64,000 nt of DNA from an uncultured virus (IMG/VR IMGVR_UViG_3300008120_009089) (Duplodnaviria > Heunggongvirae > Uroviricota > Caudoviricetes): IMG/VR virus record IMGVR_UViG_3300008120_009089. One strand, written 5' to 3'. The position numbers and the translations under genes are program-made. The notes beneath the pieces were generated by a model, which was given only the letters and a program-made list of their open reading frames with translations, had not been told where the DNA came from and did no database searches. Shown here piece after piece: positions 1 through 64,000 of this stretch (positions within the stretch are counted from its first letter, which is position 1; every line of letters begins with the position of its first letter).

Positions 1-17
1 AAGTGAATTTTTAATTT

Positions 18-26
18 TAATATATA
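18..26 (+). promoter_or_regulatory. Putative phage late promoter TAATATATA (representative copy)
   Basis: Exact 9-mer lies about 4-35 nt upstream of a start codon in the right orientation at 18, 19845, 34088, 37281, 38812, 55121, 59360 (+) and 12952, 18459, 23972, 27629, 34033, 42341, 43241, 47342, 54182, 63245 (-). TTATATATA variants occur at 2169, 39319, 48874, 62554 (+) and 26734, 62323 (-). Analogous to the T4 late box TATAAATA. Confidence 0.75.
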
Positions 27-30
27 ATAT

Positions 31-1029
31 ATGATTAAGAAATATTTAGAATTCATTAATGAGTCTTTTAGTAAAAATAGAGAAGATTTTAACTCATTAG
101 GTGAATGGGTTGAGTATTTATATTCAACTTTAGAAGGTGATGATTTAGAATATATCAAAAATATAGTAAATAGAGAATTTAATATTAGTAGAGAAGATGA
201 TTTGAGTGATATACCTTCTGATATTAGATTATCAAATGCGATTAACATATTAGATGATAATACTAAAAATGAAATAGAATCATTAATAAAAGATTTTATT
301 GATAATGGTATACAGGAGAAAGAAACTAATGTAGAATTTTCAACTGATTTAGAACCCCTAACTGAATCAGAAATTACTATGGCTGGTAAAAACATTTTCA
401 CATCATTTTTAAAGTGTTTAACAGCACTTGGTCAAAAAGATGTCTTACCAAATAATGAAAAATTACCAGATGACTATCTTTTTTATTTTTTATTCGAATT
501 AAATTCAGATGATGTTAAATCTATATTTAATAGATTTTCATCACTTAAAAGATATGTAAATGATGTACCATATGATAGAAATGAGATTGAACTTTATTAT
601 GGTATTAAAGATAATGGTTTGTTTGAATATGGTATTGTTAATCAACCAATAGGACAATTTAAATTATCAACAAGTGTTATAAAATGGATTCTTGGTTTAG
701 ATCTTAAATCAGCTTATAATCTTAAAAAGAGCTTAGTAAACTTTAATTTTAATGAATTGATGTTAATTAGTAAAATTAAAAAAGATTTAACTAGTTTCAA
801 TCCAGGTTTCTTTGATAAGAAATCAAAAGTGTGTGTAAGTGATAGAGTAATATCTATTGGTTATTATAACATTGGTACTTGGGATAATGGTCAATTAGAC
901 TTAGGAGAATATGAAAATATAAAACAAAACTTTAATAACTGGATTATAAATAAAAAATGGTCTGATAAAGTACAATATAATGTTAAACCAAACAATTCTT
1001 GGGTTTATTTCAACTTAAAATTAAAATAA
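31..1029 (+). CDS. Hypothetical protein with capsid-targeting-like leader (putative internal head protein)
   Basis: 332-aa ORF starting MIKKYLEFINE, late-type motif upstream. Confidence 0.55.
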   Translation: MIKKYLEFINESFSKNREDFNSLGEWVEYLYSTLEGDDLEYIKNIVNREFNISREDDLSDIPSDIRLSNAINILDDNTKNEIESLIKDFIDNGIQEKETNVEFSTDLEPLTESEITMAGKNIFTSFLKCLTALGQKDVLPNNEKLPDDYLFYFLFELNSDDVKSIFNRFSSLKRYVNDVPYDRNEIELYYGIKDNGLFEYGIVNQPIGQFKLSTSVIKWILGLDLKSAYNLKKSLVNFNFNELMLISKIKKDLTSFNPGFFDKKSKVCVSDRVISIGYYNIGTWDNGQLDLGEYENIKQNFNNWIINKKWSDKVQYNVKPNNSWVYFNLKLK

Positions 1030-1033
1030 AATT

Positions 1034-1315
1034 ATGAAATATTTAAAAAAATTTAAAGAAGGTTTTGACTATAATAAAGATTGGGAAGATATGTCAAAAG
1101 AAGAAAGAGAAGAAACTGGTATTCCTGCTTATAGAAACGTAGAAGATGATATTGATTTCATTATTACTAAAATTAAGGAAAAATATCCAAAAGGAGAGGT
1201 AAATGATAAATCAGACTTGATTGATATGATTGTTTGGTTTGAGGAGGAATTTCAAAGAGATATTAAAGATGAAGATAAAGTTATTGATATACTAACACAT
1301 GAATATAACTTATAA
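1034..1315 (+). CDS. Small acidic protein with MKYLKKFKE leader
   Basis: 93-aa ORF with the shared N-terminal leader. Confidence 0.55.
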   Translation: MKYLKKFKEGFDYNKDWEDMSKEEREETGIPAYRNVEDDIDFIITKIKEKYPKGEVNDKSDLIDMIVWFEEEFQRDIKDEDKVIDILTHEYNL

Positions 1316-1360
1316 ACATTTAACTAAAACTTTTCTATAAAAAGAAAAGTTTTTTTGTTT

Positions 1361-1747
1361 ATGGAAAAACCAAATAAAGAAGAATTAATGAAAAAATGGG
1401 CACCTATTTTAAATAATATTGGTGTCACTGGATCAAAAGCCGATTGGATGGCTGAATATGCTGAACTACATTCAAATACAAAAATTGAAGAAAATACAAC
1501 ATCACCAGGTGGAACTTCAGAAGAAGAAATGGAAAGAATTAAAAATGAAGTTAAAGCTGAAAATCGTGATAGAATAATAGAATCTTTAATCGAAGATAAG
1601 GAATATAAAGAAATGGATATTACTGAACACCCTGATTATAAAGGACCGGTTGGTACTCTATTTCACTTGGATTTTAAATACGGAGACGATACTGATGATG
1701 AAGAAGTTAAAAGAAGTGTTAAAACACTTGGTAAGAAGAAAAAGTAA
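1361..1747 (+). CDS. Mini-protein carrying gp23/major-capsid-like fragments
   Basis: KEELMKKWAPILNNIG and GPVGTLFHLDFKYG resemble T4-type gp23 segments; internal NRDRIIESLI tag; ATG at 1361 preferred over TTG at 1355. Confidence 0.6.
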   Translation: MEKPNKEELMKKWAPILNNIGVTGSKADWMAEYAELHSNTKIEENTTSPGGTSEEEMERIKNEVKAENRDRIIESLIEDKEYKEMDITEHPDYKGPVGTLFHLDFKYGDDTDDEEVKRSVKTLGKKKK

Positions 1748-1895
1748 TTATAAAAAATTTTCTATAAAGATTGATGAAAAAACTGGAGAGGTTGACTTAT
1801 CAGGTCATTTTATATCTTTCAATAACTATTGGTTTCCATACAACCCAAGACATGATAAAAGAAGAGTAAAAATTAAAAAAATTTATGATAAATAA
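1695..1895 (+). CDS. Mini-protein carrying a portal (gp20)-like fragment
   Basis: YKKFSIKIDEKTGEVDLSGHFISFNNYWFP followed by RRVKIKKIY; start codon uncertain. Confidence 0.5.
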   Translation: MMKKLKEVLKHLVRRKSNYKKFSIKIDEKTGEVDLSGHFISFNNYWFPYNPRHDKRRVKIKKIYDK

Positions 1896-2148
1896 AATAG
1901 TGGAGTTTGTAAAAAGTCTCTTTGTTAAGAAAAAGAAGAAAAATGTATGGGAGGATATAACTGGTATGTTACAAACATTCGAAAGAAGAAATAAAATTGC
2001 TAAATTGTATGGTAAGAAATCACCGACATATCCGATTCCATATCGTAAGACTTTTTATATTCCAATAGGTGAGTTAGATAAAAATAAGGCTCAAAAAGAG
2101 ATAAGTAAACTAATCTCTTCTTATAAAGAAGATATATTTAAAAAATAA
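1885..2148 (+). CDS. Mini-protein carrying a portal (gp20)-like fragment
   Basis: RRNKIAKLY tag followed by RKTFYIPIGELDKNKAQKEISKLISSYKE. Confidence 0.55.
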   Translation: MINKIVEFVKSLFVKKKKKNVWEDITGMLQTFERRNKIAKLYGKKSPTYPIPYRKTFYIPIGELDKNKAQKEISKLISSYKEDIFKK

Positions 2149-2181
2149 AAAATAGAGACATGAGGTGATTATATATACATT

Positions 2182-2517
2182 ATGATAAATGTATATTTAA
2201 TCTCATCAGAATTTGGAGGTAAAAAACTTTATAAAATAGGTTACACAAAAAGAAGTATAAATGAAAGAATGAAAGAATTCAAAACTGGTAATGCTTCTGA
2301 CCTAAAAATAGAAAAGTCATTTCATTCAAAGTGGGGGACTAAAATAGAAGCACATCTTCATAAGAAGTTTAAAGCTTGTAAAGTAAGTGGGGAGTGGTTT
2401 GATTTAGAAAAAGAAGATATTGATAATTTTGAAACTTATTGTCAAATAGTACATAATAATTTAGAGATTATCGAAAAAAATAATACTTACTTCATAGATA
2501 GAGGTGGTAGATTTTAA
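2182..2517 (+). CDS. T5orf172/MUG113-type GIY-YIG domain protein
   Basis: VYLI...YKIGYT..I.ER.K.FKTGN...IEAHLHKKF...GEWF. Confidence 0.85.
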   Translation: MINVYLISSEFGGKKLYKIGYTKRSINERMKEFKTGNASDLKIEKSFHSKWGTKIEAHLHKKFKACKVSGEWFDLEKEDIDNFETYCQIVHNNLEIIEKNNTYFIDRGGRF

Positions 2518-2533
2518 AAAATAAATAATTTGT

Positions 2534-2806
2534 ATGAACTCAATGAAAGAAATCGCAATTAGAGATTATATTTCTAAAATAAATTTTAAAGTAGATGATT
2601 GGAAATTATCTCAAATCAAGGAAGATATGAGAAGATTTTTAGGTGAAGAGCCAGGTATTGATGTAGTTTACAAAAAAGATGTAATGGTAAACGAATTTAC
2701 TGGTGAAGCGAGAGAGTTTAAAGATGTTGATAAAATATCAATTATCTTCACAGACTTAGATAATAGATTTAAAAAGATTGAATTTATTATTGATGAAAAA
2801 TTGTAA
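2534..2806 (+). CDS. Hypothetical protein
   Basis: 90-aa ORF in a co-oriented run. Confidence 0.6.
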   Translation: MNSMKEIAIRDYISKINFKVDDWKLSQIKEDMRRFLGEEPGIDVVYKKDVMVNEFTGEAREFKDVDKISIIFTDLDNRFKKIEFIIDEKL

Positions 2807-2814
2807 TAATTATA

Positions 2815-3051
2815 ATGAATGATAAAATTGGAAAATATTTTTTAGATTTAAATAAAATACACAAATTAGAAGATAAAGAAGAAAGACAGGCAATTCACAC
2901 CTACTATAAAGATATGTTATATGCTTATGGTGATGGTAGAAATGAAATGGCTGAGTCCATTAAGTGGACTTTAATTAATTCTGGTTATTTATTAAATAAT
3001 GATCAGATTAAAAGAGATGAAAAAATAAATGATATTTTAAATGGAGATTAA
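2815..3051 (+). CDS. Hypothetical protein with C-terminal RDEKINDIL tag
   Basis: 78-aa ORF. Confidence 0.6.
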   Translation: MNDKIGKYFLDLNKIHKLEDKEERQAIHTYYKDMLYAYGDGRNEMAESIKWTLINSGYLLNNDQIKRDEKINDILNGD

Positions 3052-3415
3052 AGCCGATATAGTAGATTATATGGGTAAATATGAAAATGGTGTCTTGGTA
3101 TTAATTAGTCTAAATATAGATAATAAATTTTACGAAGGTACCATTTTTTATTCAGATAAAAATATTGTCTTAACGACTGATGAAACAGTTGAAGATGTAA
3201 TTGGCATGAATATAGAATTATGGGATGGATATAAAGACTTATTAGAAAGTATTTTAAAAAAATTAATTCCATATGAAGAAATATCTAAAAGATTGGATGA
3301 AGTTGACTTTGAAAAATATGTTTCATATTACGAAGAAGACTTAGGTAAAATTGTTTTAGATGAAGTAAAACCGGAGGAAATAATAACAGCAACTAACTCA
3401 AACTTATTTCAATAA
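3041..3415 (+). CDS. Hypothetical acidic protein
   Basis: 124-aa ORF overlapping the previous stop. Confidence 0.6.
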   Translation: MEIKADIVDYMGKYENGVLVLISLNIDNKFYEGTIFYSDKNIVLTTDETVEDVIGMNIELWDGYKDLLESILKKLIPYEEISKRLDEVDFEKYVSYYEEDLGKIVLDEVKPEEIITATNSNLFQ

Positions 3416-3447
3416 AATTAGTATAATTTAAAAATTATTTTTATATT

Positions 3448-3747
3448 ATGCTGATTAGCGAAATTGGAATTAGAGGTTTTAAATCATTCGGAAATAATGA
3501 ACAAGTCGTAAAATTAAATACAGAAAAAGGAGAACTTATCTTACTAGTTGGAAACAACGGAAATGGAAAATCTGTTGTTGATAAAACTGAGATTGAGATA
3601 AAATTTTCAATAGATAATTTGAATATAGATGATTTTTGTACTTTTTTGGAAATAATGGATGGGGGAAAGGAATATATTGAATATATAAAAGAAAATAATT
3701 ATTCTTTATATGAGCAATATATTAAAAAACAAAAATCAATTAGATAA
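3448..3747 (+). CDS. Rad50/SbcC (gp46-like) N-extein (41 aa) fused to split intein N-fragment
   Basis: I.GFKSFGN...LLVGNNGNGK is an SMC/Rad50 N-terminus up to the Walker A Lys; SVVDKTEIEIK resembles intein block A. Confidence 0.85.
   Translation: MLISEIGIRGFKSFGNNEQVVKLNTEKGELILLVGNNGNGKSVVDKTEIEIKFSIDNLNIDDFCTFLEIMDGGKEYIEYIKENNYSLYEQYIKKQKSIR
3571..3744 (+). mobile_element. Split intein N-fragment (Ser1; 58 aa, about 11-15 aa look intein-like)
   Basis: Starts right after the Walker A Lys; block-A-like SVVDKTEIEI. Confidence 0.75.
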
Positions 3748-5248
3748 TTATCTAATTGATTTTCACCCAGATAAAAAAAATGAGATCTTAAATCTATTTA
3801 AAGATTTTAATTTTGAATGTGGGAAGACCTCATTTATATCAAAAATGAAGTCTTTAATAGGAATGCCAAAGTTTGGTAAAAAAACTCTAATATATTGGTT
3901 AAGTAGAGGCTGGGATGAAGAAACCGCTAAAATAAAAAGAGTACCAACAATTAAAAATGTTGAAACATCTCCTATGAATATAAATTTTTGGTTAAAAAGG
4001 GGATTTAGTTTAGAAGATTCTGAATATAAAATAAAATCTCAACGAAAAATGAACAAGGAATATTGGATGGAGAGAGGATATACATTGGAAAATTCTATAA
4101 TAAAGTCAAATGAGTTTCAGAAAAATAGTAATAGTTGTTTTATATCAAAATTGGAAAATGATGTGGAGTTTAGAGAAATTATATCATCAAAAAGAAGTAA
4201 TAATATAAATTACTGGATAAACAAAGGTTTTAATTTAGAAGAATCTAAAATTAAATTATCTAATAGACAATCAACATTTTCATTAGAAAAGTGTATTTCT
4301 AAATATGGATCCGATGAAGGTAAAAGAATTTGGTCAGAACGCCAAAATAAATGGCGAAAATCTTTGATGGAATCCGATTACAATGGAATCGATGATAAAG
4401 ATTCTAGATCCATAGAACATTTTAAAAATAAGTATGGTGATATTTGGTTGGAAAAGTATATAGAAACTACATCATTTAAAGATAAAGAAGATATTAGATA
4501 TCTATTATCATTTGAGAATTATAAAGATATGATAATAACTCTTATAAATGATAATTTAACTTTAGCTAAAATAAGTTATAGACTTAATTATTCAGTATTA
4601 TATGAAATATACAATACGAATAAAGAAGATATGTATTCATTTCTTTTGGAAAATTATGAAAAAACTTATGGAACTCCATCATATTATGAAAAAATGTATG
4701 GTGATAAATGGGTAGATGAGTTTATAAAATCTAATAATTTTAAAGATAAAGAAGATATTGTTTTTTTATTATCTTTTGATAATTATTTTAAATTAGTAGA
4801 TTATTTAATGGAAAACTTTAGTATAACTGATATTGTTTTAAAAATAAAAAAAGTTATAGTATCATATTTTTATAAAACTACTTATGAAAAAATGTTTGAA
4901 TATCTAATGTCTGTTAATCCAAGTATAAAATGCAAATATGGTTACATGAGATATTATAATAATCATCTTTGTAGAAGTTCCGGTGAGTATATGATTGCTA
5001 AATTTTTAAAATATAATGAAATTTCATATAAGTACGAAAAATTATATCCAAATTCTAAAAAAAGATGTGATTTTTATTTAATTGATCATGATATTTATAT
5101 AGAATATACAGGTATGTATAAAATCAAAAAACACAATGATAAATATAATGAAAAAAAATCATTTTGTATTGATAATAATATTAAACATTTTTTTTCAAAC
5201 AATATAGAAGAAATAGAAAATAAAATAAAAAGTATATATGGAATTTAA
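3710..5248 (+). CDS. Free-standing putative homing endonuclease (repeats + C-terminal PD-(D/E)xK/Vsr-like nuclease)
   Basis: Four [YF]W..[RK]G[WFY]..E repeats, a duplicated YGD.W...FKDKEDI..LLSF.NY unit, C-terminal RSSGE..IAKFL...YE...CDFYL...YIEY.G; sits between the intein halves. Confidence 0.75.
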   Translation: MSNILKNKNQLDNYLIDFHPDKKNEILNLFKDFNFECGKTSFISKMKSLIGMPKFGKKTLIYWLSRGWDEETAKIKRVPTIKNVETSPMNINFWLKRGFSLEDSEYKIKSQRKMNKEYWMERGYTLENSIIKSNEFQKNSNSCFISKLENDVEFREIISSKRSNNINYWINKGFNLEESKIKLSNRQSTFSLEKCISKYGSDEGKRIWSERQNKWRKSLMESDYNGIDDKDSRSIEHFKNKYGDIWLEKYIETTSFKDKEDIRYLLSFENYKDMIITLINDNLTLAKISYRLNYSVLYEIYNTNKEDMYSFLLENYEKTYGTPSYYEKMYGDKWVDEFIKSNNFKDKEDIVFLLSFDNYFKLVDYLMENFSITDIVLKIKKVIVSYFYKTTYEKMFEYLMSVNPSIKCKYGYMRYYNNHLCRSSGEYMIAKFLKYNEISYKYEKLYPNSKKRCDFYLIDHDIYIEYTGMYKIKKHNDKYNEKKSFCIDNNIKHFFSNNIEEIENKIKSIYGI

Positions 5249-5606
5249 AATAGATCTAAAAAGGCTGAATATTCTAAATAATAAACTGTCTATCATCAAT
5301 AAAGGTGTTAAAGTAAATACTCCAAATGGTTGGAAAAATATAAAAGAAATTGGTATAACATCACCTAATTCCGAAAAAATAATAATAAAAACAAAGGATT
5401 TTGAATTGATTGGTTCTCCAAATCACAGAGTTAAATATTTAGAAAATTGGATTTTCTTAAAAAATCTAAAAATAGGTGATTTTATAAATACTAAAAATGG
5501 TGTACAGACTATTTTATCAATATTAAAAGATGATAAAAGAGAAGATTTATGGGATATTGAAGTAGATGGTCATGAATACTATTCTAATGGAATATTAAGT
5601 CATAAT
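5238..5606 (+). mobile_element. Split intein C-fragment (123 aa, no Cys, ends His-Asn, +1 Ser)
   Basis: CAT AAT at 5601-5606 followed by TCA. Confidence 0.9.
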
Positions 5607-7196
5607 TCATCATTTCTATCTTCCTTTGAATATACACTTTATGGTAAAGTAAGAGGTGGCCGTCAAAAAAAATGGTCTACTTTATCAACTCTCCCAAATA
5701 GAATTAATGGTGAATTATTAAATAGAATTTCATTCAATTCTAACGGTGTTGATGTTGAAATCAAAAGAGGTATTTCACCAAATAAGTTGGAACTTTGGGA
5801 AAACGGAGTTCACAATGAAAGAGCTGGTAAATCAAATATAGATGAAAAGATTGAAAAGTATGTAGGTATGGATATTGAAACATTCAAATCTTTTATATCT
5901 ATGTCTATAAATGACTTCAAAAACTTTATATCTCTTTCAAATGAAGAAAAACAACTACTTTTAGATAAACTTTTTAACTTAGAAGTAATCAATATCTTAA
6001 ATAGTATTTTAAAAGATATAAACAAGTCAAATAAAACAAGAATGGCTTCTTTAAACTCTGAAATAAATACTTTAGAAGAGTCTATTGAATCAATTCAAAG
6101 ATCAATTGATAAAACTATTAAACTTTCAATTGAAAAAGAAAAATTAAATCTACAAGCTGATATTGATCGTCTTATGGAAGAAATGAATTCTAAAAAGGAA
6201 GATTATAAAGCTCTTAAAGAAAAAGTAGAAAAGATTAAAGAAAAAGAGGAAATTTTATCAAATGAAATTGAAAATGAAAAAAAACAATACATTAATATCC
6301 AAAATGATATTCGTAATACACAGAAAGAGATCGATCTTTATGACTCTGGTAAATGTCCCACTTGTAGAACAGATTTTAATTCTGATTACTACTCTTCTTT
6401 AAGACAATCACTTGTTGAGAAAAAAGAGGGTTTTGAAAAAATTAAGACTGAAATAGACGAGAATATCAAAAATATAAAAGAGAAGCAACTTAAACTGAAA
6501 GAAATTTCAACTAAAACAAATGAAACATTCAGCGAAATGAGTTTCTTTTTAAAGAACTGTAAAACTCAAATTGATCAACTAACTAAAAAGAAAGAACTTG
6601 AACAAGTTGATAACTTACCAAATGTTGACGAGTTTAAAAAATCAATTGAAGAGTTAGAAGAAAAAATGTCTTTTAGTAAAGATAATGTTACAGTTTGTAA
6701 AGATAAAGAATTATACTATAAAGAACTATCTAGAATATTTGGTGAAGATGGTGTTAAAAAGTCAATTATTGCTGGTATTATTAAACCACTTAACCACTTT
6801 ATACATGAGAATATAACTAAGATGGGTATTGCTTTTGATGTTAAGTTGGATGAAACATTTACAGCGGAAATCAGACAATTTGGTTCACCAATTGAAAGTG
6901 ATTCATTATCTACTGGTGAGAATAAAAAAGTAAACATTGCTATTTTAATTGCTTACTTAAAGTTAATCCGAACTAAACGACATATCAATATTTTGTTCTT
7001 AGACGAGGTTTTCTCTTCAATTGATATCGAAGGTATAGATTCTATTTTAACACTCTTAAAATCGTTCGCAAACGAGTATAACATAAATATATTTGTTGTA
7101 CACCATGCTATCTTAAATCAAGAAATGTTCGATAGAATTTTAAAAATAAACAAAGATGTTTTCTCAACAATTGAGGAGGTAAACTTCTTAGACTAA
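5238..7196 (+). CDS. Split intein C-fragment fused to Rad50/SbcC (gp46-like) C-extein
   Basis: Intein blocks B (SPNHRV) and F/G (DLWDIEVDGHEYYSNGILSHN/S), then coiled coil, CPTC zinc hook, LSTGE signature, FLDE Walker B and H-loop. Confidence 0.9.
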   Translation: MEFKIDLKRLNILNNKLSIINKGVKVNTPNGWKNIKEIGITSPNSEKIIIKTKDFELIGSPNHRVKYLENWIFLKNLKIGDFINTKNGVQTILSILKDDKREDLWDIEVDGHEYYSNGILSHNSSFLSSFEYTLYGKVRGGRQKKWSTLSTLPNRINGELLNRISFNSNGVDVEIKRGISPNKLELWENGVHNERAGKSNIDEKIEKYVGMDIETFKSFISMSINDFKNFISLSNEEKQLLLDKLFNLEVINILNSILKDINKSNKTRMASLNSEINTLEESIESIQRSIDKTIKLSIEKEKLNLQADIDRLMEEMNSKKEDYKALKEKVEKIKEKEEILSNEIENEKKQYINIQNDIRNTQKEIDLYDSGKCPTCRTDFNSDYYSSLRQSLVEKKEGFEKIKTEIDENIKNIKEKQLKLKEISTKTNETFSEMSFFLKNCKTQIDQLTKKKELEQVDNLPNVDEFKKSIEELEEKMSFSKDNVTVCKDKELYYKELSRIFGEDGVKKSIIAGIIKPLNHFIHENITKMGIAFDVKLDETFTAEIRQFGSPIESDSLSTGENKKVNIAILIAYLKLIRTKRHINILFLDEVFSSIDIEGIDSILTLLKSFANEYNINIFVVHHAILNQEMFDRILKINKDVFSTIEEVNFLD

Positions 7197-7211
7197 AAAA
7201 TAATAATAGTT

Positions 7212-7496
7212 ATGGCAAATATTTTGGGAAGTTGTAGTACAAGTACATCTAGTTATGGTATTGGAACTAATAGTGTTGTAGGTGGGTATAATAATATCGT
7301 AATTGGTAATAGCAACACTATTACAGGTTATTCTTGGGTTGATAAGACAACTTCAATTCAGGAATATATAGAGTTCGGTTTGAAACTAATGGGTATAGAT
7401 TTATCTTTTGAAGATTTTAATAATATGACTGAAACTGAAAGAACAGCATTTATGAGAAATCACAGATTAGATAATTTATTAAAAAATAAAGAATAA
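7212..7496 (+). CDS. Hypothetical protein, G/N/S-rich N-terminus and C-terminal RNHRLDNLL tag
   Basis: 94-aa ORF. Confidence 0.55.
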   Translation: MANILGSCSTSTSSYGIGTNSVVGGYNNIVIGNSNTITGYSWVDKTTSIQEYIEFGLKLMGIDLSFEDFNNMTETERTAFMRNHRLDNLLKNKE

Positions 7497-7497
7497 T

Positions 7498-7686
7498 ATG
7501 TTAATAGTTGAAGTAGATAAAAGTGGTATTGAAAGAGCACTTAAAAAACTTAAAAAGAAGTGGGATAAAAACAAAATGATTAAAGAGTTAAGATCTCGAA
7601 AAGAATTTATTAAAAACACTGATAAAAAAAGAGCAGCTAAAAGTAGAGCAGCTTATATTGAGAAAAAATATAGAAGTCAAGACTAA
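7498..7686 (+). CDS. rpsU: Phage-encoded 30S ribosomal protein bS21
   Basis: 62 aa, basic; MLIV...IERALKKLKKKWDK...ELRSRKEFIK...AAY matches the Bacteroidota-type bS21 pattern. Confidence 0.9.
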   Translation: MLIVEVDKSGIERALKKLKKKWDKNKMIKELRSRKEFIKNTDKKRAAKSRAAYIEKKYRSQD

Positions 7687-8399
7687 TGAATTTATCAAAA
7701 AATTATTATGCTATTTTAGGTGTTCCTAAAAATGCAGATGAAAAAACAATAAAAAAATCTTATTATAAGTTGAGTTTTAAACACCATCCTGATAAGAATG
7801 GAGATGCTGATATTTTCTCCGAAATGACCGAGGCTTATGATGTTTTATGTGGTGAGAATCGAAGTGACTATGATTTAAAATCTAAATATGGAAATAACTA
7901 TAATGAATACTATGAGTTATTTAATATAAATATTGATTTAGAATATGATGATGTTAAATCAACTAGAGAAAAATTTAAAAAAAATGAAGTAAATGATATT
8001 ATAATACAAGTTGATGATGATTTTGATGGAACAGTCGAATTTGAAAGATGGGTAAAGTGTAAATCTTGTGATGGTACTGGTAAAGACTTCTCATCAAAAA
8101 TTATTATTCGTGATAACGATGGTAATATTTTAAAAGTTTTTGATGCTGATGATGGTTGTGACTTTTGTGAAGGTACTGGTAAATATATGGACCAAGAATG
8201 TTCTTTTTGTAATGGAAAGGGTCAAGTTGGATTAAATCATTGTAGTACTTGTAACGGTGAAAAAAGAATTTTAGGTAAACAAAAACTAACTGGTTTAAAA
8301 CTAAAAGGTGATAAAACAAGAATAGATTCGATGGGTCATCATGCTAAAAACGGTAATGTTGGTCACTTATATTTAATAAAAAAAGAGTTACAACAGTAA
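7686..8399 (+). CDS. dnaJ: DnaJ-like co-chaperone (J domain + zinc finger, short C-terminus)
   Basis: NYYAILGV...HPDKN and four CxxCxGx(G/K) repeats. Confidence 0.9.
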   Translation: MNLSKNYYAILGVPKNADEKTIKKSYYKLSFKHHPDKNGDADIFSEMTEAYDVLCGENRSDYDLKSKYGNNYNEYYELFNINIDLEYDDVKSTREKFKKNEVNDIIIQVDDDFDGTVEFERWVKCKSCDGTGKDFSSKIIIRDNDGNILKVFDADDGCDFCEGTGKYMDQECSFCNGKGQVGLNHCSTCNGEKRILGKQKLTGLKLKGDKTRIDSMGHHAKNGNVGHLYLIKKELQQ

Positions 8400-8408
8400 C
8401 TCTTTTTT
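8378..8408. terminator. Bidirectional rho-independent terminator
   Basis: A-run GAGTTAC-aaca-GTAACTC T-run between convergent genes. Confidence 0.8.
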
Positions 8409-8411
8409 ATT

Positions 8412-11400
8412 TTAGTCATACGCTATGTTTGTCCAACTCGATGGTGGTCTTGATTCAGGCCCATACTCATCTGCTCCATAACCAGGCACCCATTCCACTC
8501 CTATAAATGGTGAATCTTCTGATGTATATGTTGGCCATGAATTGTAAACTACACTCCAATAGTCAGTATTACCACCATATGTTGGTTCTGGTATAACAAT
8601 ATTAACAGGTGGATCAAATGGCACATCAAACGGTGTAATATCAGTTGAATCAACCCATAATTCACTTGATAACCCAGGTAAACCAACATTTTGATAAGTT
8701 TCTTCTAAATATTGATTTCTTTCTATTCTATCAAATTTAGGAGTTAATTCGATGAATCTATAAGCATATTGATTTTCTCTTCTATAAGTTCTTTTACTAA
8801 CAAGTGGTGCTTGTACAGAATTATTAATATTTTCATTTGTAAAATATTTAAAGAATGGTATCATATCAACCTCAAAGAAATTTAAATTATCTATAACAAA
8901 TTCCGAAATATTCTTACCACTATCACCAGATCCTCTAAATGACATCATTAAGTCTCTTTTATTAAAGAAGTATTCTACTTTCTTCTTATTTGGTGTTAAA
9001 ATATGATTAACATTTTTATAAACAGGTAAATAAGATGCTTCTACTGTATTTGTTATGAAGGTATTTAATGTTGGATAAATAATCTTTTTAGATATAACGT
9101 TTAAGTTACCAAAGTGTAAAATTGGTAATTCCATAGGTCTTGGATTATACTCAGATGATCTACCAACATAATTATTTTCAACTACATCTTTATTAACTAG
9201 ATCAAACTCAATCATAGTGTATCTATTTTGTTCTAATTTATCAGTATCTCTATTACCAACATCTTCAAGTGGATTCTGTAAATTTAGAACACCTCCATCA
9301 TATCTGGCTGAAACTTTCAACTCTTTCCCCTTTATCGGAAGAATTGTTGTAAAGAATCCACCAATTAGATCTTTAGCTTCATTTCTGGAGAAGGTAATAT
9401 ATGATCCGGATGATGATGATGTACTCCATTTCCAACCAAGATCTTTAAACTTTTGTGAGTTTGGTCTAAAGTATTCAGAGAATTTACCAGAATCCCCTAT
9501 GTAATCATTAAAAACTTTATATTTTGTTCCTAATTTATAATTTCTAATAGATGTTGAAAAACTATCTCTAAATTTAGAAACACTTGATAAAACATCATAG
9601 GTTATATAACCATATAAATTATTATTTGATATGTTATTATCTGTTAGAGCATCATAATCAGTTAAAGGTTTAAATATATTAGTAGCTGAACTTTGATCAT
9701 ATACAACATCAATCCAAGAGTTATATGCAAAAATACTTCTATCATCTGTATTATTAATAGTAGTCGCTTTTGAAACATTTAATGAATCAAATTGCATATT
9801 TTGTATAAGTCCGGTGTTTTTATAAGATCTTACTTTACCAACAAAATTTCTATTTGTGAGGAAATAAACAATTGAGTTTGAGGAAAAGATATTTGTTTCA
9901 ATAGTTCTACCATCTATTACAGTATTCACCTTTGTTTTACCAAACATAATTGAATCTACACTATCATCTTCAAATTCACTAACATATATCTCATCACCAA
10001 CATTTAAAGAATGTGTTGCACTTAAAGTTATATTAATAAATCTACCTCTTAATCCAGTTGATGAATTTGTTAGTCCAATATTACCTGATGAATATGTGAA
10101 TGAAATAATATTTGATTTAAAGTGACCACCAGATAACTCACCATCTATCCATTGAGTATCAACCATTTTAGTAGTATGTGGTAATCCATAGAAGCTACCG
10201 TTTGTCCAAACACCACCATTAAAATATCCATTGAAGAAATTACCACTTAACCAAATATTTTTAGTTACGTAAATAAAATGATAAGGTGAATCTTTTTCAA
10301 CTCTTCTTAATGGAAAATCATATTCAAACTCAACTAATAATGTATTATTAGTTTTACTTATCACAGTATAATAATTTCTAATAAGTTTTCTTTCATTGTT
10401 TATATCTATAGCAACTATATTAGAAATAGATATTTTATCTCCAACATTAAAATTATTAACATTATATGATGGTCCAGAGATTGTTAATCTCCATTTTTTA
10501 TCTCTATTATATGAGTAGAATTGACTCACATCAAAAAAGTTTCTAACACTTCTATCTTCTCTATAACCATTTATCCAATTACCATCCTCCCATATACCAG
10601 ATTTAAATTTACCGGTTCCAACTTTTGTCTTTATGGTAGAATAAGTTATTGATCTTACAGCATTTAAAGTATTACCAACTCCTATATTATAATAAAACTT
10701 TGGAGTTTCTATATAATCATATGAGTCGAATAGTCCAAATCCATAGTTTAGATAACCAGTAGGAAAACTATTTGTACCAACGGATAATAATGTATTATTT
10801 TGGATATGATAGGTTTCTTCGATTTTTAAATCTGTTAATGATGCGACAATGTATGTTGCTCCAGTTGTTTGAGGCACTGTATCCCCAACGAATATTAGAT
10901 ATTGATTTCCTTGTAAACCATAGAATGTATAATCTTTATCTGTAACACTATAAGTTAAAGATCCTAAATAATTTTGACTTGAATTATCATCAAATAAAAA
11001 TTCTATTGTCCATGTATTTAATTTACCAACATCTAACCCAGCGTCATCTTTTATGTAAAGTGTCCAGTTACCTACTATACTATCTGATGAATTTAATAGT
11101 TTTCTAATATCCTGTGTATTTGATCTATAAGCACCATATCCAACACCAACATCTTTTTTCATTCTAAATGTATCAGTAAAAGGAGCTGATCCTTTAGATA
11201 TACTATTTTTAGTATCATCTGATGTGAAAACGGTTGATTTTAAATTATCACTATTTCCTTTTTCTCTATTAAATAAATTTATAACTTTACCAATACCTTG
11301 AACATCATTAGCTGCTGGACCTTTTAGATTTAAAATTAAATCACCATCCCAAGTATGATCTATATTAACTGTTACCTTAATCTCTTTTAATGTAGTAGCA

Positions 11401-12947
11401 CTAGTTAAGTAATTATTTGAATCTAATGGTACACTAATTGTATCAGTTGTTGTTCCCCAATCTGCTATTGTTAAATTTGGTGACGATGATGCTATATAAG
11501 TAGCAATTGGTCTTTGTGAAGGAAGTCTACTAGATAAATAAAATTTTATACCAATATTATCATTTCTTGTATTCTTATACTTAAATGATAAATTGAATTT
11601 ATCATAATTTATAAACTTAGCAATATAATTATTTTTTCTAAATCCTTCATGTGGACTTTTTGAATACCCATTCAAACCACTACCAGAGTTAACTGTCTCT
11701 GTTGACCTATTTGGTGTAACAAGACCAATTACATCTGATTCATCATCTGGATGAAATCCAAATCTATCATACCAGTTTGGTATATCAACTGTTGGACCAT
11801 TTGACCATGGTCCACCAACAGGCATATTAAAATAAGGTTCATTTGCTAATCCTTTATATAAAGCAGCTCCACTTGGAAATACTATACTTTGCCAATTTGT
11901 TGTTGTTGATTTTGGTCTATCATACCAAATATATCTATTTTGAGCAACATACCAACCGTTACCAAATAAATTACCTCCTTCAGTCCATGGTTTAGCTGAA
12001 AAAGTTGATCTTGTAGTAGGTGGAGTGAAAGGTGTGGTAATAACCTCAGTTTTAAATAAACTAACATATGAAAATCCTTGTATTAACCAATCCGTTTCAT
12101 TTACGGAGTATGATACAATACCTTCACCTGTATTAAGATGATTTCCAGATGTTTGATTACCATTTCCCTTAAATTCCGTATATCTATGATTAGATATAGT
12201 TATAAGATTGTTATAGGTTGTATTTGCGTGACTATTTCCGAATAAAATATTTGAATAAAAAGTTGATGGTCTTTCTGATAAAAAAGAACTAACATCTTCT
12301 TTCGGAGTCGAGTAATAGTGAAATGTGAAAATTCTACCAGAACCATCAACAGAATTTAGTGTATCTAAACTAGCTTTACTTTCAAAGTAAGCCCAAGGTA
12401 TTATAAATGTATCAGATTTTTTAAAATCATAATCGGTTAAATCTGATCCATTTATATTTTGTCTATAATCTTTATAAAATGTTTTATCAGCTAATAACTC
12501 AGCTTTATCTCCAATTGGAGTAACTAAATACAAAGCTGGTGATCTCCACTGTCTTGCATAAGTTGTATTTTCACCAATTTGTAAGTAGTTCATCATAACA
12601 GTATTAAATTGATAAACTTTATCCTTTTTGAAACTTTTTGGAGTCGTATTATAAAAGCCAATAGCTTTTTGTAGCATATGTGCTTGTGTATAGTTTTCAG
12701 AAATAGGAGGTAAAGTGGAAATACCCGGTCTATTATACCAGAATGTTATATCACTATTTGATTGTGTGTAAATCAATGGATTTACTCTCAATGCCATGAA
12801 AGATGCCTCATTTGGACTATCTTTATATTTCATCAAAGAATAAGTCCAACCGAAGTTTTTTTGAGTATCTGCTATTACTGTTGTTATACCAGATGGTAAA
12901 GAACCACCTATGTATGTATCTCTATTTATATTTTGTGACCAACCCAT
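8412..12947 (-). CDS. Large virion/tail-associated protein with P-domain and W/G repeats
   Basis: 1511 aa; proprotein-convertase P-domain (IDHTWDGDLILNL..GNWTLYIKD..DVGKLNTWTIEF); G-x-W/F repeats; late motif upstream. Confidence 0.65.
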   Translation of the reverse strand: MGWSQNINRDTYIGGSLPSGITTVIADTQKNFGWTYSLMKYKDSPNEASFMALRVNPLIYTQSNSDITFWYNRPGISTLPPISENYTQAHMLQKAIGFYNTTPKSFKKDKVYQFNTVMMNYLQIGENTTYARQWRSPALYLVTPIGDKAELLADKTFYKDYRQNINGSDLTDYDFKKSDTFIIPWAYFESKASLDTLNSVDGSGRIFTFHYYSTPKEDVSSFLSERPSTFYSNILFGNSHANTTYNNLITISNHRYTEFKGNGNQTSGNHLNTGEGIVSYSVNETDWLIQGFSYVSLFKTEVITTPFTPPTTRSTFSAKPWTEGGNLFGNGWYVAQNRYIWYDRPKSTTTNWQSIVFPSGAALYKGLANEPYFNMPVGGPWSNGPTVDIPNWYDRFGFHPDDESDVIGLVTPNRSTETVNSGSGLNGYSKSPHEGFRKNNYIAKFINYDKFNLSFKYKNTRNDNIGIKFYLSSRLPSQRPIATYIASSSPNLTIADWGTTTDTISVPLDSNNYLTSATTLKEIKVTVNIDHTWDGDLILNLKGPAANDVQGIGKVINLFNREKGNSDNLKSTVFTSDDTKNSISKGSAPFTDTFRMKKDVGVGYGAYRSNTQDIRKLLNSSDSIVGNWTLYIKDDAGLDVGKLNTWTIEFLFDDNSSQNYLGSLTYSVTDKDYTFYGLQGNQYLIFVGDTVPQTTGATYIVASLTDLKIEETYHIQNNTLLSVGTNSFPTGYLNYGFGLFDSYDYIETPKFYYNIGVGNTLNAVRSITYSTIKTKVGTGKFKSGIWEDGNWINGYREDRSVRNFFDVSQFYSYNRDKKWRLTISGPSYNVNNFNVGDKISISNIVAIDINNERKLIRNYYTVISKTNNTLLVEFEYDFPLRRVEKDSPYHFIYVTKNIWLSGNFFNGYFNGGVWTNGSFYGLPHTTKMVDTQWIDGELSGGHFKSNIISFTYSSGNIGLTNSSTGLRGRFINITLSATHSLNVGDEIYVSEFEDDSVDSIMFGKTKVNTVIDGRTIETNIFSSNSIVYFLTNRNFVGKVRSYKNTGLIQNMQFDSLNVSKATTINNTDDRSIFAYNSWIDVVYDQSSATNIFKPLTDYDALTDNNISNNNLYGYITYDVLSSVSKFRDSFSTSIRNYKLGTKYKVFNDYIGDSGKFSEYFRPNSQKFKDLGWKWSTSSSSGSYITFSRNEAKDLIGGFFTTILPIKGKELKVSARYDGGVLNLQNPLEDVGNRDTDKLEQNRYTMIEFDLVNKDVVENNYVGRSSEYNPRPMELPILHFGNLNVISKKIIYPTLNTFITNTVEASYLPVYKNVNHILTPNKKKVEYFFNKRDLMMSFRGSGDSGKNISEFVIDNLNFFEVDMIPFFKYFTNENINNSVQAPLVSKRTYRRENQYAYRFIELTPKFDRIERNQYLEETYQNVGLPGLSSELWVDSTDITPFDVPFDPPVNIVIPEPTYGGNTDYWSVVYNSWPTYTSEDSPFIGVEWVPGYGADEYGPESRPPSSWTNIAYD

Positions 12948-12984
12948 ATTCTATATATTAAAATTATATTACTATTATCAAAAA

Positions 12985-15900
12985 TTAATCATAACTAATA
13001 TTTGTCCAATTTGAAAATGGGTCTGAAGATGGTTCCGAAAAACTTGTGAATTCCCAGTTAGCATTTGGAATAGCCGTATTATTGTTATTATTAACTCCAA
13101 ATACACTAAAATCTGTACTCCAATTTTCATTCCATGTTTCTGGATTGAATGAACCATCGCCAGAACTTTCGTCGGTAATTACCCAAGGTGTTATATTTGT
13201 TTCTGGTCTTGGTGGTCTGAATGTATATGATGTTCCTTCGTTTGGATCATAATATGTTCCAAAATTATAAGATGATGTATTTTCAACTGTTATATCAAAA
13301 CTAATATCACTAGATCCACCATCACTTATTTGATTAATTACCTTTGATGAATTTTTAAATAAATTCCAAATATGTACTTCATTTCGACCATAAGATTGAC
13401 CGTCTGGTGGTGGAACCAAAGAATATGTTCCATTTACGTAGTCATATGGTTGTGTGGCAACAGAATTACCATTATCTCTCAATCCACGTTTTAATATATT
13501 ATAAGTAAATTCATTGTTTACATAACCAACATAGTCAAAATTTGATCCATACCAGTTACCATTTTTCCAAGTACCTCCTTCCCAAATAACATTATAAGCA
13601 TTCATAAAATTAGAAACACCATTATAAAAAATCATACCCCATGCAGTACCACTAATGAAATTACCATTTAACCATCTCGACATATAAAAATCACTATCTA
13701 TAAAATCACCAGTTACCCAATTTGATTTATCTGGTATTGAATTATTAGTAGCATTAGTACTATTAAAGTTAGGAGTAAATGAATAATCACTATTCGTAGT
13801 ATTTAACTTTAGCGGATATTCATCATTATTAGATCTAATTACATATGGATTAAAAGAACTATATTGAAATGTACCTTTATTAAATGTCCCGGTTAACCAA
13901 ACACTATTTTTAAACGTACCGTTATCACTACTAAATGTACCAGATAACCACAAAACTTTATCAAAATTTATTGAGTTATAAACTTTTGGAATTTTATTTC
14001 TAACATAAAAAGCTTTTTCTGATAAATATCTCCATTTATTATTTGTAGCAATTCCATCTACCCACAATCCATAAAAACTTTGCGTATATGAATCTACGAA
14101 TTTAGAAGCATTTGAATTCTGATAATTATTTATATCTAGATTACCAATTGCTGAGAAGGTTGAGCTACCTTTGAAGTTACCACCAGTGAATAATCCATTA
14201 TTCCAAATTTTACCTTTGAAGTCACCACCATTAAATATACCGTAATACCATGTTGAGTTATCTCCAGTTGATGAGTTACCAAATTCACCATCGTTAAATG
14301 TACCATTCTCCCAAGAGTAAGTTAACTTGTCTTCTGAGTTATTATAAAATAAACCACTTTGGCTACATCCATAAGTAGATATAAATCTACCACCATTAAA
14401 TGTACCATTTTTCCACTTAGCATAATTTGTAAATTGTCCTCCATTAAATGTACCATTATACCAAGTTGCATAGTTATTTCTATCTATTGTATAATCAAGA
14501 GTATTGTATTTAAATGTTAATTCCCACTCAAATAAGTATCCAATATCATATAGTGAATTATCAATGATTATCAATTCCCAATTTCCATTAAATGTATTAT
14601 CAAAATTTAATAATTCAGTTGAGTTAATTGTATTGGATAGGAAGCTATATGTTCCAAAAGTACCAATACCAAGTGATTTACTCATTCTAAATTTCAAATA
14701 AGGTGGGTTATCATTATTGTAGTATTGTGGTAAGACTGATGTTAATATTGGATTTGAATCATTTGTAGTAAAAACAATCGAGTCATTGGATTTAAAGTCA
14801 TTATCACTTCCTATATTATAGTCTTTAACATTTATAATTTTACCATTTGGGGATTTTAAATTTATCAATATATCACCTATATAAGTATGATTGATTTTAA
14901 CTTTTAATTCTATATCAAAAGGAAGTTCAGGATTTACAATAACATCATATACTGTACTTGATAAACTTTGAGTTGATACTAAAAATCCCTGTGTTCTTTG
15001 ATCATTCCAAATATTACTAAAATTAGTTTGGTTTATAGACATACCATTACTACCATTTGGATTTGCAGTTGCGTTTAATGGGACAACATGATTAGAGTAT
15101 GTTGATCCACCAACATAAATATATAATCTTTCGTAATAAGAACCAAAAACACCATTATTAAATATACCATCATACCAGTTTATATTATAAATATCACCAC
15201 TTTCAGTTGCTCCTAAATAATTTGGACTTTTAGCATATAGTGTGGCATTATTAACAGTTGCATAAAGAATATCTCCATTATAAATAACTGTTGATTCAGC
15301 CGCTGATTTTGGCTCACCAATTTGTCCGTTACTAAACGTACCTTTGTAGAACTTAGAATAATTAAATATACCATTCTTAAATACACCATCCTCCCAATCA
15401 CTCTTAAAGAATATTCCATCTTTAAATTCTCCTTTGACCCAAGAGTATCTAAAGTTTGAAACAGTTGCTGTTACAACACCATCTATGTGATATGATTTTA
15501 TTCTATTATCATAATAATATTTCTTATCAATAGTACCATTACCATCAAATGATCTTGAGTTGTAAAAAGTTCCATTAGTAAATACACCATCATACCATTG
15601 AGATTCTTTAATAACACCTTTATTGAAACCAAAGTTATTTAAAAATGAGTTTTGTATTATACCATCTTGCCAAACATCATTACCTCCGATAAAAAATGAA
15701 TTTAAATAAGTTGCTGATGATAATATATTATTATTATTACTAAAAATTGTATCACTTATAATCAAACTTCTAATCTTCTCAAGATTGAAAAAATCTTTAT
15801 CGGATGAATCATAATTATCATTTTTTATCAATGAACTATTCATATATCCTCTTTTAAATAGCCCAGATTTTATTTTACTCTTATAGAATTTAACTTTGCT

Positions 15901-18438
15901 TAGATAATTATATCTGTTTCTTGAATTATTTGTTTCAAAATATCCACCAGCTGTTAATCCGGATAATATATTAGTACCAATTTCTTTAAGTGTTAATTTG
16001 TTAACATCAATTGATAATACTTCGTATGAATCAGGTATTCTTTTAACTACACCACCATTTATATAATCAACTGAGTTTAAATAAACAACATCACCAATTT
16101 TAAAACTAAATTCTTTATTTTTTTCAGATACATATTGTGTATTAGTAACAATTAAAGTACTATTAACGGTATTTAAAGATATTCTATAAGTACCACTTCC
16201 TGTTAATGATGATATATTAACATCGTTGTTATAGTTTATATAATAACCACTATTCCAATCAGATGTTTCTAAAATACCACTATCAAAGTTTGAATTTATT
16301 ATAAATGCTTTTGATATATCAATTAAGTTACCTATATATGTTGATTGTGTACCAGGATTAGAATTATAGTTAAAATTAAATTCTGTTGAATCCACATCTC
16401 TATTTATAACATCTTGTATAGATACTAAAATATCAACTGAATAGTAATTTGAGTTTGTATTTGTTTTGATTATTCCAGTTGATTGAGCAACTATACTAGC
16501 AGTTGATGATAAAGTAGCACTTATCATCATTTGTAAATCAACAGATGCGGTTAAACTGTTTAAAACATAACTATTTTCTTCAGGTGTTGATAAATAAGCA
16601 TTATACTCAAATCCTCTTTTATAGAAATTAGCCACTGTATTATCTCTTTCATATGTATAATCATCGTTTATAAAAGACTCTGTATATTCATCGTTAAAAT
16701 CAACCCAAGTTCCAATTTTAAATTTTTTATCAAAGAAATTTATTGGAATTTTTGAATTATTATTTATGTTTATACCCTTTAAATAGAAATAATCATCTAA
16801 TTTAAGTTTTTTGTAGTCTTTTTCATCAATATAAAATTTGAATAATTTGTGTGTTGTTCTTGAATTTTGTAAGCTAAATGGACTAGATAGTTTTATTATA
16901 CTATAAGTACTTGATCCGGTTGGGTTATTTGCTAGATTAGTGTATCTATATTCTGAAACATTCCACTCATCGTAAGCTTTTATCTTAATAGAATCTTCCG
17001 AAATATAAGTAGAGTCTTTGACTACACTATCAATAACTTGGGAATTTACAATTCTACTATTTGTTATTTTACTATCAACTAACTTAGAGTTAATTAAAGT
17101 TGAATTGTCAATTAATAATGAATTAAATTGTCCATCTTCAAAGTATCCTTTTTGAATAGATATATCAAAACTTTGTGTAGCAGAATTTAAGTGATTTTTT
17201 AAAACTTTCTTAGTATTTGTACCACCTAATTTAGCATTTATTATTGTACCATTTTCAATATTAGCTTTTAATATACTAGAATCTATAATAAAGTTAAACC
17301 CTTTACCACCATTATTATTAGTATTACTTTTTTGAATTGGATCACCAGAACTATCTAGTGTTGTTGTATAGTTTTGACCAGCAATTGTTATTTTTGAATT
17401 TAAATCACCATTTTCCCAAATTGTATTTAATAAAGTACCACCATTCCACTTAGATTTTATACCTTTCCACTGTATTCTCTTTTCCTGTATTCCATAAATA
17501 CCATTATTAAAAGTTCCAAAAAAATCACCACTTCTAAAGTTAGACTTACTAATTATTGGTTTTGAGAAAAGTTTATCAACTCCCCAATATGAATTTGTAG
17601 GTCCAGTAACCCATTCATAAATATTTCCTTCTTTGAAATCGGTTCCTTTATGAGTGAAATCACCACTCATAACCATTAGTCTATTATTTGAATAAGTTCC
17701 AAGAGCTGCTGAAAAAGAACCATAAAAGTATAACTCTTTTGATATATTAATCCAATAACCACTACCATTTCTAACAAAAAATCCTGGAGCACCTGTTAAA
17801 CCTAAACTAACACCATATCCAGCTATATTAGATATTGTACCTGCGGTATACTCTTCGTTATAAACTGGTTGATAAAAAACGTCATTAGAATCAGCATATA
17901 TCATATTATTTTGATACTTATCAAACTTATAGTTAAGTTGACCTCCTCTTGATGATATTTGTTTATTAACATGTAAGAATTGTTCTCTTGTTGAAATTTT
18001 CCAAACTTTTACAAAGTCATCCTTTTTTTCAGTATCATTGAATGGTAAAACACCAGTGTAATCTATATCAAGAACTATCTTACATTTATCAACATAAAGA
18101 ACTATATAACCATCTCTACCAGATTTATACTTATCATCCTTAATCAATAAATCACTATCATAATATCCATTTATTATAAATACTCTATCACCAACTTGTA
18201 TATTTGAATTAACCTCTGTATAAAATAATGTTTTATTTATATCATTGACAGTATATGGTTCTACCCAGTTTACCAAACGAGGACTTGCGTAACCATTCGT
18301 TCTTTCCTCTAATATTTGAAAATTATCAAAATAAGCTAAATTATATTGCAATGGATCAACAAAAGTACCTAACTGATAATCCACAGCTGAAACTAAATAT
18401 GGTTTATTTCTAATGATGTTTTGTGAAGGTAATGGCAT
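12985..18438 (-). CDS. Large virion/tail-associated beta-helix-like protein with inserted P-domain
   Basis: 1817 aa; many [WF]xxGx pentapeptides; INHTYIGDILINLKSPNG...GNWELIIID...GYLFEWELTF. Confidence 0.65.
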   Translation of the reverse strand: MPLPSQNIIRNKPYLVSAVDYQLGTFVDPLQYNLAYFDNFQILEERTNGYASPRLVNWVEPYTVNDINKTLFYTEVNSNIQVGDRVFIINGYYDSDLLIKDDKYKSGRDGYIVLYVDKCKIVLDIDYTGVLPFNDTEKKDDFVKVWKISTREQFLHVNKQISSRGGQLNYKFDKYQNNMIYADSNDVFYQPVYNEEYTAGTISNIAGYGVSLGLTGAPGFFVRNGSGYWINISKELYFYGSFSAALGTYSNNRLMVMSGDFTHKGTDFKEGNIYEWVTGPTNSYWGVDKLFSKPIISKSNFRSGDFFGTFNNGIYGIQEKRIQWKGIKSKWNGGTLLNTIWENGDLNSKITIAGQNYTTTLDSSGDPIQKSNTNNNGGKGFNFIIDSSILKANIENGTIINAKLGGTNTKKVLKNHLNSATQSFDISIQKGYFEDGQFNSLLIDNSTLINSKLVDSKITNSRIVNSQVIDSVVKDSTYISEDSIKIKAYDEWNVSEYRYTNLANNPTGSSTYSIIKLSSPFSLQNSRTTHKLFKFYIDEKDYKKLKLDDYFYLKGININNNSKIPINFFDKKFKIGTWVDFNDEYTESFINDDYTYERDNTVANFYKRGFEYNAYLSTPEENSYVLNSLTASVDLQMMISATLSSTASIVAQSTGIIKTNTNSNYYSVDILVSIQDVINRDVDSTEFNFNYNSNPGTQSTYIGNLIDISKAFIINSNFDSGILETSDWNSGYYINYNNDVNISSLTGSGTYRISLNTVNSTLIVTNTQYVSEKNKEFSFKIGDVVYLNSVDYINGGVVKRIPDSYEVLSIDVNKLTLKEIGTNILSGLTAGGYFETNNSRNRYNYLSKVKFYKSKIKSGLFKRGYMNSSLIKNDNYDSSDKDFFNLEKIRSLIISDTIFSNNNNILSSATYLNSFFIGGNDVWQDGIIQNSFLNNFGFNKGVIKESQWYDGVFTNGTFYNSRSFDGNGTIDKKYYYDNRIKSYHIDGVVTATVSNFRYSWVKGEFKDGIFFKSDWEDGVFKNGIFNYSKFYKGTFSNGQIGEPKSAAESTVIYNGDILYATVNNATLYAKSPNYLGATESGDIYNINWYDGIFNNGVFGSYYERLYIYVGGSTYSNHVVPLNATANPNGSNGMSINQTNFSNIWNDQRTQGFLVSTQSLSSTVYDVIVNPELPFDIELKVKINHTYIGDILINLKSPNGKIINVKDYNIGSDNDFKSNDSIVFTTNDSNPILTSVLPQYYNNDNPPYLKFRMSKSLGIGTFGTYSFLSNTINSTELLNFDNTFNGNWELIIIDNSLYDIGYLFEWELTFKYNTLDYTIDRNNYATWYNGTFNGGQFTNYAKWKNGTFNGGRFISTYGCSQSGLFYNNSEDKLTYSWENGTFNDGEFGNSSTGDNSTWYYGIFNGGDFKGKIWNNGLFTGGNFKGSSTFSAIGNLDINNYQNSNASKFVDSYTQSFYGLWVDGIATNNKWRYLSEKAFYVRNKIPKVYNSINFDKVLWLSGTFSSDNGTFKNSVWLTGTFNKGTFQYSSFNPYVIRSNNDEYPLKLNTTNSDYSFTPNFNSTNATNNSIPDKSNWVTGDFIDSDFYMSRWLNGNFISGTAWGMIFYNGVSNFMNAYNVIWEGGTWKNGNWYGSNFDYVGYVNNEFTYNILKRGLRDNGNSVATQPYDYVNGTYSLVPPPDGQSYGRNEVHIWNLFKNSSKVINQISDGGSSDISFDITVENTSSYNFGTYYDPNEGTSYTFRPPRPETNITPWVITDESSGDGSFNPETWNENWSTDFSVFGVNNNNNTAIPNANWEFTSFSEPSSDPFSNWTNISYD

Positions 18439-18476
18439 TCAACTAATATATTTTTTATTATATATTAAAATTTAAA

Positions 18477-18528
18477 TACTTTCTAATAAACTTATTTTTA
18501 TTACTTTCTAATAAACTTATTTTTATTA
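18477..18528. repeat. Perfect 25-bp tandem duplication in a divergent promoter region
   Basis: TACTTTCTAATAAACTTATTTTTAT at 18477-18501 and 18502-18526. Confidence 0.9.
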
Positions 18529-18534
18529 TCTTTG
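18527..18534 (+). promoter_or_regulatory. Bacteroidota-type -7 promoter box TAnnTTTG (representative copy)
   Basis: Intergenic copies just upstream of starts at 18527, 26769 (+) and 38765, 44723, 45049, 46709, 48886, 55094, 59341 (-). Confidence 0.75.
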
Positions 18535-18544
18535 TATATTATTT

Positions 18545-19264
18545 ATGTCTATGAAAAAAATATTAATATTTACTGGTGCTGGAGTTTCTAAAGAGTCGGG
18601 AGTTGAAACCTTTCGTGATTCTGATGGTCTTTGGTATAACTTCAAAATTGAAGATGTAGCAACCTTAACTGGTTGGAGAAAAGATAAAAATCGTGTTTTG
18701 GATTTTTATAACCAACGTCGCGCTCAAATGAAAGATGTCTATCCAAATGATGCTCATAAAATAATTGCTGAGTTAGAAAAAGATTATAATGTAACTTTAG
18801 TTACTCAAAATGTTGATAATCTACACGAAAGAGCAGGTTCTACTAATGTAATTCATTTACACGGTGAATTATCAAAAGCTAAATCTTCTTTCCCTGGATC
18901 AGATGAAACGTTTGATTGGGAAGGTGATATTAATATTGGTGATAAGTGTTCAAAAGGTTCTCAATTAAGACCAGCTGTTGTTTGGTTTGGTGAAAGTTTG
19001 AACTATAATTTATTATCAAAGGCAGAAGAAGCTGCTCAAAAGTGTGATATTTGTATTATTGTTGGAACATCAATGCAAGTAGCTCCTGCTAATTTACTAC
19101 CAACATTGGTGAAGGATACTTGTAAGATATATTATGTTGATCCTGCTGATGAAATGATTGTTTGGTCAGATTCTTATGGTTTGAGTAAGATTAATTATAC
19201 ACATATTAAAGAACCAGCAACAGTTGGTATGAAAAAAATTGTTGATATTTTAAAAAATGTTTAA
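18545..19264 (+). CDS. cobB: Sir2-family NAD-dependent deacylase (CobB-like)
   Basis: GAGVSKESGVETFR, FYNQRR, TQNVD.LHERAG, HLHG, RPAVVWFGE, VGTS. Confidence 0.93.
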   Translation: MSMKKILIFTGAGVSKESGVETFRDSDGLWYNFKIEDVATLTGWRKDKNRVLDFYNQRRAQMKDVYPNDAHKIIAELEKDYNVTLVTQNVDNLHERAGSTNVIHLHGELSKAKSSFPGSDETFDWEGDINIGDKCSKGSQLRPAVVWFGESLNYNLLSKAEEAAQKCDICIIVGTSMQVAPANLLPTLVKDTCKIYYVDPADEMIVWSDSYGLSKINYTHIKEPATVGMKKIVDILKNV

Positions 19265-19427
19265 GGTTAAGGATGTGGATACTTATTTATCAGAAAGAAG
19301 AAAAGATTTTCATAATGAAAAAATGAAAAAACTGGTTGAGGAGACTGAGGTAATGCTTAAAAAGATGTATTTAGTGAGAATTTCTCAGAGAAGAAAAAAG
19401 ATTATTGAATGGATATGGAAAAAGTAA
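19257..19427 (+). CDS. Small hypothetical protein (56 aa, not in ORF track)
   Basis: MFKVKD...QRRKKIIEWIWKK fills the gap and overlaps both neighbours. Confidence 0.55.
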   Translation: MFKVKDVDTYLSERRKDFHNEKMKKLVEETEVMLKKMYLVRISQRRKKIIEWIWKK

Positions 19428-19717
19428 AATTGTTACAACTACTTATTGATATTTTAGATTTAAGAGATGAAAAGATGAAAGCTATTAAATCTCAAAGATA
19501 TGAAGAAGGTGCCATACTCAGAGATAGAGAAAGAATTCTCGAAAGAATGTTTTACAAAGAAGTAATGGGGTGTGATGATAACTATCAAGACTTTGTTTAT
19601 AGTAAATATACCGAATGTGTTAAAGATTACTTAAAATCTGAATATAATTTAGATTATAATCATTATACAAAAACGGCTTTAATCAGAGAGATAAAATTAA
19701 TTGAGTTGGGTTTATGA
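19409..19717 (+). CDS. UVR (UvrB/UvrC, ClpC M-domain-like) motif protein with C-terminal tag
   Basis: LRDEKMKAIKSQRYEEGAILRDRE; ends REIKLIELGL. Confidence 0.7.
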   Translation: MDMEKVKLLQLLIDILDLRDEKMKAIKSQRYEEGAILRDRERILERMFYKEVMGCDDNYQDFVYSKYTECVKDYLKSEYNLDYNHYTKTALIREIKLIELGL

Positions 19718-19854
19718 ATGTAATATTGGGAAAATCAAGACAAGTTGGTAGAAGCTATATGACTAGTGCGTTTTTTGAGTATCAAATGAAAATATTAAAC
19801 TTTGAAAAGGTTAGTATAAGAAAGAGAAAGTTAAGAAAGATTTTTAATATATAG
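19714..19854 (+). CDS. 46-aa mini-protein with terminase Walker-A-like fragment (not in ORF track)
   Basis: MNVILGKSRQVGRSYMTSAFF...RKRKLRKIFNI; ATGA overlap with the upstream stop. Confidence 0.6.
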   Translation: MNVILGKSRQVGRSYMTSAFFEYQMKILNFEKVSIRKRKLRKIFNI

Positions 19855-19857
19855 TAT

Positions 19858-20208
19858 ATGAAAATTAAACGATTTAACGAAACTTTTAGTAACTTTACTA
19901 TAAATCCAATAAAGTTTAATAATAGTAAAGGTATTGAAAAGATTGTCTATCCATCTGTTATTGTAAATGTTAGTTCTGTTACTAGTGAAGTAACAAGTTC
20001 TATTAGACGAGATATGATGGATTTAATGCACAATCAAGGTTTTTTAACACCACCTAAATTTATTGACATTGATACTGGGAATGTATTAGAAGATAGACTT
20101 AGATATAGTGTTAAAAATCCAAGATGGGTATTTTTCGTTGAAGAGAAAAATTTAAATAAAGCTAAAGAAATCGCTGAAAAATATGGCGTTGATTTCTATC
20201 AAAAATAA
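19858..20208 (+). CDS. Hypothetical protein with MKIKRFNE leader
   Basis: Late motif directly upstream. Confidence 0.6.
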   Translation: MKIKRFNETFSNFTINPIKFNNSKGIEKIVYPSVIVNVSSVTSEVTSSIRRDMMDLMHNQGFLTPPKFIDIDTGNVLEDRLRYSVKNPRWVFFVEEKNLNKAKEIAEKYGVDFYQK

Positions 20209-20218
20209 TAGTAACTGA

Positions 20219-20776
20219 ATGGACTTACAACAATTATTAGAAAAGTGGGGAATTAAGTGTGATATAAACACAATTCTTTCTATGTGGAATGAATCACATA
20301 GACACTACCACAACTTAAATCATCTTAATGATTTGATTTCTCAAATCAACGAAAATAAATCTAAGTTTTCTGAAAAAGAATATGAAAAACTTATGTTAGC
20401 TGCTCTTTTTCATGATATCGTTTATGATCCTATTAGTAAAACAAATGAAGAAGATTCTGCTGATTTCTTAATGAGTTGCGCTGTTGATAAAACTAACAAA
20501 GATATTTTAGATGTTAAGCAAATTATTTTAGATACTAAAACTCATAATTCTACTACTAATTTATCAGAGTCTTTTAATCATTATGATATGAATATTGTTG
20601 AAAGAGATTTTGATCAATTGTTGGAGTGGGAGAACGGAATTAGTGAAGAGTTTTCGGTTTACCCTAAAGAAGATTATAAAATGGGTAGATTGAAATTTTT
20701 AGAAAGTTTATTAGATAAATATACTCATAATACAGAAAACCTACTTAAATTAATTGACTATGTTAAATCAAACTAA
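20219..20776 (+). CDS. HD-superfamily metal-dependent phosphohydrolase
   Basis: RHYHNLNH...LFHDIVYDP...NEEDSA. Confidence 0.85.
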   Translation: MDLQQLLEKWGIKCDINTILSMWNESHRHYHNLNHLNDLISQINENKSKFSEKEYEKLMLAALFHDIVYDPISKTNEEDSADFLMSCAVDKTNKDILDVKQIILDTKTHNSTTNLSESFNHYDMNIVERDFDQLLEWENGISEEFSVYPKEDYKMGRLKFLESLLDKYTHNTENLLKLIDYVKSN

Positions 20777-21200
20777 AGAGTACGGTGTATTTTATCTAAA
20801 AACTGTTTTCCCAAAAGGACACAGACTTGAATGGTTAAATTATTTACATATAAGTAGAGTTATACCAAAAGATCTATCTGATGAATTGGATTTATTAGTT
20901 TCTGATATAAACTCTAAAGAAGGTATTGTAATTCCTATGGATAAAGGAGTTGATCCAGGATGTGTTACCGAACCGGAAATAATTGAAGAAGTTGCTAATG
21001 AAGTTTATAATAGATATTGTGAAATATTTGAAAGGCTTACAAGTGATAATGTAAAAGATTGTATTAGATTAGTTTGGAGTATTGGGGAAATGGATAGTGT
21101 TGATTATAAATCAACTCATGATTTACCAGCTTATCCAATAATGATAAAAGTAGGTCGTTTTTTAGATTCTTCAAAAAAGTCAGGTATTTATAAAGTATAA
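20754..21200 (+). CDS. Hypothetical protein
   Basis: 148-aa ORF ending at a terminator. Confidence 0.55.
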   Translation: MTMLNQTKEYGVFYLKTVFPKGHRLEWLNYLHISRVIPKDLSDELDLLVSDINSKEGIVIPMDKGVDPGCVTEPEIIEEVANEVYNRYCEIFERLTSDNVKDCIRLVWSIGEMDSVDYKSTHDLPAYPIMIKVGRFLDSSKKSGIYKV

Positions 21201-21230
21201 AAAAAACCACTCAAATGAGTGGTTTTTTTT
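21199..21230. terminator. Bidirectional rho-independent terminator
   Basis: A8-CCACTC-aaat-GAGTGG-T8. Confidence 0.85.
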
Positions 21231-21231
21231 A

Positions 21232-21771
21232 TTATTCAATTGATATTATAAAATTATGTCTAACACTAGTAGGACTTGAACTAAAAACAGGAACTTCCCA
21301 TATTATTTCTAATTCATCATTAATAGAAACATCTAATTTATTTTGTAATTCGTAGTTATCTAATTGACTATTCGAATAATTTATATAATTAGAAGTTACT
21401 ATCGATGATTGTCCAGAAGTATAATTATTTATTATAAAAATTTGAGGATCATTACTACCAACTTCTCCTAAAATTTGAGTCATTATACTAATATGTTTAA
21501 TTGAACCTCCTATTAATGATTTAATCCTTCTTGATTTTATTGAACCGTTTGATTGAGCTGGTAGATCCGGAATATTACCAATATAATATCTCATATCATC
21601 AACTGGATCCATTGGGCAGTGTGAGAATTCATATGTTCCTGCCGGACCCAATGCAAGAATTGGATTTTCTCTTAGAGAAACCCATGCTTTACCAGACCAT
21701 CTCCATTTAGATCCATTTGGACTAGTATAAATATCACCTATGTTTTTATTTAATGGCCAACTTATTAACAT
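21232..21771 (-). CDS. Putative tail-fibre-associated protein
   Basis: N-terminal WP...GDIY..PNG..WRWSG.AW module typical of phage fibre proteins; in a late operon. Confidence 0.5.
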   Translation of the reverse strand: MLISWPLNKNIGDIYTSPNGSKWRWSGKAWVSLRENPILALGPAGTYEFSHCPMDPVDDMRYYIGNIPDLPAQSNGSIKSRRIKSLIGGSIKHISIMTQILGEVGSNDPQIFIINNYTSGQSSIVTSNYINYSNSQLDNYELQNKLDVSINDELEIIWEVPVFSSSPTSVRHNFIISIE

Positions 21772-21794
21772 TTTGTATTATTATTTTTTTTTAT

Positions 21795-22790
21795 TTAAGA
21801 TACTTTTATATATCCATAATAAACCATTTGGTTTTCACTCGTATTATTAGTTATTCCAAATGTAAAAGTATTACTATTTACTGGATTTGGATCGGTCGTG
21901 ATTATAGAACCAGATGTTCCAATTATATGACTTGGTATTGAATCTAAAACCAATTGATTTCCTGCTAAATAATACCAACCATATTGATTTCCAATAACTG
22001 GAACATTTATATTTGAAATAGTAACCGTCGCATTCCAATTAATAATACCATTTGGTATATTACCATTAACCCACATAACATATGAATTTCCAACTGGAAC
22101 TGTAAAACTAACTGTGTTTGAACCAGGAGATAATATCCAAGATCCGGATGTTGGTGTATAGCTTGTTCCGGATGTACCATCAGTCCCGGATGTACCACTT
22201 GTTCCTGAAACACCGGATGTACCACTTGTTCCGGATGTACCATCAGTCCCGGATGTACCACTTATTGATGAGAAAAATGTATCTAATGATCCAATATTTC
22301 CCTCGTTTAACCAAACCTCATAAGCACTTAAACCTGGATCTCCTTGTGGACCAATTTCACCAACCGCTGTTACCCAGTTATAACCAGATATATTATCAAG
22401 TATATAAATATATAGAAATCCAAATTCGGTATCATACCAAAATGAACCAGGTTCTATAAAATCCGTATATGTCCCATCCGGAATATTACTTTGATAATAA
22501 AATGATTTGGATAACTTATTTAGGTATTTTCTACCAGTTCTCTTATTTAGATCACTTATTAATTGTTTAATTCTTGGAAGAGCCATTTTAGCCTCATTTA
22601 ATGTTGAAAATGGTATAATAACAACTCTACCACTTTTCAAACTAACCTTAACTAGGTTGTTATTAACCATGACATTTAATATTGTACTTGGGTTAATGGT
22701 GTGAGTAACAACTCCATCATCATTCATAACCTGAACATTTACATCATTCATTGAAAAAGGTCTTAAAAATTTATCCCAACTATATCTCAT
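21795..22790 (-). CDS. Collagen-like/GTS-repeat fibre protein
   Basis: GEIGPQGDPG, SAYEVW..G..GS motif, (SGT)n run. Confidence 0.65.
   Translation of the reverse strand: MRYSWDKFLRPFSMNDVNVQVMNDDGVVTHTINPSTILNVMVNNNLVKVSLKSGRVVIIPFSTLNEAKMALPRIKQLISDLNKRTGRKYLNKLSKSFYYQSNIPDGTYTDFIEPGSFWYDTEFGFLYIYILDNISGYNWVTAVGEIGPQGDPGLSAYEVWLNEGNIGSLDTFFSSISGTSGTDGTSGTSGTSGVSGTSGTSGTDGTSGTSYTPTSGSWILSPGSNTVSFTVPVGNSYVMWVNGNIPNGIINWNATVTISNINVPVIGNQYGWYYLAGNQLVLDSIPSHIIGTSGSIITTDPNPVNSNTFTFGITNNTSENQMVYYGYIKVS
22162..22263. repeat. Coding tandem repeat (SGT tripeptides) with 39-bp perfect direct repeat
   Basis: 22162-22200 is identical to 22225-22263. Confidence 0.9.
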
Positions 22791-22807
22791 TTTTTTATTA
22801 ATTATTT

Positions 22808-23950
22808 TTAATTTACTATATCTAAGTTAACAAATACATGATCTAACTTATTTTTAGCCAAATCCATGAAGTTAAATGTAACAGAATACGTACCTATGTT
22901 TGTAATTGAGTGAACAATTCCTGATACTCCTGAAATTATTAAATTTGAATCCATAAGATTTATAATACCATCTCTATTATCACTAACATGATCAATTAAC
23001 AATTCAATCAATCTATCTTTTTGTATAACACTTGAAGTTCCATAAGTGGATAGACTTATAGAAGTAGAAAATGTAAAACCATATGATGTATCATATGGAA
23101 CACCATAAGTTGCACTATTAAATTCTATATAACTACCCATTGATCCAGATTTTGAATTGAAATAAATAACCGGTTGTACTGAATCCACAAGTGGATCTAT
23201 ATCATTAATATTAACAGTAGGATTTTCTAAAATATAATTTAGAAGTGAATGTGCTTGATTAGCATCAAACTCTGTTAAAAATTGTAAAAATATCATACCC
23301 TGACTTTCATCATCTATAATAATAAAGTTACTATCTAATGTTATTGAATTTATATAAACTAATTCTAAGTAAATAAGTGCTCTTGGTGTTGTATTTTTAT
23401 CATAAATAACAATAGATTCACCGACAACATAAGATTTAATATCAGTGAATTCCAAACCAGTAAATGATGTTCCTGATTGATTTATATAATCATTAAATAC
23501 CGAATAATTATCATCAATAACAGCAACCATGACATCTAAATAAACCGGATAATTAACATTTGGGTTATTCAAATATAATTGAGGAACTCTATTTGATGAA
23601 TTACCGGTTAAAACCAATAATTGAGCAAAACTAAAAATCTGAACTGGGTAGTTATAATAACTATACTGAACATAATTATCAGCTTCAACTTTTGATTTTA
23701 CATCATAAACAGCCTTTATAGAAAGAAAAGTAGCATTATCTCCTAATCCTAAATGATTTAATAGATAATTAGTTTGACCTTTTTTAAGAATAATTCTACT
23801 TTTTAAAATTTGTTTATAAGGTATTCTTAAATCAGAAAGCATCAATCTTTCTCTAATATTAGAACCTTCAGTTGCAATAAAGTCACCACCATTTGTCTTA
23901 ATATATTGACTACTTGGTCCAAATAAAGAACCGCCACATACTACACTCAT
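22808..23950 (-). CDS. Putative virion protein with C-terminal Ig-like domain
   Basis: VSDNRDG...GTYSVTF...DLA.N pattern; late motif upstream. Confidence 0.5.
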   Translation of the reverse strand: MSVVCGGSLFGPSSQYIKTNGGDFIATEGSNIRERLMLSDLRIPYKQILKSRIILKKGQTNYLLNHLGLGDNATFLSIKAVYDVKSKVEADNYVQYSYYNYPVQIFSFAQLLVLTGNSSNRVPQLYLNNPNVNYPVYLDVMVAVIDDNYSVFNDYINQSGTSFTGLEFTDIKSYVVGESIVIYDKNTTPRALIYLELVYINSITLDSNFIIIDDESQGMIFLQFLTEFDANQAHSLLNYILENPTVNINDIDPLVDSVQPVIYFNSKSGSMGSYIEFNSATYGVPYDTSYGFTFSTSISLSTYGTSSVIQKDRLIELLIDHVSDNRDGIINLMDSNLIISGVSGIVHSITNIGTYSVTFNFMDLAKNKLDHVFVNLDIVN

Positions 23951-23997
23951 ATTTAGTTTTATATTTTAATGTATATATTAAAATATAAAACCGACAT

Positions 23998-26709
23998 TTA
24001 TTTTAAATCTATAATTTCTACTCTATATCTTTCAGATAATACTGTGGAATTTTCAGAAATCCTAGTAACAATAATCTTTTTACCTTTATTTAAACTAAAG
24101 TATGGCTTATTAGATAACATAGAAGCAGTTGAACTATTCAAAATCATTGGTAGTGAAGCTGTTGTACCAAAACTTTTTAAACTCAAATTATTACTAACAT
24201 CTAATGTGATATATGAGCTAGTCAAACCAACCGTTGTTACTGTATATTGTCCTGAAAAATCATAAACCGAAGATGTTCCAACAAAAAAGTTATTTAAAGT
24301 TAGTGTATCACCAGCCTTTATTGAATTGTATATTAAGTTACTACTACCATCAATTGGTACATCAATCACTGGACCTGATTTTAAAGTCATAGTTTCATTA
24401 AAGTTAATATCAAAATTAAAATCTTTCCATAGATAAGATGAGTTTTGAGATCCATTAACTAAGTTATAACTAACTGGTAGATCTATATTACCAAGAAGTA
24501 ATACCTGTGTAAGAGCAGTCGTTGTTCCAGTTATATCAGAATTTATATAAATATCCATTTTTTTATTTTGAGATGATGTTATTGTTGGATTAATATAAAA
24601 CTCAACAGATTGTTTGAAATCCAAATCTCTACTCAAATAAACAGTTAATTTATCATTATTTGGTAGTGTAAATGGTACTTCATCGTTATTAGAAATATAA
24701 ACTAACCAACTTTTATTTGTAGGAACATCTAAACTTAGTGGTATTATACCAGTAGCGCTATATAAATCAGTAGTTTTTATATAATCTATTTTATTATAAA
24801 GTGGATCTATACTATTTAATGATATACTTGGTGGTGACCCAGGTAGTGTAGTCACATCAATTGAATCAGATGAAACGATTTGATTAGTTGCATATAATCT
24901 TAACAAATCATTTAAACTATTAATTCTGGAATTAATGATATTAATATCAGACTGTGAATATATTAAAGATTTTAAATCTTGTAAGTCTGCTCTTAATTGA
25001 TTTTGTTCAACTAAAATATTTAGAAATGAATCATTAACAGAAGAAAGTCTTTGCATAGCTTTGTTAAATAAATTCATACTAAACATTGAATTTATTGCCT
25101 CTGGGTTATATGTTTCCTGAACATTATCATTAATTATATTAAAATTTAAATTTAAACTAAAAGCAAATGATGTTCCATCTTGATCACTAGTTGAAACTAA
25201 CTTTTTATACGTAGGGAATTTTATACCAATTTCACTTTGTAATAAGTTATTAGCTGGATTATCTAAGAATGATATTCCATATAAGTTAGTGAATGTATTT
25301 CCTTTATCATCCTCAACAGTATAATACCACAAAATAGCATTAAATTCAAAACTATCCGGTGGTGTGTTATTAACTTCAAGAGCATTAAACTGTTCAAAGT
25401 TAGTAATTACTCTATTAGCTAAATTCATTTTTACATAGTGACTTGTGTTAAAATCTAATGTGATACCATCCATACCAGATGTATCTACAACTGGGTTGTT
25501 TATATCACCACTAACACCAAAATAATCACCACTTCTTCTTAAACTATCACCAGTAGATGTTTCATACGTGAAATCTAATGTATCAAATTGTCCAAAATAA
25601 GATCCTGGATAGTTTAAAGGCGAGCTTACTATTGGTGATGTAAAATTCTCAGCTCCCATAATTTCAGCTTGGTATTGACTAGGTACAATTGGGAAAGTTA
25701 AATTTGGTTTATAATTTGTATCATACATAGTTCTGAAAAGAATATCAGGTGTCATTCCAGTATGATCTGGAATATGAGCATAAACTTCAGTATATGACCT
25801 ATTTGCTTCTTGAACATTTGAAACACCATTAATCTCACCAATATATTGAACAAGTCTATGATAAACCAATGCCGCTTGACCAGAAGACTCAGATTGAGTT
25901 CCTAATTGAGTGTTCGAAAACAGTATATCAACTACGATTCTTTGACCTCTTGTAGCATTAGATGGTATAACACTAAGTACTTTTGTATATTTACCGTCTT
26001 CTGTTGCGGAATCTAATAAATCGTTATTATATAAATCATTATTATAAATACTCGAATTAGAAACATTATAAATTCTTATAGTATCACCAACTTTGAAGTT
26101 AGTTTCACCATTAAATTCTATTTCTAATTTATTAAGAAATCCAGACTCACCAGTTTCATAAAATGAAATAGTGTCCCAATCAACAACCTCTCTTTCTTTC
26201 CATAAATATTCAGGAAAGTATTCATCATCATTTAAATTTCTTCTCTCAAATACTGGTAGATTACTAAAGTATTCATCATCAGGAATAGCAGGTTCAAAAT
26301 CAATTAAATTTAATTTTTTACACCATTTAAAAAATAACTTTTCAGTTGTTGTTTCGAGTGAGTTTGTATTATAATAATAATCTGTATTATTTAATCTACT
26401 CTCTCTTATAACTACTTCTTGGTTAGCAACATAATTTCTCAAAGACTCTACAATTTGATCACTAAATGATGATGGAGCCGAATAATTTTGAGATTTTTTA
26501 AAAGCACTATCAAAATCAAAATATATTTGACTTGATTGTGTACCAGCACTTAAATTTCTTTTAGGTAAGTTTAATAAAACATATTTAGAAAAATACATTT
26601 TATAATTACTATTTTGATAAGCAGCTGATATATCTTCTGCTGCTCCTGGAAAAGCGTAAAAAGAAGTTCCGTTTGATTTTAATCCTTTATAAAGTGGTGT
26701 ACTTGCCAT
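23998..26709 (-). CDS. Putative virion structural protein (903 aa)
   Basis: Late motif upstream, S/T/N-rich, short coiled coil, structural neighbourhood. Confidence 0.5.
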   Translation of the reverse strand: MASTPLYKGLKSNGTSFYAFPGAAEDISAAYQNSNYKMYFSKYVLLNLPKRNLSAGTQSSQIYFDFDSAFKKSQNYSAPSSFSDQIVESLRNYVANQEVVIRESRLNNTDYYYNTNSLETTTEKLFFKWCKKLNLIDFEPAIPDDEYFSNLPVFERRNLNDDEYFPEYLWKEREVVDWDTISFYETGESGFLNKLEIEFNGETNFKVGDTIRIYNVSNSSIYNNDLYNNDLLDSATEDGKYTKVLSVIPSNATRGQRIVVDILFSNTQLGTQSESSGQAALVYHRLVQYIGEINGVSNVQEANRSYTEVYAHIPDHTGMTPDILFRTMYDTNYKPNLTFPIVPSQYQAEIMGAENFTSPIVSSPLNYPGSYFGQFDTLDFTYETSTGDSLRRSGDYFGVSGDINNPVVDTSGMDGITLDFNTSHYVKMNLANRVITNFEQFNALEVNNTPPDSFEFNAILWYYTVEDDKGNTFTNLYGISFLDNPANNLLQSEIGIKFPTYKKLVSTSDQDGTSFAFSLNLNFNIINDNVQETYNPEAINSMFSMNLFNKAMQRLSSVNDSFLNILVEQNQLRADLQDLKSLIYSQSDINIINSRINSLNDLLRLYATNQIVSSDSIDVTTLPGSPPSISLNSIDPLYNKIDYIKTTDLYSATGIIPLSLDVPTNKSWLVYISNNDEVPFTLPNNDKLTVYLSRDLDFKQSVEFYINPTITSSQNKKMDIYINSDITGTTTALTQVLLLGNIDLPVSYNLVNGSQNSSYLWKDFNFDINFNETMTLKSGPVIDVPIDGSSNLIYNSIKAGDTLTLNNFFVGTSSVYDFSGQYTVTTVGLTSSYITLDVSNNLSLKSFGTTASLPMILNSSTASMLSNKPYFSLNKGKKIIVTRISENSTVLSERYRVEIIDLK

Positions 26710-26794
26710 TTATTTAAATTTTATTTTATATTCTATATATAAACATTTCATATTTCCGTTTTTATTTTTATATTTGTATCTCAAATTAAAAGCT

Positions 26795-27208
26795 ATGATT
26801 ATTATTCAAGGTGAGATGTTAAGTGGTAAGTCAAGATTAGCAATTGACTTAGTAAAAAATAACAAGAGATCATTATATCTGACATTAGATAAGGATAATT
26901 CTGTTATTAAATCTTTAAAAGAGAATAAAATAGAATACACATTAATGAATAAATGTCTTTTAATGGATATTAAATATAGAGTTTTGGAAAGAGGTGGTTT
27001 ATTAAATAATGACTTAGACTTTGTAGTAGTAGATTCGTTAAATAAAATAACCGATAAAAAAACGTATATTGAGAAAATAAAATATTTATTAGAAGTTGAA
27101 AAAGATTTCAAAATAAAAATAATAGCAACTATGAATACATTAAGGATGTTGGATAACATACAAAAGAAAATTGAAAATATTCCTGGTGTTGATTTTATAA
27201 ATATTTAA
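26795..27208 (+). CDS. Small RecA/DnaB-like P-loop protein
   Basis: IIIQGEMLSGKS Walker A, LYLTLD, FVVVDS Walker B; ATG 26795 follows a TAnnTTTG box. Confidence 0.65.
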   Translation: MIIIQGEMLSGKSRLAIDLVKNNKRSLYLTLDKDNSVIKSLKENKIEYTLMNKCLLMDIKYRVLERGGLLNNDLDFVVVDSLNKITDKKTYIEKIKYLLEVEKDFKIKIIATMNTLRMLDNIQKKIENIPGVDFINI

Positions 27209-27624
27209 GCTTCTGGTGACTGAGCTTGAGAATTTACCTCTTGAGCTTGATTACCTTCACTACCAGTTAATCCTTTAACAACTTCTTCTATCGCTCTTTG
27301 AGTTCCAGCTACGACATACTCATATAAACCTAACTTACCAATTTTAGTAGGAGATTGATCATAGAATTTAATATCATTTAGAATTGGATCTACATCGTTT
27401 CGCCATTTAAGATAAAAATCAAATATATCACTATCGTTTATCAAACCTTCAATTTTAGTATTTTCTGGTTCTTTGATAAATTTTTCAACAAATGAATTGA
27501 AATCACCACCACTTTTCTCAATAGTTTTTTCAATCATTTCCTTTAAATTGTCTTTAATCTCCTGAGAAATTTCAGTGTTAGACTCATTCGCTTCTGTAAT
27601 AAATTGTTTATATCTCTTAATCAT
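27205..27624 (-). CDS. Hypothetical protein with MIKRYKQFITE leader
   Basis: Late motif upstream; leader resembles the T4 capsid-targeting sequence. Confidence 0.6.
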   Translation of the reverse strand: MIKRYKQFITEANESNTEISQEIKDNLKEMIEKTIEKSGGDFNSFVEKFIKEPENTKIEGLINDSDIFDFYLKWRNDVDPILNDIKFYDQSPTKIGKLGLYEYVVAGTQRAIEEVVKGLTGSEGNQAQEVNSQAQSPEA

Positions 27625-27652
27625 AAATTATATATTATTTTTAAAAAATGAT

Positions 27653-30600
27653 TTATCCCCAAGTTCCTTTAAATATACCATCATACCAAATACCAGTCTC
27701 ATATAAACCGCTTTCATAAATACCATTTGTCCAAATTCCGGATTTCCAATTAGCATTTGTAAACTTACTAACAATTCTTAAACCAGTATCAAATCCGTTT
27801 GTTATCGGATTGTTTAATTGAGCACCAATTTTATCAGAGTAACAGAATTCTAATCTTAGATCATTAACTTTAACATCTAAACCATCAAATGATTTTATAA
27901 AGACTTCCCAATAACCCTTTGTTGTATTTTTAAATAAATCTTCAACGTTATTGGTTGTTACCAAATAATCTCCAACTCCGGTAGCTCCAGTAGCCCCTGA
28001 AAATTCATAAACTCCATCATAAAGAGGTGATCCTAAAGAAAATTCAGTTGATTGAGTACCAGTAAATACAGTATTTTTCAAATAAATATCGGTATCACCA
28101 ACACCCAACTTTTTAACATTTATAACATTACCATTAGGAGCTTTAAGATTTATCATTAGATATGATAAAGACTGTGTTAAACCTGGATTAGTTTCTAAAT
28201 TTATTTTAACTCTAACATTATTTATTTTATCCTCAATTTCATCCGTGTAGAAATATTCTACAATAGAACCAGAGTAACCAGTAGATATACTTGAATTACC
28301 ATAGATGCTATTAACCATTGTACCATCTTTAACATCAGATTTGAAAATACCAATATAATCACTTAATGATATATTATAATCAATATAAATCTCCGTAATT
28401 TTATTAACCTCATCTAATACACATCTTAAAATTGTATATTTTTTTGGTTCACTAAGACTTCCATATGTACTTAAACCAGAGTTGTTAAATTTATCTGTAA
28501 CGTAGATAACATCTCCTATATTAAATCTAAATATACCATTTAATATAAATGAGTTATTAGTTTCATTTAGTCCTATAATTTCAATATCTTCTAGTATACC
28601 ACCATGCCAAACACCTGATGTAAACTCCATATTATATGCAATTCCACCATACCAATCACCATTTAAAAACTTACCAGTTTTCCATATTGAATACTTGTTT
28701 GTTTCCGAAGCATTTGATAATAATTTTAAGTTTGAATAGAAACTACCACCTTTAAAAGTACCACCATTCCAAGTAGCTGTTCTACTGTTATAAGCATTTG
28801 TACCAAATCTAGATAATCCATTTCTTTGCTCAAATATACCATTATACCAGATACCATTTTCAAAGTCACCACCATACCAATCGCCATCGATCCAATAAGC
28901 TGGTTCATTATCAGTATTAAAATTACCTGAATTCCAAGTACCTTCAACCCATATACCACCAATGAAACTACCATTATTCCAAGTTCCATCATTCCAGATA
29001 CCATTATACCAAGAACCTTTATTCCAAGTTCCATCATACCATCTACCTGCTCTCCAAGTACCATCATTCCAAGTTCCATCATACCATCTACCTGTAAACC
29101 AAACAGATTTTGTGAAATCATCAACTTCATCAACTTTAACAGAAAGTTTTAAGTCTCTTACATTTCTTGAATACCAGTTACCTTCATACCAATCTCCATA
29201 TCTCCATTGACCAGAATACCAAGTACCACCAAACCATCTACCAAACTCCCAAATACCTTTGTACCAAACTATACCATTCTCATCTTCACCAATTAAAGCA
29301 TCTGAGATTTCAGCCTCTAATACCCAAGGATATTTAGTATGTAGATCATCAAATGTTAGATTATCAACTAATCTAAATCTATATCTATTGTAATCAACAT
29401 TAACTAAGCTATAAGTAGATCCTTCAATTTTTGTATTATCGGTATCTAATTGAATAGATTGTTTAGCTCTTTTATTTAAAGAAACATCAATTAAATCAAC
29501 AGGCTCATAATTAAAGAAAGGATCTTTTTTGACATATTTAACATAACCTATATCATTACCTAAGTAAACATTTTGTCCGTAATCAACTTCTGTTAAGAAA
29601 TCATATTCATTATAAACTTGTGTAACTATATGATAACCAAAATATTGTTGATTTAAATATTCAGATGAATATGTACCACCAATAAACTCTAAAATAACAC
29701 CATCACCATTTCCCAATTCATGTTTTTCGTTACAACGAACATAAAGTTTACCATTCACATTAGCTGTATTATTAATGGAGATTTTATAATCTTTTTCCAT
29801 TCTAGTTAAATTCATAGCCAACTCATTCTTATAATCCGTGTAAATTAAACCAGTTAAGTTTTGATATGTATCAACATCAGAAAGTAATATTTTTGCATAT
29901 GAATCTGTTGATATCTTAAAATTAAGTTCTCTTTCATAATTATCATATGTTTGGCCACTATGTATTTCAGTTTGTTTACTAAGTCTTCTTTGAATATTAT
30001 TCAATTCTTGTAAATCATCACTTATTTGCTCTAAAGTTCTTCTAGATGTAATGTTTAATTTTGATCCACCTATAGCAGTATTTAATTCGAAATTAACATT
30101 TCTATGAAACTCTATAACGTATCCAGATTTGATTGAATCATAATACTTATTTGTAACTAATAATCTTTCAGAAGAGAAAGTTCCACCTGTTGATAAATTT
30201 GCTAATGGTTGATAGATTGTTAAGTCAATAAATGTATTAATAAAAATACTTTCCCACTCTAACTTCAAATTATCACCAAAATATATCTTATTATCTTTAT
30301 AACTATAATTACCCTCAGATGCTGTCAATCCAGCTGAATCCAAATAAACATTAGATGCTGTTAAACTACCAAACTCTAAATCATTATAGATAGGCATTGT
30401 TAAATACTCTTTTGTTGCGTAGAATGTTGGGTTAACATAATTTGTTTTATTTATACTAGTCATATAATCAAGTAGATTATATCTTGGTGTGTATCCAAAT
30501 TTTAAGAAACCATCCGTATAAATTAACGGTTCTTTTATCTCTCCTTTGAATAAAATAGACCAATTTTTCAAATAACCAATATAACTTGATACACTATCCT

Positions 30601-33600
30601 CTATTACTAATTTCCAATCACCCTTTGCATTACCTTCTATTAACAAATCATTAAAATCAACTGTTGTACTAACATAAGAATAAGAACCAGCACTTAAACC
30701 CATATTCATTTTAATTACATCCGTATAAGGAGATGAAAAAGTTCCTAATGTACCAGCTGTTGATTTAGTTGTAAATGTTGTGTTACTAAATGTGAAACCA
30801 CTAATTGATTGTGATGCTCCATTCATAACATTTAATATTTCACCACTTGGACCAATTAGGTTTATTTTCAAATCAGATGGTCTTAAATGATATAAGTTGA
30901 AATTAACTCTAATCTCAGTTGGATAAACATTTGAATTACAATTAAGTGTTTGTGGGACAGAGCTTGTTCCATCTGGAATACCATAATATAAAAAGTCTGA
31001 TGAGTTAAATTCTAAATAATCATTATCAGAATTTACATGAATTTCTGTTGCTAAATTATAATAAGATGTGTAGTTATTAAATTTAGGATCAATTTTTAAG
31101 TAACCATCTCCATAATCACTCATTTTATATCCTATTCCAAGCGGATGTGAATTAAAATTAGTGATTAAGTCATCTGAGTTATAAAATTTATTTAAATTCT
31201 TTAATACAATAGATGATGTTGATGTTTTTAGATTTTTTATTATATCTCCACTAAAATCCGAAAACATGTAAATATACTTATTACTATTGGTGAAATTTTC
31301 AATTCTATTAACTATGAAATTTCCTTCAACAACACCAGATTCAATTCTTAAAACATCACCTAAATCAACATCAAAAGATTTATTATTACTAACTGCTGAT
31401 GTACTATTTGTAACACCTAAAACCATCAAGTAATCTTTTAAATATAGTGTGAAATTAGATCCACCTACTGATGATATAGAAGCACCGATGTGTTTATATC
31501 TAGAACTTTGTGTACCAGTATAATTAAATGATGGTGCTAATTTTAACAAATCAACTGTGTTTGTATTCACAAAACTGACAGTAGCCACCGTAAATTGAGT
31601 AGTTCCTGAAAATGTTTTTGATATTAAAACTTTTGATGAGTTAGAAAGAGGATTAACAGAGTAATACTCAAATGTCTTTTCTCTATCACACCAATAGTCA
31701 TACCAAGTTACTTCCGACTGCGTCATGAAACTTGGGGCAGTAGCTCCATAAACTAAATTATTAAATGTTAATTCTGTACTTTCCGAAAAAACATTTTGTT
31801 TTATAATTGTTGAATTTGGTAATCTATAATTTCCTTCATCAGTAAAGAAATTTAATTTACTACCCATATCATAATCTATAAATAATAGCTTTGATTTTAA
31901 TTTTGAGAAAAAAGTCGAGTCTAAATCAACAAAATCATATGATGATGAATGTGTAGATGATTTAACAAGAGTATAATTTCCACTTATTAACAAATATTCA
32001 CCTCTATAATCATATAAACTATTTGCGTATAAACTTGATATTTTCGAAGGTGCTGTTGCTGATATTATTGTATTTGAATATGTATTACCAACACCATAGT
32101 ATTTAAAATCACTAATATCAAATTTATAGATACCATCATCATTACTAAAAAAGAAATTATTAGTACCTTTTTGTTGTGTAATATTTTTTATATCACCATA
32201 ATTTTTATCAAAATCAAAATATATAAAGTCACTATCTATAAAATTATTCTCATTATATGCAATTATTTTACCACCATCAACAGCCATAAAAACTAAATCC
32301 TTTGGTGATGAAATTGATTGTGTATAGTATGAGTAACTTAATCCCCAACCACTTATTGATGTTTTCCATAAATCATTTATGTGATCTACTAAAACATACT
32401 CATCTTCATCATCTATTTGTCTAGATACTCTTCTCTTCCTAGCACTCCAACCATTTATATCTTCTGAGATTTCTAAAAATACACCACTCTTACCACCAAT
32501 ATAAAATTTAGTATCAGTCACAAAAATAACCTTATTATAATTGTATTCTCTAAAACTTGTAAAATCTAATAACTGCCATTTTTCACCACCATCATTAGTT
32601 ATATAAATAGTATTGTAATCACCTACGATAACACCTCTCAAATTATTAACAAATGATATTGATCTTAAATTTGTATAGGTATCTAATTTTATATTTTTTA
32701 TTTCGAAATCATGTTTACCTATTCTTAATAAAGTTGTATTATCACCACAAATCCAGTAATAGTTTTCAGTACTTGTTATACTTCTTAAATTATCTTTATA
32801 TTTACAAGGTATTATATTTGAATAACCATCTTGAGTATTAACTATTGTACCAAATTCACCAACTGCAATTGTTCTTTCCGGTATACTGTAAGTTACACCA
32901 CTTATATAAATAGATTGAGTGCCATGTCTAAAAATATCATAATAGTTAGTTTCAAATAAGTTATTATAATCTACTCTGTTTCTTAATAACCAATTATGTT
33001 TTTCAACGAATTCCATTGGCTCATTTCTGAATGATGTTGGATAAAACCCGTTTAATAATCTTCTAACACTAAACTGTTTATTTTGATTTGTTGTACCCAT
33101 TTTAACATAAACGCTTAATCTAGAACATTTTTCATAGTCATCCAAGTCATTTAACTTAACTAATTTTCTATTCCTAAATTCATATAAGCCGTTCTCATTA
33201 CTATAATATTGATATTCTATATCTAAACCTTCCTCATTAACTATTGTGTAAGGTCCTTTAAAATATTCATCTGGATTAACAGATATATCTAATATCTCAA
33301 ATGTTACTTGGTCTTTAACTAAAACTTTGTGGCCATCTTTTAACTTAATATCATCTATATAATAGTTATCCAACTCTAATGTTAAATCAATTTGTTGTGT
33401 AGTAGCTACATCAACTTGAATATAATTAGCTAAAATATCTTTCATCAACCTTTCCGGTGTAAAAAGATTTTTTAAAGTAAGACTATATTCTTTTAAGTTT
33501 TTTGTGTAAAAATCATATTGAGAGTTTGTATCAATTGGAGTTGGAAATTTTGTCGGTTGTGGTGTATAAGCAAAATTAGAACTTAATGTACTAACAAACC

Positions 33601-33796
33601 AGTTTCTTGGTTTCCAAGCATTAATAACATCATATAAATTATTCACATCATCAATCGCAACATAAGCTGAACCACTTAGGGCTTTTGAATAAAACCTAGT
33701 AGCAACCAACTCTTGTTTATAAAAATCAAAATCTTCTTTTAATAAAGAATCTGTTTTTGTAAACCATTTACCATAATCACTATTGTATTTCCACAT
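27653..33796 (-). CDS. Giant tail-fibre/receptor-binding-like protein (2047 aa)
   Basis: VDVATT..ID...LKDGHKVLVKDQ...ENGLY fibre motif; BNR/Ycf48-like propeller (VGDYNTIYITNDGGEKW); two P-domains; long WxxGx pentapeptide run. Confidence 0.7.
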   Translation of the reverse strand: MWKYNSDYGKWFTKTDSLLKEDFDFYKQELVATRFYSKALSGSAYVAIDDVNNLYDVINAWKPRNWFVSTLSSNFAYTPQPTKFPTPIDTNSQYDFYTKNLKEYSLTLKNLFTPERLMKDILANYIQVDVATTQQIDLTLELDNYYIDDIKLKDGHKVLVKDQVTFEILDISVNPDEYFKGPYTIVNEEGLDIEYQYYSNENGLYEFRNRKLVKLNDLDDYEKCSRLSVYVKMGTTNQNKQFSVRRLLNGFYPTSFRNEPMEFVEKHNWLLRNRVDYNNLFETNYYDIFRHGTQSIYISGVTYSIPERTIAVGEFGTIVNTQDGYSNIIPCKYKDNLRSITSTENYYWICGDNTTLLRIGKHDFEIKNIKLDTYTNLRSISFVNNLRGVIVGDYNTIYITNDGGEKWQLLDFTSFREYNYNKVIFVTDTKFYIGGKSGVFLEISEDINGWSARKRRVSRQIDDEDEYVLVDHINDLWKTSISGWGLSYSYYTQSISSPKDLVFMAVDGGKIIAYNENNFIDSDFIYFDFDKNYGDIKNITQQKGTNNFFFSNDDGIYKFDISDFKYYGVGNTYSNTIISATAPSKISSLYANSLYDYRGEYLLISGNYTLVKSSTHSSSYDFVDLDSTFFSKLKSKLLFIDYDMGSKLNFFTDEGNYRLPNSTIIKQNVFSESTELTFNNLVYGATAPSFMTQSEVTWYDYWCDREKTFEYYSVNPLSNSSKVLISKTFSGTTQFTVATVSFVNTNTVDLLKLAPSFNYTGTQSSRYKHIGASISSVGGSNFTLYLKDYLMVLGVTNSTSAVSNNKSFDVDLGDVLRIESGVVEGNFIVNRIENFTNSNKYIYMFSDFSGDIIKNLKTSTSSIVLKNLNKFYNSDDLITNFNSHPLGIGYKMSDYGDGYLKIDPKFNNYTSYYNLATEIHVNSDNDYLEFNSSDFLYYGIPDGTSSVPQTLNCNSNVYPTEIRVNFNLYHLRPSDLKINLIGPSGEILNVMNGASQSISGFTFSNTTFTTKSTAGTLGTFSSPYTDVIKMNMGLSAGSYSYVSTTVDFNDLLIEGNAKGDWKLVIEDSVSSYIGYLKNWSILFKGEIKEPLIYTDGFLKFGYTPRYNLLDYMTSINKTNYVNPTFYATKEYLTMPIYNDLEFGSLTASNVYLDSAGLTASEGNYSYKDNKIYFGDNLKLEWESIFINTFIDLTIYQPLANLSTGGTFSSERLLVTNKYYDSIKSGYVIEFHRNVNFELNTAIGGSKLNITSRRTLEQISDDLQELNNIQRRLSKQTEIHSGQTYDNYERELNFKISTDSYAKILLSDVDTYQNLTGLIYTDYKNELAMNLTRMEKDYKISINNTANVNGKLYVRCNEKHELGNGDGVILEFIGGTYSSEYLNQQYFGYHIVTQVYNEYDFLTEVDYGQNVYLGNDIGYVKYVKKDPFFNYEPVDLIDVSLNKRAKQSIQLDTDNTKIEGSTYSLVNVDYNRYRFRLVDNLTFDDLHTKYPWVLEAEISDALIGEDENGIVWYKGIWEFGRWFGGTWYSGQWRYGDWYEGNWYSRNVRDLKLSVKVDEVDDFTKSVWFTGRWYDGTWNDGTWRAGRWYDGTWNKGSWYNGIWNDGTWNNGSFIGGIWVEGTWNSGNFNTDNEPAYWIDGDWYGGDFENGIWYNGIFEQRNGLSRFGTNAYNSRTATWNGGTFKGGSFYSNLKLLSNASETNKYSIWKTGKFLNGDWYGGIAYNMEFTSGVWHGGILEDIEIIGLNETNNSFILNGIFRFNIGDVIYVTDKFNNSGLSTYGSLSEPKKYTILRCVLDEVNKITEIYIDYNISLSDYIGIFKSDVKDGTMVNSIYGNSSISTGYSGSIVEYFYTDEIEDKINNVRVKINLETNPGLTQSLSYLMINLKAPNGNVINVKKLGVGDTDIYLKNTVFTGTQSTEFSLGSPLYDGVYEFSGATGATGVGDYLVTTNNVEDLFKNTTKGYWEVFIKSFDGLDVKVNDLRLEFCYSDKIGAQLNNPITNGFDTGLRIVSKFTNANWKSGIWTNGIYESGLYETGIWYDGIFKGTWG

Positions 33797-33797
33797 A

Positions 33798-34013
33798 TTA
33801 CTTTTTTACTTTTAATTCCCAAGTAGCAGTCTTACTATCTACCTTTATTATACTTTTTATGATAGTTACTTTCGATTTTTTCATAACCAATTTAACATCA
33901 TCAACAAAATCTTCATAACTATAAATATCACTTACATATTCAGATAAATTTATTATATAGATTGTTTCATCTGAAAAAATCAAATCATAAATTAAATCAT
34001 CTTTTGTTTTCAT
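33798..34013 (-). CDS. Small late hypothetical protein
   Basis: 71 aa, late motif upstream. Confidence 0.55.
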   Translation of the reverse strand: MKTKDDLIYDLIFSDETIYIINLSEYVSDIYSYEDFVDDVKLVMKKSKVTIIKSIIKVDSKTATWELKVKK

Positions 34014-34114
34014 ATCAAAAAAATATTTTTATTATATATTAAAAACTTTTAAGTCCTCTAAATTTATAATGGGTAAATAGGGAGTAATAATATATACAAA
34101 AAACTATTTTACAA

Positions 34115-35980
34115 ATGGCTAAACGAGATTTAAAATCAGAAATCGACGAAGGGATTCAAGATTATGAACACAGAAAAACATCAAGAAAGAAAAATTCATT
34201 ATCTAAAGATGAATTTAATAAATCAAATGTTCAGTTAACTCCTAAACAACATGATCTCTATAAGGGTATTAGAAATAATATTCTAAGTGTAGTTCATGGA
34301 CCAGCTGGTACCAGTAAAACATTCACAACTTGTTATACAGCTTTAGCTTTATTAGCTGATAAGAAAGTTGAAAAAATTATTATTACTAAACCAGTTCAAG
34401 AATCCGGTGAGAATTTAGGTTCTTTACCTGGAACTATAGCTGAAAAAATTGATCCTTATAAACAATCTTATTATACAACGTTTTGTAAAATAATTGGGAA
34501 ACAAAATACGGATTTTCTTTTTTCAACTGAAGAGATAAAATTTGAGCCACTTGCTTACATGAGAGGTTCTACTTATGATAATTGTATAATGTTACTTGAC
34601 GAATGTTTTACTGGTGACTCAAGAGTAGTTACAAACCATAAAAAAAGAGGATCTTTTAATTACCTTAGAATGAAAGAAATTGTTAATTATTTCAAAATGG
34701 GTAAAGAAATTTATGTATCCAGTTGGGATGAAAATAAAAAAATAGTTGAAAATAAAAAAGTAACGGGAGTTTTTGAAAATGGAATTAAAGATATTGTTAA
34801 AATATCGGTTAAAGATAGAGTTAAACCATTAAAAACAACAATAAATCATCCATTTTCCGTATTCAGAGATGGTGAAATTAAATGGGAAGAGGTTAAAAAC
34901 TTAACCATTGGTGATAGAATATGTAGATATAAGAATACCGGAACGAATGATTCAACTATATTAACTAATGACTCTTATGATATAATATTAGGTATGTGCT
35001 TGGGTGACTCATCATTATTACCAAATAAACAATTAAAAAAATCATATAGAATTTCGACAAACCATTCTATAAAACAAATTGAATATATGGAATTTAAAAA
35101 AAGTATATTTGAAAATATATCATCATATAGAAATTCATTGAAGTCTGGATATACAGGTGAACCACAATGTGGGTTTCAAACTAAATCAATTAATATATCT
35201 GAAAATTTTTATAATTCACTATATAAAGACTCGAAAAAAACAATTAGTAATGATATTGAGAGATGGTTTACATTAAGAACATTATCCATATGGTATATGG
35301 ATGATGGATCGGTTTCAAAATCAAATGGTTGTGTTACATTTTCTACCAATTCAATGAGTTTCACAGAGGTCCAAATATTATCAAATATAATTAAAAATAA
35401 ATTTGGATTAGAAGGTAGTGTTTATAAGACATCTAAAGGTAATATTTTAGTACTAAATAAAATAAACTCATTGAAAATGTTTAATTTGACTTCTAAATAT
35501 ATACATCCCTCAATGTTATATAAACTAAATAATAGTTTAGAAAGTAATTTTGATAGAAATTTATACAATATAACATATAATGAAAATTTATCAGTAGTCG
35601 ATATTGTAGATATACAAAATTCAGAACCTGAAATTGTATATAATATAGAGGTTGATGGTAACCATAATTATTTTGTTGAAAATATATTAGTTCATAATTG
35701 TCAAAATGCAAATATTAAACAACTTATGTTATGGGTTACTCGTTTGGGTAATGATTCAAAAGCTGTTATGATGGGAGATACATCACAATATGATGTGAGA
35801 AGAAGAGATTCTGGTTATGTAGATTTTATTAAAATGGTTAATGGAATGGATGATCTTTTTATGTTTGAATTTGAAAATCAAGATATTGTTAGAAATAAAT
35901 TCCTAGTTGAAATAGCAAACAGATATGATAAATATCGTTTTGAAGAAGAAGAGAAATATAAAAATAATAAAAGAGATTAA
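34115..35980 (+). CDS. phoH: PhoH-family ATPase containing an intein
   Basis: GPAGTSKT, GENLGSLPG, LAYMRG, LLDE/CQN, TRLG, GDTSQYD, DIVRN. Confidence 0.93.
   Translation: MAKRDLKSEIDEGIQDYEHRKTSRKKNSLSKDEFNKSNVQLTPKQHDLYKGIRNNILSVVHGPAGTSKTFTTCYTALALLADKKVEKIIITKPVQESGENLGSLPGTIAEKIDPYKQSYYTTFCKIIGKQNTDFLFSTEEIKFEPLAYMRGSTYDNCIMLLDECFTGDSRVVTNHKKRGSFNYLRMKEIVNYFKMGKEIYVSSWDENKKIVENKKVTGVFENGIKDIVKISVKDRVKPLKTTINHPFSVFRDGEIKWEEVKNLTIGDRICRYKNTGTNDSTILTNDSYDIILGMCLGDSSLLPNKQLKKSYRISTNHSIKQIEYMEFKKSIFENISSYRNSLKSGYTGEPQCGFQTKSINISENFYNSLYKDSKKTISNDIERWFTLRTLSIWYMDDGSVSKSNGCVTFSTNSMSFTEVQILSNIIKNKFGLEGSVYKTSKGNILVLNKINSLKMFNLTSKYIHPSMLYKLNNSLESNFDRNLYNITYNENLSVVDIVDIQNSEPEIVYNIEVDGNHNYFVENILVHNCQNANIKQLMLWVTRLGNDSKAVMMGDTSQYDVRRRDSGYVDFIKMVNGMDDLFMFEFENQDIVRNKFLVEIANRYDKYRFEEEEKYKNNKRD
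34604..35698 (+). mobile_element. Contiguous intein (365 aa) with LAGLIDADG endonuclease
   Basis: CFTGDS start, TINHPF block B, ILGMCLGDS and IWYMDDG motifs, VYNIEVDGNHNYFVENILVHN/C end. Confidence 0.93.
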
Positions 35981-35982
35981 AT

Positions 35983-36012
35983 AAAAAAACCAGTCATTTG
36001 ACTGGTTTTTTT
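35983..36012. terminator. Bidirectional rho-independent terminator
   Basis: A7-CCAGTC-attt-GACTGG-T7. Confidence 0.85.
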
Positions 36013-36013
36013 A

Positions 36014-37279
36014 TTATAGACCATCAAATGGATCTAAAGGATCTAACTCAATTCTACCATTCTCTCTATTCTCTCTATTTGAAGATTCAATTTCATCGAA
36101 AAGTTCCATTATCACCAGACCATCAACACCATTGACACCGGATGTACCGGATGTACCGGAGACACCATTGACACCTGATGGACCTACATCTTCTAAAGAA
36201 ATACCTCTTCCTCTACGAATCCTCTCAGTAACACGAAGAGGTCTTGGAATCTCACGAGGTTCTTCACGAACTAGTCTTGGATTTTCATCTTCAATTGGAA
36301 TTTCACTCCAATTAAAAGCATCATTATCAAATGTGAATGTCATATCATCATCACTAATATCCTCATCTTCTGGTAAGAAACCTCTACTCGACGTTAGAAT
36401 ATAGTCAAAGTATTTTAAATCATTATTTGAGAATCTTCCTTCTTTAACATTATAAAACTTAAATGTATCTAAATAAGGATAAGTTTCAAAATTTGATTTT
36501 TCCAATTTAATAGAAAGATTTAATCTCTTCTTTTTACCATCAACAAGGAAGTATAACTCAGATTTAGCATCCTGTCTCCATTTATAAATGTAACCATTTT
36601 CATCAGCCCATTTTTTAAGGATATCAACTTGATGATCAAAGAATGAATAAACTCTATCCATTACTTTCCATTCTGTTCCATTTTCATCAAAAACTTCACT
36701 CTCCCAAAGTATAGCACGTGCTTTAACCTTTTCTTCATCATCAAAAAGAACCAACATCTTGATATTTGGATTTACTGTATAGAGTTCCATAAATGAATTT
36801 CTTTCACTTTGTCTCATACAAGAGTTCCAAAGAGTACCATTTATATAACCATTATCTCTGTAATAGTTATCTTCTAAGTAATACTTTTGAATATCTTTAC
36901 CCTCAACCACTTTAAGATTTTTACCATCTTCTGAAAAATATGATTTATAAGCATTTACAAATTTTTCAATCTCAGCATCATTAATTTTAAATTCACTCAA
37001 TGAAAACTCAGTATAGAATTTTTTAATAAATCTACCAATCTTTATTTTAACTCTACTTCTACTCTCAAATGGATTTTCATCTTTATCCATTTTAGATTTT
37101 GGTAAATATGAAATAGTATCATACTCACCTTCTACGGTTGAGATATAATTACCCTCATCTTTTAAGTGAGTACCAATAGCACCACTCGACATAATCTGTG
37201 ATATTATAAATCTATTGTTAGCAAATCGTAAAAAATCTAACAATCTATCTTCTAAAATCAAATTTGTAAGTCTTAACAT
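36014..37279 (-). CDS. Phage hypothetical protein (SCM-motif type) with low-complexity tail
   Basis: GTLWNSCMR, ARAILW, MDRVY, YPYLDTF; GVSGTSGTSG repeat in the tail. Confidence 0.6.
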   Translation of the reverse strand: MLRLTNLILEDRLLDFLRFANNRFIISQIMSSGAIGTHLKDEGNYISTVEGEYDTISYLPKSKMDKDENPFESRSRVKIKIGRFIKKFYTEFSLSEFKINDAEIEKFVNAYKSYFSEDGKNLKVVEGKDIQKYYLEDNYYRDNGYINGTLWNSCMRQSERNSFMELYTVNPNIKMLVLFDDEEKVKARAILWESEVFDENGTEWKVMDRVYSFFDHQVDILKKWADENGYIYKWRQDAKSELYFLVDGKKKRLNLSIKLEKSNFETYPYLDTFKFYNVKEGRFSNNDLKYFDYILTSSRGFLPEDEDISDDDMTFTFDNDAFNWSEIPIEDENPRLVREEPREIPRPLRVTERIRRGRGISLEDVGPSGVNGVSGTSGTSGVNGVDGLVIMELFDEIESSNRENRENGRIELDPLDPFDGL

Positions 37280-37293
37280 TTAATATATAGTTT

Positions 37294-37551
37294 ATGAAAT
37301 TTATACTCGAATACAAAAAGTGGAAGCCTACTTATGAAGTAGGTGACATAGTATTAGTGGAATACTGGTACTTAAATGAAGATGATTGCTCACAATATTT
37401 AAATAAAGAATTACCACTAACACCAGTCAAAATCACTGAAAAGTTATCTAAAGTTTCTTTTAAAGTTACACATAATATTCCTAATTCCAAAATTAAAAAC
37501 GCTCCGGATGAGGTTATAAAATCAACCGATATTATAGACTATCATCGTTAA
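37294..37551 (+). CDS. Small late protein, KOW/SH3-like
   Basis: MKFILEY leader, YEVGDIVLV; late motif upstream. Confidence 0.5.
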   Translation: MKFILEYKKWKPTYEVGDIVLVEYWYLNEDDCSQYLNKELPLTPVKITEKLSKVSFKVTHNIPNSKIKNAPDEVIKSTDIIDYHR

Positions 37552-38746
37552 TATATTCTACAAGATAATGATAGAATTGTTTATCATTTTCATTATCCAT
37601 ATCTAAATATTGACCTTTGATAATAGCCAATTCCTCAACAGTTAACTTACCAGTAAATTTGCCTAAAATCCAACCGTAGTGAGATTTTGGTTTAGTAATA
37701 TCAACTAGACCACTTCCGTTATCAAAGTACTCTTTTCCATTATTTTTTTGTAATGTTGTTGATCCAACCCAATTAGGACAAAATCCATCTTCATCGAAAA
37801 CTAAATTATCATCCCCATAATCATCGTGGTGATTATCATACCAATCATCATGGTAACCATAATCTTTTCTTTTATTTTTATTCTTTTTCTTTTTATTTCT
37901 TCTAGAATATCCATAATCAACTCCGTGATAAGAGTCATGTGTACTATAAGATGATTTACTTGAACCATATGTCTTATAGTCAGAAACTTTTGGATCTCTT
38001 TTTGTTGGTAAGTTCTCCCAATCAATTTTTAAACAAGCTTTAGCCAGTCTTTCTAAGTGATTTATATCTTGACTTTCGGTTACAGTGTGTTCTTTGTAAT
38101 AACCAACTGAAATATTTGTACATTCTGGAATAATATCAATAAACTCAGCAGAGTCAGTATAAACACCACCATCATCCTTACGATAATTCAAGTCAAATCC
38201 ACTAGCATTCAATTCTGATGCTAATTGGTCAGCAAAATCATCTGAACAACATCTTGACCAAGATTGGTGAGTGATAACAGAGAAAACATCACGTCTATCA
38301 AAAGAAATTATACGATCATATTTACCTTGAAACTCACTAATTGATTTAGCAGCCAAACCAGAACCAATACAACCAACTTCTTCACCAATAAAGAAATAGT
38401 AAAGACCTGGGATATTGTGTTTCATCATATACAACATAACAGTTGTACCCGCTTTATCATCAGCACCTAATACAGTAGAACCATCGGTTTTGATAATATC
38501 ACCATCAAAAACGTGATTTACTTTACTTGCTGTTTTTGTAGCCGTATCTAAGTGAGAAGCAAAAATAGTTCTTGATTCACCTATCTGATAGTAATAGTTA
38601 CCATGAACATCTTTTTGTAAGTCTTTTGGAAAAAGACCAATCTTCTTCATATCAGCAACTAAAGTATCTTCTAGTCCATAAGGATATGTTCTCGAAGTAA
38701 GATTTAAGAAGGTATTTAAAATAAAGTTTTCTTTTGACTTGCTCAT
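37532..38746 (-). CDS. M20/M28-family zinc peptidase
   Basis: SHLDT, GADDKAG, GEEVGCIGS, SFDR, NISVGY..EHT. Confidence 0.88.
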   Translation of the reverse strand: MSKSKENFILNTFLNLTSRTYPYGLEDTLVADMKKIGLFPKDLQKDVHGNYYYQIGESRTIFASHLDTATKTASKVNHVFDGDIIKTDGSTVLGADDKAGTTVMLYMMKHNIPGLYYFFIGEEVGCIGSGLAAKSISEFQGKYDRIISFDRRDVFSVITHQSWSRCCSDDFADQLASELNASGFDLNYRKDDGGVYTDSAEFIDIIPECTNISVGYYKEHTVTESQDINHLERLAKACLKIDWENLPTKRDPKVSDYKTYGSSKSSYSTHDSYHGVDYGYSRRNKKKKNKNKRKDYGYHDDWYDNHHDDYGDDNLVFDEDGFCPNWVGSTTLQKNNGKEYFDNGSGLVDITKPKSHYGWILGKFTGKLTVEELAIIKGQYLDMDNENDKQFYHYLVEYINDDSL

Positions 38747-38824
38747 CTTTCTTAATTTGTTTTACAAATATACAAACAATTTAGAATAATTCAAAATAAA
38801 AACATAAAAATTAATATATACATT

Positions 38825-39301
38825 ATGGTTTACAACGTAACAGGTGATTTTCAAAATGATGATGTTTTTACATTTACTACCGACTTAGGTGGTGAATATA
38901 GAATTGTTTTGAAAGATGGTGGTGAATATAGATTTGTTGAAATATCAATAGTATCATCACATAAATATAATGAAGAGACATTTTCTACATATAATACCAT
39001 TAAAACTATTTTATATAGAAGCAAATTTAATAAATTTATTTTAACTATAAATACTGGAGATATTTATTATAGAAGAAGAATATTAGAAATATACAAAAGA
39101 TGGTTAGACCAATTTGATATGGTTGTGGTTGAAAATCCACATTTACCACCAATGGGTCGAGATCATTACAATACAGTTTTAGATATAACTCAAGTTTTTT
39201 TAACTAAAAAGAAAAATATAAAAGTTAAAAAGTATTGTCCAAATTGTGGATCAGAGAATAATGATTATAAATTCTGTCCAAGTTGTGGTACAAAATTGTA
39301 A
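38825..39301 (+). CDS. Hypothetical protein with C-terminal zinc ribbon
   Basis: CPNCG...KFCPSCGTKL. Confidence 0.7.
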   Translation: MVYNVTGDFQNDDVFTFTTDLGGEYRIVLKDGGEYRFVEISIVSSHKYNEETFSTYNTIKTILYRSKFNKFILTINTGDIYYRRRILEIYKRWLDQFDMVVVENPHLPPMGRDHYNTVLDITQVFLTKKKNIKVKKYCPNCGSENNDYKFCPSCGTKL

Positions 39302-39340
39302 ACAAAGAAGATATTTAATTATATATAAACAAAGTTCTTA

Positions 39341-39401
39341 AACTTATGTCAGGTAATTCCGGGTTACCTCTGAAATTTAGAAATGAATTGAGATATAAGT
39401 T
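39341..39401 (+). ncRNA. Candidate structured 5' leader RNA (three-stem junction)
   Basis: P1 39341-50/39392-401; P2 AGGTAA/TTACCT; P3 AATTTA-GAAA-TGAATT. Confidence 0.4.
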
Positions 39402-39420
39402 AAAAAAATAAAGAATAAAA

Positions 39421-40386
39421 ATGGCAAAAATTGCAAACAACCACGTTTCTAAGCCAAGTGCTTGGGTCGTAAATTCTACTGATAGAGGTAGAAAATCTAT
39501 TAAAAACGGAAAAGTTTATCTAAAAGATTCCGAAGAATTCCAAATCGAATTATATAATCCACTTACAGACTGTGTCTTAGCTGATATTAAGTTAAATGGT
39601 AATTCAATTTCAAAAACTGGATTGGTTTTAAAACCAGGTCAAAGATTTTATCTTGATTGTTTTATTGATGATAAAAAGAAATTTATTTTTTCAACTTATG
39701 AAGTTGACGCTTCATTAGAATCGATAAACGCTACTCAAAATAACGGTAAATTAGAAGTTTTCTTTTATAAAGAATCTGTTGTTTCTATTAAAAATTGGAG
39801 AGATAGATTTAATACAGTTATAATTGAAAGATACTATCCTACATATCCAACATACCCAAACACTTGGATAACTTACGGAAGTGGAACATTAAGTGGGAAT
39901 ACAACTGGTGGTTATTACACAAATAATATTATTGGTACAAACACAAGTGGTAGTACAACAACTACTTCATATAATTCTACCAATGCAACATATACAACTG
40001 GTGTGGATTTATCAAATTGTATTGGTTCTTTATCTTCTGGTCATAAGATTAACACTTCATTTGAAACCGGTAGAGTTGAAAAGGGATCATCATCTTCACA
40101 AAAGTTCTCTGAGATTGATATGGACTTTGATACATATCATATTTCATCAACTATTTTACAATTATTACCTGAGAGTGTTAAACCAGTATCAACATCTGAT
40201 ATAAAAAAAGAACCATTGAAAAATAAAGTAAATGAAACTGAGTTGAAAAAAGAATGGGATAAAATAAAAGAGATTGATGGTATCTTAGATTTAATTAAGA
40301 AATTAGATGATTTACACAAAGCCGGTGTTTTAACCGATGAAGAGTTTTCGGAAAAGAAAAAAGAATTATTATCAAAGATATGTTAG
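39421..40386 (+). CDS. Hypothetical protein with C-terminal SHOCT domain
   Basis: IKKLDDLHKAGVLTDEEFSEKKKELL; S/T-rich linker. Confidence 0.7.
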   Translation: MAKIANNHVSKPSAWVVNSTDRGRKSIKNGKVYLKDSEEFQIELYNPLTDCVLADIKLNGNSISKTGLVLKPGQRFYLDCFIDDKKKFIFSTYEVDASLESINATQNNGKLEVFFYKESVVSIKNWRDRFNTVIIERYYPTYPTYPNTWITYGSGTLSGNTTGGYYTNNIIGTNTSGSTTTTSYNSTNATYTTGVDLSNCIGSLSSGHKINTSFETGRVEKGSSSSQKFSEIDMDFDTYHISSTILQLLPESVKPVSTSDIKKEPLKNKVNETELKKEWDKIKEIDGILDLIKKLDDLHKAGVLTDEEFSEKKKELLSKIC

Positions 40387-40712
40387 AACAGAATGAATTA
40401 AATTTAGATAACCCAATATTCACCTATTATGTTAATATTGGTGGCATGTCTCGACAAAGAGCAGAGGAGACATTATCAGAAATAGCAAAATCGTTTAATT
40501 ATCAAAATGTAACTATTTGGTTTGTACCAATCCAACAAGGTGATTCTAGAATTGATTGCGTTTATGATGGTCGTATTAGAGAAAGAAGTGAAGAACTAAA
40601 ATCACTAATAGAAGAATTAAATGAGAAAGTTGACATTCTATCAAGAACCAATTCATTTGAGGACTTTAAAATTGAAGTCAGAGATTGGAGATTGAAAAAT
40701 CTATTTAAATAA
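40380..40712 (+). CDS. Small protein with portal-like fragment and C-terminal tag
   Basis: YYVNIGGMSRQRAEETL; ends RDWRLKNLF. Confidence 0.55.
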   Translation: MLEQNELNLDNPIFTYYVNIGGMSRQRAEETLSEIAKSFNYQNVTIWFVPIQQGDSRIDCVYDGRIRERSEELKSLIEELNEKVDILSRTNSFEDFKIEVRDWRLKNLFK

Positions 40713-40739
40713 AAAAAGAGACCTTTCAGTCTCTTTTTT
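40711..40739. terminator. Bidirectional terminator
   Basis: A-run GAGAC-ctttca-GTCTC T-run. Confidence 0.7.
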
Positions 40740-42336
40740 ATATCATTGTTTTTAATGCTTTGAAGAATTCCATTGAATCTTCATAATTCACACCATCAAA
40801 ATTAAATGTGTGTAATTCATCTCTATTTACTCCCGCAAATGTTCTAATATAGTTTAAATCATTATAACTAATATCAGTTTCAATTGTTCTTTTAATATTA
40901 TCAAGATTTCTATTTAATATTTTAAGTGAGTAAAGACTCATAAATTCACTTGATTTAATTTTATTTTTAAAAACTGAACCAACTTCAATGATTTGTTTTA
41001 TCAAATCACCAAATCTACTATCCAATTCTGAAACTAATTTTATTTTAGAATCAATTTCAGTGTTAAACTTACTTTTTAATGACTTATAACTATTCAAATA
41101 TGATTCAATATTTTTAAATCCACTTTTTATATAATTCTCATCTCTATTTTCTTTTATATAAATGACCAGGTTTCTTATTGATGATATCAAACTCAAAAAG
41201 TCGTAATAAGTTCTATCCTGGAGAATTATATTTAATATAAAATAATCAGATAATAAATTACTGAAGAAATCATTTAATTTACTAAAATCAACACCTTCTA
41301 TTGATATACCAGATCTTTTAAATGCTAAGTCTGTATATCTTTTGATATTAATTTCTTTTAATTCCTCATTGGATAAACCATGTGGTCCTCCAATAATACC
41401 AGATTTCAATTCTGTTCTTTTATCTTTAATATCTTTTATTGATTTTGTTTTTAAATCAACTAATTCTATATAGATTCCAAAGTCAGCATCATTTATAATA
41501 TCTTTCATACTACCAGAAGATGATAAATAATCACCACTTACTTTTAGATTAAAATTATCAGGATTTGATTTATCAACTTCAACACCCTCCTTTCCATATG
41601 AGAGTGGTTTATCAGAAGGTGTATATAAACTTAAATAATAATGGTCACCAAAACACGTAGTTGGATTACCTATACCCCAGCTATAACTACCATATTGATT
41701 CCACTCCCTACTATCATCATCTGTTGATCCATCAGCCTCCTCATTATCATGTATAATAAAGATTTTTCTATCTCTTTCTCTTTTCCAAATAGTACCAAAT
41801 GTCATCGGACCTGTCCAATCTGTTGCTTCATCATTATGAACTAAGTCTCTATCTTCACTAAACGGCATATCATATAAAAATGCAATTACTTTATCACCTC
41901 TATTCAATTGATTATAATTATCAACCGTTTTTTCAACAGAAGTTAAGTTACCAGTTTTTGGAATATTTGAAAAATAACCATTTCTAACACGTTCTAATAA
42001 TTCATCCGGAATTTCATTACCCTCTGATAATGAAATAAGTTTGTTTCCGACACCCGAATAACCAACATAACTTCCATCACGATTAAACCAGAATTTTAAT
42101 CCTGAAATATTACTATCTCCCTTTGGGGAAATTTTCCAAATTTTAATTTTAGAACCATATTCAACATTTTGATCTGGTATATCACTAATAGGAATATCTA
42201 AATTTGAAAAAACTTTTAATAGGTCTGATTTAAATTTGGATAAACTCGAATTACTTATATTCTCAGACTTTAAATACTTAATCATCTTGTTTAAGATGTC
42301 TGATGAAAAAGCTTCATATAATTTAATATACTTCAT
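40738..42336 (-). CDS. Paralog 1 of the ~520-aa MKYIKLxEAF family (putative internal head protein)
   Basis: Shares leader, KFW, H.N..DGS..W..YG..SW and ADF blocks with the ORFs at 55153, 56793 and 59374. Confidence 0.7.
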   Translation of the reverse strand: MKYIKLYEAFSSDILNKMIKYLKSENISNSSLSKFKSDLLKVFSNLDIPISDIPDQNVEYGSKIKIWKISPKGDSNISGLKFWFNRDGSYVGYSGVGNKLISLSEGNEIPDELLERVRNGYFSNIPKTGNLTSVEKTVDNYNQLNRGDKVIAFLYDMPFSEDRDLVHNDEATDWTGPMTFGTIWKRERDRKIFIIHDNEEADGSTDDDSREWNQYGSYSWGIGNPTTCFGDHYYLSLYTPSDKPLSYGKEGVEVDKSNPDNFNLKVSGDYLSSSGSMKDIINDADFGIYIELVDLKTKSIKDIKDKRTELKSGIIGGPHGLSNEELKEINIKRYTDLAFKRSGISIEGVDFSKLNDFFSNLLSDYFILNIILQDRTYYDFLSLISSIRNLVIYIKENRDENYIKSGFKNIESYLNSYKSLKSKFNTEIDSKIKLVSELDSRFGDLIKQIIEVGSVFKNKIKSSEFMSLYSLKILNRNLDNIKRTIETDISYNDLNYIRTFAGVNRDELHTFNFDGVNYEDSMEFFKALKTMI

Positions 42337-42367
42337 ATCTTATATATTAAATTATTTTTATAAAAAT

Positions 42368-42400
42368 AAAAAAAACTCACTCTAATGAGTGAGTTTTTTT
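42368..42400. terminator. Rho-independent terminator
   Basis: A8-CTCACTC-taat-GAGTGAG-T7. Confidence 0.85.
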
Positions 42401-42401
42401 A

Positions 42402-42623
42402 TTAACCTCCATAAACATCAATAACTAAACCTCCTCTAACTCGAAAATTTAATCTATTTGTTTTGTTATCTAAAGCGTCAACCATAATAGAATTACCATC
42501 GGTTTCAGTAACTCTTACTATATACCCTCCTTCTTCAGCATATTTAGTAGCTTCTTCCAAAGTTTTACCTTTATATTCTGAAACTGAATATAATCCATTA
42601 TTTCTCAATCTACTTTCAAACAT
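42402..42623 (-). CDS. Small protein resembling potato-inhibitor-I/I78 protease inhibitors
   Basis: GKTLEEA...VRV...D....RLNFRV.GG.V.DV..G. Confidence 0.5.
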   Translation of the reverse strand: MFESRLRNNGLYSVSEYKGKTLEEATKYAEEGGYIVRVTETDGNSIMVDALDNKTNRLNFRVRGGLVIDVYGG

Positions 42624-42652
42624 AATAATCTTTTATTTTTTATATAAAATAT

Positions 42653-43219
42653 TTATTTTAAGTTTAAATATTCTTTAACTTTTAATAACATATAATCTGT
42701 AAAAATATCAGATGCGTTAAGAGAATCTAAATATTTAATATCAACTTTGACTGCCTTACTCATAGCCTCTGCTTTAGAACCATCACCTTTAGCAATCACT
42801 TCATGATAATCTCTTTCATTAAGTGGTAAAATAAATGGATAAAATTTAGCTGTTTGACCTTTACTCGCGAAAAGTGGTCTCAATTCCTCTGGTGAATAAT
42901 CTTCTCTAACTACAATACCAGCTTCTTCTTCCAATTCTCTAAAAAGAGCTGTAAGTGGATCTTCTCCTTTTTCAATACCACCAGCAACTAAAGTTAAGTG
43001 ATATTCAGTACCTTCAACATATTTATATGTTGGTACATATTCATATCTCAGAATAATTTGATTTGTTTCAATTAAAATTGGAATACAGATGATAGCATCA
43101 CCACCTTTTACAATACTCCAATCTTCATACTTAATTATTTTAAATTTATCACCATCAAAAACTACATCATCTTTTGGTTCGGAATTAGTCTTTGGTTTTA
43201 ATCTCGAAAATTTCTCCAT
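42653..43219 (-). CDS. Nudix hydrolase
   Basis: GGIEKGEDPLTALFRELEEEAG Nudix box. Confidence 0.92.
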   Translation of the reverse strand: MEKFSRLKPKTNSEPKDDVVFDGDKFKIIKYEDWSIVKGGDAIICIPILIETNQIILRYEYVPTYKYVEGTEYHLTLVAGGIEKGEDPLTALFRELEEEAGIVVREDYSPEELRPLFASKGQTAKFYPFILPLNERDYHEVIAKGDGSKAEAMSKAVKVDIKYLDSLNASDIFTDYMLLKVKEYLNLK

Positions 43220-43316
43220 TTTAATTATATACTATTTTCTTATATATTAAAAAATGAGTATTGGTTTACTATAATTTCATTTAATAACGAAGTAGTCAAA
43301 ATTAAATATATAATAT

Positions 43317-44072
43317 ATGAAAAAATGTAAAAAATGTGGAGAATATAAAGATCTGATAAACTTTAATAAATTAAAGATATCAAATGATGGATTAAGAACT
43401 CAATGTAAAGATTGTGAAAGAGAATATAGAATTAAAAATAGAGATAAAATGAAAAAATATCTCAATAATTATTATAAAGAAAATAAATATGATTTACTTG
43501 AAAAGTATAAAGAAAAGTACGAGTCAAATAAAGAAGAAATTAATGAAAGACGAAGGAATAGATATAATACAGATCAAGAACTTAGAGATAAAATTTCAAA
43601 TGCTGGTAGAAAATATAGAAAGAATAATTCAGAAAAGGTAAAAATATCTAAACGGAGATACTATGAAGAGAATAAAGATTATATTAGAAATTGGAAAAAG
43701 AAATACTATGAATCCATTAAAGATCTACCAGAACATAAAGAAAAACACAGAAAGTATATTTATAATTGGTCAAGTAAAAATCCACATATAGTAGCTTGGA
43801 GAAACTCACTACGTAGGGTACTATACTATTTTAATATTAAAAAATCAGAGAGTACTATTGATATATTAGGATACTCATCGAAAGAATTTAGAGATAATAT
43901 TGAAAGTAAATTTTTAGAAGGCATGTCTTGGGATAATTGGGGTGAATGGCATATTGATCATATAATACCAGTTAGTAAATTTGATAAAGAAACACCACCA
44001 TCAATAGTCAATTCTTTATCAAATCTACAACCATTATGGGCAATTGATAACTATAAAAAAAGTAATAATTAA
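43317..44072 (+). CDS. HNH homing endonuclease
   Basis: N-terminal CxxC...CxxC, basic helix, HIDHIIP...NLQPLW..DN..K. Confidence 0.85.
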   Translation: MKKCKKCGEYKDLINFNKLKISNDGLRTQCKDCEREYRIKNRDKMKKYLNNYYKENKYDLLEKYKEKYESNKEEINERRRNRYNTDQELRDKISNAGRKYRKNNSEKVKISKRRYYEENKDYIRNWKKKYYESIKDLPEHKEKHRKYIYNWSSKNPHIVAWRNSLRRVLYYFNIKKSESTIDILGYSSKEFRDNIESKFLEGMSWDNWGEWHIDHIIPVSKFDKETPPSIVNSLSNLQPLWAIDNYKKSNN

Positions 44073-44707
44073 AATTTATAGTTTTTAGTAGTCACTCTAC
44101 ATTTAATTTGACTACGTGAATTGTTTTTTGGAGTGTTTCCTATTTCTAATCTAGAATTCTTTCTTTTCAACACAAGACCCTCTAAAAGTTCGTTATTGTA
44201 TGTTAGTTTATCAAACAACACACTAAAATTATTTTCATATGATTTAACACGATAAACATTATCTGAAATTGAATAAAGATATTCTTTTTCTGATTCGTTT
44301 TGACCAAACATTTCATCTAACAATTTAATTCGCTGTTCAAATGTTTTACCAATTAAATAATCACCATCATTAACCAAAATATCAAACAAAATCAATTTAT
44401 GATTAAATGATTTTCTGTTTTCATCTTGTTTATTCTTGTTTAAGTATTCACCATTTAATACAGTCCATCCACCAGTACCTTTATATAAATTGAGTACTTC
44501 TTCATCTTTAATTTCAAATCTAGTAAGTCTATCATTATGTCTATTCATCTTATAAACAACTTCACCATTTGTGAAGATAAGACAGTTTGAACCATTTAAT
44601 TTTGGTTGAGCAACCATCGAACCATTATCATGATAATAAAGTTCAGAACTAGGAATTGCGTTCTCTGGACGAGGCGGGTATAAGTATCTAAATGTTGCGT
44701 ATTTCAT
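44069..44707 (-). CDS. ATP-dependent ligase-like nucleotidyltransferase (adenylation domain only)
   Basis: QPKLNG, LNGEY, LFDIL, EGLVLK, IKCR; no OB domain. Confidence 0.8.
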   Translation of the reverse strand: MKYATFRYLYPPRPENAIPSSELYYHDNGSMVAQPKLNGSNCLIFTNGEVVYKMNRHNDRLTRFEIKDEEVLNLYKGTGGWTVLNGEYLNKNKQDENRKSFNHKLILFDILVNDGDYLIGKTFEQRIKLLDEMFGQNESEKEYLYSISDNVYRVKSYENNFSVLFDKLTYNNELLEGLVLKRKNSRLEIGNTPKNNSRSQIKCRVTTKNYKF

Positions 44708-44732
44708 AATGATTATTTTTTACAAATATAAT

Positions 44733-44766
44733 AAAAAAATCCACACCAAAAAAATTAGTGTGGATT
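44733..44766 (-). terminator. Terminator downstream of the tRNA
   Basis: AATCCACAC/GTGTGGATT stem with a T-run on the minus strand. Confidence 0.7.
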
Positions 44767-44771
44767 ATTTG

Positions 44772-44844
44772 AGGTTGAGGATTGGATTCGAACCAACGTG
44801 CTTGCCTTTGCGGGGCAATCTCTAACCACTCGATACACTCAACC
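44772..44844 (-). tRNA. tRNA-Cys(GCA), atypical
   Basis: GGTTGAG/CTCAACC acceptor, U discriminator, TTGCC-CCGCAAA-GGCAA anticodon arm, GTTGG-TTCGAAT-CCAAT T arm; no encoded CCA. Confidence 0.75.
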
Positions 44845-44845
44845 A

Positions 44846-45028
44846 TTAAAAAGGTAAATCATTGAAATCTTCATCAGAAATAGTTTGAACACTATTCGGA
44901 TTTAGTTGTTCCATATACAATTTATTTTTATGATCTTCCATCAATCTTAAAAAATCATTATATTGATTGATATCCAAAGTTGTATTTTCAATCATATCAT
45001 AAACTATACTATCTACTGAACCATTCAT
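44846..45028 (-). CDS. 60-aa protein ending in an SSB-like acidic tip
   Basis: C-terminus SDEDFNDLPF; TAnnTTTG box upstream. Confidence 0.55.
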   Translation of the reverse strand: MNGSVDSIVYDMIENTTLDINQYNDFLRLMEDHKNKLYMEQLNPNSVQTISDEDFNDLPF

Positions 45029-45061
45029 AACTTATCTCTTTTGTTTTACAAATATAAGGAA

Positions 45062-45469
45062 TTAATTTGAATGTTTATCAATTCTATCAAAAAAATCTCC
45101 AAGAGTTACAGTTGTTTGGTAATTAGGTTCTCTTAAACCTAAAATCATATCTATCTTACGATTTCTCATTTCGGATTTACCATAAACACTTTCCATATCA
45201 ACATAAGTTCCAGGTACACTTGGATCACTGATACGCCAGTTACGAAATGATTTATTGATAACTTTATAACCCCAATCAATTTCCGGTATTTTTATATAAT
45301 CCCATTCAATATACTCCCACTCATACTCATAATCATCATAATCATCATCCCAATCATAATAAAATCCCCACCACCACTGACCATTACAGTGATTATATGG
45401 TCGAATATCAAGTTTGTCAATATCGTTCTCGATTATATCAAATTTACTTTTATATTTTTTCAAAGACAT
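45062..45469 (-). CDS. Hypothetical W/Y/D-rich protein with RNRKIDMIL tag
   Basis: 135-aa ORF. Confidence 0.55.
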   Translation of the reverse strand: MSLKKYKSKFDIIENDIDKLDIRPYNHCNGQWWWGFYYDWDDDYDDYEYEWEYIEWDYIKIPEIDWGYKVINKSFRNWRISDPSVPGTYVDMESVYGKSEMRNRKIDMILGLREPNYQTTVTLGDFFDRIDKHSN

Positions 45470-45972
45470 TATAATATATCATCTAATTTTCTATCTCTTC
45501 TAAAAGAAATTATTTCAGCAATTATCTTACTTTTATTTCCAATAATGACAAACTCTTTCATTAATTTATCTAATACACCAAGTGGAAAATCATCATCCAT
45601 CATATTATACCCACCTGACTCAGTTAATGACTGTTTTAAATAACCATCTTCATCATTATAATCTGTATCATCAAATATATACTCTCCTGATAGCTCCGTT
45701 AAATCAGAAAGAAATGGACTTTCAAATAAATACCCTGTCGGTGGTCTTAAATCAGTCAACCACTCATCAACATAAGTTATGTATATTTTATCCAATTTGT
45801 GTGATGATGTGTAAATCTCATATATATCAGATATATTATCATTTATATAAGTAGATCCTAAACGATGGTAAATTATATAATCACCATTCTCACATCTTAA
45901 ATTATTTAAGTATTCTCTTCCTTGTTCTATACTAAATAACTTTATTGGACTTTCCTCAGTTCCATAATTCAT
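45469..45972 (-). CDS. Hypothetical protein with C-terminal RDRKLDDIL tag
   Basis: 167-aa ORF. Confidence 0.6.
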   Translation of the reverse strand: MNYGTEESPIKLFSIEQGREYLNNLRCENGDYIIYHRLGSTYINDNISDIYEIYTSSHKLDKIYITYVDEWLTDLRPPTGYLFESPFLSDLTELSGEYIFDDTDYNDEDGYLKQSLTESGGYNMMDDDFPLGVLDKLMKEFVIIGNKSKIIAEIISFRRDRKLDDIL

Positions 45973-45975
45973 ATT

Positions 45976-46410
45976 TTACATCAAATTTCTTATATCTATA
46001 TGCGACAATTTTTCTAAGTCGTCATTAGATTTAAAAAGTAAGAATGGAGTTTTAAAATATTTAGAATAAACCTCTGTATCATCAATATGTAAATCTATTC
46101 CCCACTTCTCACAATATTCACCTTTAATACTATCCCACAAATCATTATCAAACTTTCTTTGTGTTGTACCATCAGGGAATTTAATTCTACCCATTTGTTT
46201 AGCACCAATACTTTTCAAATGATCATAAACAGAAAATGAGTGTGTATAGATAACACCACTCTGTTCAACTAAATTTTTTAGCTCATCATTCCAAGTACCA
46301 CCAGTGATGATGTGTACTTCTCCACCCGCATCAATAACACTCTTACTGAGAAAAGCAAATATTTCAGGCTTACTATCAATAACTCCGTGTATATCCAAAC
46401 CTAATTTCAT
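45976..46410 (-). CDS. HAD-superfamily phosphatase-like protein
   Basis: LGLDIHGVI, IITG, K, LHIDD. Confidence 0.75.
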   Translation of the reverse strand: MKLGLDIHGVIDSKPEIFAFLSKSVIDAGGEVHIITGGTWNDELKNLVEQSGVIYTHSFSVYDHLKSIGAKQMGRIKFPDGTTQRKFDNDLWDSIKGEYCEKWGIDLHIDDTEVYSKYFKTPFLLFKSNDDLEKLSHIDIRNLM

Positions 46411-46703
46411 TACTCTAATATTTGGTTTATTTTATTATCTCGCTCTTTTAAAATTATAATAGCCTTCACTTCTTCCAAGTCTAAGATGTAATCCATTATA
46501 TACCTTGGGATTGCCTCTTTTTTATTTGGATCAAAATAATCTATTCTTTTACAATTAGCAAAAGGACTCTTTCTTATCATTTTTTTGAAATTCTCACCTT
46601 CTTCTAATTGAAAAATTTCATGTTTAAGATTCCATGGTGAACTAACAAGTTTACCACTCTCTTTAACAAAGACTCCTATATTTTCAAACTTCACAAAATA
46701 CAT
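46410..46703 (-). CDS. Hypothetical protein with C-terminal RDNKINQIL tag
   Basis: 97-aa ORF, TAnnTTTG box upstream. Confidence 0.6.
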   Translation of the reverse strand: MYFVKFENIGVFVKESGKLVSSPWNLKHEIFQLEEGENFKKMIRKSPFANCKRIDYFDPNKKEAIPRYIMDYILDLEEVKAIIILKERDNKINQILE

Positions 46704-46736
46704 ATTTACAAAAGTAATGAATTGTTTTATTATATC

Positions 46737-47306
46737 CTAATCAGACATTGAAAGTTTTATATTATAAAGAATAACTAAGAAAGTATGTGCTATTTCAGCA
46801 ATAGCCATACCCTTAAACATTGATATTAATATCATTGGAATTATAGCCATGCCAACAGAAAGTATGACATAATGTAACCAATCCTTATAAGAAAGATATT
46901 TTCTATTTAAGTGAGAAAATGAAAAAATTGTTAAAGGATAAAAAAAGAAATATAAACCAGCGGAATAATTATGAATAGCACCCCAATCCATATTATAAAA
47001 CCCAACCATAAATAGACAAATAGAAACAAATGTAAATAATAAGTAAAATATATTTTTATATCTTACTCTTAAATTATTTCTAAGGTATAAAACCGAGTTT
47101 ATGAAAATAGAAATGGCAAAAGTACAAACAGCTGTGTTCCAAACTCTACCCAAAAATCCACTTCTACCCCAAATAGATATCTGAACTTGAGTTATATCAA
47201 ATTTAGTAAATTTCCAGCAAATAAAAAAAACTATAAAAAATAGTAATATTGATATGAATGTCTGTGTTCTTCTAACAACTCTAATTAACTCCTCTCTACT
47301 AGACAT
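46737..47306 (-). CDS. Multi-pass membrane protein (DUF998-like)
   Basis: 5-6 hydrophobic segments; IS.WG and IHNYSA motifs. Confidence 0.65.
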   Translation of the reverse strand: MSSREELIRVVRRTQTFISILLFFIVFFICWKFTKFDITQVQISIWGRSGFLGRVWNTAVCTFAISIFINSVLYLRNNLRVRYKNIFYLLFTFVSICLFMVGFYNMDWGAIHNYSAGLYFFFYPLTIFSFSHLNRKYLSYKDWLHYVILSVGMAIIPMILISMFKGMAIAEIAHTFLVILYNIKLSMSD

Positions 47307-47355
47307 AATAGTAATATGAAAGGTGGTTTATCCACCTTTCATATATATTACTATT
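47307..47355 (-). promoter_or_regulatory. 20-bp hairpin abutting the start codon and containing the late motif
   Basis: Minus strand AATAGTA(ATAT)ATATGAAAGGTGG-ataaa-CCACCTTTCATATTACTATT-ATG. Confidence 0.7.
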
Positions 47356-47362
47356 CAAATAC

Positions 47363-48856
47363 CTATTTTGTCATAGTATCATTATAACAAATTGATACAC
47401 ATTTAATTAATCTACTAATAGTTTCTCTCATTCCTAAGATACTCATAGTAGTCATTAAGTCTGGTCCAGAGATACCACCCACAAGAGCCATTCTCAACCC
47501 TGGCATCACTTTACCCATTTTGATACCATTGTTATTACAAATGTTGTTAATCAAATCTTTGATATCCATTGGAACATCAAAGTTAACACTTGTACAACTC
47601 TTGATAAATCCATCAACATCATTAGAAAATACTGTGATAAAATTATCATCAATTTTTTTAATATCTGTAATAACCGGATCATTAAAGAAAAGGTCAACAA
47701 TTGTATTCAAATCATGTTTGAATTCAGATCTTTCTTTAGCCAAGTCAATGATTTTATTCAACTTATCATCAGAATATCTATCATCCTTAATATTGATAAA
47801 TGGTTTCAAATCGTTATTTGGAGTCATTCTCAAATAATTAGCATTTATCCATTTTGCTTTATCCATATCAAAACGAGCTCCTGATTTATGAACTCTATCT
47901 AAAGAGAATGAATTAATCATATCATCCATAGACATAATTTCAACATCACCTCCTGGGTTCCATCCAATTAACGCCAATGAATTGATAAAAGCTTTTGGAT
48001 CAAATCCTAAATCTTTCCAACCATCAACATAATTACCAGAATCATCTGTGTAACCAAGTGGAGCAATTGGAATACCATATTTCATTGCTGTTCTTTTAGA
48101 TAACTTACCTTTACCATCTGGGTTCATAATTAGTGGCAAATGAGCGAATGTAGGTACATCCCAACCAAATGCCTTATAAAGGATTACATGGAATGGTGTA
48201 CTATTAACCCACTCGTTACCTCTAAGTACGTGAGTAACACCCATATCATGGTCGTCACAAACATTACAAAGATGATAAGAACCAATACCATTTGATTTAA
48301 TCAAAACTTTATCATCTAAAGTATTGGTATTGATTGTGATACTTCCTAAGATAGCATCATCAAAAGTAATATCAACATTAGGTTCAACTGCGAAACGGAT
48401 AACATACGGAACACCACTTTGCAACATTACATCAGTTGATGGATTAGTCAATGAGTTATTCATAGACATACGAGTAGTCGCATCATATTTTAAACCTTTT
48501 GATTTAAGAACTTCTAATTCATCTTTAGTATCAAAAGCGTAATAAGCCAATCCGTTATTTAACAAAAATTTAACTTTATCAGAATAATCTCTTTCTGATT
48601 GTACAAAAGAACCAATTGATGGATCTGGGTTCCAATAAGAACCATCTGGAACTATTCCTAACCAATCACACATATCCTTGAAATAATCGAGAAAAGAAGG
48701 TGTGTAACGATCTCTATCAGTGTCTTCTAACCGCACATAGAACTTCCCACCATTTTTCTTAGCAAGAAAATAGTTATAAATTAAAGTTCTCAAATTTCCA
48801 AGATGCGAGAATGGTCCCGTGGGTGAAGGTGCTATCCTTGTTACAATTTTTGTCAT
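47363..48856 (-). CDS. gltX: Glutamyl-tRNA synthetase
   Basis: RIAPSPTG..HLGN (HIGH-like), RLEDTD, QSER, DDHDMGVTHVLRG.EW, KLSKR, anticodon-binding domain. Confidence 0.95.
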   Translation of the reverse strand: MTKIVTRIAPSPTGPFSHLGNLRTLIYNYFLAKKNGGKFYVRLEDTDRDRYTPSFLDYFKDMCDWLGIVPDGSYWNPDPSIGSFVQSERDYSDKVKFLLNNGLAYYAFDTKDELEVLKSKGLKYDATTRMSMNNSLTNPSTDVMLQSGVPYVIRFAVEPNVDITFDDAILGSITINTNTLDDKVLIKSNGIGSYHLCNVCDDHDMGVTHVLRGNEWVNSTPFHVILYKAFGWDVPTFAHLPLIMNPDGKGKLSKRTAMKYGIPIAPLGYTDDSGNYVDGWKDLGFDPKAFINSLALIGWNPGGDVEIMSMDDMINSFSLDRVHKSGARFDMDKAKWINANYLRMTPNNDLKPFINIKDDRYSDDKLNKIIDLAKERSEFKHDLNTIVDLFFNDPVITDIKKIDDNFITVFSNDVDGFIKSCTSVNFDVPMDIKDLINNICNNNGIKMGKVMPGLRMALVGGISGPDLMTTMSILGMRETISRLIKCVSICYNDTMTK

Positions 48857-48904
48857 ATAGGTAATGTTATTTTTTATATATAATACAAATATAATAACTT
48901 TTTT

Positions 48905-49891
48905 ATGAATACAAAATTTATTTACACACTTTCTGATCCAAATACTGGATTAGTTAGGTATATTGGAAAAACAAATAATATAAAAAGAAGACTAAGAGGT
49001 CATCTATCTAACAATAGCCTATCCGAAAACACAAAGAAGAACAATTGGATAATCTCACTACTAAGAAACAAATCTATTCCGATAATAGAAGTATTGGATG
49101 AAGTAAACTCAGAAGATATTGATTTTTATGAGGTTTTTTATATTTCACTATTTAAAACATGGGGATTTGATTTATTAAATGGTACTGAAGGTGGTGATGG
49201 ATACGACTGGACTGGTAGAAAGCACAATGATCAATCAAAACTAAAAAATAAAATAAACAGCCCACATAGAAAATCTGTAGCTCAATTTGATTTAGATGGT
49301 AATCTAATAAAAGAGTATCATTCTTTGAGAGAAGCTGCTTTATCAGTAAATGGTAATAGAGCTCATATATCTAGAGTTTGTCACGGTAAACAAAAAACAT
49401 CAGCTGGCTTCAAATGGTCATTCATAGATAGAATAAATAATTATGATATACAAGAACAAAAAGATAGAATTATAAAATATGAAAAACCCAGAATTGATAG
49501 TAGAATGAAAAAGATCCAAGTATTCGATTTGGATGGTAATCTATTGGATATTTGTAGAAGTGTAAATGAAACATCAACTAAATATAATTGCCACCGACTT
49601 TTGATAGAAAAATGTTGTGTATATAAAGGATACTATCAAACAAAAAATCTAACCTTTAGATATGATGGTGATATATTTGATTATACACCTTACAAACATT
49701 ATAGAAAAAACAAATCTTATAAAATCGGAATATTTTCAGATAATGATGATTTAATAAAATCATTCAACTCATTAAGGGAAGTTGTTGATTACACCGGAAT
49801 TGGTAAGCAATATATATCAAAATCTTGTAAAGAAAATGGTATCAATGGACAAAAAAAGTTAAAAAGTTATATCTTCCGTTTTATTAATTAA
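48905..49891 (+). CDS. GIY-YIG homing endonuclease with NUMOD-type repeats
   Basis: FIYTL...RYIGKT, N..EGGDG, repeated QFDLDGNLIKEY.S..EA units. Confidence 0.88.
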   Translation: MNTKFIYTLSDPNTGLVRYIGKTNNIKRRLRGHLSNNSLSENTKKNNWIISLLRNKSIPIIEVLDEVNSEDIDFYEVFYISLFKTWGFDLLNGTEGGDGYDWTGRKHNDQSKLKNKINSPHRKSVAQFDLDGNLIKEYHSLREAALSVNGNRAHISRVCHGKQKTSAGFKWSFIDRINNYDIQEQKDRIIKYEKPRIDSRMKKIQVFDLDGNLLDICRSVNETSTKYNCHRLLIEKCCVYKGYYQTKNLTFRYDGDIFDYTPYKHYRKNKSYKIGIFSDNDDLIKSFNSLREVVDYTGIGKQYISKSCKENGINGQKKLKSYIFRFIN

Positions 49892-50504
49892 AAGTTTTAT
49901 TTAATAAATCTTCAATCGCTTGAACACCATCACTATTTATCTCACGAGTACCAATTCCAGCAAAATTCTCTTCTGTTATTTTTGGAGTATCTTTTAATTG
50001 AACAAATCTTAAAGCATTATAAGACCATCTAAACCAAGACTTCTTATTTTGTTCATAAACGTAAACTTCTTTCTCGTTATTGATAGCCATTTGAACAGCA
50101 TAACCAGTACCACCCGAAACGATATCATATTTAGATTTATTATAATAACCCTTACTATCTTTACTACCAGGATTTACTATACTACCTATTGCAAAAACTT
50201 GATTAGAATATTTAACTTGAGACCAATTTCTAGCTAAGAGATTCATATATTTTTGAATACCAAATCTACCTAAAACCTTATTAGCACGGTTTATCTCATT
50301 AACACCTTCATTATAATCATCATCTGATATCTCAACTTTATTAGGTGAGTCATGATATTTAGTTTTATAGGAAAAAGCCCTAACCTTAATACCTCTTTCA
50401 ATACATTTATTTTCAAAAACAGTATCCGTTCCAACGGCACCACCAGAGTTACAAGTCATTCTATCAAGTCTAATTGGTCTTTTATTAAATAAATCGTCTA
50501 TCAT
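49884..50504 (-). CDS. SLOG-superfamily (DprA/Smf-LOG-like) protein
   Basis: SGGAVGTD, ARN..QV, GGTGYAVQMA, K.VYV. Confidence 0.7.
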   Translation of the reverse strand: MIDDLFNKRPIRLDRMTCNSGGAVGTDTVFENKCIERGIKVRAFSYKTKYHDSPNKVEISDDDYNEGVNEINRANKVLGRFGIQKYMNLLARNWSQVKYSNQVFAIGSIVNPGSKDSKGYYNKSKYDIVSGGTGYAVQMAINNEKEVYVYEQNKKSWFRWSYNALRFVQLKDTPKITEENFAGIGTREINSDGVQAIEDLLNKTFN

Positions 50505-50770
50505 TTGTTTAAAATATTAGTTAGTATCATTTCTCTAGTTAGTTGTTTGTCTGAAATCTTTAATATAATTGAAAATTTTTCTTCACCAAAGTTTCTATGT
50601 ATAGTTACTTTTGTATCCTTATCAAAGGCTTGTATACCAAATTTTTTATTTATAAAATCTCTGCTACGATTTTTAGCTTGAGTTAGATTTTCACCAGAAA
50701 GAATTTCAAAATCAATATTATGACAACCAATTAAATTATCATTTAAATCATATACAAATAAATCAGTCAT
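50501..50770 (-). CDS. Hypothetical protein with C-terminal REMILTNIL tag
   Basis: 89-aa ORF. Confidence 0.55.
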   Translation of the reverse strand: MTDLFVYDLNDNLIGCHNIDFEILSGENLTQAKNRSRDFINKKFGIQAFDKDTKVTIHRNFGEEKFSIILKISDKQLTREMILTNILNK

Positions 50771-51647
50771 TTAGTTCAATTTTTAAGTTTTCAACTCCCC
50801 AGATTGCTAAGTCACCATCACATCTAAAATAAAGGTCTCTTATATCAATAGGTTCATTAAATATGTATTTTTTTAAGTAAATAAAGTATTTTCTACCATC
50901 ACAACCAGTTAACTCCTTATATAGTTCATTTTCAAAAAAGTCTAAATAAGTATTTATTCTAAAATCTTCTGTTATTTTAGTTTTGAATATTTTAACATTA
51001 TAAGACTCATTTTTAATAATATCTAATAGAACTTCTTTTTGTAATTTTTTTATATCATCATAAGAGAATATAACCTCATCATACTTAATAAATTCCAATG
51101 TTAAACCATCAAAACCACTCAATTTATTAATAACATCTTCAATCATAACTCTTTGAGCTCTAACTTGTCTTTTTGGATTTATATTACCAAAGATGTATTG
51201 TCTGAAATGTTTAGACTTGTGAAATATTGGATGTATATCAAACTTATTTAAGAAATCAGAATAAGTATCTCCTAATTCATTTAGGAAGAATGGATCATAC
51301 TTTTTAAGAACCTGCCAATTAGCCATCTTCAAATCGATAGATAAATATTTTTTATCTTCTGATAAAGTAACATTTTTATTGGTTGGTAAATCAGTAATTA
51401 AATTATCATCATTTAATTCATTATAAGCTCTCGATTTTTTAAGAAACTCAATAGCCTCATTTGATTTATCCAATTTAAACTGGTAAATATCTTCAATCTC
51501 TAATTCAGCTGATTCATATAATGTTATTAAATCATCAATATTTTTCCACCTCCACAATTTTTTATATTGATTGATATAATAATCAAATTCATTGAAATTT
51601 GGAACATTCAAATCAAATAACTTACAAAAACTCTTTATATCTTTCAT
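50763..51647 (-). CDS. Hypothetical protein, possibly a divergent polymerase-palm-like fold
   Basis: YLSIDLKMAN, RQYIFG and KYDEVIF motifs. Confidence 0.4.
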   Translation of the reverse strand: MKDIKSFCKLFDLNVPNFNEFDYYINQYKKLWRWKNIDDLITLYESAELEIEDIYQFKLDKSNEAIEFLKKSRAYNELNDDNLITDLPTNKNVTLSEDKKYLSIDLKMANWQVLKKYDPFFLNELGDTYSDFLNKFDIHPIFHKSKHFRQYIFGNINPKRQVRAQRVMIEDVINKLSGFDGLTLEFIKYDEVIFSYDDIKKLQKEVLLDIIKNESYNVKIFKTKITEDFRINTYLDFFENELYKELTGCDGRKYFIYLKKYIFNEPIDIRDLYFRCDGDLAIWGVENLKIELND

Positions 51648-52048
51648 AATAACTTTTTTAATTGATAATCTCTTAGTTCAGATTTAAAATTTCTTTTCAT
51701 TTTATTGAACCGACTTTTTAAATGATCTACCTTTTTCTCAGCTTCCAACAATTCATCAAACCAATCCTTAAACATTTGTAATGATAACACACTATCGAAA
51801 TCAATTTCATACTCATTGGAAATATTACATCCAATAACAACCCAATGATCATTAAGTATTTGATTTCCTAATACTTTATTTTGTATTCTAACATGAGTAT
51901 AAAAACCTTTAAATTTATTATTATACTTCTTTATACGAAAACTAGTATAGTTAGGTTTACCTAAAAAAGCATACTTTGCTTTATTTATTTCAAAGTTTTC
52001 TTCAAAATAGACATCCTTTATAATATCAAAAACTTCATCTTCTGTCAT
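51644..52048 (-). CDS. Hypothetical protein with C-terminal RDYQLKKLL tag
   Basis: 134-aa ORF. Confidence 0.6.
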   Translation of the reverse strand: MTEDEVFDIIKDVYFEENFEINKAKYAFLGKPNYTSFRIKKYNNKFKGFYTHVRIQNKVLGNQILNDHWVVIGCNISNEYEIDFDSVLSLQMFKDWFDELLEAEKKVDHLKSRFNKMKRNFKSELRDYQLKKLL

Positions 52049-52102
52049 ATACCCAATTGTTTAAGTTTTTCATCTCTTATTGTAGTCCTGTATCTTTTTC
52101 AT
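52045..52102 (-). pseudogene. Frameshifted tag-only micro-ORF
   Basis: Removing one A from the A5 run after ATG gives MKRYRTTIRDEKLKQLGI-stop. Confidence 0.4.
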
Positions 52103-52105
52103 AAT

Positions 52106-52297
52106 TTACTTTTTTAAATTAGCACGAATAAATCCAGCTAAATATCCAGAAATAACAGCCATTGCTGCAAAACCTCTTGTATTAAATACAATATTTCCTT
52201 TAATTAAAATTTCCCCGTATGTGTTATCACAATATACGGATATTGATGGCTCATATTGCCTTGCCTGATTAATGAGTTTATTTATTGAGGCTTCCAT
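52106..52297 (-). CDS. Hypothetical protein
   Basis: 63-aa ORF in an operon. Confidence 0.55.
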   Translation of the reverse strand: MEASINKLINQARQYEPSISVYCDNTYGEILIKGNIVFNTRGFAAMAVISGYLAGFIRANLKK

Positions 52298-52302
52298 AAT
52301 GG

Positions 52303-52566
52303 TTAGTTTTGTTTTAACAAATATACAAATAAAAATTGATCATGCAAGGATGAGGTGCAAAAAAGTGCGTGTTTTTTTGCATGACTTAATAATTCTTCAT
52401 TTTTTTGAATAAAATTTTTTAACTCACTCATTTCTTGATAAACATCTATCTGACTTGGATAAATATTAAGTCTTGGATCATTTTCTAATTTTTTTAATTT
52501 TTTCTTAGCATCTAAAATATCATTATATAAAGACATTACCAACACCTCAATAGTAGGAACTTTCAT
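52303..52566 (-). CDS. Hypothetical coiled-coil protein
   Basis: 87-aa ORF in an operon. Confidence 0.55.
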   Translation of the reverse strand: MKVPTIEVLVMSLYNDILDAKKKLKKLENDPRLNIYPSQIDVYQEMSELKNFIQKNEELLSHAKKHALFCTSSLHDQFLFVYLLKQN

Positions 52567-52587
52567 ATACCCAACATTTTCAATTTA

Positions 52588-52725
52588 TCATCCCATATAA
52601 AAAATAGACAATTTATGTTCTAATTCTCTCCTCTTTTGTCTATCACTTTTATCTGAATAGTAATCAAAGTTACCATTTCTTTGTTTATCTTGATAGTTTA
52701 CAAAATTATTATCTTTATACTTCAT
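52588..52725 (-). CDS. 45-aa ORF, possibly frameshifted before a DDKLKMLGI tag
   Basis: ATGA overlap with the upstream gene; removing one T of a T6 run extends it to 52563. Confidence 0.45.
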   Translation of the reverse strand: MKYKDNNFVNYQDKQRNGNFDYYSDKSDRQKRRELEHKLSIFYMG

Positions 52726-53075
52726 ATACCTAATTGATTAAGTTTATCTTCTCTTCTATCCGCTTTCAATTTAGTTTCCCAATATTCATCATAAGTTATG
52801 AAATAAGTATTTAACTCATTTAAATCTAAATAATACCACTTAATTCTTTCTGAATATGGTTTTTTCCACCAATCTTTTATAAGATTACCTTTATCATCGT
52901 GTGATCCGTACCAATCATCTTCGATACAAATACCCCAACCTTTTCTACCACCAACTTCTGGGTCAGCATTAAAAGTCAAGTTTCCTCTACCTTTTATGTT
53001 ATAAGAACCACCAACTCTATAATTTAAGTATGGTTTTATACAAACTACTGATTGTGCGTCTTCCCACTTTTCCAT
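52722..53075 (-). CDS. Hypothetical protein with C-terminal REDKLNQLGI tag
   Basis: 117 aa; V.CIK...Y and ..YF pattern shared with 63251-63778. Confidence 0.6.
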   Translation of the reverse strand: MEKWEDAQSVVCIKPYLNYRVGGSYNIKGRGNLTFNADPEVGGRKGWGICIEDDWYGSHDDKGNLIKDWWKKPYSERIKWYYLDLNELNTYFITYDEYWETKLKADRREDKLNQLGI

Positions 53076-53239
53076 ATCTTTTCTATTTTATGAAATCTTT
53101 TATAAAGTATTTTTAACTTAAAAGTTTCTGAATAATATTCATCATCTATATTTAGAAACTTATTAGGCAAACCATAATTGGAGTTTATAATAATTTTTCT
53201 GAATTGTAAACTAACTTCTATAATTTGACTCTTATTCAT
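53045..53239 (-). CDS. Mini-protein carrying a family-B DNA polymerase motif-B-like fragment
   Basis: QFRKIIINSNYG (KxxxNSxYG), then KRFHKIEKIW. Confidence 0.55.
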   Translation of the reverse strand: MNKSQIIEVSLQFRKIIINSNYGLPNKFLNIDDEYYSETFKLKILYKRFHKIEKIWKSGKTHNQ

Positions 53240-53283
53240 GATGATCAACACTAATTTTATAAAAATAAAAAAGTAATATTAAA

Positions 53284-54162
53284 TTACAAATTTTTTATAT
53301 AAAGATATTTTTCATATTTTCTTTTCAATCCTATAAAATCATCACCATATAAATAATCTCCAAATTTTAAAACATCTTTTTTATTGGATATTAAAACCAA
53401 AGAGTGTGTGTGAATATTACCACTTTTATTTATAGTCTCTCTCTTTTTAATTTTATATTCTATACCTAAATAATCAAAAATATCAGAGATGTGTCTCCAA
53501 TCCTGATTAATGGTGGATGATATTGAATATTGTGTATTATAATGTTTCGAATTATAATAAAAACAACCATCAGCATCCGACAATCCCATATAAAAATACC
53601 TTTTCATATCAAAACTTAAATTATCTAAAATTATAGGATAATTATAAGATTTCTTATGATAGTCTAAAGATACTAAATATTCAATTAATATTCTATTATA
53701 TATAGAAAAACAAATTTGCTCTTTTCTATTATTTCTTTTTCTATATGAAATATTCCAATTTATAACCGACATCATCTTTTCATAAATATCCAAACCATCA
53801 TCTTTAATAATTTCTAACGATACCGAATTTGATTTACCAAGACCACCATTATGAATATAACCATCACCCCATATATAACCTAAAATATATAAAAATGTAG
53901 GATTAGTATAAATGTCATCAATTGACACGTTTAATACCTTATTTAGGTTTTTTTGTGAGTCATTTCTTTTCTCCCAACTACATTTTACAGTTGATGATCT
54001 AAGAGACTTAATCGTTTCAATGTCAACTTTCAATCCAAGTTTTGAGGCCTTTTTTTGAACACTTCTTTGTGTTCTATTAAGAAAATTAGAACAAAAGCTA
54101 ATTCCCTCTTTAGCATAATTAGATAACAAAAAATCCAATTCATCATTATTCCACTTTCTCAT
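53284..54162 (-). CDS. Double-motif LAGLIDADG homing endonuclease
   Basis: YILGYIWGDG and FYMGLSDADG. Confidence 0.9.
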   Translation of the reverse strand: MRKWNNDELDFLLSNYAKEGISFCSNFLNRTQRSVQKKASKLGLKVDIETIKSLRSSTVKCSWEKRNDSQKNLNKVLNVSIDDIYTNPTFLYILGYIWGDGYIHNGGLGKSNSVSLEIIKDDGLDIYEKMMSVINWNISYRKRNNRKEQICFSIYNRILIEYLVSLDYHKKSYNYPIILDNLSFDMKRYFYMGLSDADGCFYYNSKHYNTQYSISSTINQDWRHISDIFDYLGIEYKIKKRETINKSGNIHTHSLVLISNKKDVLKFGDYLYGDDFIGLKRKYEKYLYIKNL

Positions 54163-54225
54163 AAGAGTTTATTCTTTTAATTATATATTAAAAGTGAATA
54201 ACTCCCTAATGATGTGCTATCTGAA

Positions 54226-54813
54226 TTATTTTTTTCTACTATTAAAATCAATAACCTCTTCTATACTAAAAGGTCTATATTCACCTAATACTATTTTAGC
54301 GGAATCGACACCAACATCCATTCTTAAAGTGTTTTTATTTAAATGATCAAAATATGAGTGTTCATGACCATGTAGCATAATAACCCCCTTATGACTCCCA
54401 TCCCAAGATAAATGTGGATAATGACTCATGAAAAATTTATGTTTTCCATGTGAAACTTGTAAAACATCTTGAACTGATGAAAAAAGTTCAATTGGGTTAA
54501 AAGAAGAATCGTGGAATTTTACTTCTTTATCAACTATATGCTGGTCGTGGTTTCCTAAAATAAGATGAATTTTTTTACAAACAATTGAATCTCTAAATAA
54601 TTTGATGTTGTGAATTCCACCAAAGCTCCAATCACCTAAGTGATATAGTATATCATTTTCTTTGACATACTTATTGATACCATCAATAAGAGCCATGTTC
54701 ATCTCATGAACTGAATTAAAATTTCTATATCCAGAATTCCATCTAGATATTTTGGGACCAGCTATATTTGTATGCCCGAAATGCGTATCTGAAGTAAACC
54801 ATATATTACTCAT
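54226..54813 (-). CDS. Calcineurin-like metallophosphoesterase
   Basis: SDTHFGH, LGD, GNHD, SHYP, HGHEH. Confidence 0.92.
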   Translation of the reverse strand: MSNIWFTSDTHFGHTNIAGPKISRWNSGYRNFNSVHEMNMALIDGINKYVKENDILYHLGDWSFGGIHNIKLFRDSIVCKKIHLILGNHDQHIVDKEVKFHDSSFNPIELFSSVQDVLQVSHGKHKFFMSHYPHLSWDGSHKGVIMLHGHEHSYFDHLNKNTLRMDVGVDSAKIVLGEYRPFSIEEVIDFNSRKK

Positions 54814-55079
54814 TTTCTTAATTTTTTTAATTTCTTTCTCACTAAATCTTCCACAACTTCAGTTCCGTATATTTCACTTATACATCTACCTTCTGAATTA
54901 TAGAACTGATAACATTCTAACTCACCATTAGAATCACAGAATATCTCACCATTTATCCTTTCACCATTAATTGAAAGTAAGACATAATAACAAGTCTCAT
55001 CACTAGATTCATCTATTCTCTTGACACGGAATTTAGCTGATGTTATCTCTTTATATCTACCAAAATCTAATATTCTCAT
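54810..55079 (-). CDS. Hypothetical protein
   Basis: ATG 55079 lies downstream of a TAnnTTTG box. Confidence 0.55.
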   Translation of the reverse strand: MRILDFGRYKEITSAKFRVKRIDESSDETCYYVLLSINGERINGEIFCDSNGELECYQFYNSEGRCISEIYGTEVVEDLVRKKLKKLRK

Positions 55080-55152
55080 AATAATATTTTTCACAAATAT
55101 ACAAAATAAGTTTTACTTTTTAATATATAAAGAGTAAAAATATTATTATATT

Positions 55153-56796
55153 ATGAAGTATATAAAACTTTTCGAAGCATTTGAATCTAATGTAATTTCT
55201 AAAACATTAAATTATATAAAAAACGGGAAACCCAATTTCTTAGGTATGATTGATCATATATCAAGAGAATATGATATACCACAATCTAAAATAACTGATG
55301 AGGTTTTTGAATACCTACCTTATAAATCAGCTTTAAATTATAGAGTTGAAAAGGGTAAAAAAGGAGACCAGGTAGATTGTAAAGCCAAATCTATTGAAGT
55401 ATTTGGTGATAAAGGAGTTGAAGATAGTGAATGTAGAGCTGGTAAATTAGCTAAGAAATGGGGTAAAGGCACTAGAAATGTTGAATGTCCTGTTTGTAAA
55501 GGAACTGGTAAAGTTGGAACACCAGATGGGAAAGATAAAAAACTTCCACAAAATGTTTTTAAATTTTGGTTAGATGAAGGGGGTAATTTAATAACTATTT
55601 CCAAATCTAAGATAGATTCACCAAAAGAAGAAAGTGAAGAACAAAGATTGAGTTATCTATCATATCATGGTGATATTAGAGAGTTGGAAGAAAAAGGAAT
55701 GAGAAACCTATTCAATCAAAGATTAAAAGATGGAGTTTATCCTGGTAAGATATACTTCAGTAGAAATGATTATCAAAGAGGAAGATTTGATAATGGATAT
55801 TTATTTGTGCGAGGTGGTGGTAGATACTTTATACACAATAACGATGGTAAGAGTGGATCTTCACCTGATGGTAATTGGAGAGATTATGGAAATTATTCTT
55901 GGTCAATTGGTGGTGATTCATATGTAACTATATTTGATTATTCAGGAGGAAAGACTATTTCTAGTGAAACCGAGTTTTATAAAAATGTTGGTGATAGAGC
56001 CTTCAGAACAAGAAATTTAACTAAAGAAAGTTTAACGGATGCTAAATTTGCTATTGTATTAGACGTTGATAAATTAAAAGGACTTGACTTACCGAAAAAA
56101 TCAGAGATTATTTCTGGTAGAAAAACTCAAAAATCAGGAGCTTTATCATTTATAAAACCAGAAGAGATCAAAAAACAAAACATTGATAGATACATTTCTA
56201 AATTAAGCGAAATCTCATCTGATAAATTAGATGTATCCAACTTCGATACTTATTTCTTCAGAATATTAGGATTTAAAAATGTTCTTTTCAAGATGCTTGA
56301 ACAAGGTGAACTATCAGATATATTAGACAACATCTTAAATAAATATGTTAAATTGATAAAAGCAATTGAAAAGGCTAAGAAAAAGAGAGGTGGTTATGTA
56401 GAACCTGAAGCTGAAATAAAAAATCTAGCTGATTCACTAAAATCATATTTTAGAAGAGAAATAACTAATAACTCAAACAACTTAAAAACTATTGAAACTG
56501 TTAAGGCAGAAGCCGATGATAAACACAAAGTTTTAATAAGTCACATGGAAGAAATCAGTAATGTTATTTATAATAAATTGAAATCTTTTGGTAAACTAGA
56601 AACTATCGATGATGCTGAAATATTAGTCGCTAAAATAAAAACTATTGAGGATCTAATTAGAAATAAAAGATATGAATGGTCCAATTTTAGATTAGGTAGT
56701 ATCCGTCATATAAATTATGTTGGTTTAACAACAAAAACACCGGAAGAAATTAGTAGAATCTGTAATAGAATGAAAAATGTAATAGAAAAAGTATGA
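55153..56796 (+). CDS. Paralog 2 of the ~520-aa family, with CxxCxGxG zinc-finger insert
   Basis: MKYIKLFEAFES; CPVCKGTG; shared blocks. Confidence 0.7.
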   Translation: MKYIKLFEAFESNVISKTLNYIKNGKPNFLGMIDHISREYDIPQSKITDEVFEYLPYKSALNYRVEKGKKGDQVDCKAKSIEVFGDKGVEDSECRAGKLAKKWGKGTRNVECPVCKGTGKVGTPDGKDKKLPQNVFKFWLDEGGNLITISKSKIDSPKEESEEQRLSYLSYHGDIRELEEKGMRNLFNQRLKDGVYPGKIYFSRNDYQRGRFDNGYLFVRGGGRYFIHNNDGKSGSSPDGNWRDYGNYSWSIGGDSYVTIFDYSGGKTISSETEFYKNVGDRAFRTRNLTKESLTDAKFAIVLDVDKLKGLDLPKKSEIISGRKTQKSGALSFIKPEEIKKQNIDRYISKLSEISSDKLDVSNFDTYFFRILGFKNVLFKMLEQGELSDILDNILNKYVKLIKAIEKAKKKRGGYVEPEAEIKNLADSLKSYFRREITNNSNNLKTIETVKAEADDKHKVLISHMEEISNVIYNKLKSFGKLETIDDAEILVAKIKTIEDLIRNKRYEWSNFRLGSIRHINYVGLTTKTPEEISRICNRMKNVIEKV

Positions 56797-58340
56797 AGTT
56801 TATAAAATTATTTGAGGCTTTTGAATCCAATATACTACCAAAGACTTTAAATTTTTTATCTGAAGATAGTAAAAAAACTTTCTTAAAAAAAGTAAAAAGT
56901 TATTGTGATAATATAGATTTCCCTTATTCAAAAATAAGTGATGACTTCTTTCAATACCTACCATTTAAAAAGGCAGTTAAAGAAGTTATTAGTTCTAAAG
57001 AAGAAACTAAAAAGTGTGATGCTACTTCAACTGAATTATTTAATGATAAAGGAATTGAAGGTGTGACTTGTAAAGGTGGTAAAATTAATAGAAAATGGGG
57101 AAGTGGAACCAGAAAAGTTGATTGTACTAAATGTAAAGGAACTGGAATGATGACTGTTTCTTCTGGAGAAGGAATTCCACAAAATTATGAATTGATTAAA
57201 TTCTGGATCACTAAAGATGGTGATCTAAAAGAAATAACAATCACTGATGGTAGACCCACAAAATTAAAAGGTGCTCAATTTGGAAACTTAGATAAAGAGG
57301 GATATGTTAGTATTAAAAACTTATCCAGTGTAAATTTTAAAATACCAAATGGAACACCAATTGTTTTCAAAGAGGGTCGTGTAACAACAACTGGTGTTAT
57401 AGTGTTCGATGAGTATGAAAATGCTTATTTTGCTATACACAATAATCGTGCAAAAGACGGATCCTCACCATCAAGAGAATTAAGAAATCAATATTCACAT
57501 ATTGGTAGATACTATTGGCAATTAACTGCTGGAAGTGGAACGAGATATGATCTTTTTGATGAGCTAAAGGTAAAACTAAATGATGATAAAAAAGATAGTG
57601 ATGAAATTGACTACTTCTTATACAACAAAGATATAAAAACAGGTAATGCTCTCTCTGAAAAATCAGAAGCTGACTTCGCAATTGTTTTCGATACTGGTAA
57701 ATTAAAAAACTCTGAATTCTATAAAAGAAGTGATATTAAAAGTGATAGAAGCAAGGCTAGAATGGGAGCTCAAAGATTAAAAGATCCAGAAGAGATTAAA
57801 AAGAGTAATTTAGAAAATAGATTGATGAAGATTGCTCAGAAAGAATTTAATATCGAAAGTTTTAATTCTTTATTCAGTAGATTGTTATTCGATAAGTATA
57901 TCTTATTCTTCGAGTTGAAAGATACTATTCAGAAAATACAAAAACTTGTAAATATTTGGGATAACAAAGANNNNNNNNNNNNNNNNNNNNNNNNNNNNTT
58001 AAAATACTCAAACAGTCTTAAAACAGATGCTCTTGGAAGAATAGCAAAGTTACAACCAAATAATAAAAAATTAGCAACTAAACTAATTGAAGTTGGTGAA
58101 ATAGTCCTTTCTAAAGTTAAAAAAGATATCAATGATGAAACTGATATGGAGATAGCTCTAAACAGATTAAACTCTATTAATGAATTAATAAATAAACCAA
58201 GATATAGTTTCAATGACAGAAAAGATAGAATAATTTATTATGCTAAAGGACTTTCATCTGATGATATTGATAATGATACATTAGAAGCTTATATAAAAAC
58301 TCTTAATGAAATAGAAGAAGTTATAAAAAGAATACCTTAA
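56793..58340 (+). CDS. Paralog 3 of the ~520-aa family, with CxxCxGxG insert (spans an assembly gap)
   Basis: MKFIKLFEAFES; CTKCKGTG; shared blocks. Confidence 0.65.
   Translation: MKFIKLFEAFESNILPKTLNFLSEDSKKTFLKKVKSYCDNIDFPYSKISDDFFQYLPFKKAVKEVISSKEETKKCDATSTELFNDKGIEGVTCKGGKINRKWGSGTRKVDCTKCKGTGMMTVSSGEGIPQNYELIKFWITKDGDLKEITITDGRPTKLKGAQFGNLDKEGYVSIKNLSSVNFKIPNGTPIVFKEGRVTTTGVIVFDEYENAYFAIHNNRAKDGSSPSRELRNQYSHIGRYYWQLTAGSGTRYDLFDELKVKLNDDKKDSDEIDYFLYNKDIKTGNALSEKSEADFAIVFDTGKLKNSEFYKRSDIKSDRSKARMGAQRLKDPEEIKKSNLENRLMKIAQKEFNIESFNSLFSRLLFDKYILFFELKDTIQKIQKLVNIWDNKXXXXXXXXXXLKYSNSLKTDALGRIAKLQPNNKKLATKLIEVGEIVLSKVKKDINDETDMEIALNRLNSINELINKPRYSFNDRKDRIIYYAKGLSSDDIDNDTLEAYIKTLNEIEEVIKRIP
57971..57998. 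other. Assembly gap (28 N)
   Basis: Run of n. Confidence 1.
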
Positions 58341-58370
58341 AAAGTGAGTAGTTAAACTACTCACTTTTTT
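58339..58370. terminator. Bidirectional terminator
   Basis: AAAAAGTGAGTAGT-taa-ACTACTCACTTTTT. Confidence 0.85.
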
Positions 58371-58876
58371 TATTTGAAAAAATTGCTCATTTTAACAATT
58401 CTAACAAACTGTTCATCATTGAAAACATGGTACATATCTTCTAAAACCTCAATACGAGCTTTAATACCATTCCTTTCTAAATATTCAGTTGTGTAATGGT
58501 TTGGTATTTGAAAATCTCTAGCACCTAAGAAAACCTCCAAGTTTATATCATTTTTTTCAAGCGGATAGTTAAAATCTTTTATCTCTAATTGAGATCTATC
58601 TCTATCTATACCAGGGTTGATTAAGATACAATTTTTTCTTAATTTGTTAGCAATTAAGTTAGCAGTATAGCCACCAAGACTTAAACCAATTATAACATCA
58701 CAATCTTTTGACAATTCAATAGACTCTTCTGTTATTGATTTACATTCATCAAGATCCCATTCATAATCATAATCAATGTATTGTTGGATGGTTTCGTAAC
58801 CAAGATACTTAAATAACTCGGTTATAAATGGAATAGGTTCACCACCATACCCATGGAAAAATATTAGTTTCTTCAT
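58370..58876 (-). CDS. Alpha/beta hydrolase (YqiA-like esterase)
   Basis: FHGYGG, GLSLGG nucleophile elbow, INP, D and H triad candidates. Confidence 0.85.
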   Translation of the reverse strand: MKKLIFFHGYGGEPIPFITELFKYLGYETIQQYIDYDYEWDLDECKSITEESIELSKDCDVIIGLSLGGYTANLIANKLRKNCILINPGIDRDRSQLEIKDFNYPLEKNDINLEVFLGARDFQIPNHYTTEYLERNGIKARIEVLEDMYHVFNDEQFVRIVKMSNFFK

Positions 58877-59325
58877 TAAACTAGTTTTATTAATTTATTA
58901 TAAATTGTGTGGTATTTCTTTAATCGTTTTAATTCGTAATCTCCTAATTCAGGTAATCGTGTTACATCCATATTATCTTTTAAGTCGGATAATTTAACAT
59001 GAATTGCTAACTTATTTGAGATTAAATTATTTATATAAGTTTCATAATTTTGACCTTCAACTTTTGTTAAAGCAATAACAGCATCAACAACTTCATCTGG
59101 AAATTCTTTTCGTAAGTCTTCTTCAGTCCAATCGGTATCTTCAACTAAATCATGTAAAAGTGCGATTGTAGTTAATAACTCTCTTATATTAGAATTACCT
59201 AATACATTAGAAGCCACACGTGTTAAATGTCCTATATAAGGTTTTCCAGCTTTATCGGTTTTACCATCAAATTCTTTTGAAACTATATCAAAAGCTTTCA
59301 TTGTCATTTCAGTTTGTAAGAACAT
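58876..59325 (-). CDS. Stand-alone RelA/SpoT-type HD hydrolase (small alarmone hydrolase-like)
   Basis: KAGKPYIGH..RVA, ALLHDLVEDT, LTK, VKLSD..DN. Confidence 0.85.
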   Translation of the reverse strand: MFLQTEMTMKAFDIVSKEFDGKTDKAGKPYIGHLTRVASNVLGNSNIRELLTTIALLHDLVEDTDWTEEDLRKEFPDEVVDAVIALTKVEGQNYETYINNLISNKLAIHVKLSDLKDNMDVTRLPELGDYELKRLKKYHTIYNKLIKLV

Positions 59326-59373
59326 AATCAGTCTTTTTCACAAAAATAAAAAAATTATTTAATATATACAAAT

Positions 59374-60909
59374 ATGAAACACATAAAGTTATTCGAGGCA
59401 TTTAAATCACAATTATTATCTAAAACATTAAGATATTTATCAAAGGAATCTAAAATACTTTTCTTAAATAAAGTTAAGAGTATTTGTGATGAAATTGATT
59501 TTCCATATTCAGAACTAAAAGATGAATATTTTGAGTATTTAACATTCAATAAAGCTTTTGATAAAGTAGAAGGTAATGATAAAATCTATAAGTTTTGGTT
59601 AGATACCAATGCTAATTTGATAAATATATCTTTAACTGATGGAGTAGCGTTGAAATCCAGAACTGGTTACACAGAAGACAAAGAATATAGCTATTTTAGT
59701 GAATTAAGAGATGATTTTAGGAGTGGATTGATAAACCACTTAGATAAGATATTCATTAATTTTGACGAATTTGATGATGATGTTAAAACACGTGCCACAC
59801 TTTATATTGAACCTAATGGTGATCGAGTAAGGATGTATGCCATTTATAGTGATGAAGATTGTTATTTAGAAGGCTCAGAACCAGATAATGAAGATTGGAC
59901 AGATTGGGGTAATAGATCTTGGAGTTTAGTTGATAGTGATTGGACTATATGGTCATTAAAACCCGAAAATAATGGAGAAGAGTTATGGAATAAAAAAATA
60001 GATTCAAATGACGCATTTACTAAAAAGAGTTTAAGTGAATCACAATTTGCTATCGTTTTTAATACTTCTAAATTAGACACTTCTAAAAATAGAAAGAATA
60101 TTAAATCAAGTAGAGAAGAAATGAGAAGTGGTGCAACAGCATTACTTTCAAATGAAGAAATTAGAAAGACTAATTTTAATAATAGAATATTGAAAATGGC
60201 TAATACTGATAATTTCAACTCATTATTTGATAAGGTACTTTTCAATAAATGGATTATGTTTGATATATCAAACTCAGCTTTAGATTTAGATAAACTAATT
60301 AAAATTAAAGAAGATAAAAATATAGAAGAAGAAGAAGAAAGACCTAACTTTTATATGGATAAATTACGTAAATGGTACTCAACTTTAAATGGTGATTCTA
60401 AAACTGAAGTAACTAAATATTTTTCATCACAAACAGATAGAATTTCAAATGAAATAGGAGATCATAAATCTAGTGATAACGTTAGAGATTTGGCTGCTAA
60501 ATTAACTTTAATAAATTTTAATCAAATTAGTACAAATTTAGATACTGATTTAAAAGTTAAGTTGATTTTTGAAATAATTCAGAGACTACATACTAAAAAA
60601 TCAAAATTCGATAGTTTAACTAAGGGAATGAATAGTGAATTAGGAAAAGAAGTCCTAAATAAAATATTCCAATTAGGTGAACTAGTTACAAAGAAGATAA
60701 AACCTAATATAATAGAAGATTTAGATGATCTTTTTGTTATAAGAAAAAGAATGAATATGATTTTAGATGTTGTTAAAGAAGTTGGTTATCTAGATCAAAT
60801 AAAAACATTAAAAGATATATTAACTGATTCAACACCATCAAATGATGATGAATTAAAATTTTTCAACGAGAATATAGATAAAACAATTAGAATTATAAAT
60901 AAGATTTAA
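59374..60909 (+). CDS. Paralog 4 of the ~520-aa family
   Basis: MKHIKLFEAF; DFPYS, KFW, SW, FAIVF, SGA, EEIRK blocks. Confidence 0.7.
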   Translation: MKHIKLFEAFKSQLLSKTLRYLSKESKILFLNKVKSICDEIDFPYSELKDEYFEYLTFNKAFDKVEGNDKIYKFWLDTNANLINISLTDGVALKSRTGYTEDKEYSYFSELRDDFRSGLINHLDKIFINFDEFDDDVKTRATLYIEPNGDRVRMYAIYSDEDCYLEGSEPDNEDWTDWGNRSWSLVDSDWTIWSLKPENNGEELWNKKIDSNDAFTKKSLSESQFAIVFNTSKLDTSKNRKNIKSSREEMRSGATALLSNEEIRKTNFNNRILKMANTDNFNSLFDKVLFNKWIMFDISNSALDLDKLIKIKEDKNIEEEEERPNFYMDKLRKWYSTLNGDSKTEVTKYFSSQTDRISNEIGDHKSSDNVRDLAAKLTLINFNQISTNLDTDLKVKLIFEIIQRLHTKKSKFDSLTKGMNSELGKEVLNKIFQLGELVTKKIKPNIIEDLDDLFVIRKRMNMILDVVKEVGYLDQIKTLKDILTDSTPSNDDELKFFNENIDKTIRIINKI

Positions 60910-61565
60910 TTATAAAGAATGTTACCAACATCAATAGATGAACTAACATCCATTTCACAATATCTTTTTATATCTTCTAATTTACCTTTATGATAGTATT
61001 TATGTACTTCAGAACCATTCATATTCTCTTTAGGTGACTTAACACCTAATTCATAACAAACTTCATCAAAAGAAAAAGCCCAGGCAAATTTTTGTTTCCA
61101 ATCATCTGCTATATCGACTATTCTAGCATCCCAAGGTTTTTTATCATATAAGTAAATAATATTAGCAGGTTTAATACCATACTTATGAAGTTTATGTAAA
61201 ATGAAAATTAAATCATAATATAAAATTCTATATCCACATAATTTTAAATTTTTTAATTCTACTTTTTTAAGTAATTCATTAAAGTTATTTACAATTTCCT
61301 TCTCATTTTCGCCATAAAAACTTCTTATTTGTTTCTCACCTGATTCACTAACATAACCAAATGATATACAACATATCTTACCATAAGTGGTTATAATACC
61401 ACTTTGCTTTATATAAGCATCATCAACAGAGTCGTATTTTTGATCCCAACTCATTCTTTTATATTTCTCACTAAATAGTTTAGAACCTCTCTCATCTTCT
61501 AAACAAAAGGTTTCATAATCTTTATATGATCCAACACACTCTATGTCAAAATAGAATAACTCCAT
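60906..61565 (-). CDS. Stand-alone DEDDy 3'-5' exonuclease (PolB-exonuclease-like)
   Basis: FDIE, GY.I..YD, YCEMDV. Confidence 0.85.
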   Translation of the reverse strand: MELFYFDIECVGSYKDYETFCLEDERGSKLFSEKYKRMSWDQKYDSVDDAYIKQSGIITTYGKICCISFGYVSESGEKQIRSFYGENEKEIVNNFNELLKKVELKNLKLCGYRILYYDLIFILHKLHKYGIKPANIIYLYDKKPWDARIVDIADDWKQKFAWAFSFDEVCYELGVKSPKENMNGSEVHKYYHKGKLEDIKRYCEMDVSSSIDVGNILYN

Positions 61566-61567
61566 AG

Positions 61568-62302
61568 TTAATAATTTAATTTATCTTTTTTAATATCTCT
61601 ATTCACTTTACTACATAGAGGTTGTAAATTGGTATAATGATTTAGTTTTAAAACTTCATCAATATTAATTGCAGATGATAATGGTACTATATGATCTATA
61701 TCCCATCCATAATTTAATTCACCATTATATAAACCTCTATTATCCCAAGACATCCAATCTTCAAATTTAGATTCTAAATAGGTTTTAAACTCCTCAAATG
61801 AACATCCTAATATGTCATATGTTTTACTAATTTTAGTATAACCACATCTTTTAAAGGATTTAGTAATTAAGTTTTTCACCAAAACTTTAAATTTATATTG
61901 AAAATCATTGTTATACTTATATCTAAGTTTCTCATTTAATTTTTCTCTATTTTCGAACTTATATTTCCTACTCTTAATTTTTATAGTATGTTTATTCTCC
62001 AAATATCTATTTTTAATTCTTTCAATAACCTCCTCTTTTGAGTTATATTTTTTTAATATTTTCGAACGTTTATCTTTGTTATTTTTTACCCATTCATATG
62101 AACGGTCTATAACATCTTGTTTATTATTTTGATAATATTTATCCTTGATAGATTTAACCACTTCAATATTATTACTAATCCATTTTTTATTTCTACTATA
62201 ACAACAATCTTTACAATCTTTACGCAATCCATCCTTAGAGGATTTTCTTTTATAGAAATTTATCTCATCCTTTTCAATATTACAAATACTACAAATTTTC
62301 AT
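61568..62302 (-). CDS. HNH homing endonuclease
   Basis: CSIC...CKDC, DIDHIVP...NHYTNLQPLC...N; same family as 43317-44072. Confidence 0.85.
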   Translation of the reverse strand: MKICSICNIEKDEINFYKRKSSKDGLRKDCKDCCYSRNKKWISNNIEVVKSIKDKYYQNNKQDVIDRSYEWVKNNKDKRSKILKKYNSKEEVIERIKNRYLENKHTIKIKSRKYKFENREKLNEKLRYKYNNDFQYKFKVLVKNLITKSFKRCGYTKISKTYDILGCSFEEFKTYLESKFEDWMSWDNRGLYNGELNYGWDIDHIVPLSSAINIDEVLKLNHYTNLQPLCSKVNRDIKKDKLNY

Positions 62303-62346
62303 TTTATGAAACTTTTTTATTTTATATATAAAAAAGTTTCTCTTTC

Positions 62347-62538
62347 CTAGTATACTTTTTTTATTAATTCTAATACATCTAAAGTACCCTCTCTATATGA
62401 AAACTCCTTTAACCTTCTTTCAGGGAAATTAGAATTTCTCCATTTAGATGATACGGATTTAGTAACTTCGAAATACTCTTCTAATTTTTGATTATATCTT
62501 TTCTGTATGTAAAATTCTATAAAAAATATATCTATCAT
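62347..62538 (-). CDS. Small protein, possibly helix-turn-helix
   Basis: LEEYFEVTKSVSSKWR...P..R. Confidence 0.45.
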   Translation of the reverse strand: MIDIFFIEFYIQKRYNQKLEEYFEVTKSVSSKWRNSNFPERRLKEFSYREGTLDVLELIKKVY

Positions 62539-62566
62539 TCTAATTTATTATTTTTATATATACTCT

Positions 62567-62908
62567 ATGAAAAGAATAAAGTTGTTTGAGGAATTCCAAT
62601 TTTCTTTTAATAAAGAAGATAAGATTAAATCTATTAAAAACCTACACGGTTTACCAAAAGAATTAAAAGAAGTTGCTTATGAACTCGTTAAATATGTGAC
62701 AAGTGTTAAAAAAGGTAAAGTTTTTGGACTAGAATTACACCCAGAATTAAAAAGGAAAATTAAAGAAGGTGGATATCCAAATGGATATGATATGGGTATT
62801 GATAAAGATGGGTATTTTATTCATACTCATAGAGCGCGTAGCAAAAGTCATGATAAACCTAGTGGTATCACAGCTAAAGAAATGAAATTTATAGATTCAA
62901 CTGGTTAA
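62567..62908 (+). CDS. Hypothetical protein with MKRIKLFEEF leader
   Basis: Late-type motif upstream. Confidence 0.6.
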   Translation: MKRIKLFEEFQFSFNKEDKIKSIKNLHGLPKELKEVAYELVKYVTSVKKGKVFGLELHPELKRKIKEGGYPNGYDMGIDKDGYFIHTHRARSKSHDKPSGITAKEMKFIDSTG

Positions 62909-62909
62909 A

Positions 62910-63239
62910 TTATCTTAACATCCAGTCACCAGACTTTATTTCTTTGAAGTTTGAAACATCATGTTTATATTCATAAACCCAACAATCTAAATCAGAAGAT
63001 GTTCTAACCTTTTTTCTAATATATTCATCACCTTCAAATTCATCTAATTTATCAAATACAACAGGATCTATTAAATAAACATCACCAACAACTTTACCTT
63101 CACCACTAACAAAGCCTGGATAAAAGTTATCAACTCTATATAATTTCCCCTTAATTGTAGATTTACCACAAAATGTAGTCTTACCTAAAAGATCTCTAGC
63201 AGAGTCTCTAAACATACCATAAACAAATATATACTCCAT
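62910..63239 (-). CDS. Gamma-glutamylcyclotransferase (AIG2-like)
   Basis: IFVYG, G.LY...YPG, V.G.VY, LDEFEG..Y.R. Confidence 0.88.
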   Translation of the reverse strand: MEYIFVYGMFRDSARDLLGKTTFCGKSTIKGKLYRVDNFYPGFVSGEGKVVGDVYLIDPVVFDKLDEFEGDEYIRKKVRTSSDLDCWVYEYKHDVSNFKEIKSGDWMLR

Positions 63240-63250
63240 AAATGTATATA

Positions 63251-63778
63251 TTAATTTAACAAATCGTTAATTATATGATCTCTATAATCATTAAAATATT
63301 TATTGAATTCTTCAACACCTACTCGGAATTCTTCATTCCTATCATTTAAAATTATTATCATTCCATGATAAATAGGATCCCAACAATAAAGATACTTAAT
63401 ATCTTCGTAAAATCTATATTTTCGACTACCATAATTATAGTCTAACTTACAATATTTTGTACAAATACAAACAAGAAAGTTATAAGTTACTTTTATATTT
63501 TCTCCACTTTTTCTATCCCAATGTCGCTTTATTTCTTGTTTTGATTTCGGGTTATATCCCTTTAATTTTTTAACTCTTTTCCAACCAAGTATTTTATTGT
63601 GTATTTCTTTTTTATCATTATTACACTTTTTGATGAACTCTAATTCATCAATACCTAATCGTTTAGCAAACTTCTCAGGACTAAATCTAGTAAACTTATG
63701 AAAATCGACTAAATTATCTTCGGTTATTTTAGTCTTGATTAAACTATCATATAATGAGTTATATTCTTCTAATGTCAT
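63251..63778 (-). CDS. Hypothetical protein with C-terminal RDHIINDLL tag
   Basis: 175-aa ORF. Confidence 0.6.
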   Translation of the reverse strand: MTLEEYNSLYDSLIKTKITEDNLVDFHKFTRFSPEKFAKRLGIDELEFIKKCNNDKKEIHNKILGWKRVKKLKGYNPKSKQEIKRHWDRKSGENIKVTYNFLVCICTKYCKLDYNYGSRKYRFYEDIKYLYCWDPIYHGMIIILNDRNEEFRVGVEEFNKYFNDYRDHIINDLLN

Positions 63779-64000
63779 TCTAAAAACTTTAAAATCTTAC
63801 TTGATATGTTACATTGTTTTAAACCTTCTCGCTCACGAGTTTTAACGAAATTATCTAATTCACTTAAATCCATATCATCAATAGCAACCCAATGTGTTAC
63901 CTCTGGATGATTACTTAACCATAAGTTAATTTCATCTACTCGTATATCAGCTTTCTTAGTGATTGTTTGAAGTTCTGGTGTGAAATCAATAGGACCTTTT
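63775..64000 (-). CDS. Partial HAD-domain protein (Swiss-Army-Knife RNA-repair-like), 5' end outside window
   Basis: RVDEINLWL..HPEVTHWVAIDD...FV.T...EGL. Confidence 0.7.
   Translation of the reverse strand, partial: KGPIDFTPELQTITKKADIRVDEINLWLSNHPEVTHWVAIDDMDLSELDNFVKTREREGLKQCNISSKILKFLE

Follow-up and report, generated by a model that had tools for sequence, protein, structure and literature searches.

A giant freshwater phage, a megaphage of 25% GC with a T4-type core, of which one 64-kb stretch (the window, 64,000 nucleotides, part of the genome) was analysed here, carries small genes that are homologous to segments of its own oligomeric machines, lack the catalytic parts of their parents, are conserved over diverged genomes and are statistically associated with a short common helix, R-x-x-[KRI]-[IL]-x-x-[IL]. 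The mini-genes are genuine genes under selection, shortened paralogues that each span 20-60 residues of a parent. Tentatively, we read their products as 'microprotein'-type competitive mimics that may tune phage assembly and proteostasis; we infer that they would bind and compete, that their target would be the phage itself and that a single common reader would recognize them.

A preceding sequence-only reading of the window had described six small ORFs as decoys for host immune sensors, or as dominant-negative peptides against competing phages, each showing a hallmark fragment of a core phage protein joined to a common helix tag. All six are open frames with the boundaries assigned there (Table 1). 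They were compared with the related genomes LR745206 (W01), whose 990 called proteins were the reference for cognate ranking, and LR756502 (W02), and with a merged genome of the phage itself. Roughly 260 kb of the latter were assembled without its own major capsid protein (MCP), portal and large terminase subunit (TerL), so the cognates compared are those of relatives. Each ORF was ranked against its pre-labelled cognate among the 990 W01 proteins, with z computed against shuffles, and Fisher combination of the six pre-specified cognate ranks (1361, 1885, 40380, 19714, 1695 and 53045) gave p ~7e-7. Cut-down, non-catalytic copies of the hallmark segments of several core proteins, with one helix in common, are present far above chance expectation, as that reading had proposed.

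Table 1. Small ORFs and an adjoining gene in the window
Position	Strand	Length (aa)	Feature	Detail
1361..1747	+		Capsid-protein mimic	Copies MCP residues ~1-47 and ~112-128
1695..1895	+		Small ORF that overlaps both neighbours at their ends	C-terminal basic helix RRVKIKKIY
1885..2148	+		Portal-segment mimic	Internal basic helix RRNKIAKLY, then copy of portal ~277-308
2182..2517	+		T5orf172/MUG113 (GIY-YIG-like) gene	Pfam PF13455 E 1.5e-16, PF10544 E 1.3e-12
2534..2806	+		Small ORF, shared helix at end (RFKKIEFIIDEKL)	Orthologs in L199-L202
2815..3051	+		Small ORF, shared helix at end (RDEKINDILNGD)	Orthologs in L199-L202
7212..7496	+	94	ORF ending in shared helix (RNHRLDNLLKNKE)	Just ahead of bS21 and DnaJ-like genes
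19257..19427	+	56	C-terminus RKKIIEWIWKK	Motif scan
19409..19717	+		UVR/M-domain copy of own Clp/Hsp100 ATPase	Residues ~14-44; C-terminal shared helix REIKLIELGL
19714..19854	+	46	Probable copy of TerL P-loop strand-helix (VILGKSRQVGRSYMTSAFF)	Lys -> Arg; then basic helix RKRKLRKIFNI
40380..40712	+		Member of a widespread family (~105 aa)	No Pfam model; first ~60 residues align to portal 284-349
44846..45028	-	60	ORF previously read as SSB-like tail	W01 ortholog E 7e-8
45469..45972	-		Tagged ORF, RDRKLDDIL	Motif scan (region 45469..46703)
46410..46703	-		Tagged ORF, RDNKINQILE	Motif scan (region 45469..46703)
50501..50770	-	89	C-terminus REMILTNILNK	Motif scan
52722..53075	-	117	C-terminus REDKLNQLGI	Motif scan
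53045..53239	-	64	ORF with KIIINSNYG	Helix motif RFHKIEKI 9 residues before stop
63251..63778	-	175	C-terminus RDHIINDLLN	Motif scan

The capsid-like ORF, 1361, copies the MCP N-terminus with E values from 1e-11 to 3e-21, which bears out its original label: it matches the W01 MCP directly (phmmer E 2.4e-11; rank 2/990, z 20), its family profile finds MCPs at E 3e-21 and 6e-18, and the clade MCP HMM recovers it at E 1e-11. Its sequence further includes an inserted acidic helix, within which the shared motif is found (RDRIIESL), and a lysine tail closes the protein. Orthologs were found in W01, W02 and the IMG/VR loci L199-L202, a capsid mimic being present in every relative examined. The slot behind it is occupied by different mini-genes in different relatives, and the T5orf172 gene is conserved immediately 3' of this variable slot and adjoins the capsid mimic in L199-L202.

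Judged by alignment, ORFs 1885 and 40380 are copies of the portal segment around residues 263-349, in agreement with their earlier portal-like assignment. For 1885, the portal ranked 2/990 (z 5.9) and the family profile gave the two portals as its best matches (E 2.3e-5 and 6.2e-5); the clade portal HMM gave E 0.015, and Pfam Portal_T4 gave E 0.0025 at 17 bits, under the 22.9 cut-off. Its W02 ortholog holds portal 277-337 in one contiguous piece (clade portal HMM E 1.2e-12), and a 75% identical ortholog is present in the protein collection. For 40380, the portal ranked 7/990 (z 3.7), and hhalign of 78 family members against 32 portals gave a probability of 86% and E 5e-6 over 46 columns, with a conserved stretch G[LM]SRQRAEE ... 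Y.N.T.W..P; a three-member profile against the portal was not significant (E 0.23), and no Pfam families were found among the 78 members. At E <= 0.001 the family numbers 191 representatives, and the AF2 model of 40380 (pLDDT 89.8) shows a beta-alpha-beta-beta arrangement plus two helices. At the C-terminus lies a helical hairpin, and the shared motif (RDWRLKNLFK) makes up its final helix; in the model this helix packs on the one before it and may here be a structural element instead of a free handle. The portal-like label of 1695 survived only in part, as direct comparison with the W01 portal was not significant (rank 225/990, z 0.1) and its weak likeness to portal ~315-337 (..TGEVDLSG..NNYWFPYNP) is linked to the portal only by the bridging W02 ortholog of 1885 and by W01_291877, in which DYWFP, the helix and portal 277-308 lie within one ORF. 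The best other match of 1695 was the W01 PolB motif A mini-gene (E 0.007).

With moderate confidence, the Walker-A-like ORF 19714 can be considered a copy of the terminase P-loop strand-helix, as first suggested. It reads SRQVGRS against the Walker A SRQVGKT of TerL (in W01 assigned by PF03237, E 6e-22), and a scan of every called ORF of W01 and of the merged own genome with the pattern [SP]RQ.G[KR][ST] matched W01 TerL and 19714 only. TerL ranked 3/990 (z 3.8), and a profile of 19714 with its W01 ortholog (ARQTGKS...KKIFNI) reached TerL at E 0.06. The UVR motif noticed in 19409 turned out to mark an M-domain copy of the phage's own Clp-type ATPase: it matches the 729-aa parent OWN_218570_220759 (AAA, AAA_lid_9, UVR at 301-334, AAA_2 and ClpB_D2-small domains) at phmmer E 5e-6 and rank 1/328 (z 8.8), and Pfam UVR at E 0.0044, under cut-off. 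Two other labels were not supported. ORF 53045, taken for a PolB motif B fragment, ranked 272/990 (z 0.1) against the PolB C-part, and its sole match is the textbook pattern K...NS.YG, the real motif B of the clade being KLVLNGSYG. The supposed SSB-like tail of 44846 had no Pfam match at E <= 0.01, and its next match after the W01 ortholog was a sugar epimerase.

The common helix tag is real as a motif, but it is not always terminal. Of the 32 window proteins in the gene map that are no longer than 130 aa, 14 contain it, where 200 shuffles gave 0.8 +/- 1.0, and it lies 1-5 residues before the stop in 13 gene-map ORFs. It is C-terminal in 1695, 19714 and 40380 and internal in the other three named ORFs, including 53045; the internal position in 1361 and 1885 is conserved among orthologs. 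The helix, whose clade-wide amphipathic form is R-x-x-[KR]-[IL]-x-x-[IL]-[LFY], forms the end of 9-12% of all genes in the three genomes, ~40x the internal rate, and the genes ending in it are mostly small and mutually unrelated.

Additional capsid, portal, protease-scaffold and PolB motif A mini-genes were detected beyond the window in the same phage and its two relatives. Clade HMMs for MCP, portal and protease-scaffold matched 17 of 1,379 small ORFs in the three genomes at E <= 0.05 (11, 2 and 4, respectively), those matching MCP covering different segments of it, and Pfam Gp23 matches additional small ORFs, one at 33 bits, above cut-off. Among the large proteins of W01, MCP has the most small-ORF matches (4), and only 12/174 have any. 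The helix is carried by 14/17 of these head-protein mini-copies versus 331/1,377 small ORFs overall (24% baseline), and its basic subtype is associated with head-protein matches (Fisher p 1.6e-6). One of the protease-scaffold copies overlaps a complete DnaJ gene at its stop, within a GrpE-DnaJ gene run. Mini-gene orthologs are intact between genomes of 53% median protein identity, with the copied motif and the helix among the invariant columns; as random frames in this DNA soon close, such persistence implies selection.

The parents, which are MCP (N-terminus and following strand region), portal ~263-349, the TerL P-loop strand-helix and the Clp/Hsp100 M-domain, together with protease-scaffold and PolB motif A elsewhere in the genome, share a self-directed theme in being homo-oligomers or chaperones. 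Each mini-gene product would retain the contact element of its parent and none of its activity, and could therefore occupy the parent's partner; candidates are the neighbouring subunit, scaffold, chaperonin, the terminase-docking site and Clp M-domain contacts. The phage may thereby tune its own assembly and proteostasis, with the shared helix plugging the products into one common putative reader. The location of one protease-scaffold copy in a GrpE-DnaJ gene run and the lack of an ATATATA box (see below) before the five gene-map minis are also counted in favour of this reading. Deep conservation, evident for the capsid mimic and the family of 40380, argues mildly for such a housekeeping role rather than an arms-race decoy. 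Against self-mimicry, support is no better than moderate for the TerL copy and weak for 1695, and 53045 drops out. Furthermore, neither a P-loop strand-helix nor a polymerase motif readily suggests itself as an interface, so that display of hallmarks would fit better there, and turnover of the mini-gene slot between relatives is more typical of arms-race genes.

These last features suit the immune decoys first proposed, which we nevertheless regard as unlikely. On this view, host pattern-recognition defences would read the copied segments as features of capsid, portal and terminase; their sensors would be occupied or misled by the minis and, once bound, may be handed by the helix to a common sink. 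Avs, CapRel and Lit-type defences classically respond to MCP, portal and TerL, the capsid mimic spans the region aligning with the T4 N-terminus and following strand region, and the minis lie among small genes that lack an ATATATA box. This box, found before 54/329 genes of the merged own genome and upstream of MCP, portal and scaffold genes in related contigs, was absent at -45..-20 from all five gene-map minis (1695 lies outside the gene map). On the other hand, a fragment recognized by a sensor might equally trigger it, copies of the Clp M-domain and scaffold repeat do not correspond to known triggers (to our knowledge, Clp/Hsp100 ATPase is not one), and the conservation of 40380 and the capsid mimic is unlike that of typical anti-defence accessory genes.

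A role as prohead cargo or head-assembly accessories is rather unlikely. Here the helix would direct its carriers to capsid or scaffold, much as the T4 CTS and encapsulin cargo-loading peptides do for theirs, and the capsid, portal and scaffold pieces would aid joining the prohead core. In its favour, 17 profile-supported mini-copies have MCP, portal or protease-scaffold as their parent, and the helix is frequent at the ends of small unrelated genes. In T4, according to PMC3012670, diverse packaged internal proteins have nothing in common except a brief conserved targeting sequence. However, the TerL, PolB motif A and Clp copies do not suit a head role, no resemblance was seen between the helix and the 14-residue scaffold repeat (P = 0.42), and the minis are encoded away from the structural module and have no ATATATA box.

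It is improbable that the minis are debris of recombination or homing endonucleases, that is, short stretches of conserved genes picked up in passing and joined to one 3' element, functionless though real by descent. Endonuclease genes abound in this genome; in the window an HNH gene splits SbcC, PhoH contains an intein, 53045 sits directly downstream of a free-standing LAGLIDADG gene (53284-54162) and the 1361-2148 cluster adjoins the T5orf172 gene. Inteins and introns also typically insert at hallmark motifs. Yet around the mini-genes at 11.2, 54.5 and 229 kb (merged own genome) no endonuclease gene was found within ~3.5 kb (that at 248.8 kb has one GIY-YIG gene ~1.1 kb away), helix codons vary and hence do not represent a single repeated DNA element, and both the open, motif-preserving frames and the large, confidently folded 40380 family speak against decay. 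Dominant-negative weapons that copy the most conserved interface segments of core genes and poison the assembly of co-infecting T4-like phages are very improbable, since, although the N-terminus of 1361 (EELMKKWAPIL) is nearer to generic T4-like capsid proteins than to the clade's own MCP (KAMKKWSPVL) and so fits this use too, and although the copied segments are the best-conserved stretches of core genes, the phage's own assembly should also be poisoned and the generic-looking MCPs found are of ~40% GC against 25-30% in this clade.

No paper was found in the literature on either the shared helix tag or the capsid mimic. In line with a self-directed target, the gp23 N-terminus of T4 directs fusion proteins to GroEL (PMC3012670).

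Comparison with related megaphage genomes demonstrates that the window phage and its clade keep conserved, shortened paralogues (mini-genes) of segments of core proteins, joined to a helix that occurs clade-wide. The window has a GC content of 25-30% with 77 densely packed called ORFs, and its glutamyl-tRNA synthetase shares 71-72% identity with the counterparts in LR745206 and LR756502, two uncultured phages of 634-642 kb that both possess T4-type portal, capsid and terminase genes. Three IMG/VR records that agree with the window at 99.9% identity were merged into the phage's own genome (OWN, about 260 kb), which lacks a structural module; therefore, cognate proteins were taken not from the window phage but from LR745206 (990 called genes), LR756502 (1,009 genes) and 80 related IMG/VR loci with a portal-scaffold-capsid block, and each fragment was compared with a parent named beforehand. 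The two relatives share 447 reciprocal pairs with a median protein identity of 53%, and 123 of 435 small LR745206 genes have a partner. Sequencing runs containing the window sequence carry the labels lake water, freshwater, aquatic or fungus metagenome, and none of them is registered as RNA. No PHROGs family was found for any of the six ORFs named as core-protein fragments, and Terminase_6C (PF17289) had no match in the five records searched.

The capsid likeness proposed for ORF 1361 (ORFs are named by their start in the window) was confirmed. Its residues 5-40 align with residues 7-43 of the LR745206 major capsid protein (MCP; phmmer E 2.4e-11), which ranks second among 990 proteins, after the mini-gene's own ortholog alone. 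A three-genome family profile recovered both MCPs (E 3e-21 and 6e-18) through segments 7-47 and 86-114, and the clade MCP HMM matched ORF 1361 at E 1e-11. The alignment follows the order MCP 1-47, 86-112 (in LR745206 and LR756502), an inserted acidic helix with a conserved internal copy of the shared motif (ENRD[RG]KI[DE]S[IL]), MCP 112-128 and a lysine tail; ORF 1361 itself resembles the MCP in two stretches alone, about residues 1-47 and 112-128. With respect to the gp23-type MCP family (PF07068), homology was found in the N-terminal segment, the P and A domains that make up the HK97-fold body were not matched, and the product is unable to build a shell; no Pfam family was assigned even at E <= 10. 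The family is also present in other IMG/VR megaphage contigs, and its start (EELMKKWAPIL) is the N-terminus seen in ordinary T4-like capsid proteins. In T4, the N-terminal region of gp23 holds the propeptide and the Gol region linked to Lit. The same part, including the conserved [KE]KW.P[IV][LI] start, is copied by ORF 1361, which differs from gp23 in standing as a gene of its own (128 aa) that has a helical insertion and a lysine tail and lacks the A and P domains. According to the T4 head review PMC3012670, the gp23 N-terminus directs fusion proteins to GroEL in T4.

Portal segments have been copied as well. ORF 1885 placed the portal second among 990 LR745206 proteins (z 5.9), in agreement with the sequence-only reading, and its family profile had the two portals at the top (E 2e-5 and 6e-5), while its LR756502 ortholog holds portal 277-337 as one piece (clade HMM E 1.2e-12). 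Pfam Portal_T4 (PF07230) matched ORF 1885 at 17 bits, under the cut-off of 22.9 and at profile positions 204-235 only, and a search of protein collections returned itself and one ortholog. The same likeness suggested for ORF 1695 was not significant when this ORF was used alone (rank 225/990), and its sole bridge to the portal is the LR756502 ortholog of ORF 1885 that holds portal 277-337. For ORF 40380, the claim held: the portal ranked seventh of 990, and hhalign of 78 family members against 32 portals gave E 5e-6 and a probability of 86% over a region spanning G[LM]SRQRAEE and Y.N.T.W..P, whereas a three-member profile was not significant (E 0.23). Neither ORF 40380 nor ORF 1695 had a Pfam portal match. 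For ORFs 1885 and 40380, the relation to PF07230 is one of local segment homology: the curated cut-off was not reached, and the wing, stem, clip and crown are not spanned. The AF2 model of the 40380 family (pLDDT 89.8) shows a beta-alpha-beta-beta unit followed by a helical hairpin, the last helix of which is the shared motif. Foldseek returned nothing at E <= 0.001, a wide VIA fold search reached a top Z of 6.1 limited to the helical hairpin, and neither revealed a clear likeness to any solved structure. Having 191 representatives at E <= 0.001, no Pfam model and a confident fold, the family merits a description of its own; a 1,724-aa match from the same search proved to be an unrelated repeat protein.

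The remaining fragments fared differently. In ORF 19714, read as terminase-like, SRQVGRS and its flanks fit the Walker A strand-helix of the terminase large subunit (TerL) at rank 3/990, but the profile reached an E of only 0.06. Among the called ORFs of LR745206 and OWN, the Walker A pattern is otherwise unique to TerL, and the 50-aa LR745206 ortholog keeps ARQTGKS (GKS) and the ending KKIFNI. A PF03237 terminase would have a Walker A with the catalytic Lys, a Walker B and a nuclease domain; ORF 19714, only 46 aa long and with Arg for that Lys, falls short of this. It found itself alone in the protein-collection search. The PolB motif B proposed for ORF 53045 did not stand, since the C-terminal part of PolB ranked 272/990 (z 0.1) and the textbook pattern K...NS.YG alone fits, the clade form in the split PolB being KLVLNGSYG. 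The family B DNA polymerase itself is encoded in two parts that lie about 100 kb from each other, the break falling after motif A and before motif B; charged heptad-like helices, as read from the sequence, end the N part and begin the C part. The UVR motif seen in ORF 19409 was traced to a parent: residues 14-44 align with 303-333 of a 729-aa Clp-type ATPase that the phage itself encodes and that ranks first of 328 (z 8.8), and the Pfam UVR family (PF02151) matched at 17.2 bits, under its 21.5-bit cut-off. ORF 19409 is a copy of the UVR/M-domain of this ATPase. The SSB-like tail of ORF 44846 was unsupported. In the window, the gene right after that of ribosomal protein bS21 encodes a short DnaJ-like protein (J domain and zinc finger), and full DnaJ, GrpE and Clp/Hsp100 ATPase genes lie elsewhere in OWN.

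The shared helix, R..[KRI][IL]..[IL], was borne out by 14 of the 32 window proteins of <=130 aa, compared with 0.8 +/- 1.0 in shuffles. It lies at the C-terminal end of 13 gene-map ORFs of the window, 1-5 residues ahead of the stop, and stands at the end of 29 of 329 OWN genes, 121 of 990 LR745206 genes and 122 of 1,009 LR756502 genes, with a genome-wide peak at 2-3 residues ahead of the stop. A C-terminal degron or address tag of the ssrA or CTS type would be expected to be strictly terminal; of the occurrences, 29 of 52 in OWN and 121 of 189 in LR745206 are <=6 residues from the protein end, and in ORFs 1361 and 1885 the helix is internal at a position kept in the orthologs. Of the rejected off-frame ORFs, about 1.1% end in the helix, and inside proteins it occurs about 0.0003 times per residue; therefore, the C-terminal enrichment is roughly 40-fold. 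A repeated DNA element was ruled out because codons vary among the copies, which makes the helix a protein-level feature. The usual form is ..KSEI-RDxK[LI]NxL[LG]..; a basic variant, R[RK]xK[IL]xK[IL][FY], is less frequent and nearly confined to ORFs of 46-89 aa.

The pattern extends beyond the window. Clade HMMs matched 17 of 1,379 small ORFs at E <= 0.05 (MCP 11, portal 2 and protease-scaffold 4), the MCP matches covering the N-terminal, 36-100, 428-459 and 513-559 segments, and Pfam Gp23 matched further small ORFs in the spine-helix region, one of them at 33 bits and above the cut-off. In LR745206, MCP has the most small-ORF relatives among large proteins, and mini-genes for PolB motif A (rank 2/989, z 8.9) and portal 482-497 (rank 1, z 7.7) were also detected. 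The helix is present in 14 of the 17 mini-copies versus 24% of all small ORFs, and its basic subtype is associated with head-protein matches (Fisher p 1.6e-6). The mini-genes have orthologs that remain intact in two or three of the genomes, with the copied motif and the helix among the invariant columns. A by-eye claim that OWN_54458 copies MCP 470-494 was rejected (rank 405/990). In a full-text literature search, neither fragment mini-genes nor the shared helix turned up; new here are the comparison with parents named in advance, the portal, terminase and Clp copies, the tie of the basic helix subtype to the fragments, and the recognition that the 40380 family is a domain of portal origin.

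Between the capsid mimic and a conserved T5orf172 gene, four genomes have portal-fragment minis and two others have another mini in this slot; the latter (loci L201 and L202) carries the helix mid-protein, and its flanks, judged by eye, may resemble the N-terminus of tail sheath (..PGVY..). One protease-scaffold copy overlaps the DnaJ stop within a GrpE-DnaJ gene run. In related loci (L117-L196), a protease-like/scaffold protein upstream of MCP has about 11 tandem 14-residue repeats (NIAYSEY[LI]AENLDK) followed by an acidic stretch; the idea that the helix mimics this repeat was rejected by PSSM comparison (P = 0.42). An ATATATA box with the look of a phage promoter was seen at 20-45 nt ahead of the start codon in 54 of 329 OWN genes (7.4 expected) and 115 of 990 LR745206 genes (22 expected), and precedes MCP, portal and scaffold genes in L117-L196; it was absent from the five gene-map minis checked (ORF 1695 is not in the map). 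General adjacency to homing endonucleases was rejected, as within the window it applies only to the 1361-2148 cluster (T5orf172) and ORF 53045 (LAGLIDADG), and an endonuclease gene was nearby at one of four mini-gene sites checked outside it. In addition, an SbcC/Rad50-like gene appears split, the first 44 residues of its N-terminal piece being part of one 565-aa protein in LR745206, and a PhoH-like ATPase contains an intein that includes a LAGLIDADG endonuclease, a single ORF being matched by Pfam PhoH, Intein_splicing and LAGLIDADG_2. Auxiliary genes and three giant ORFs without a PHROG family, each with a weak proprotein-convertase P-domain match, were also observed, and a 28-N run falls within the ORF starting at 56793, where IMG/VR records show about 240 bases.

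Coordinates of split genes, neighbouring features and other observations
Feature	Sequence	Coordinates	Length
SbcC/Rad50-like gene, apparently split	window	3448-7196	
SbcC/Rad50-like N-terminal Walker A piece	window	3448-3747	99 aa
ORF with HNH endonuclease match, inside split SbcC/Rad50-like gene	window	3710-5248	512 aa
SbcC/Rad50-like remainder	window	5238-7196	652 aa
bS21 gene, then DnaJ-like gene	window	7498-8399	62 aa; 237 aa
Three giant ORFs	window	8412-18438 and 27653-33796	1,511 / 1,817 / 2,047 aa
Sir2-family protein	window	18545-19264	
PhoH-like ATPase with intein	window	34115-35980	621 aa
Glutamyl-tRNA synthetase	window	47363-48856	
28-N run	window	57971-57998	
Gamma-glutamyl cyclotransferase-like protein	window	62910-63239	
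Split PolB gene parts	LR745206	130568-131992 and 232803-234344	
Split PolB gene parts	OWN	25262-26788	
Full DnaJ, GrpE, Clp/Hsp100 ATPase	OWN	248982-251451; 218570-220759	
Protease-like/scaffold protein	L132	7826-9916	about 700 aa
Mini after capsid mimic	L201	3416-3607	
Mini after capsid mimic	L202	3416-3661	

From these sequence comparisons, we infer that the mini-genes may act as competitive mimics. If so, a modular kit, consisting of a copied contact segment and a common helix, would regulate or protect the largest machines of the clade, which would represent a new layer of phage biology and a ready supply of natural peptide inhibitors for capsid, portal, terminase and Clp interactions. The reading tentatively favoured is that they are self-directed and might control the phage's own assembly and proteostasis, given the nature of the parents (oligomeric machines or chaperones), the deep conservation of the families and the presence of a Clp ATPase among the parents.

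The idea proposed earlier, that the mini-genes would be decoys for host immune sensors, appears rather unlikely. Defences of the Avs, CapRel and Lit type are triggered by terminase, portal and capsid, and read full-length folded proteins or defined peptides in known hosts. The mini-genes sample the same three parents, as fragments. No phage decoy made of trigger fragments was found in the literature searched, and such a decoy, if real, would mark the first time that a phage counters pattern-recognition immunity with fragments of the sensed proteins. Under either reading, the helix at the end of about one gene in ten points to some putative reader, for which the fragment mini-genes offer concrete handles.

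A role as prohead cargo would also be conceivable but is unlikely. Encapsulin cargo-loading peptides are short C-terminal peptides of unrelated proteins that are read by an HK97-fold shell; similarly, a short C-terminal peptide is common to unrelated proteins here, although its sequence differs. Diverse T4 internal proteins share only the capsid targeting sequence (CTS), according to PMC3012670, and a short conserved peptide would likewise be the sole feature common to diverse small phage proteins. The CTS, as portrayed there, is N-terminal and tied to the scaffolding core and head protease, whereas the helix is C-terminal or internal and has another sequence. Distinctly unlikely is that the clade keeps a conserved, partly exchangeable bait-plus-handle library, in which hallmark segments of capsid, portal, terminase, polymerase, protease-scaffold or Clp would capture their binders (host sensors or competitor assembly partners) for sequestration or destruction by one machine that reads the helix handle; if true, this would be a principle of phage counter-immunity not described before.

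Inert debris is very unlikely. Genes interrupted by inteins or by free-standing homing endonucleases are known as fractured genes, and, like the mini-genes, they yield small ORFs with a hallmark motif, one example being the SbcC Walker A piece (3448-3747). Their pieces complement a neighbouring remainder, whereas the mini-genes coexist with a distant intact parent (LR745206 holds both TerL and the TerL mini) and carry the helix. Poison against competitor phages, which might employ the same copied segments, seems the least probable role.

Self-directed mimics would have their closest counterparts in microProteins or small interfering peptides (such as LITTLE ZIPPER and Id proteins), which retain one interaction element of a larger paralogue without the activity of the parent and are thought to titrate the parent or its partner. 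The phage mini-genes have this form, as they are small, each goes back to a single segment of some larger paralogue, and they have lost the parent's activity together with its catalytic or structural body. They differ from microProteins in deriving from phage proteins of the virion, packaging, replication and chaperone classes, in the many parents represented in one genome, and in having an extra common helix.
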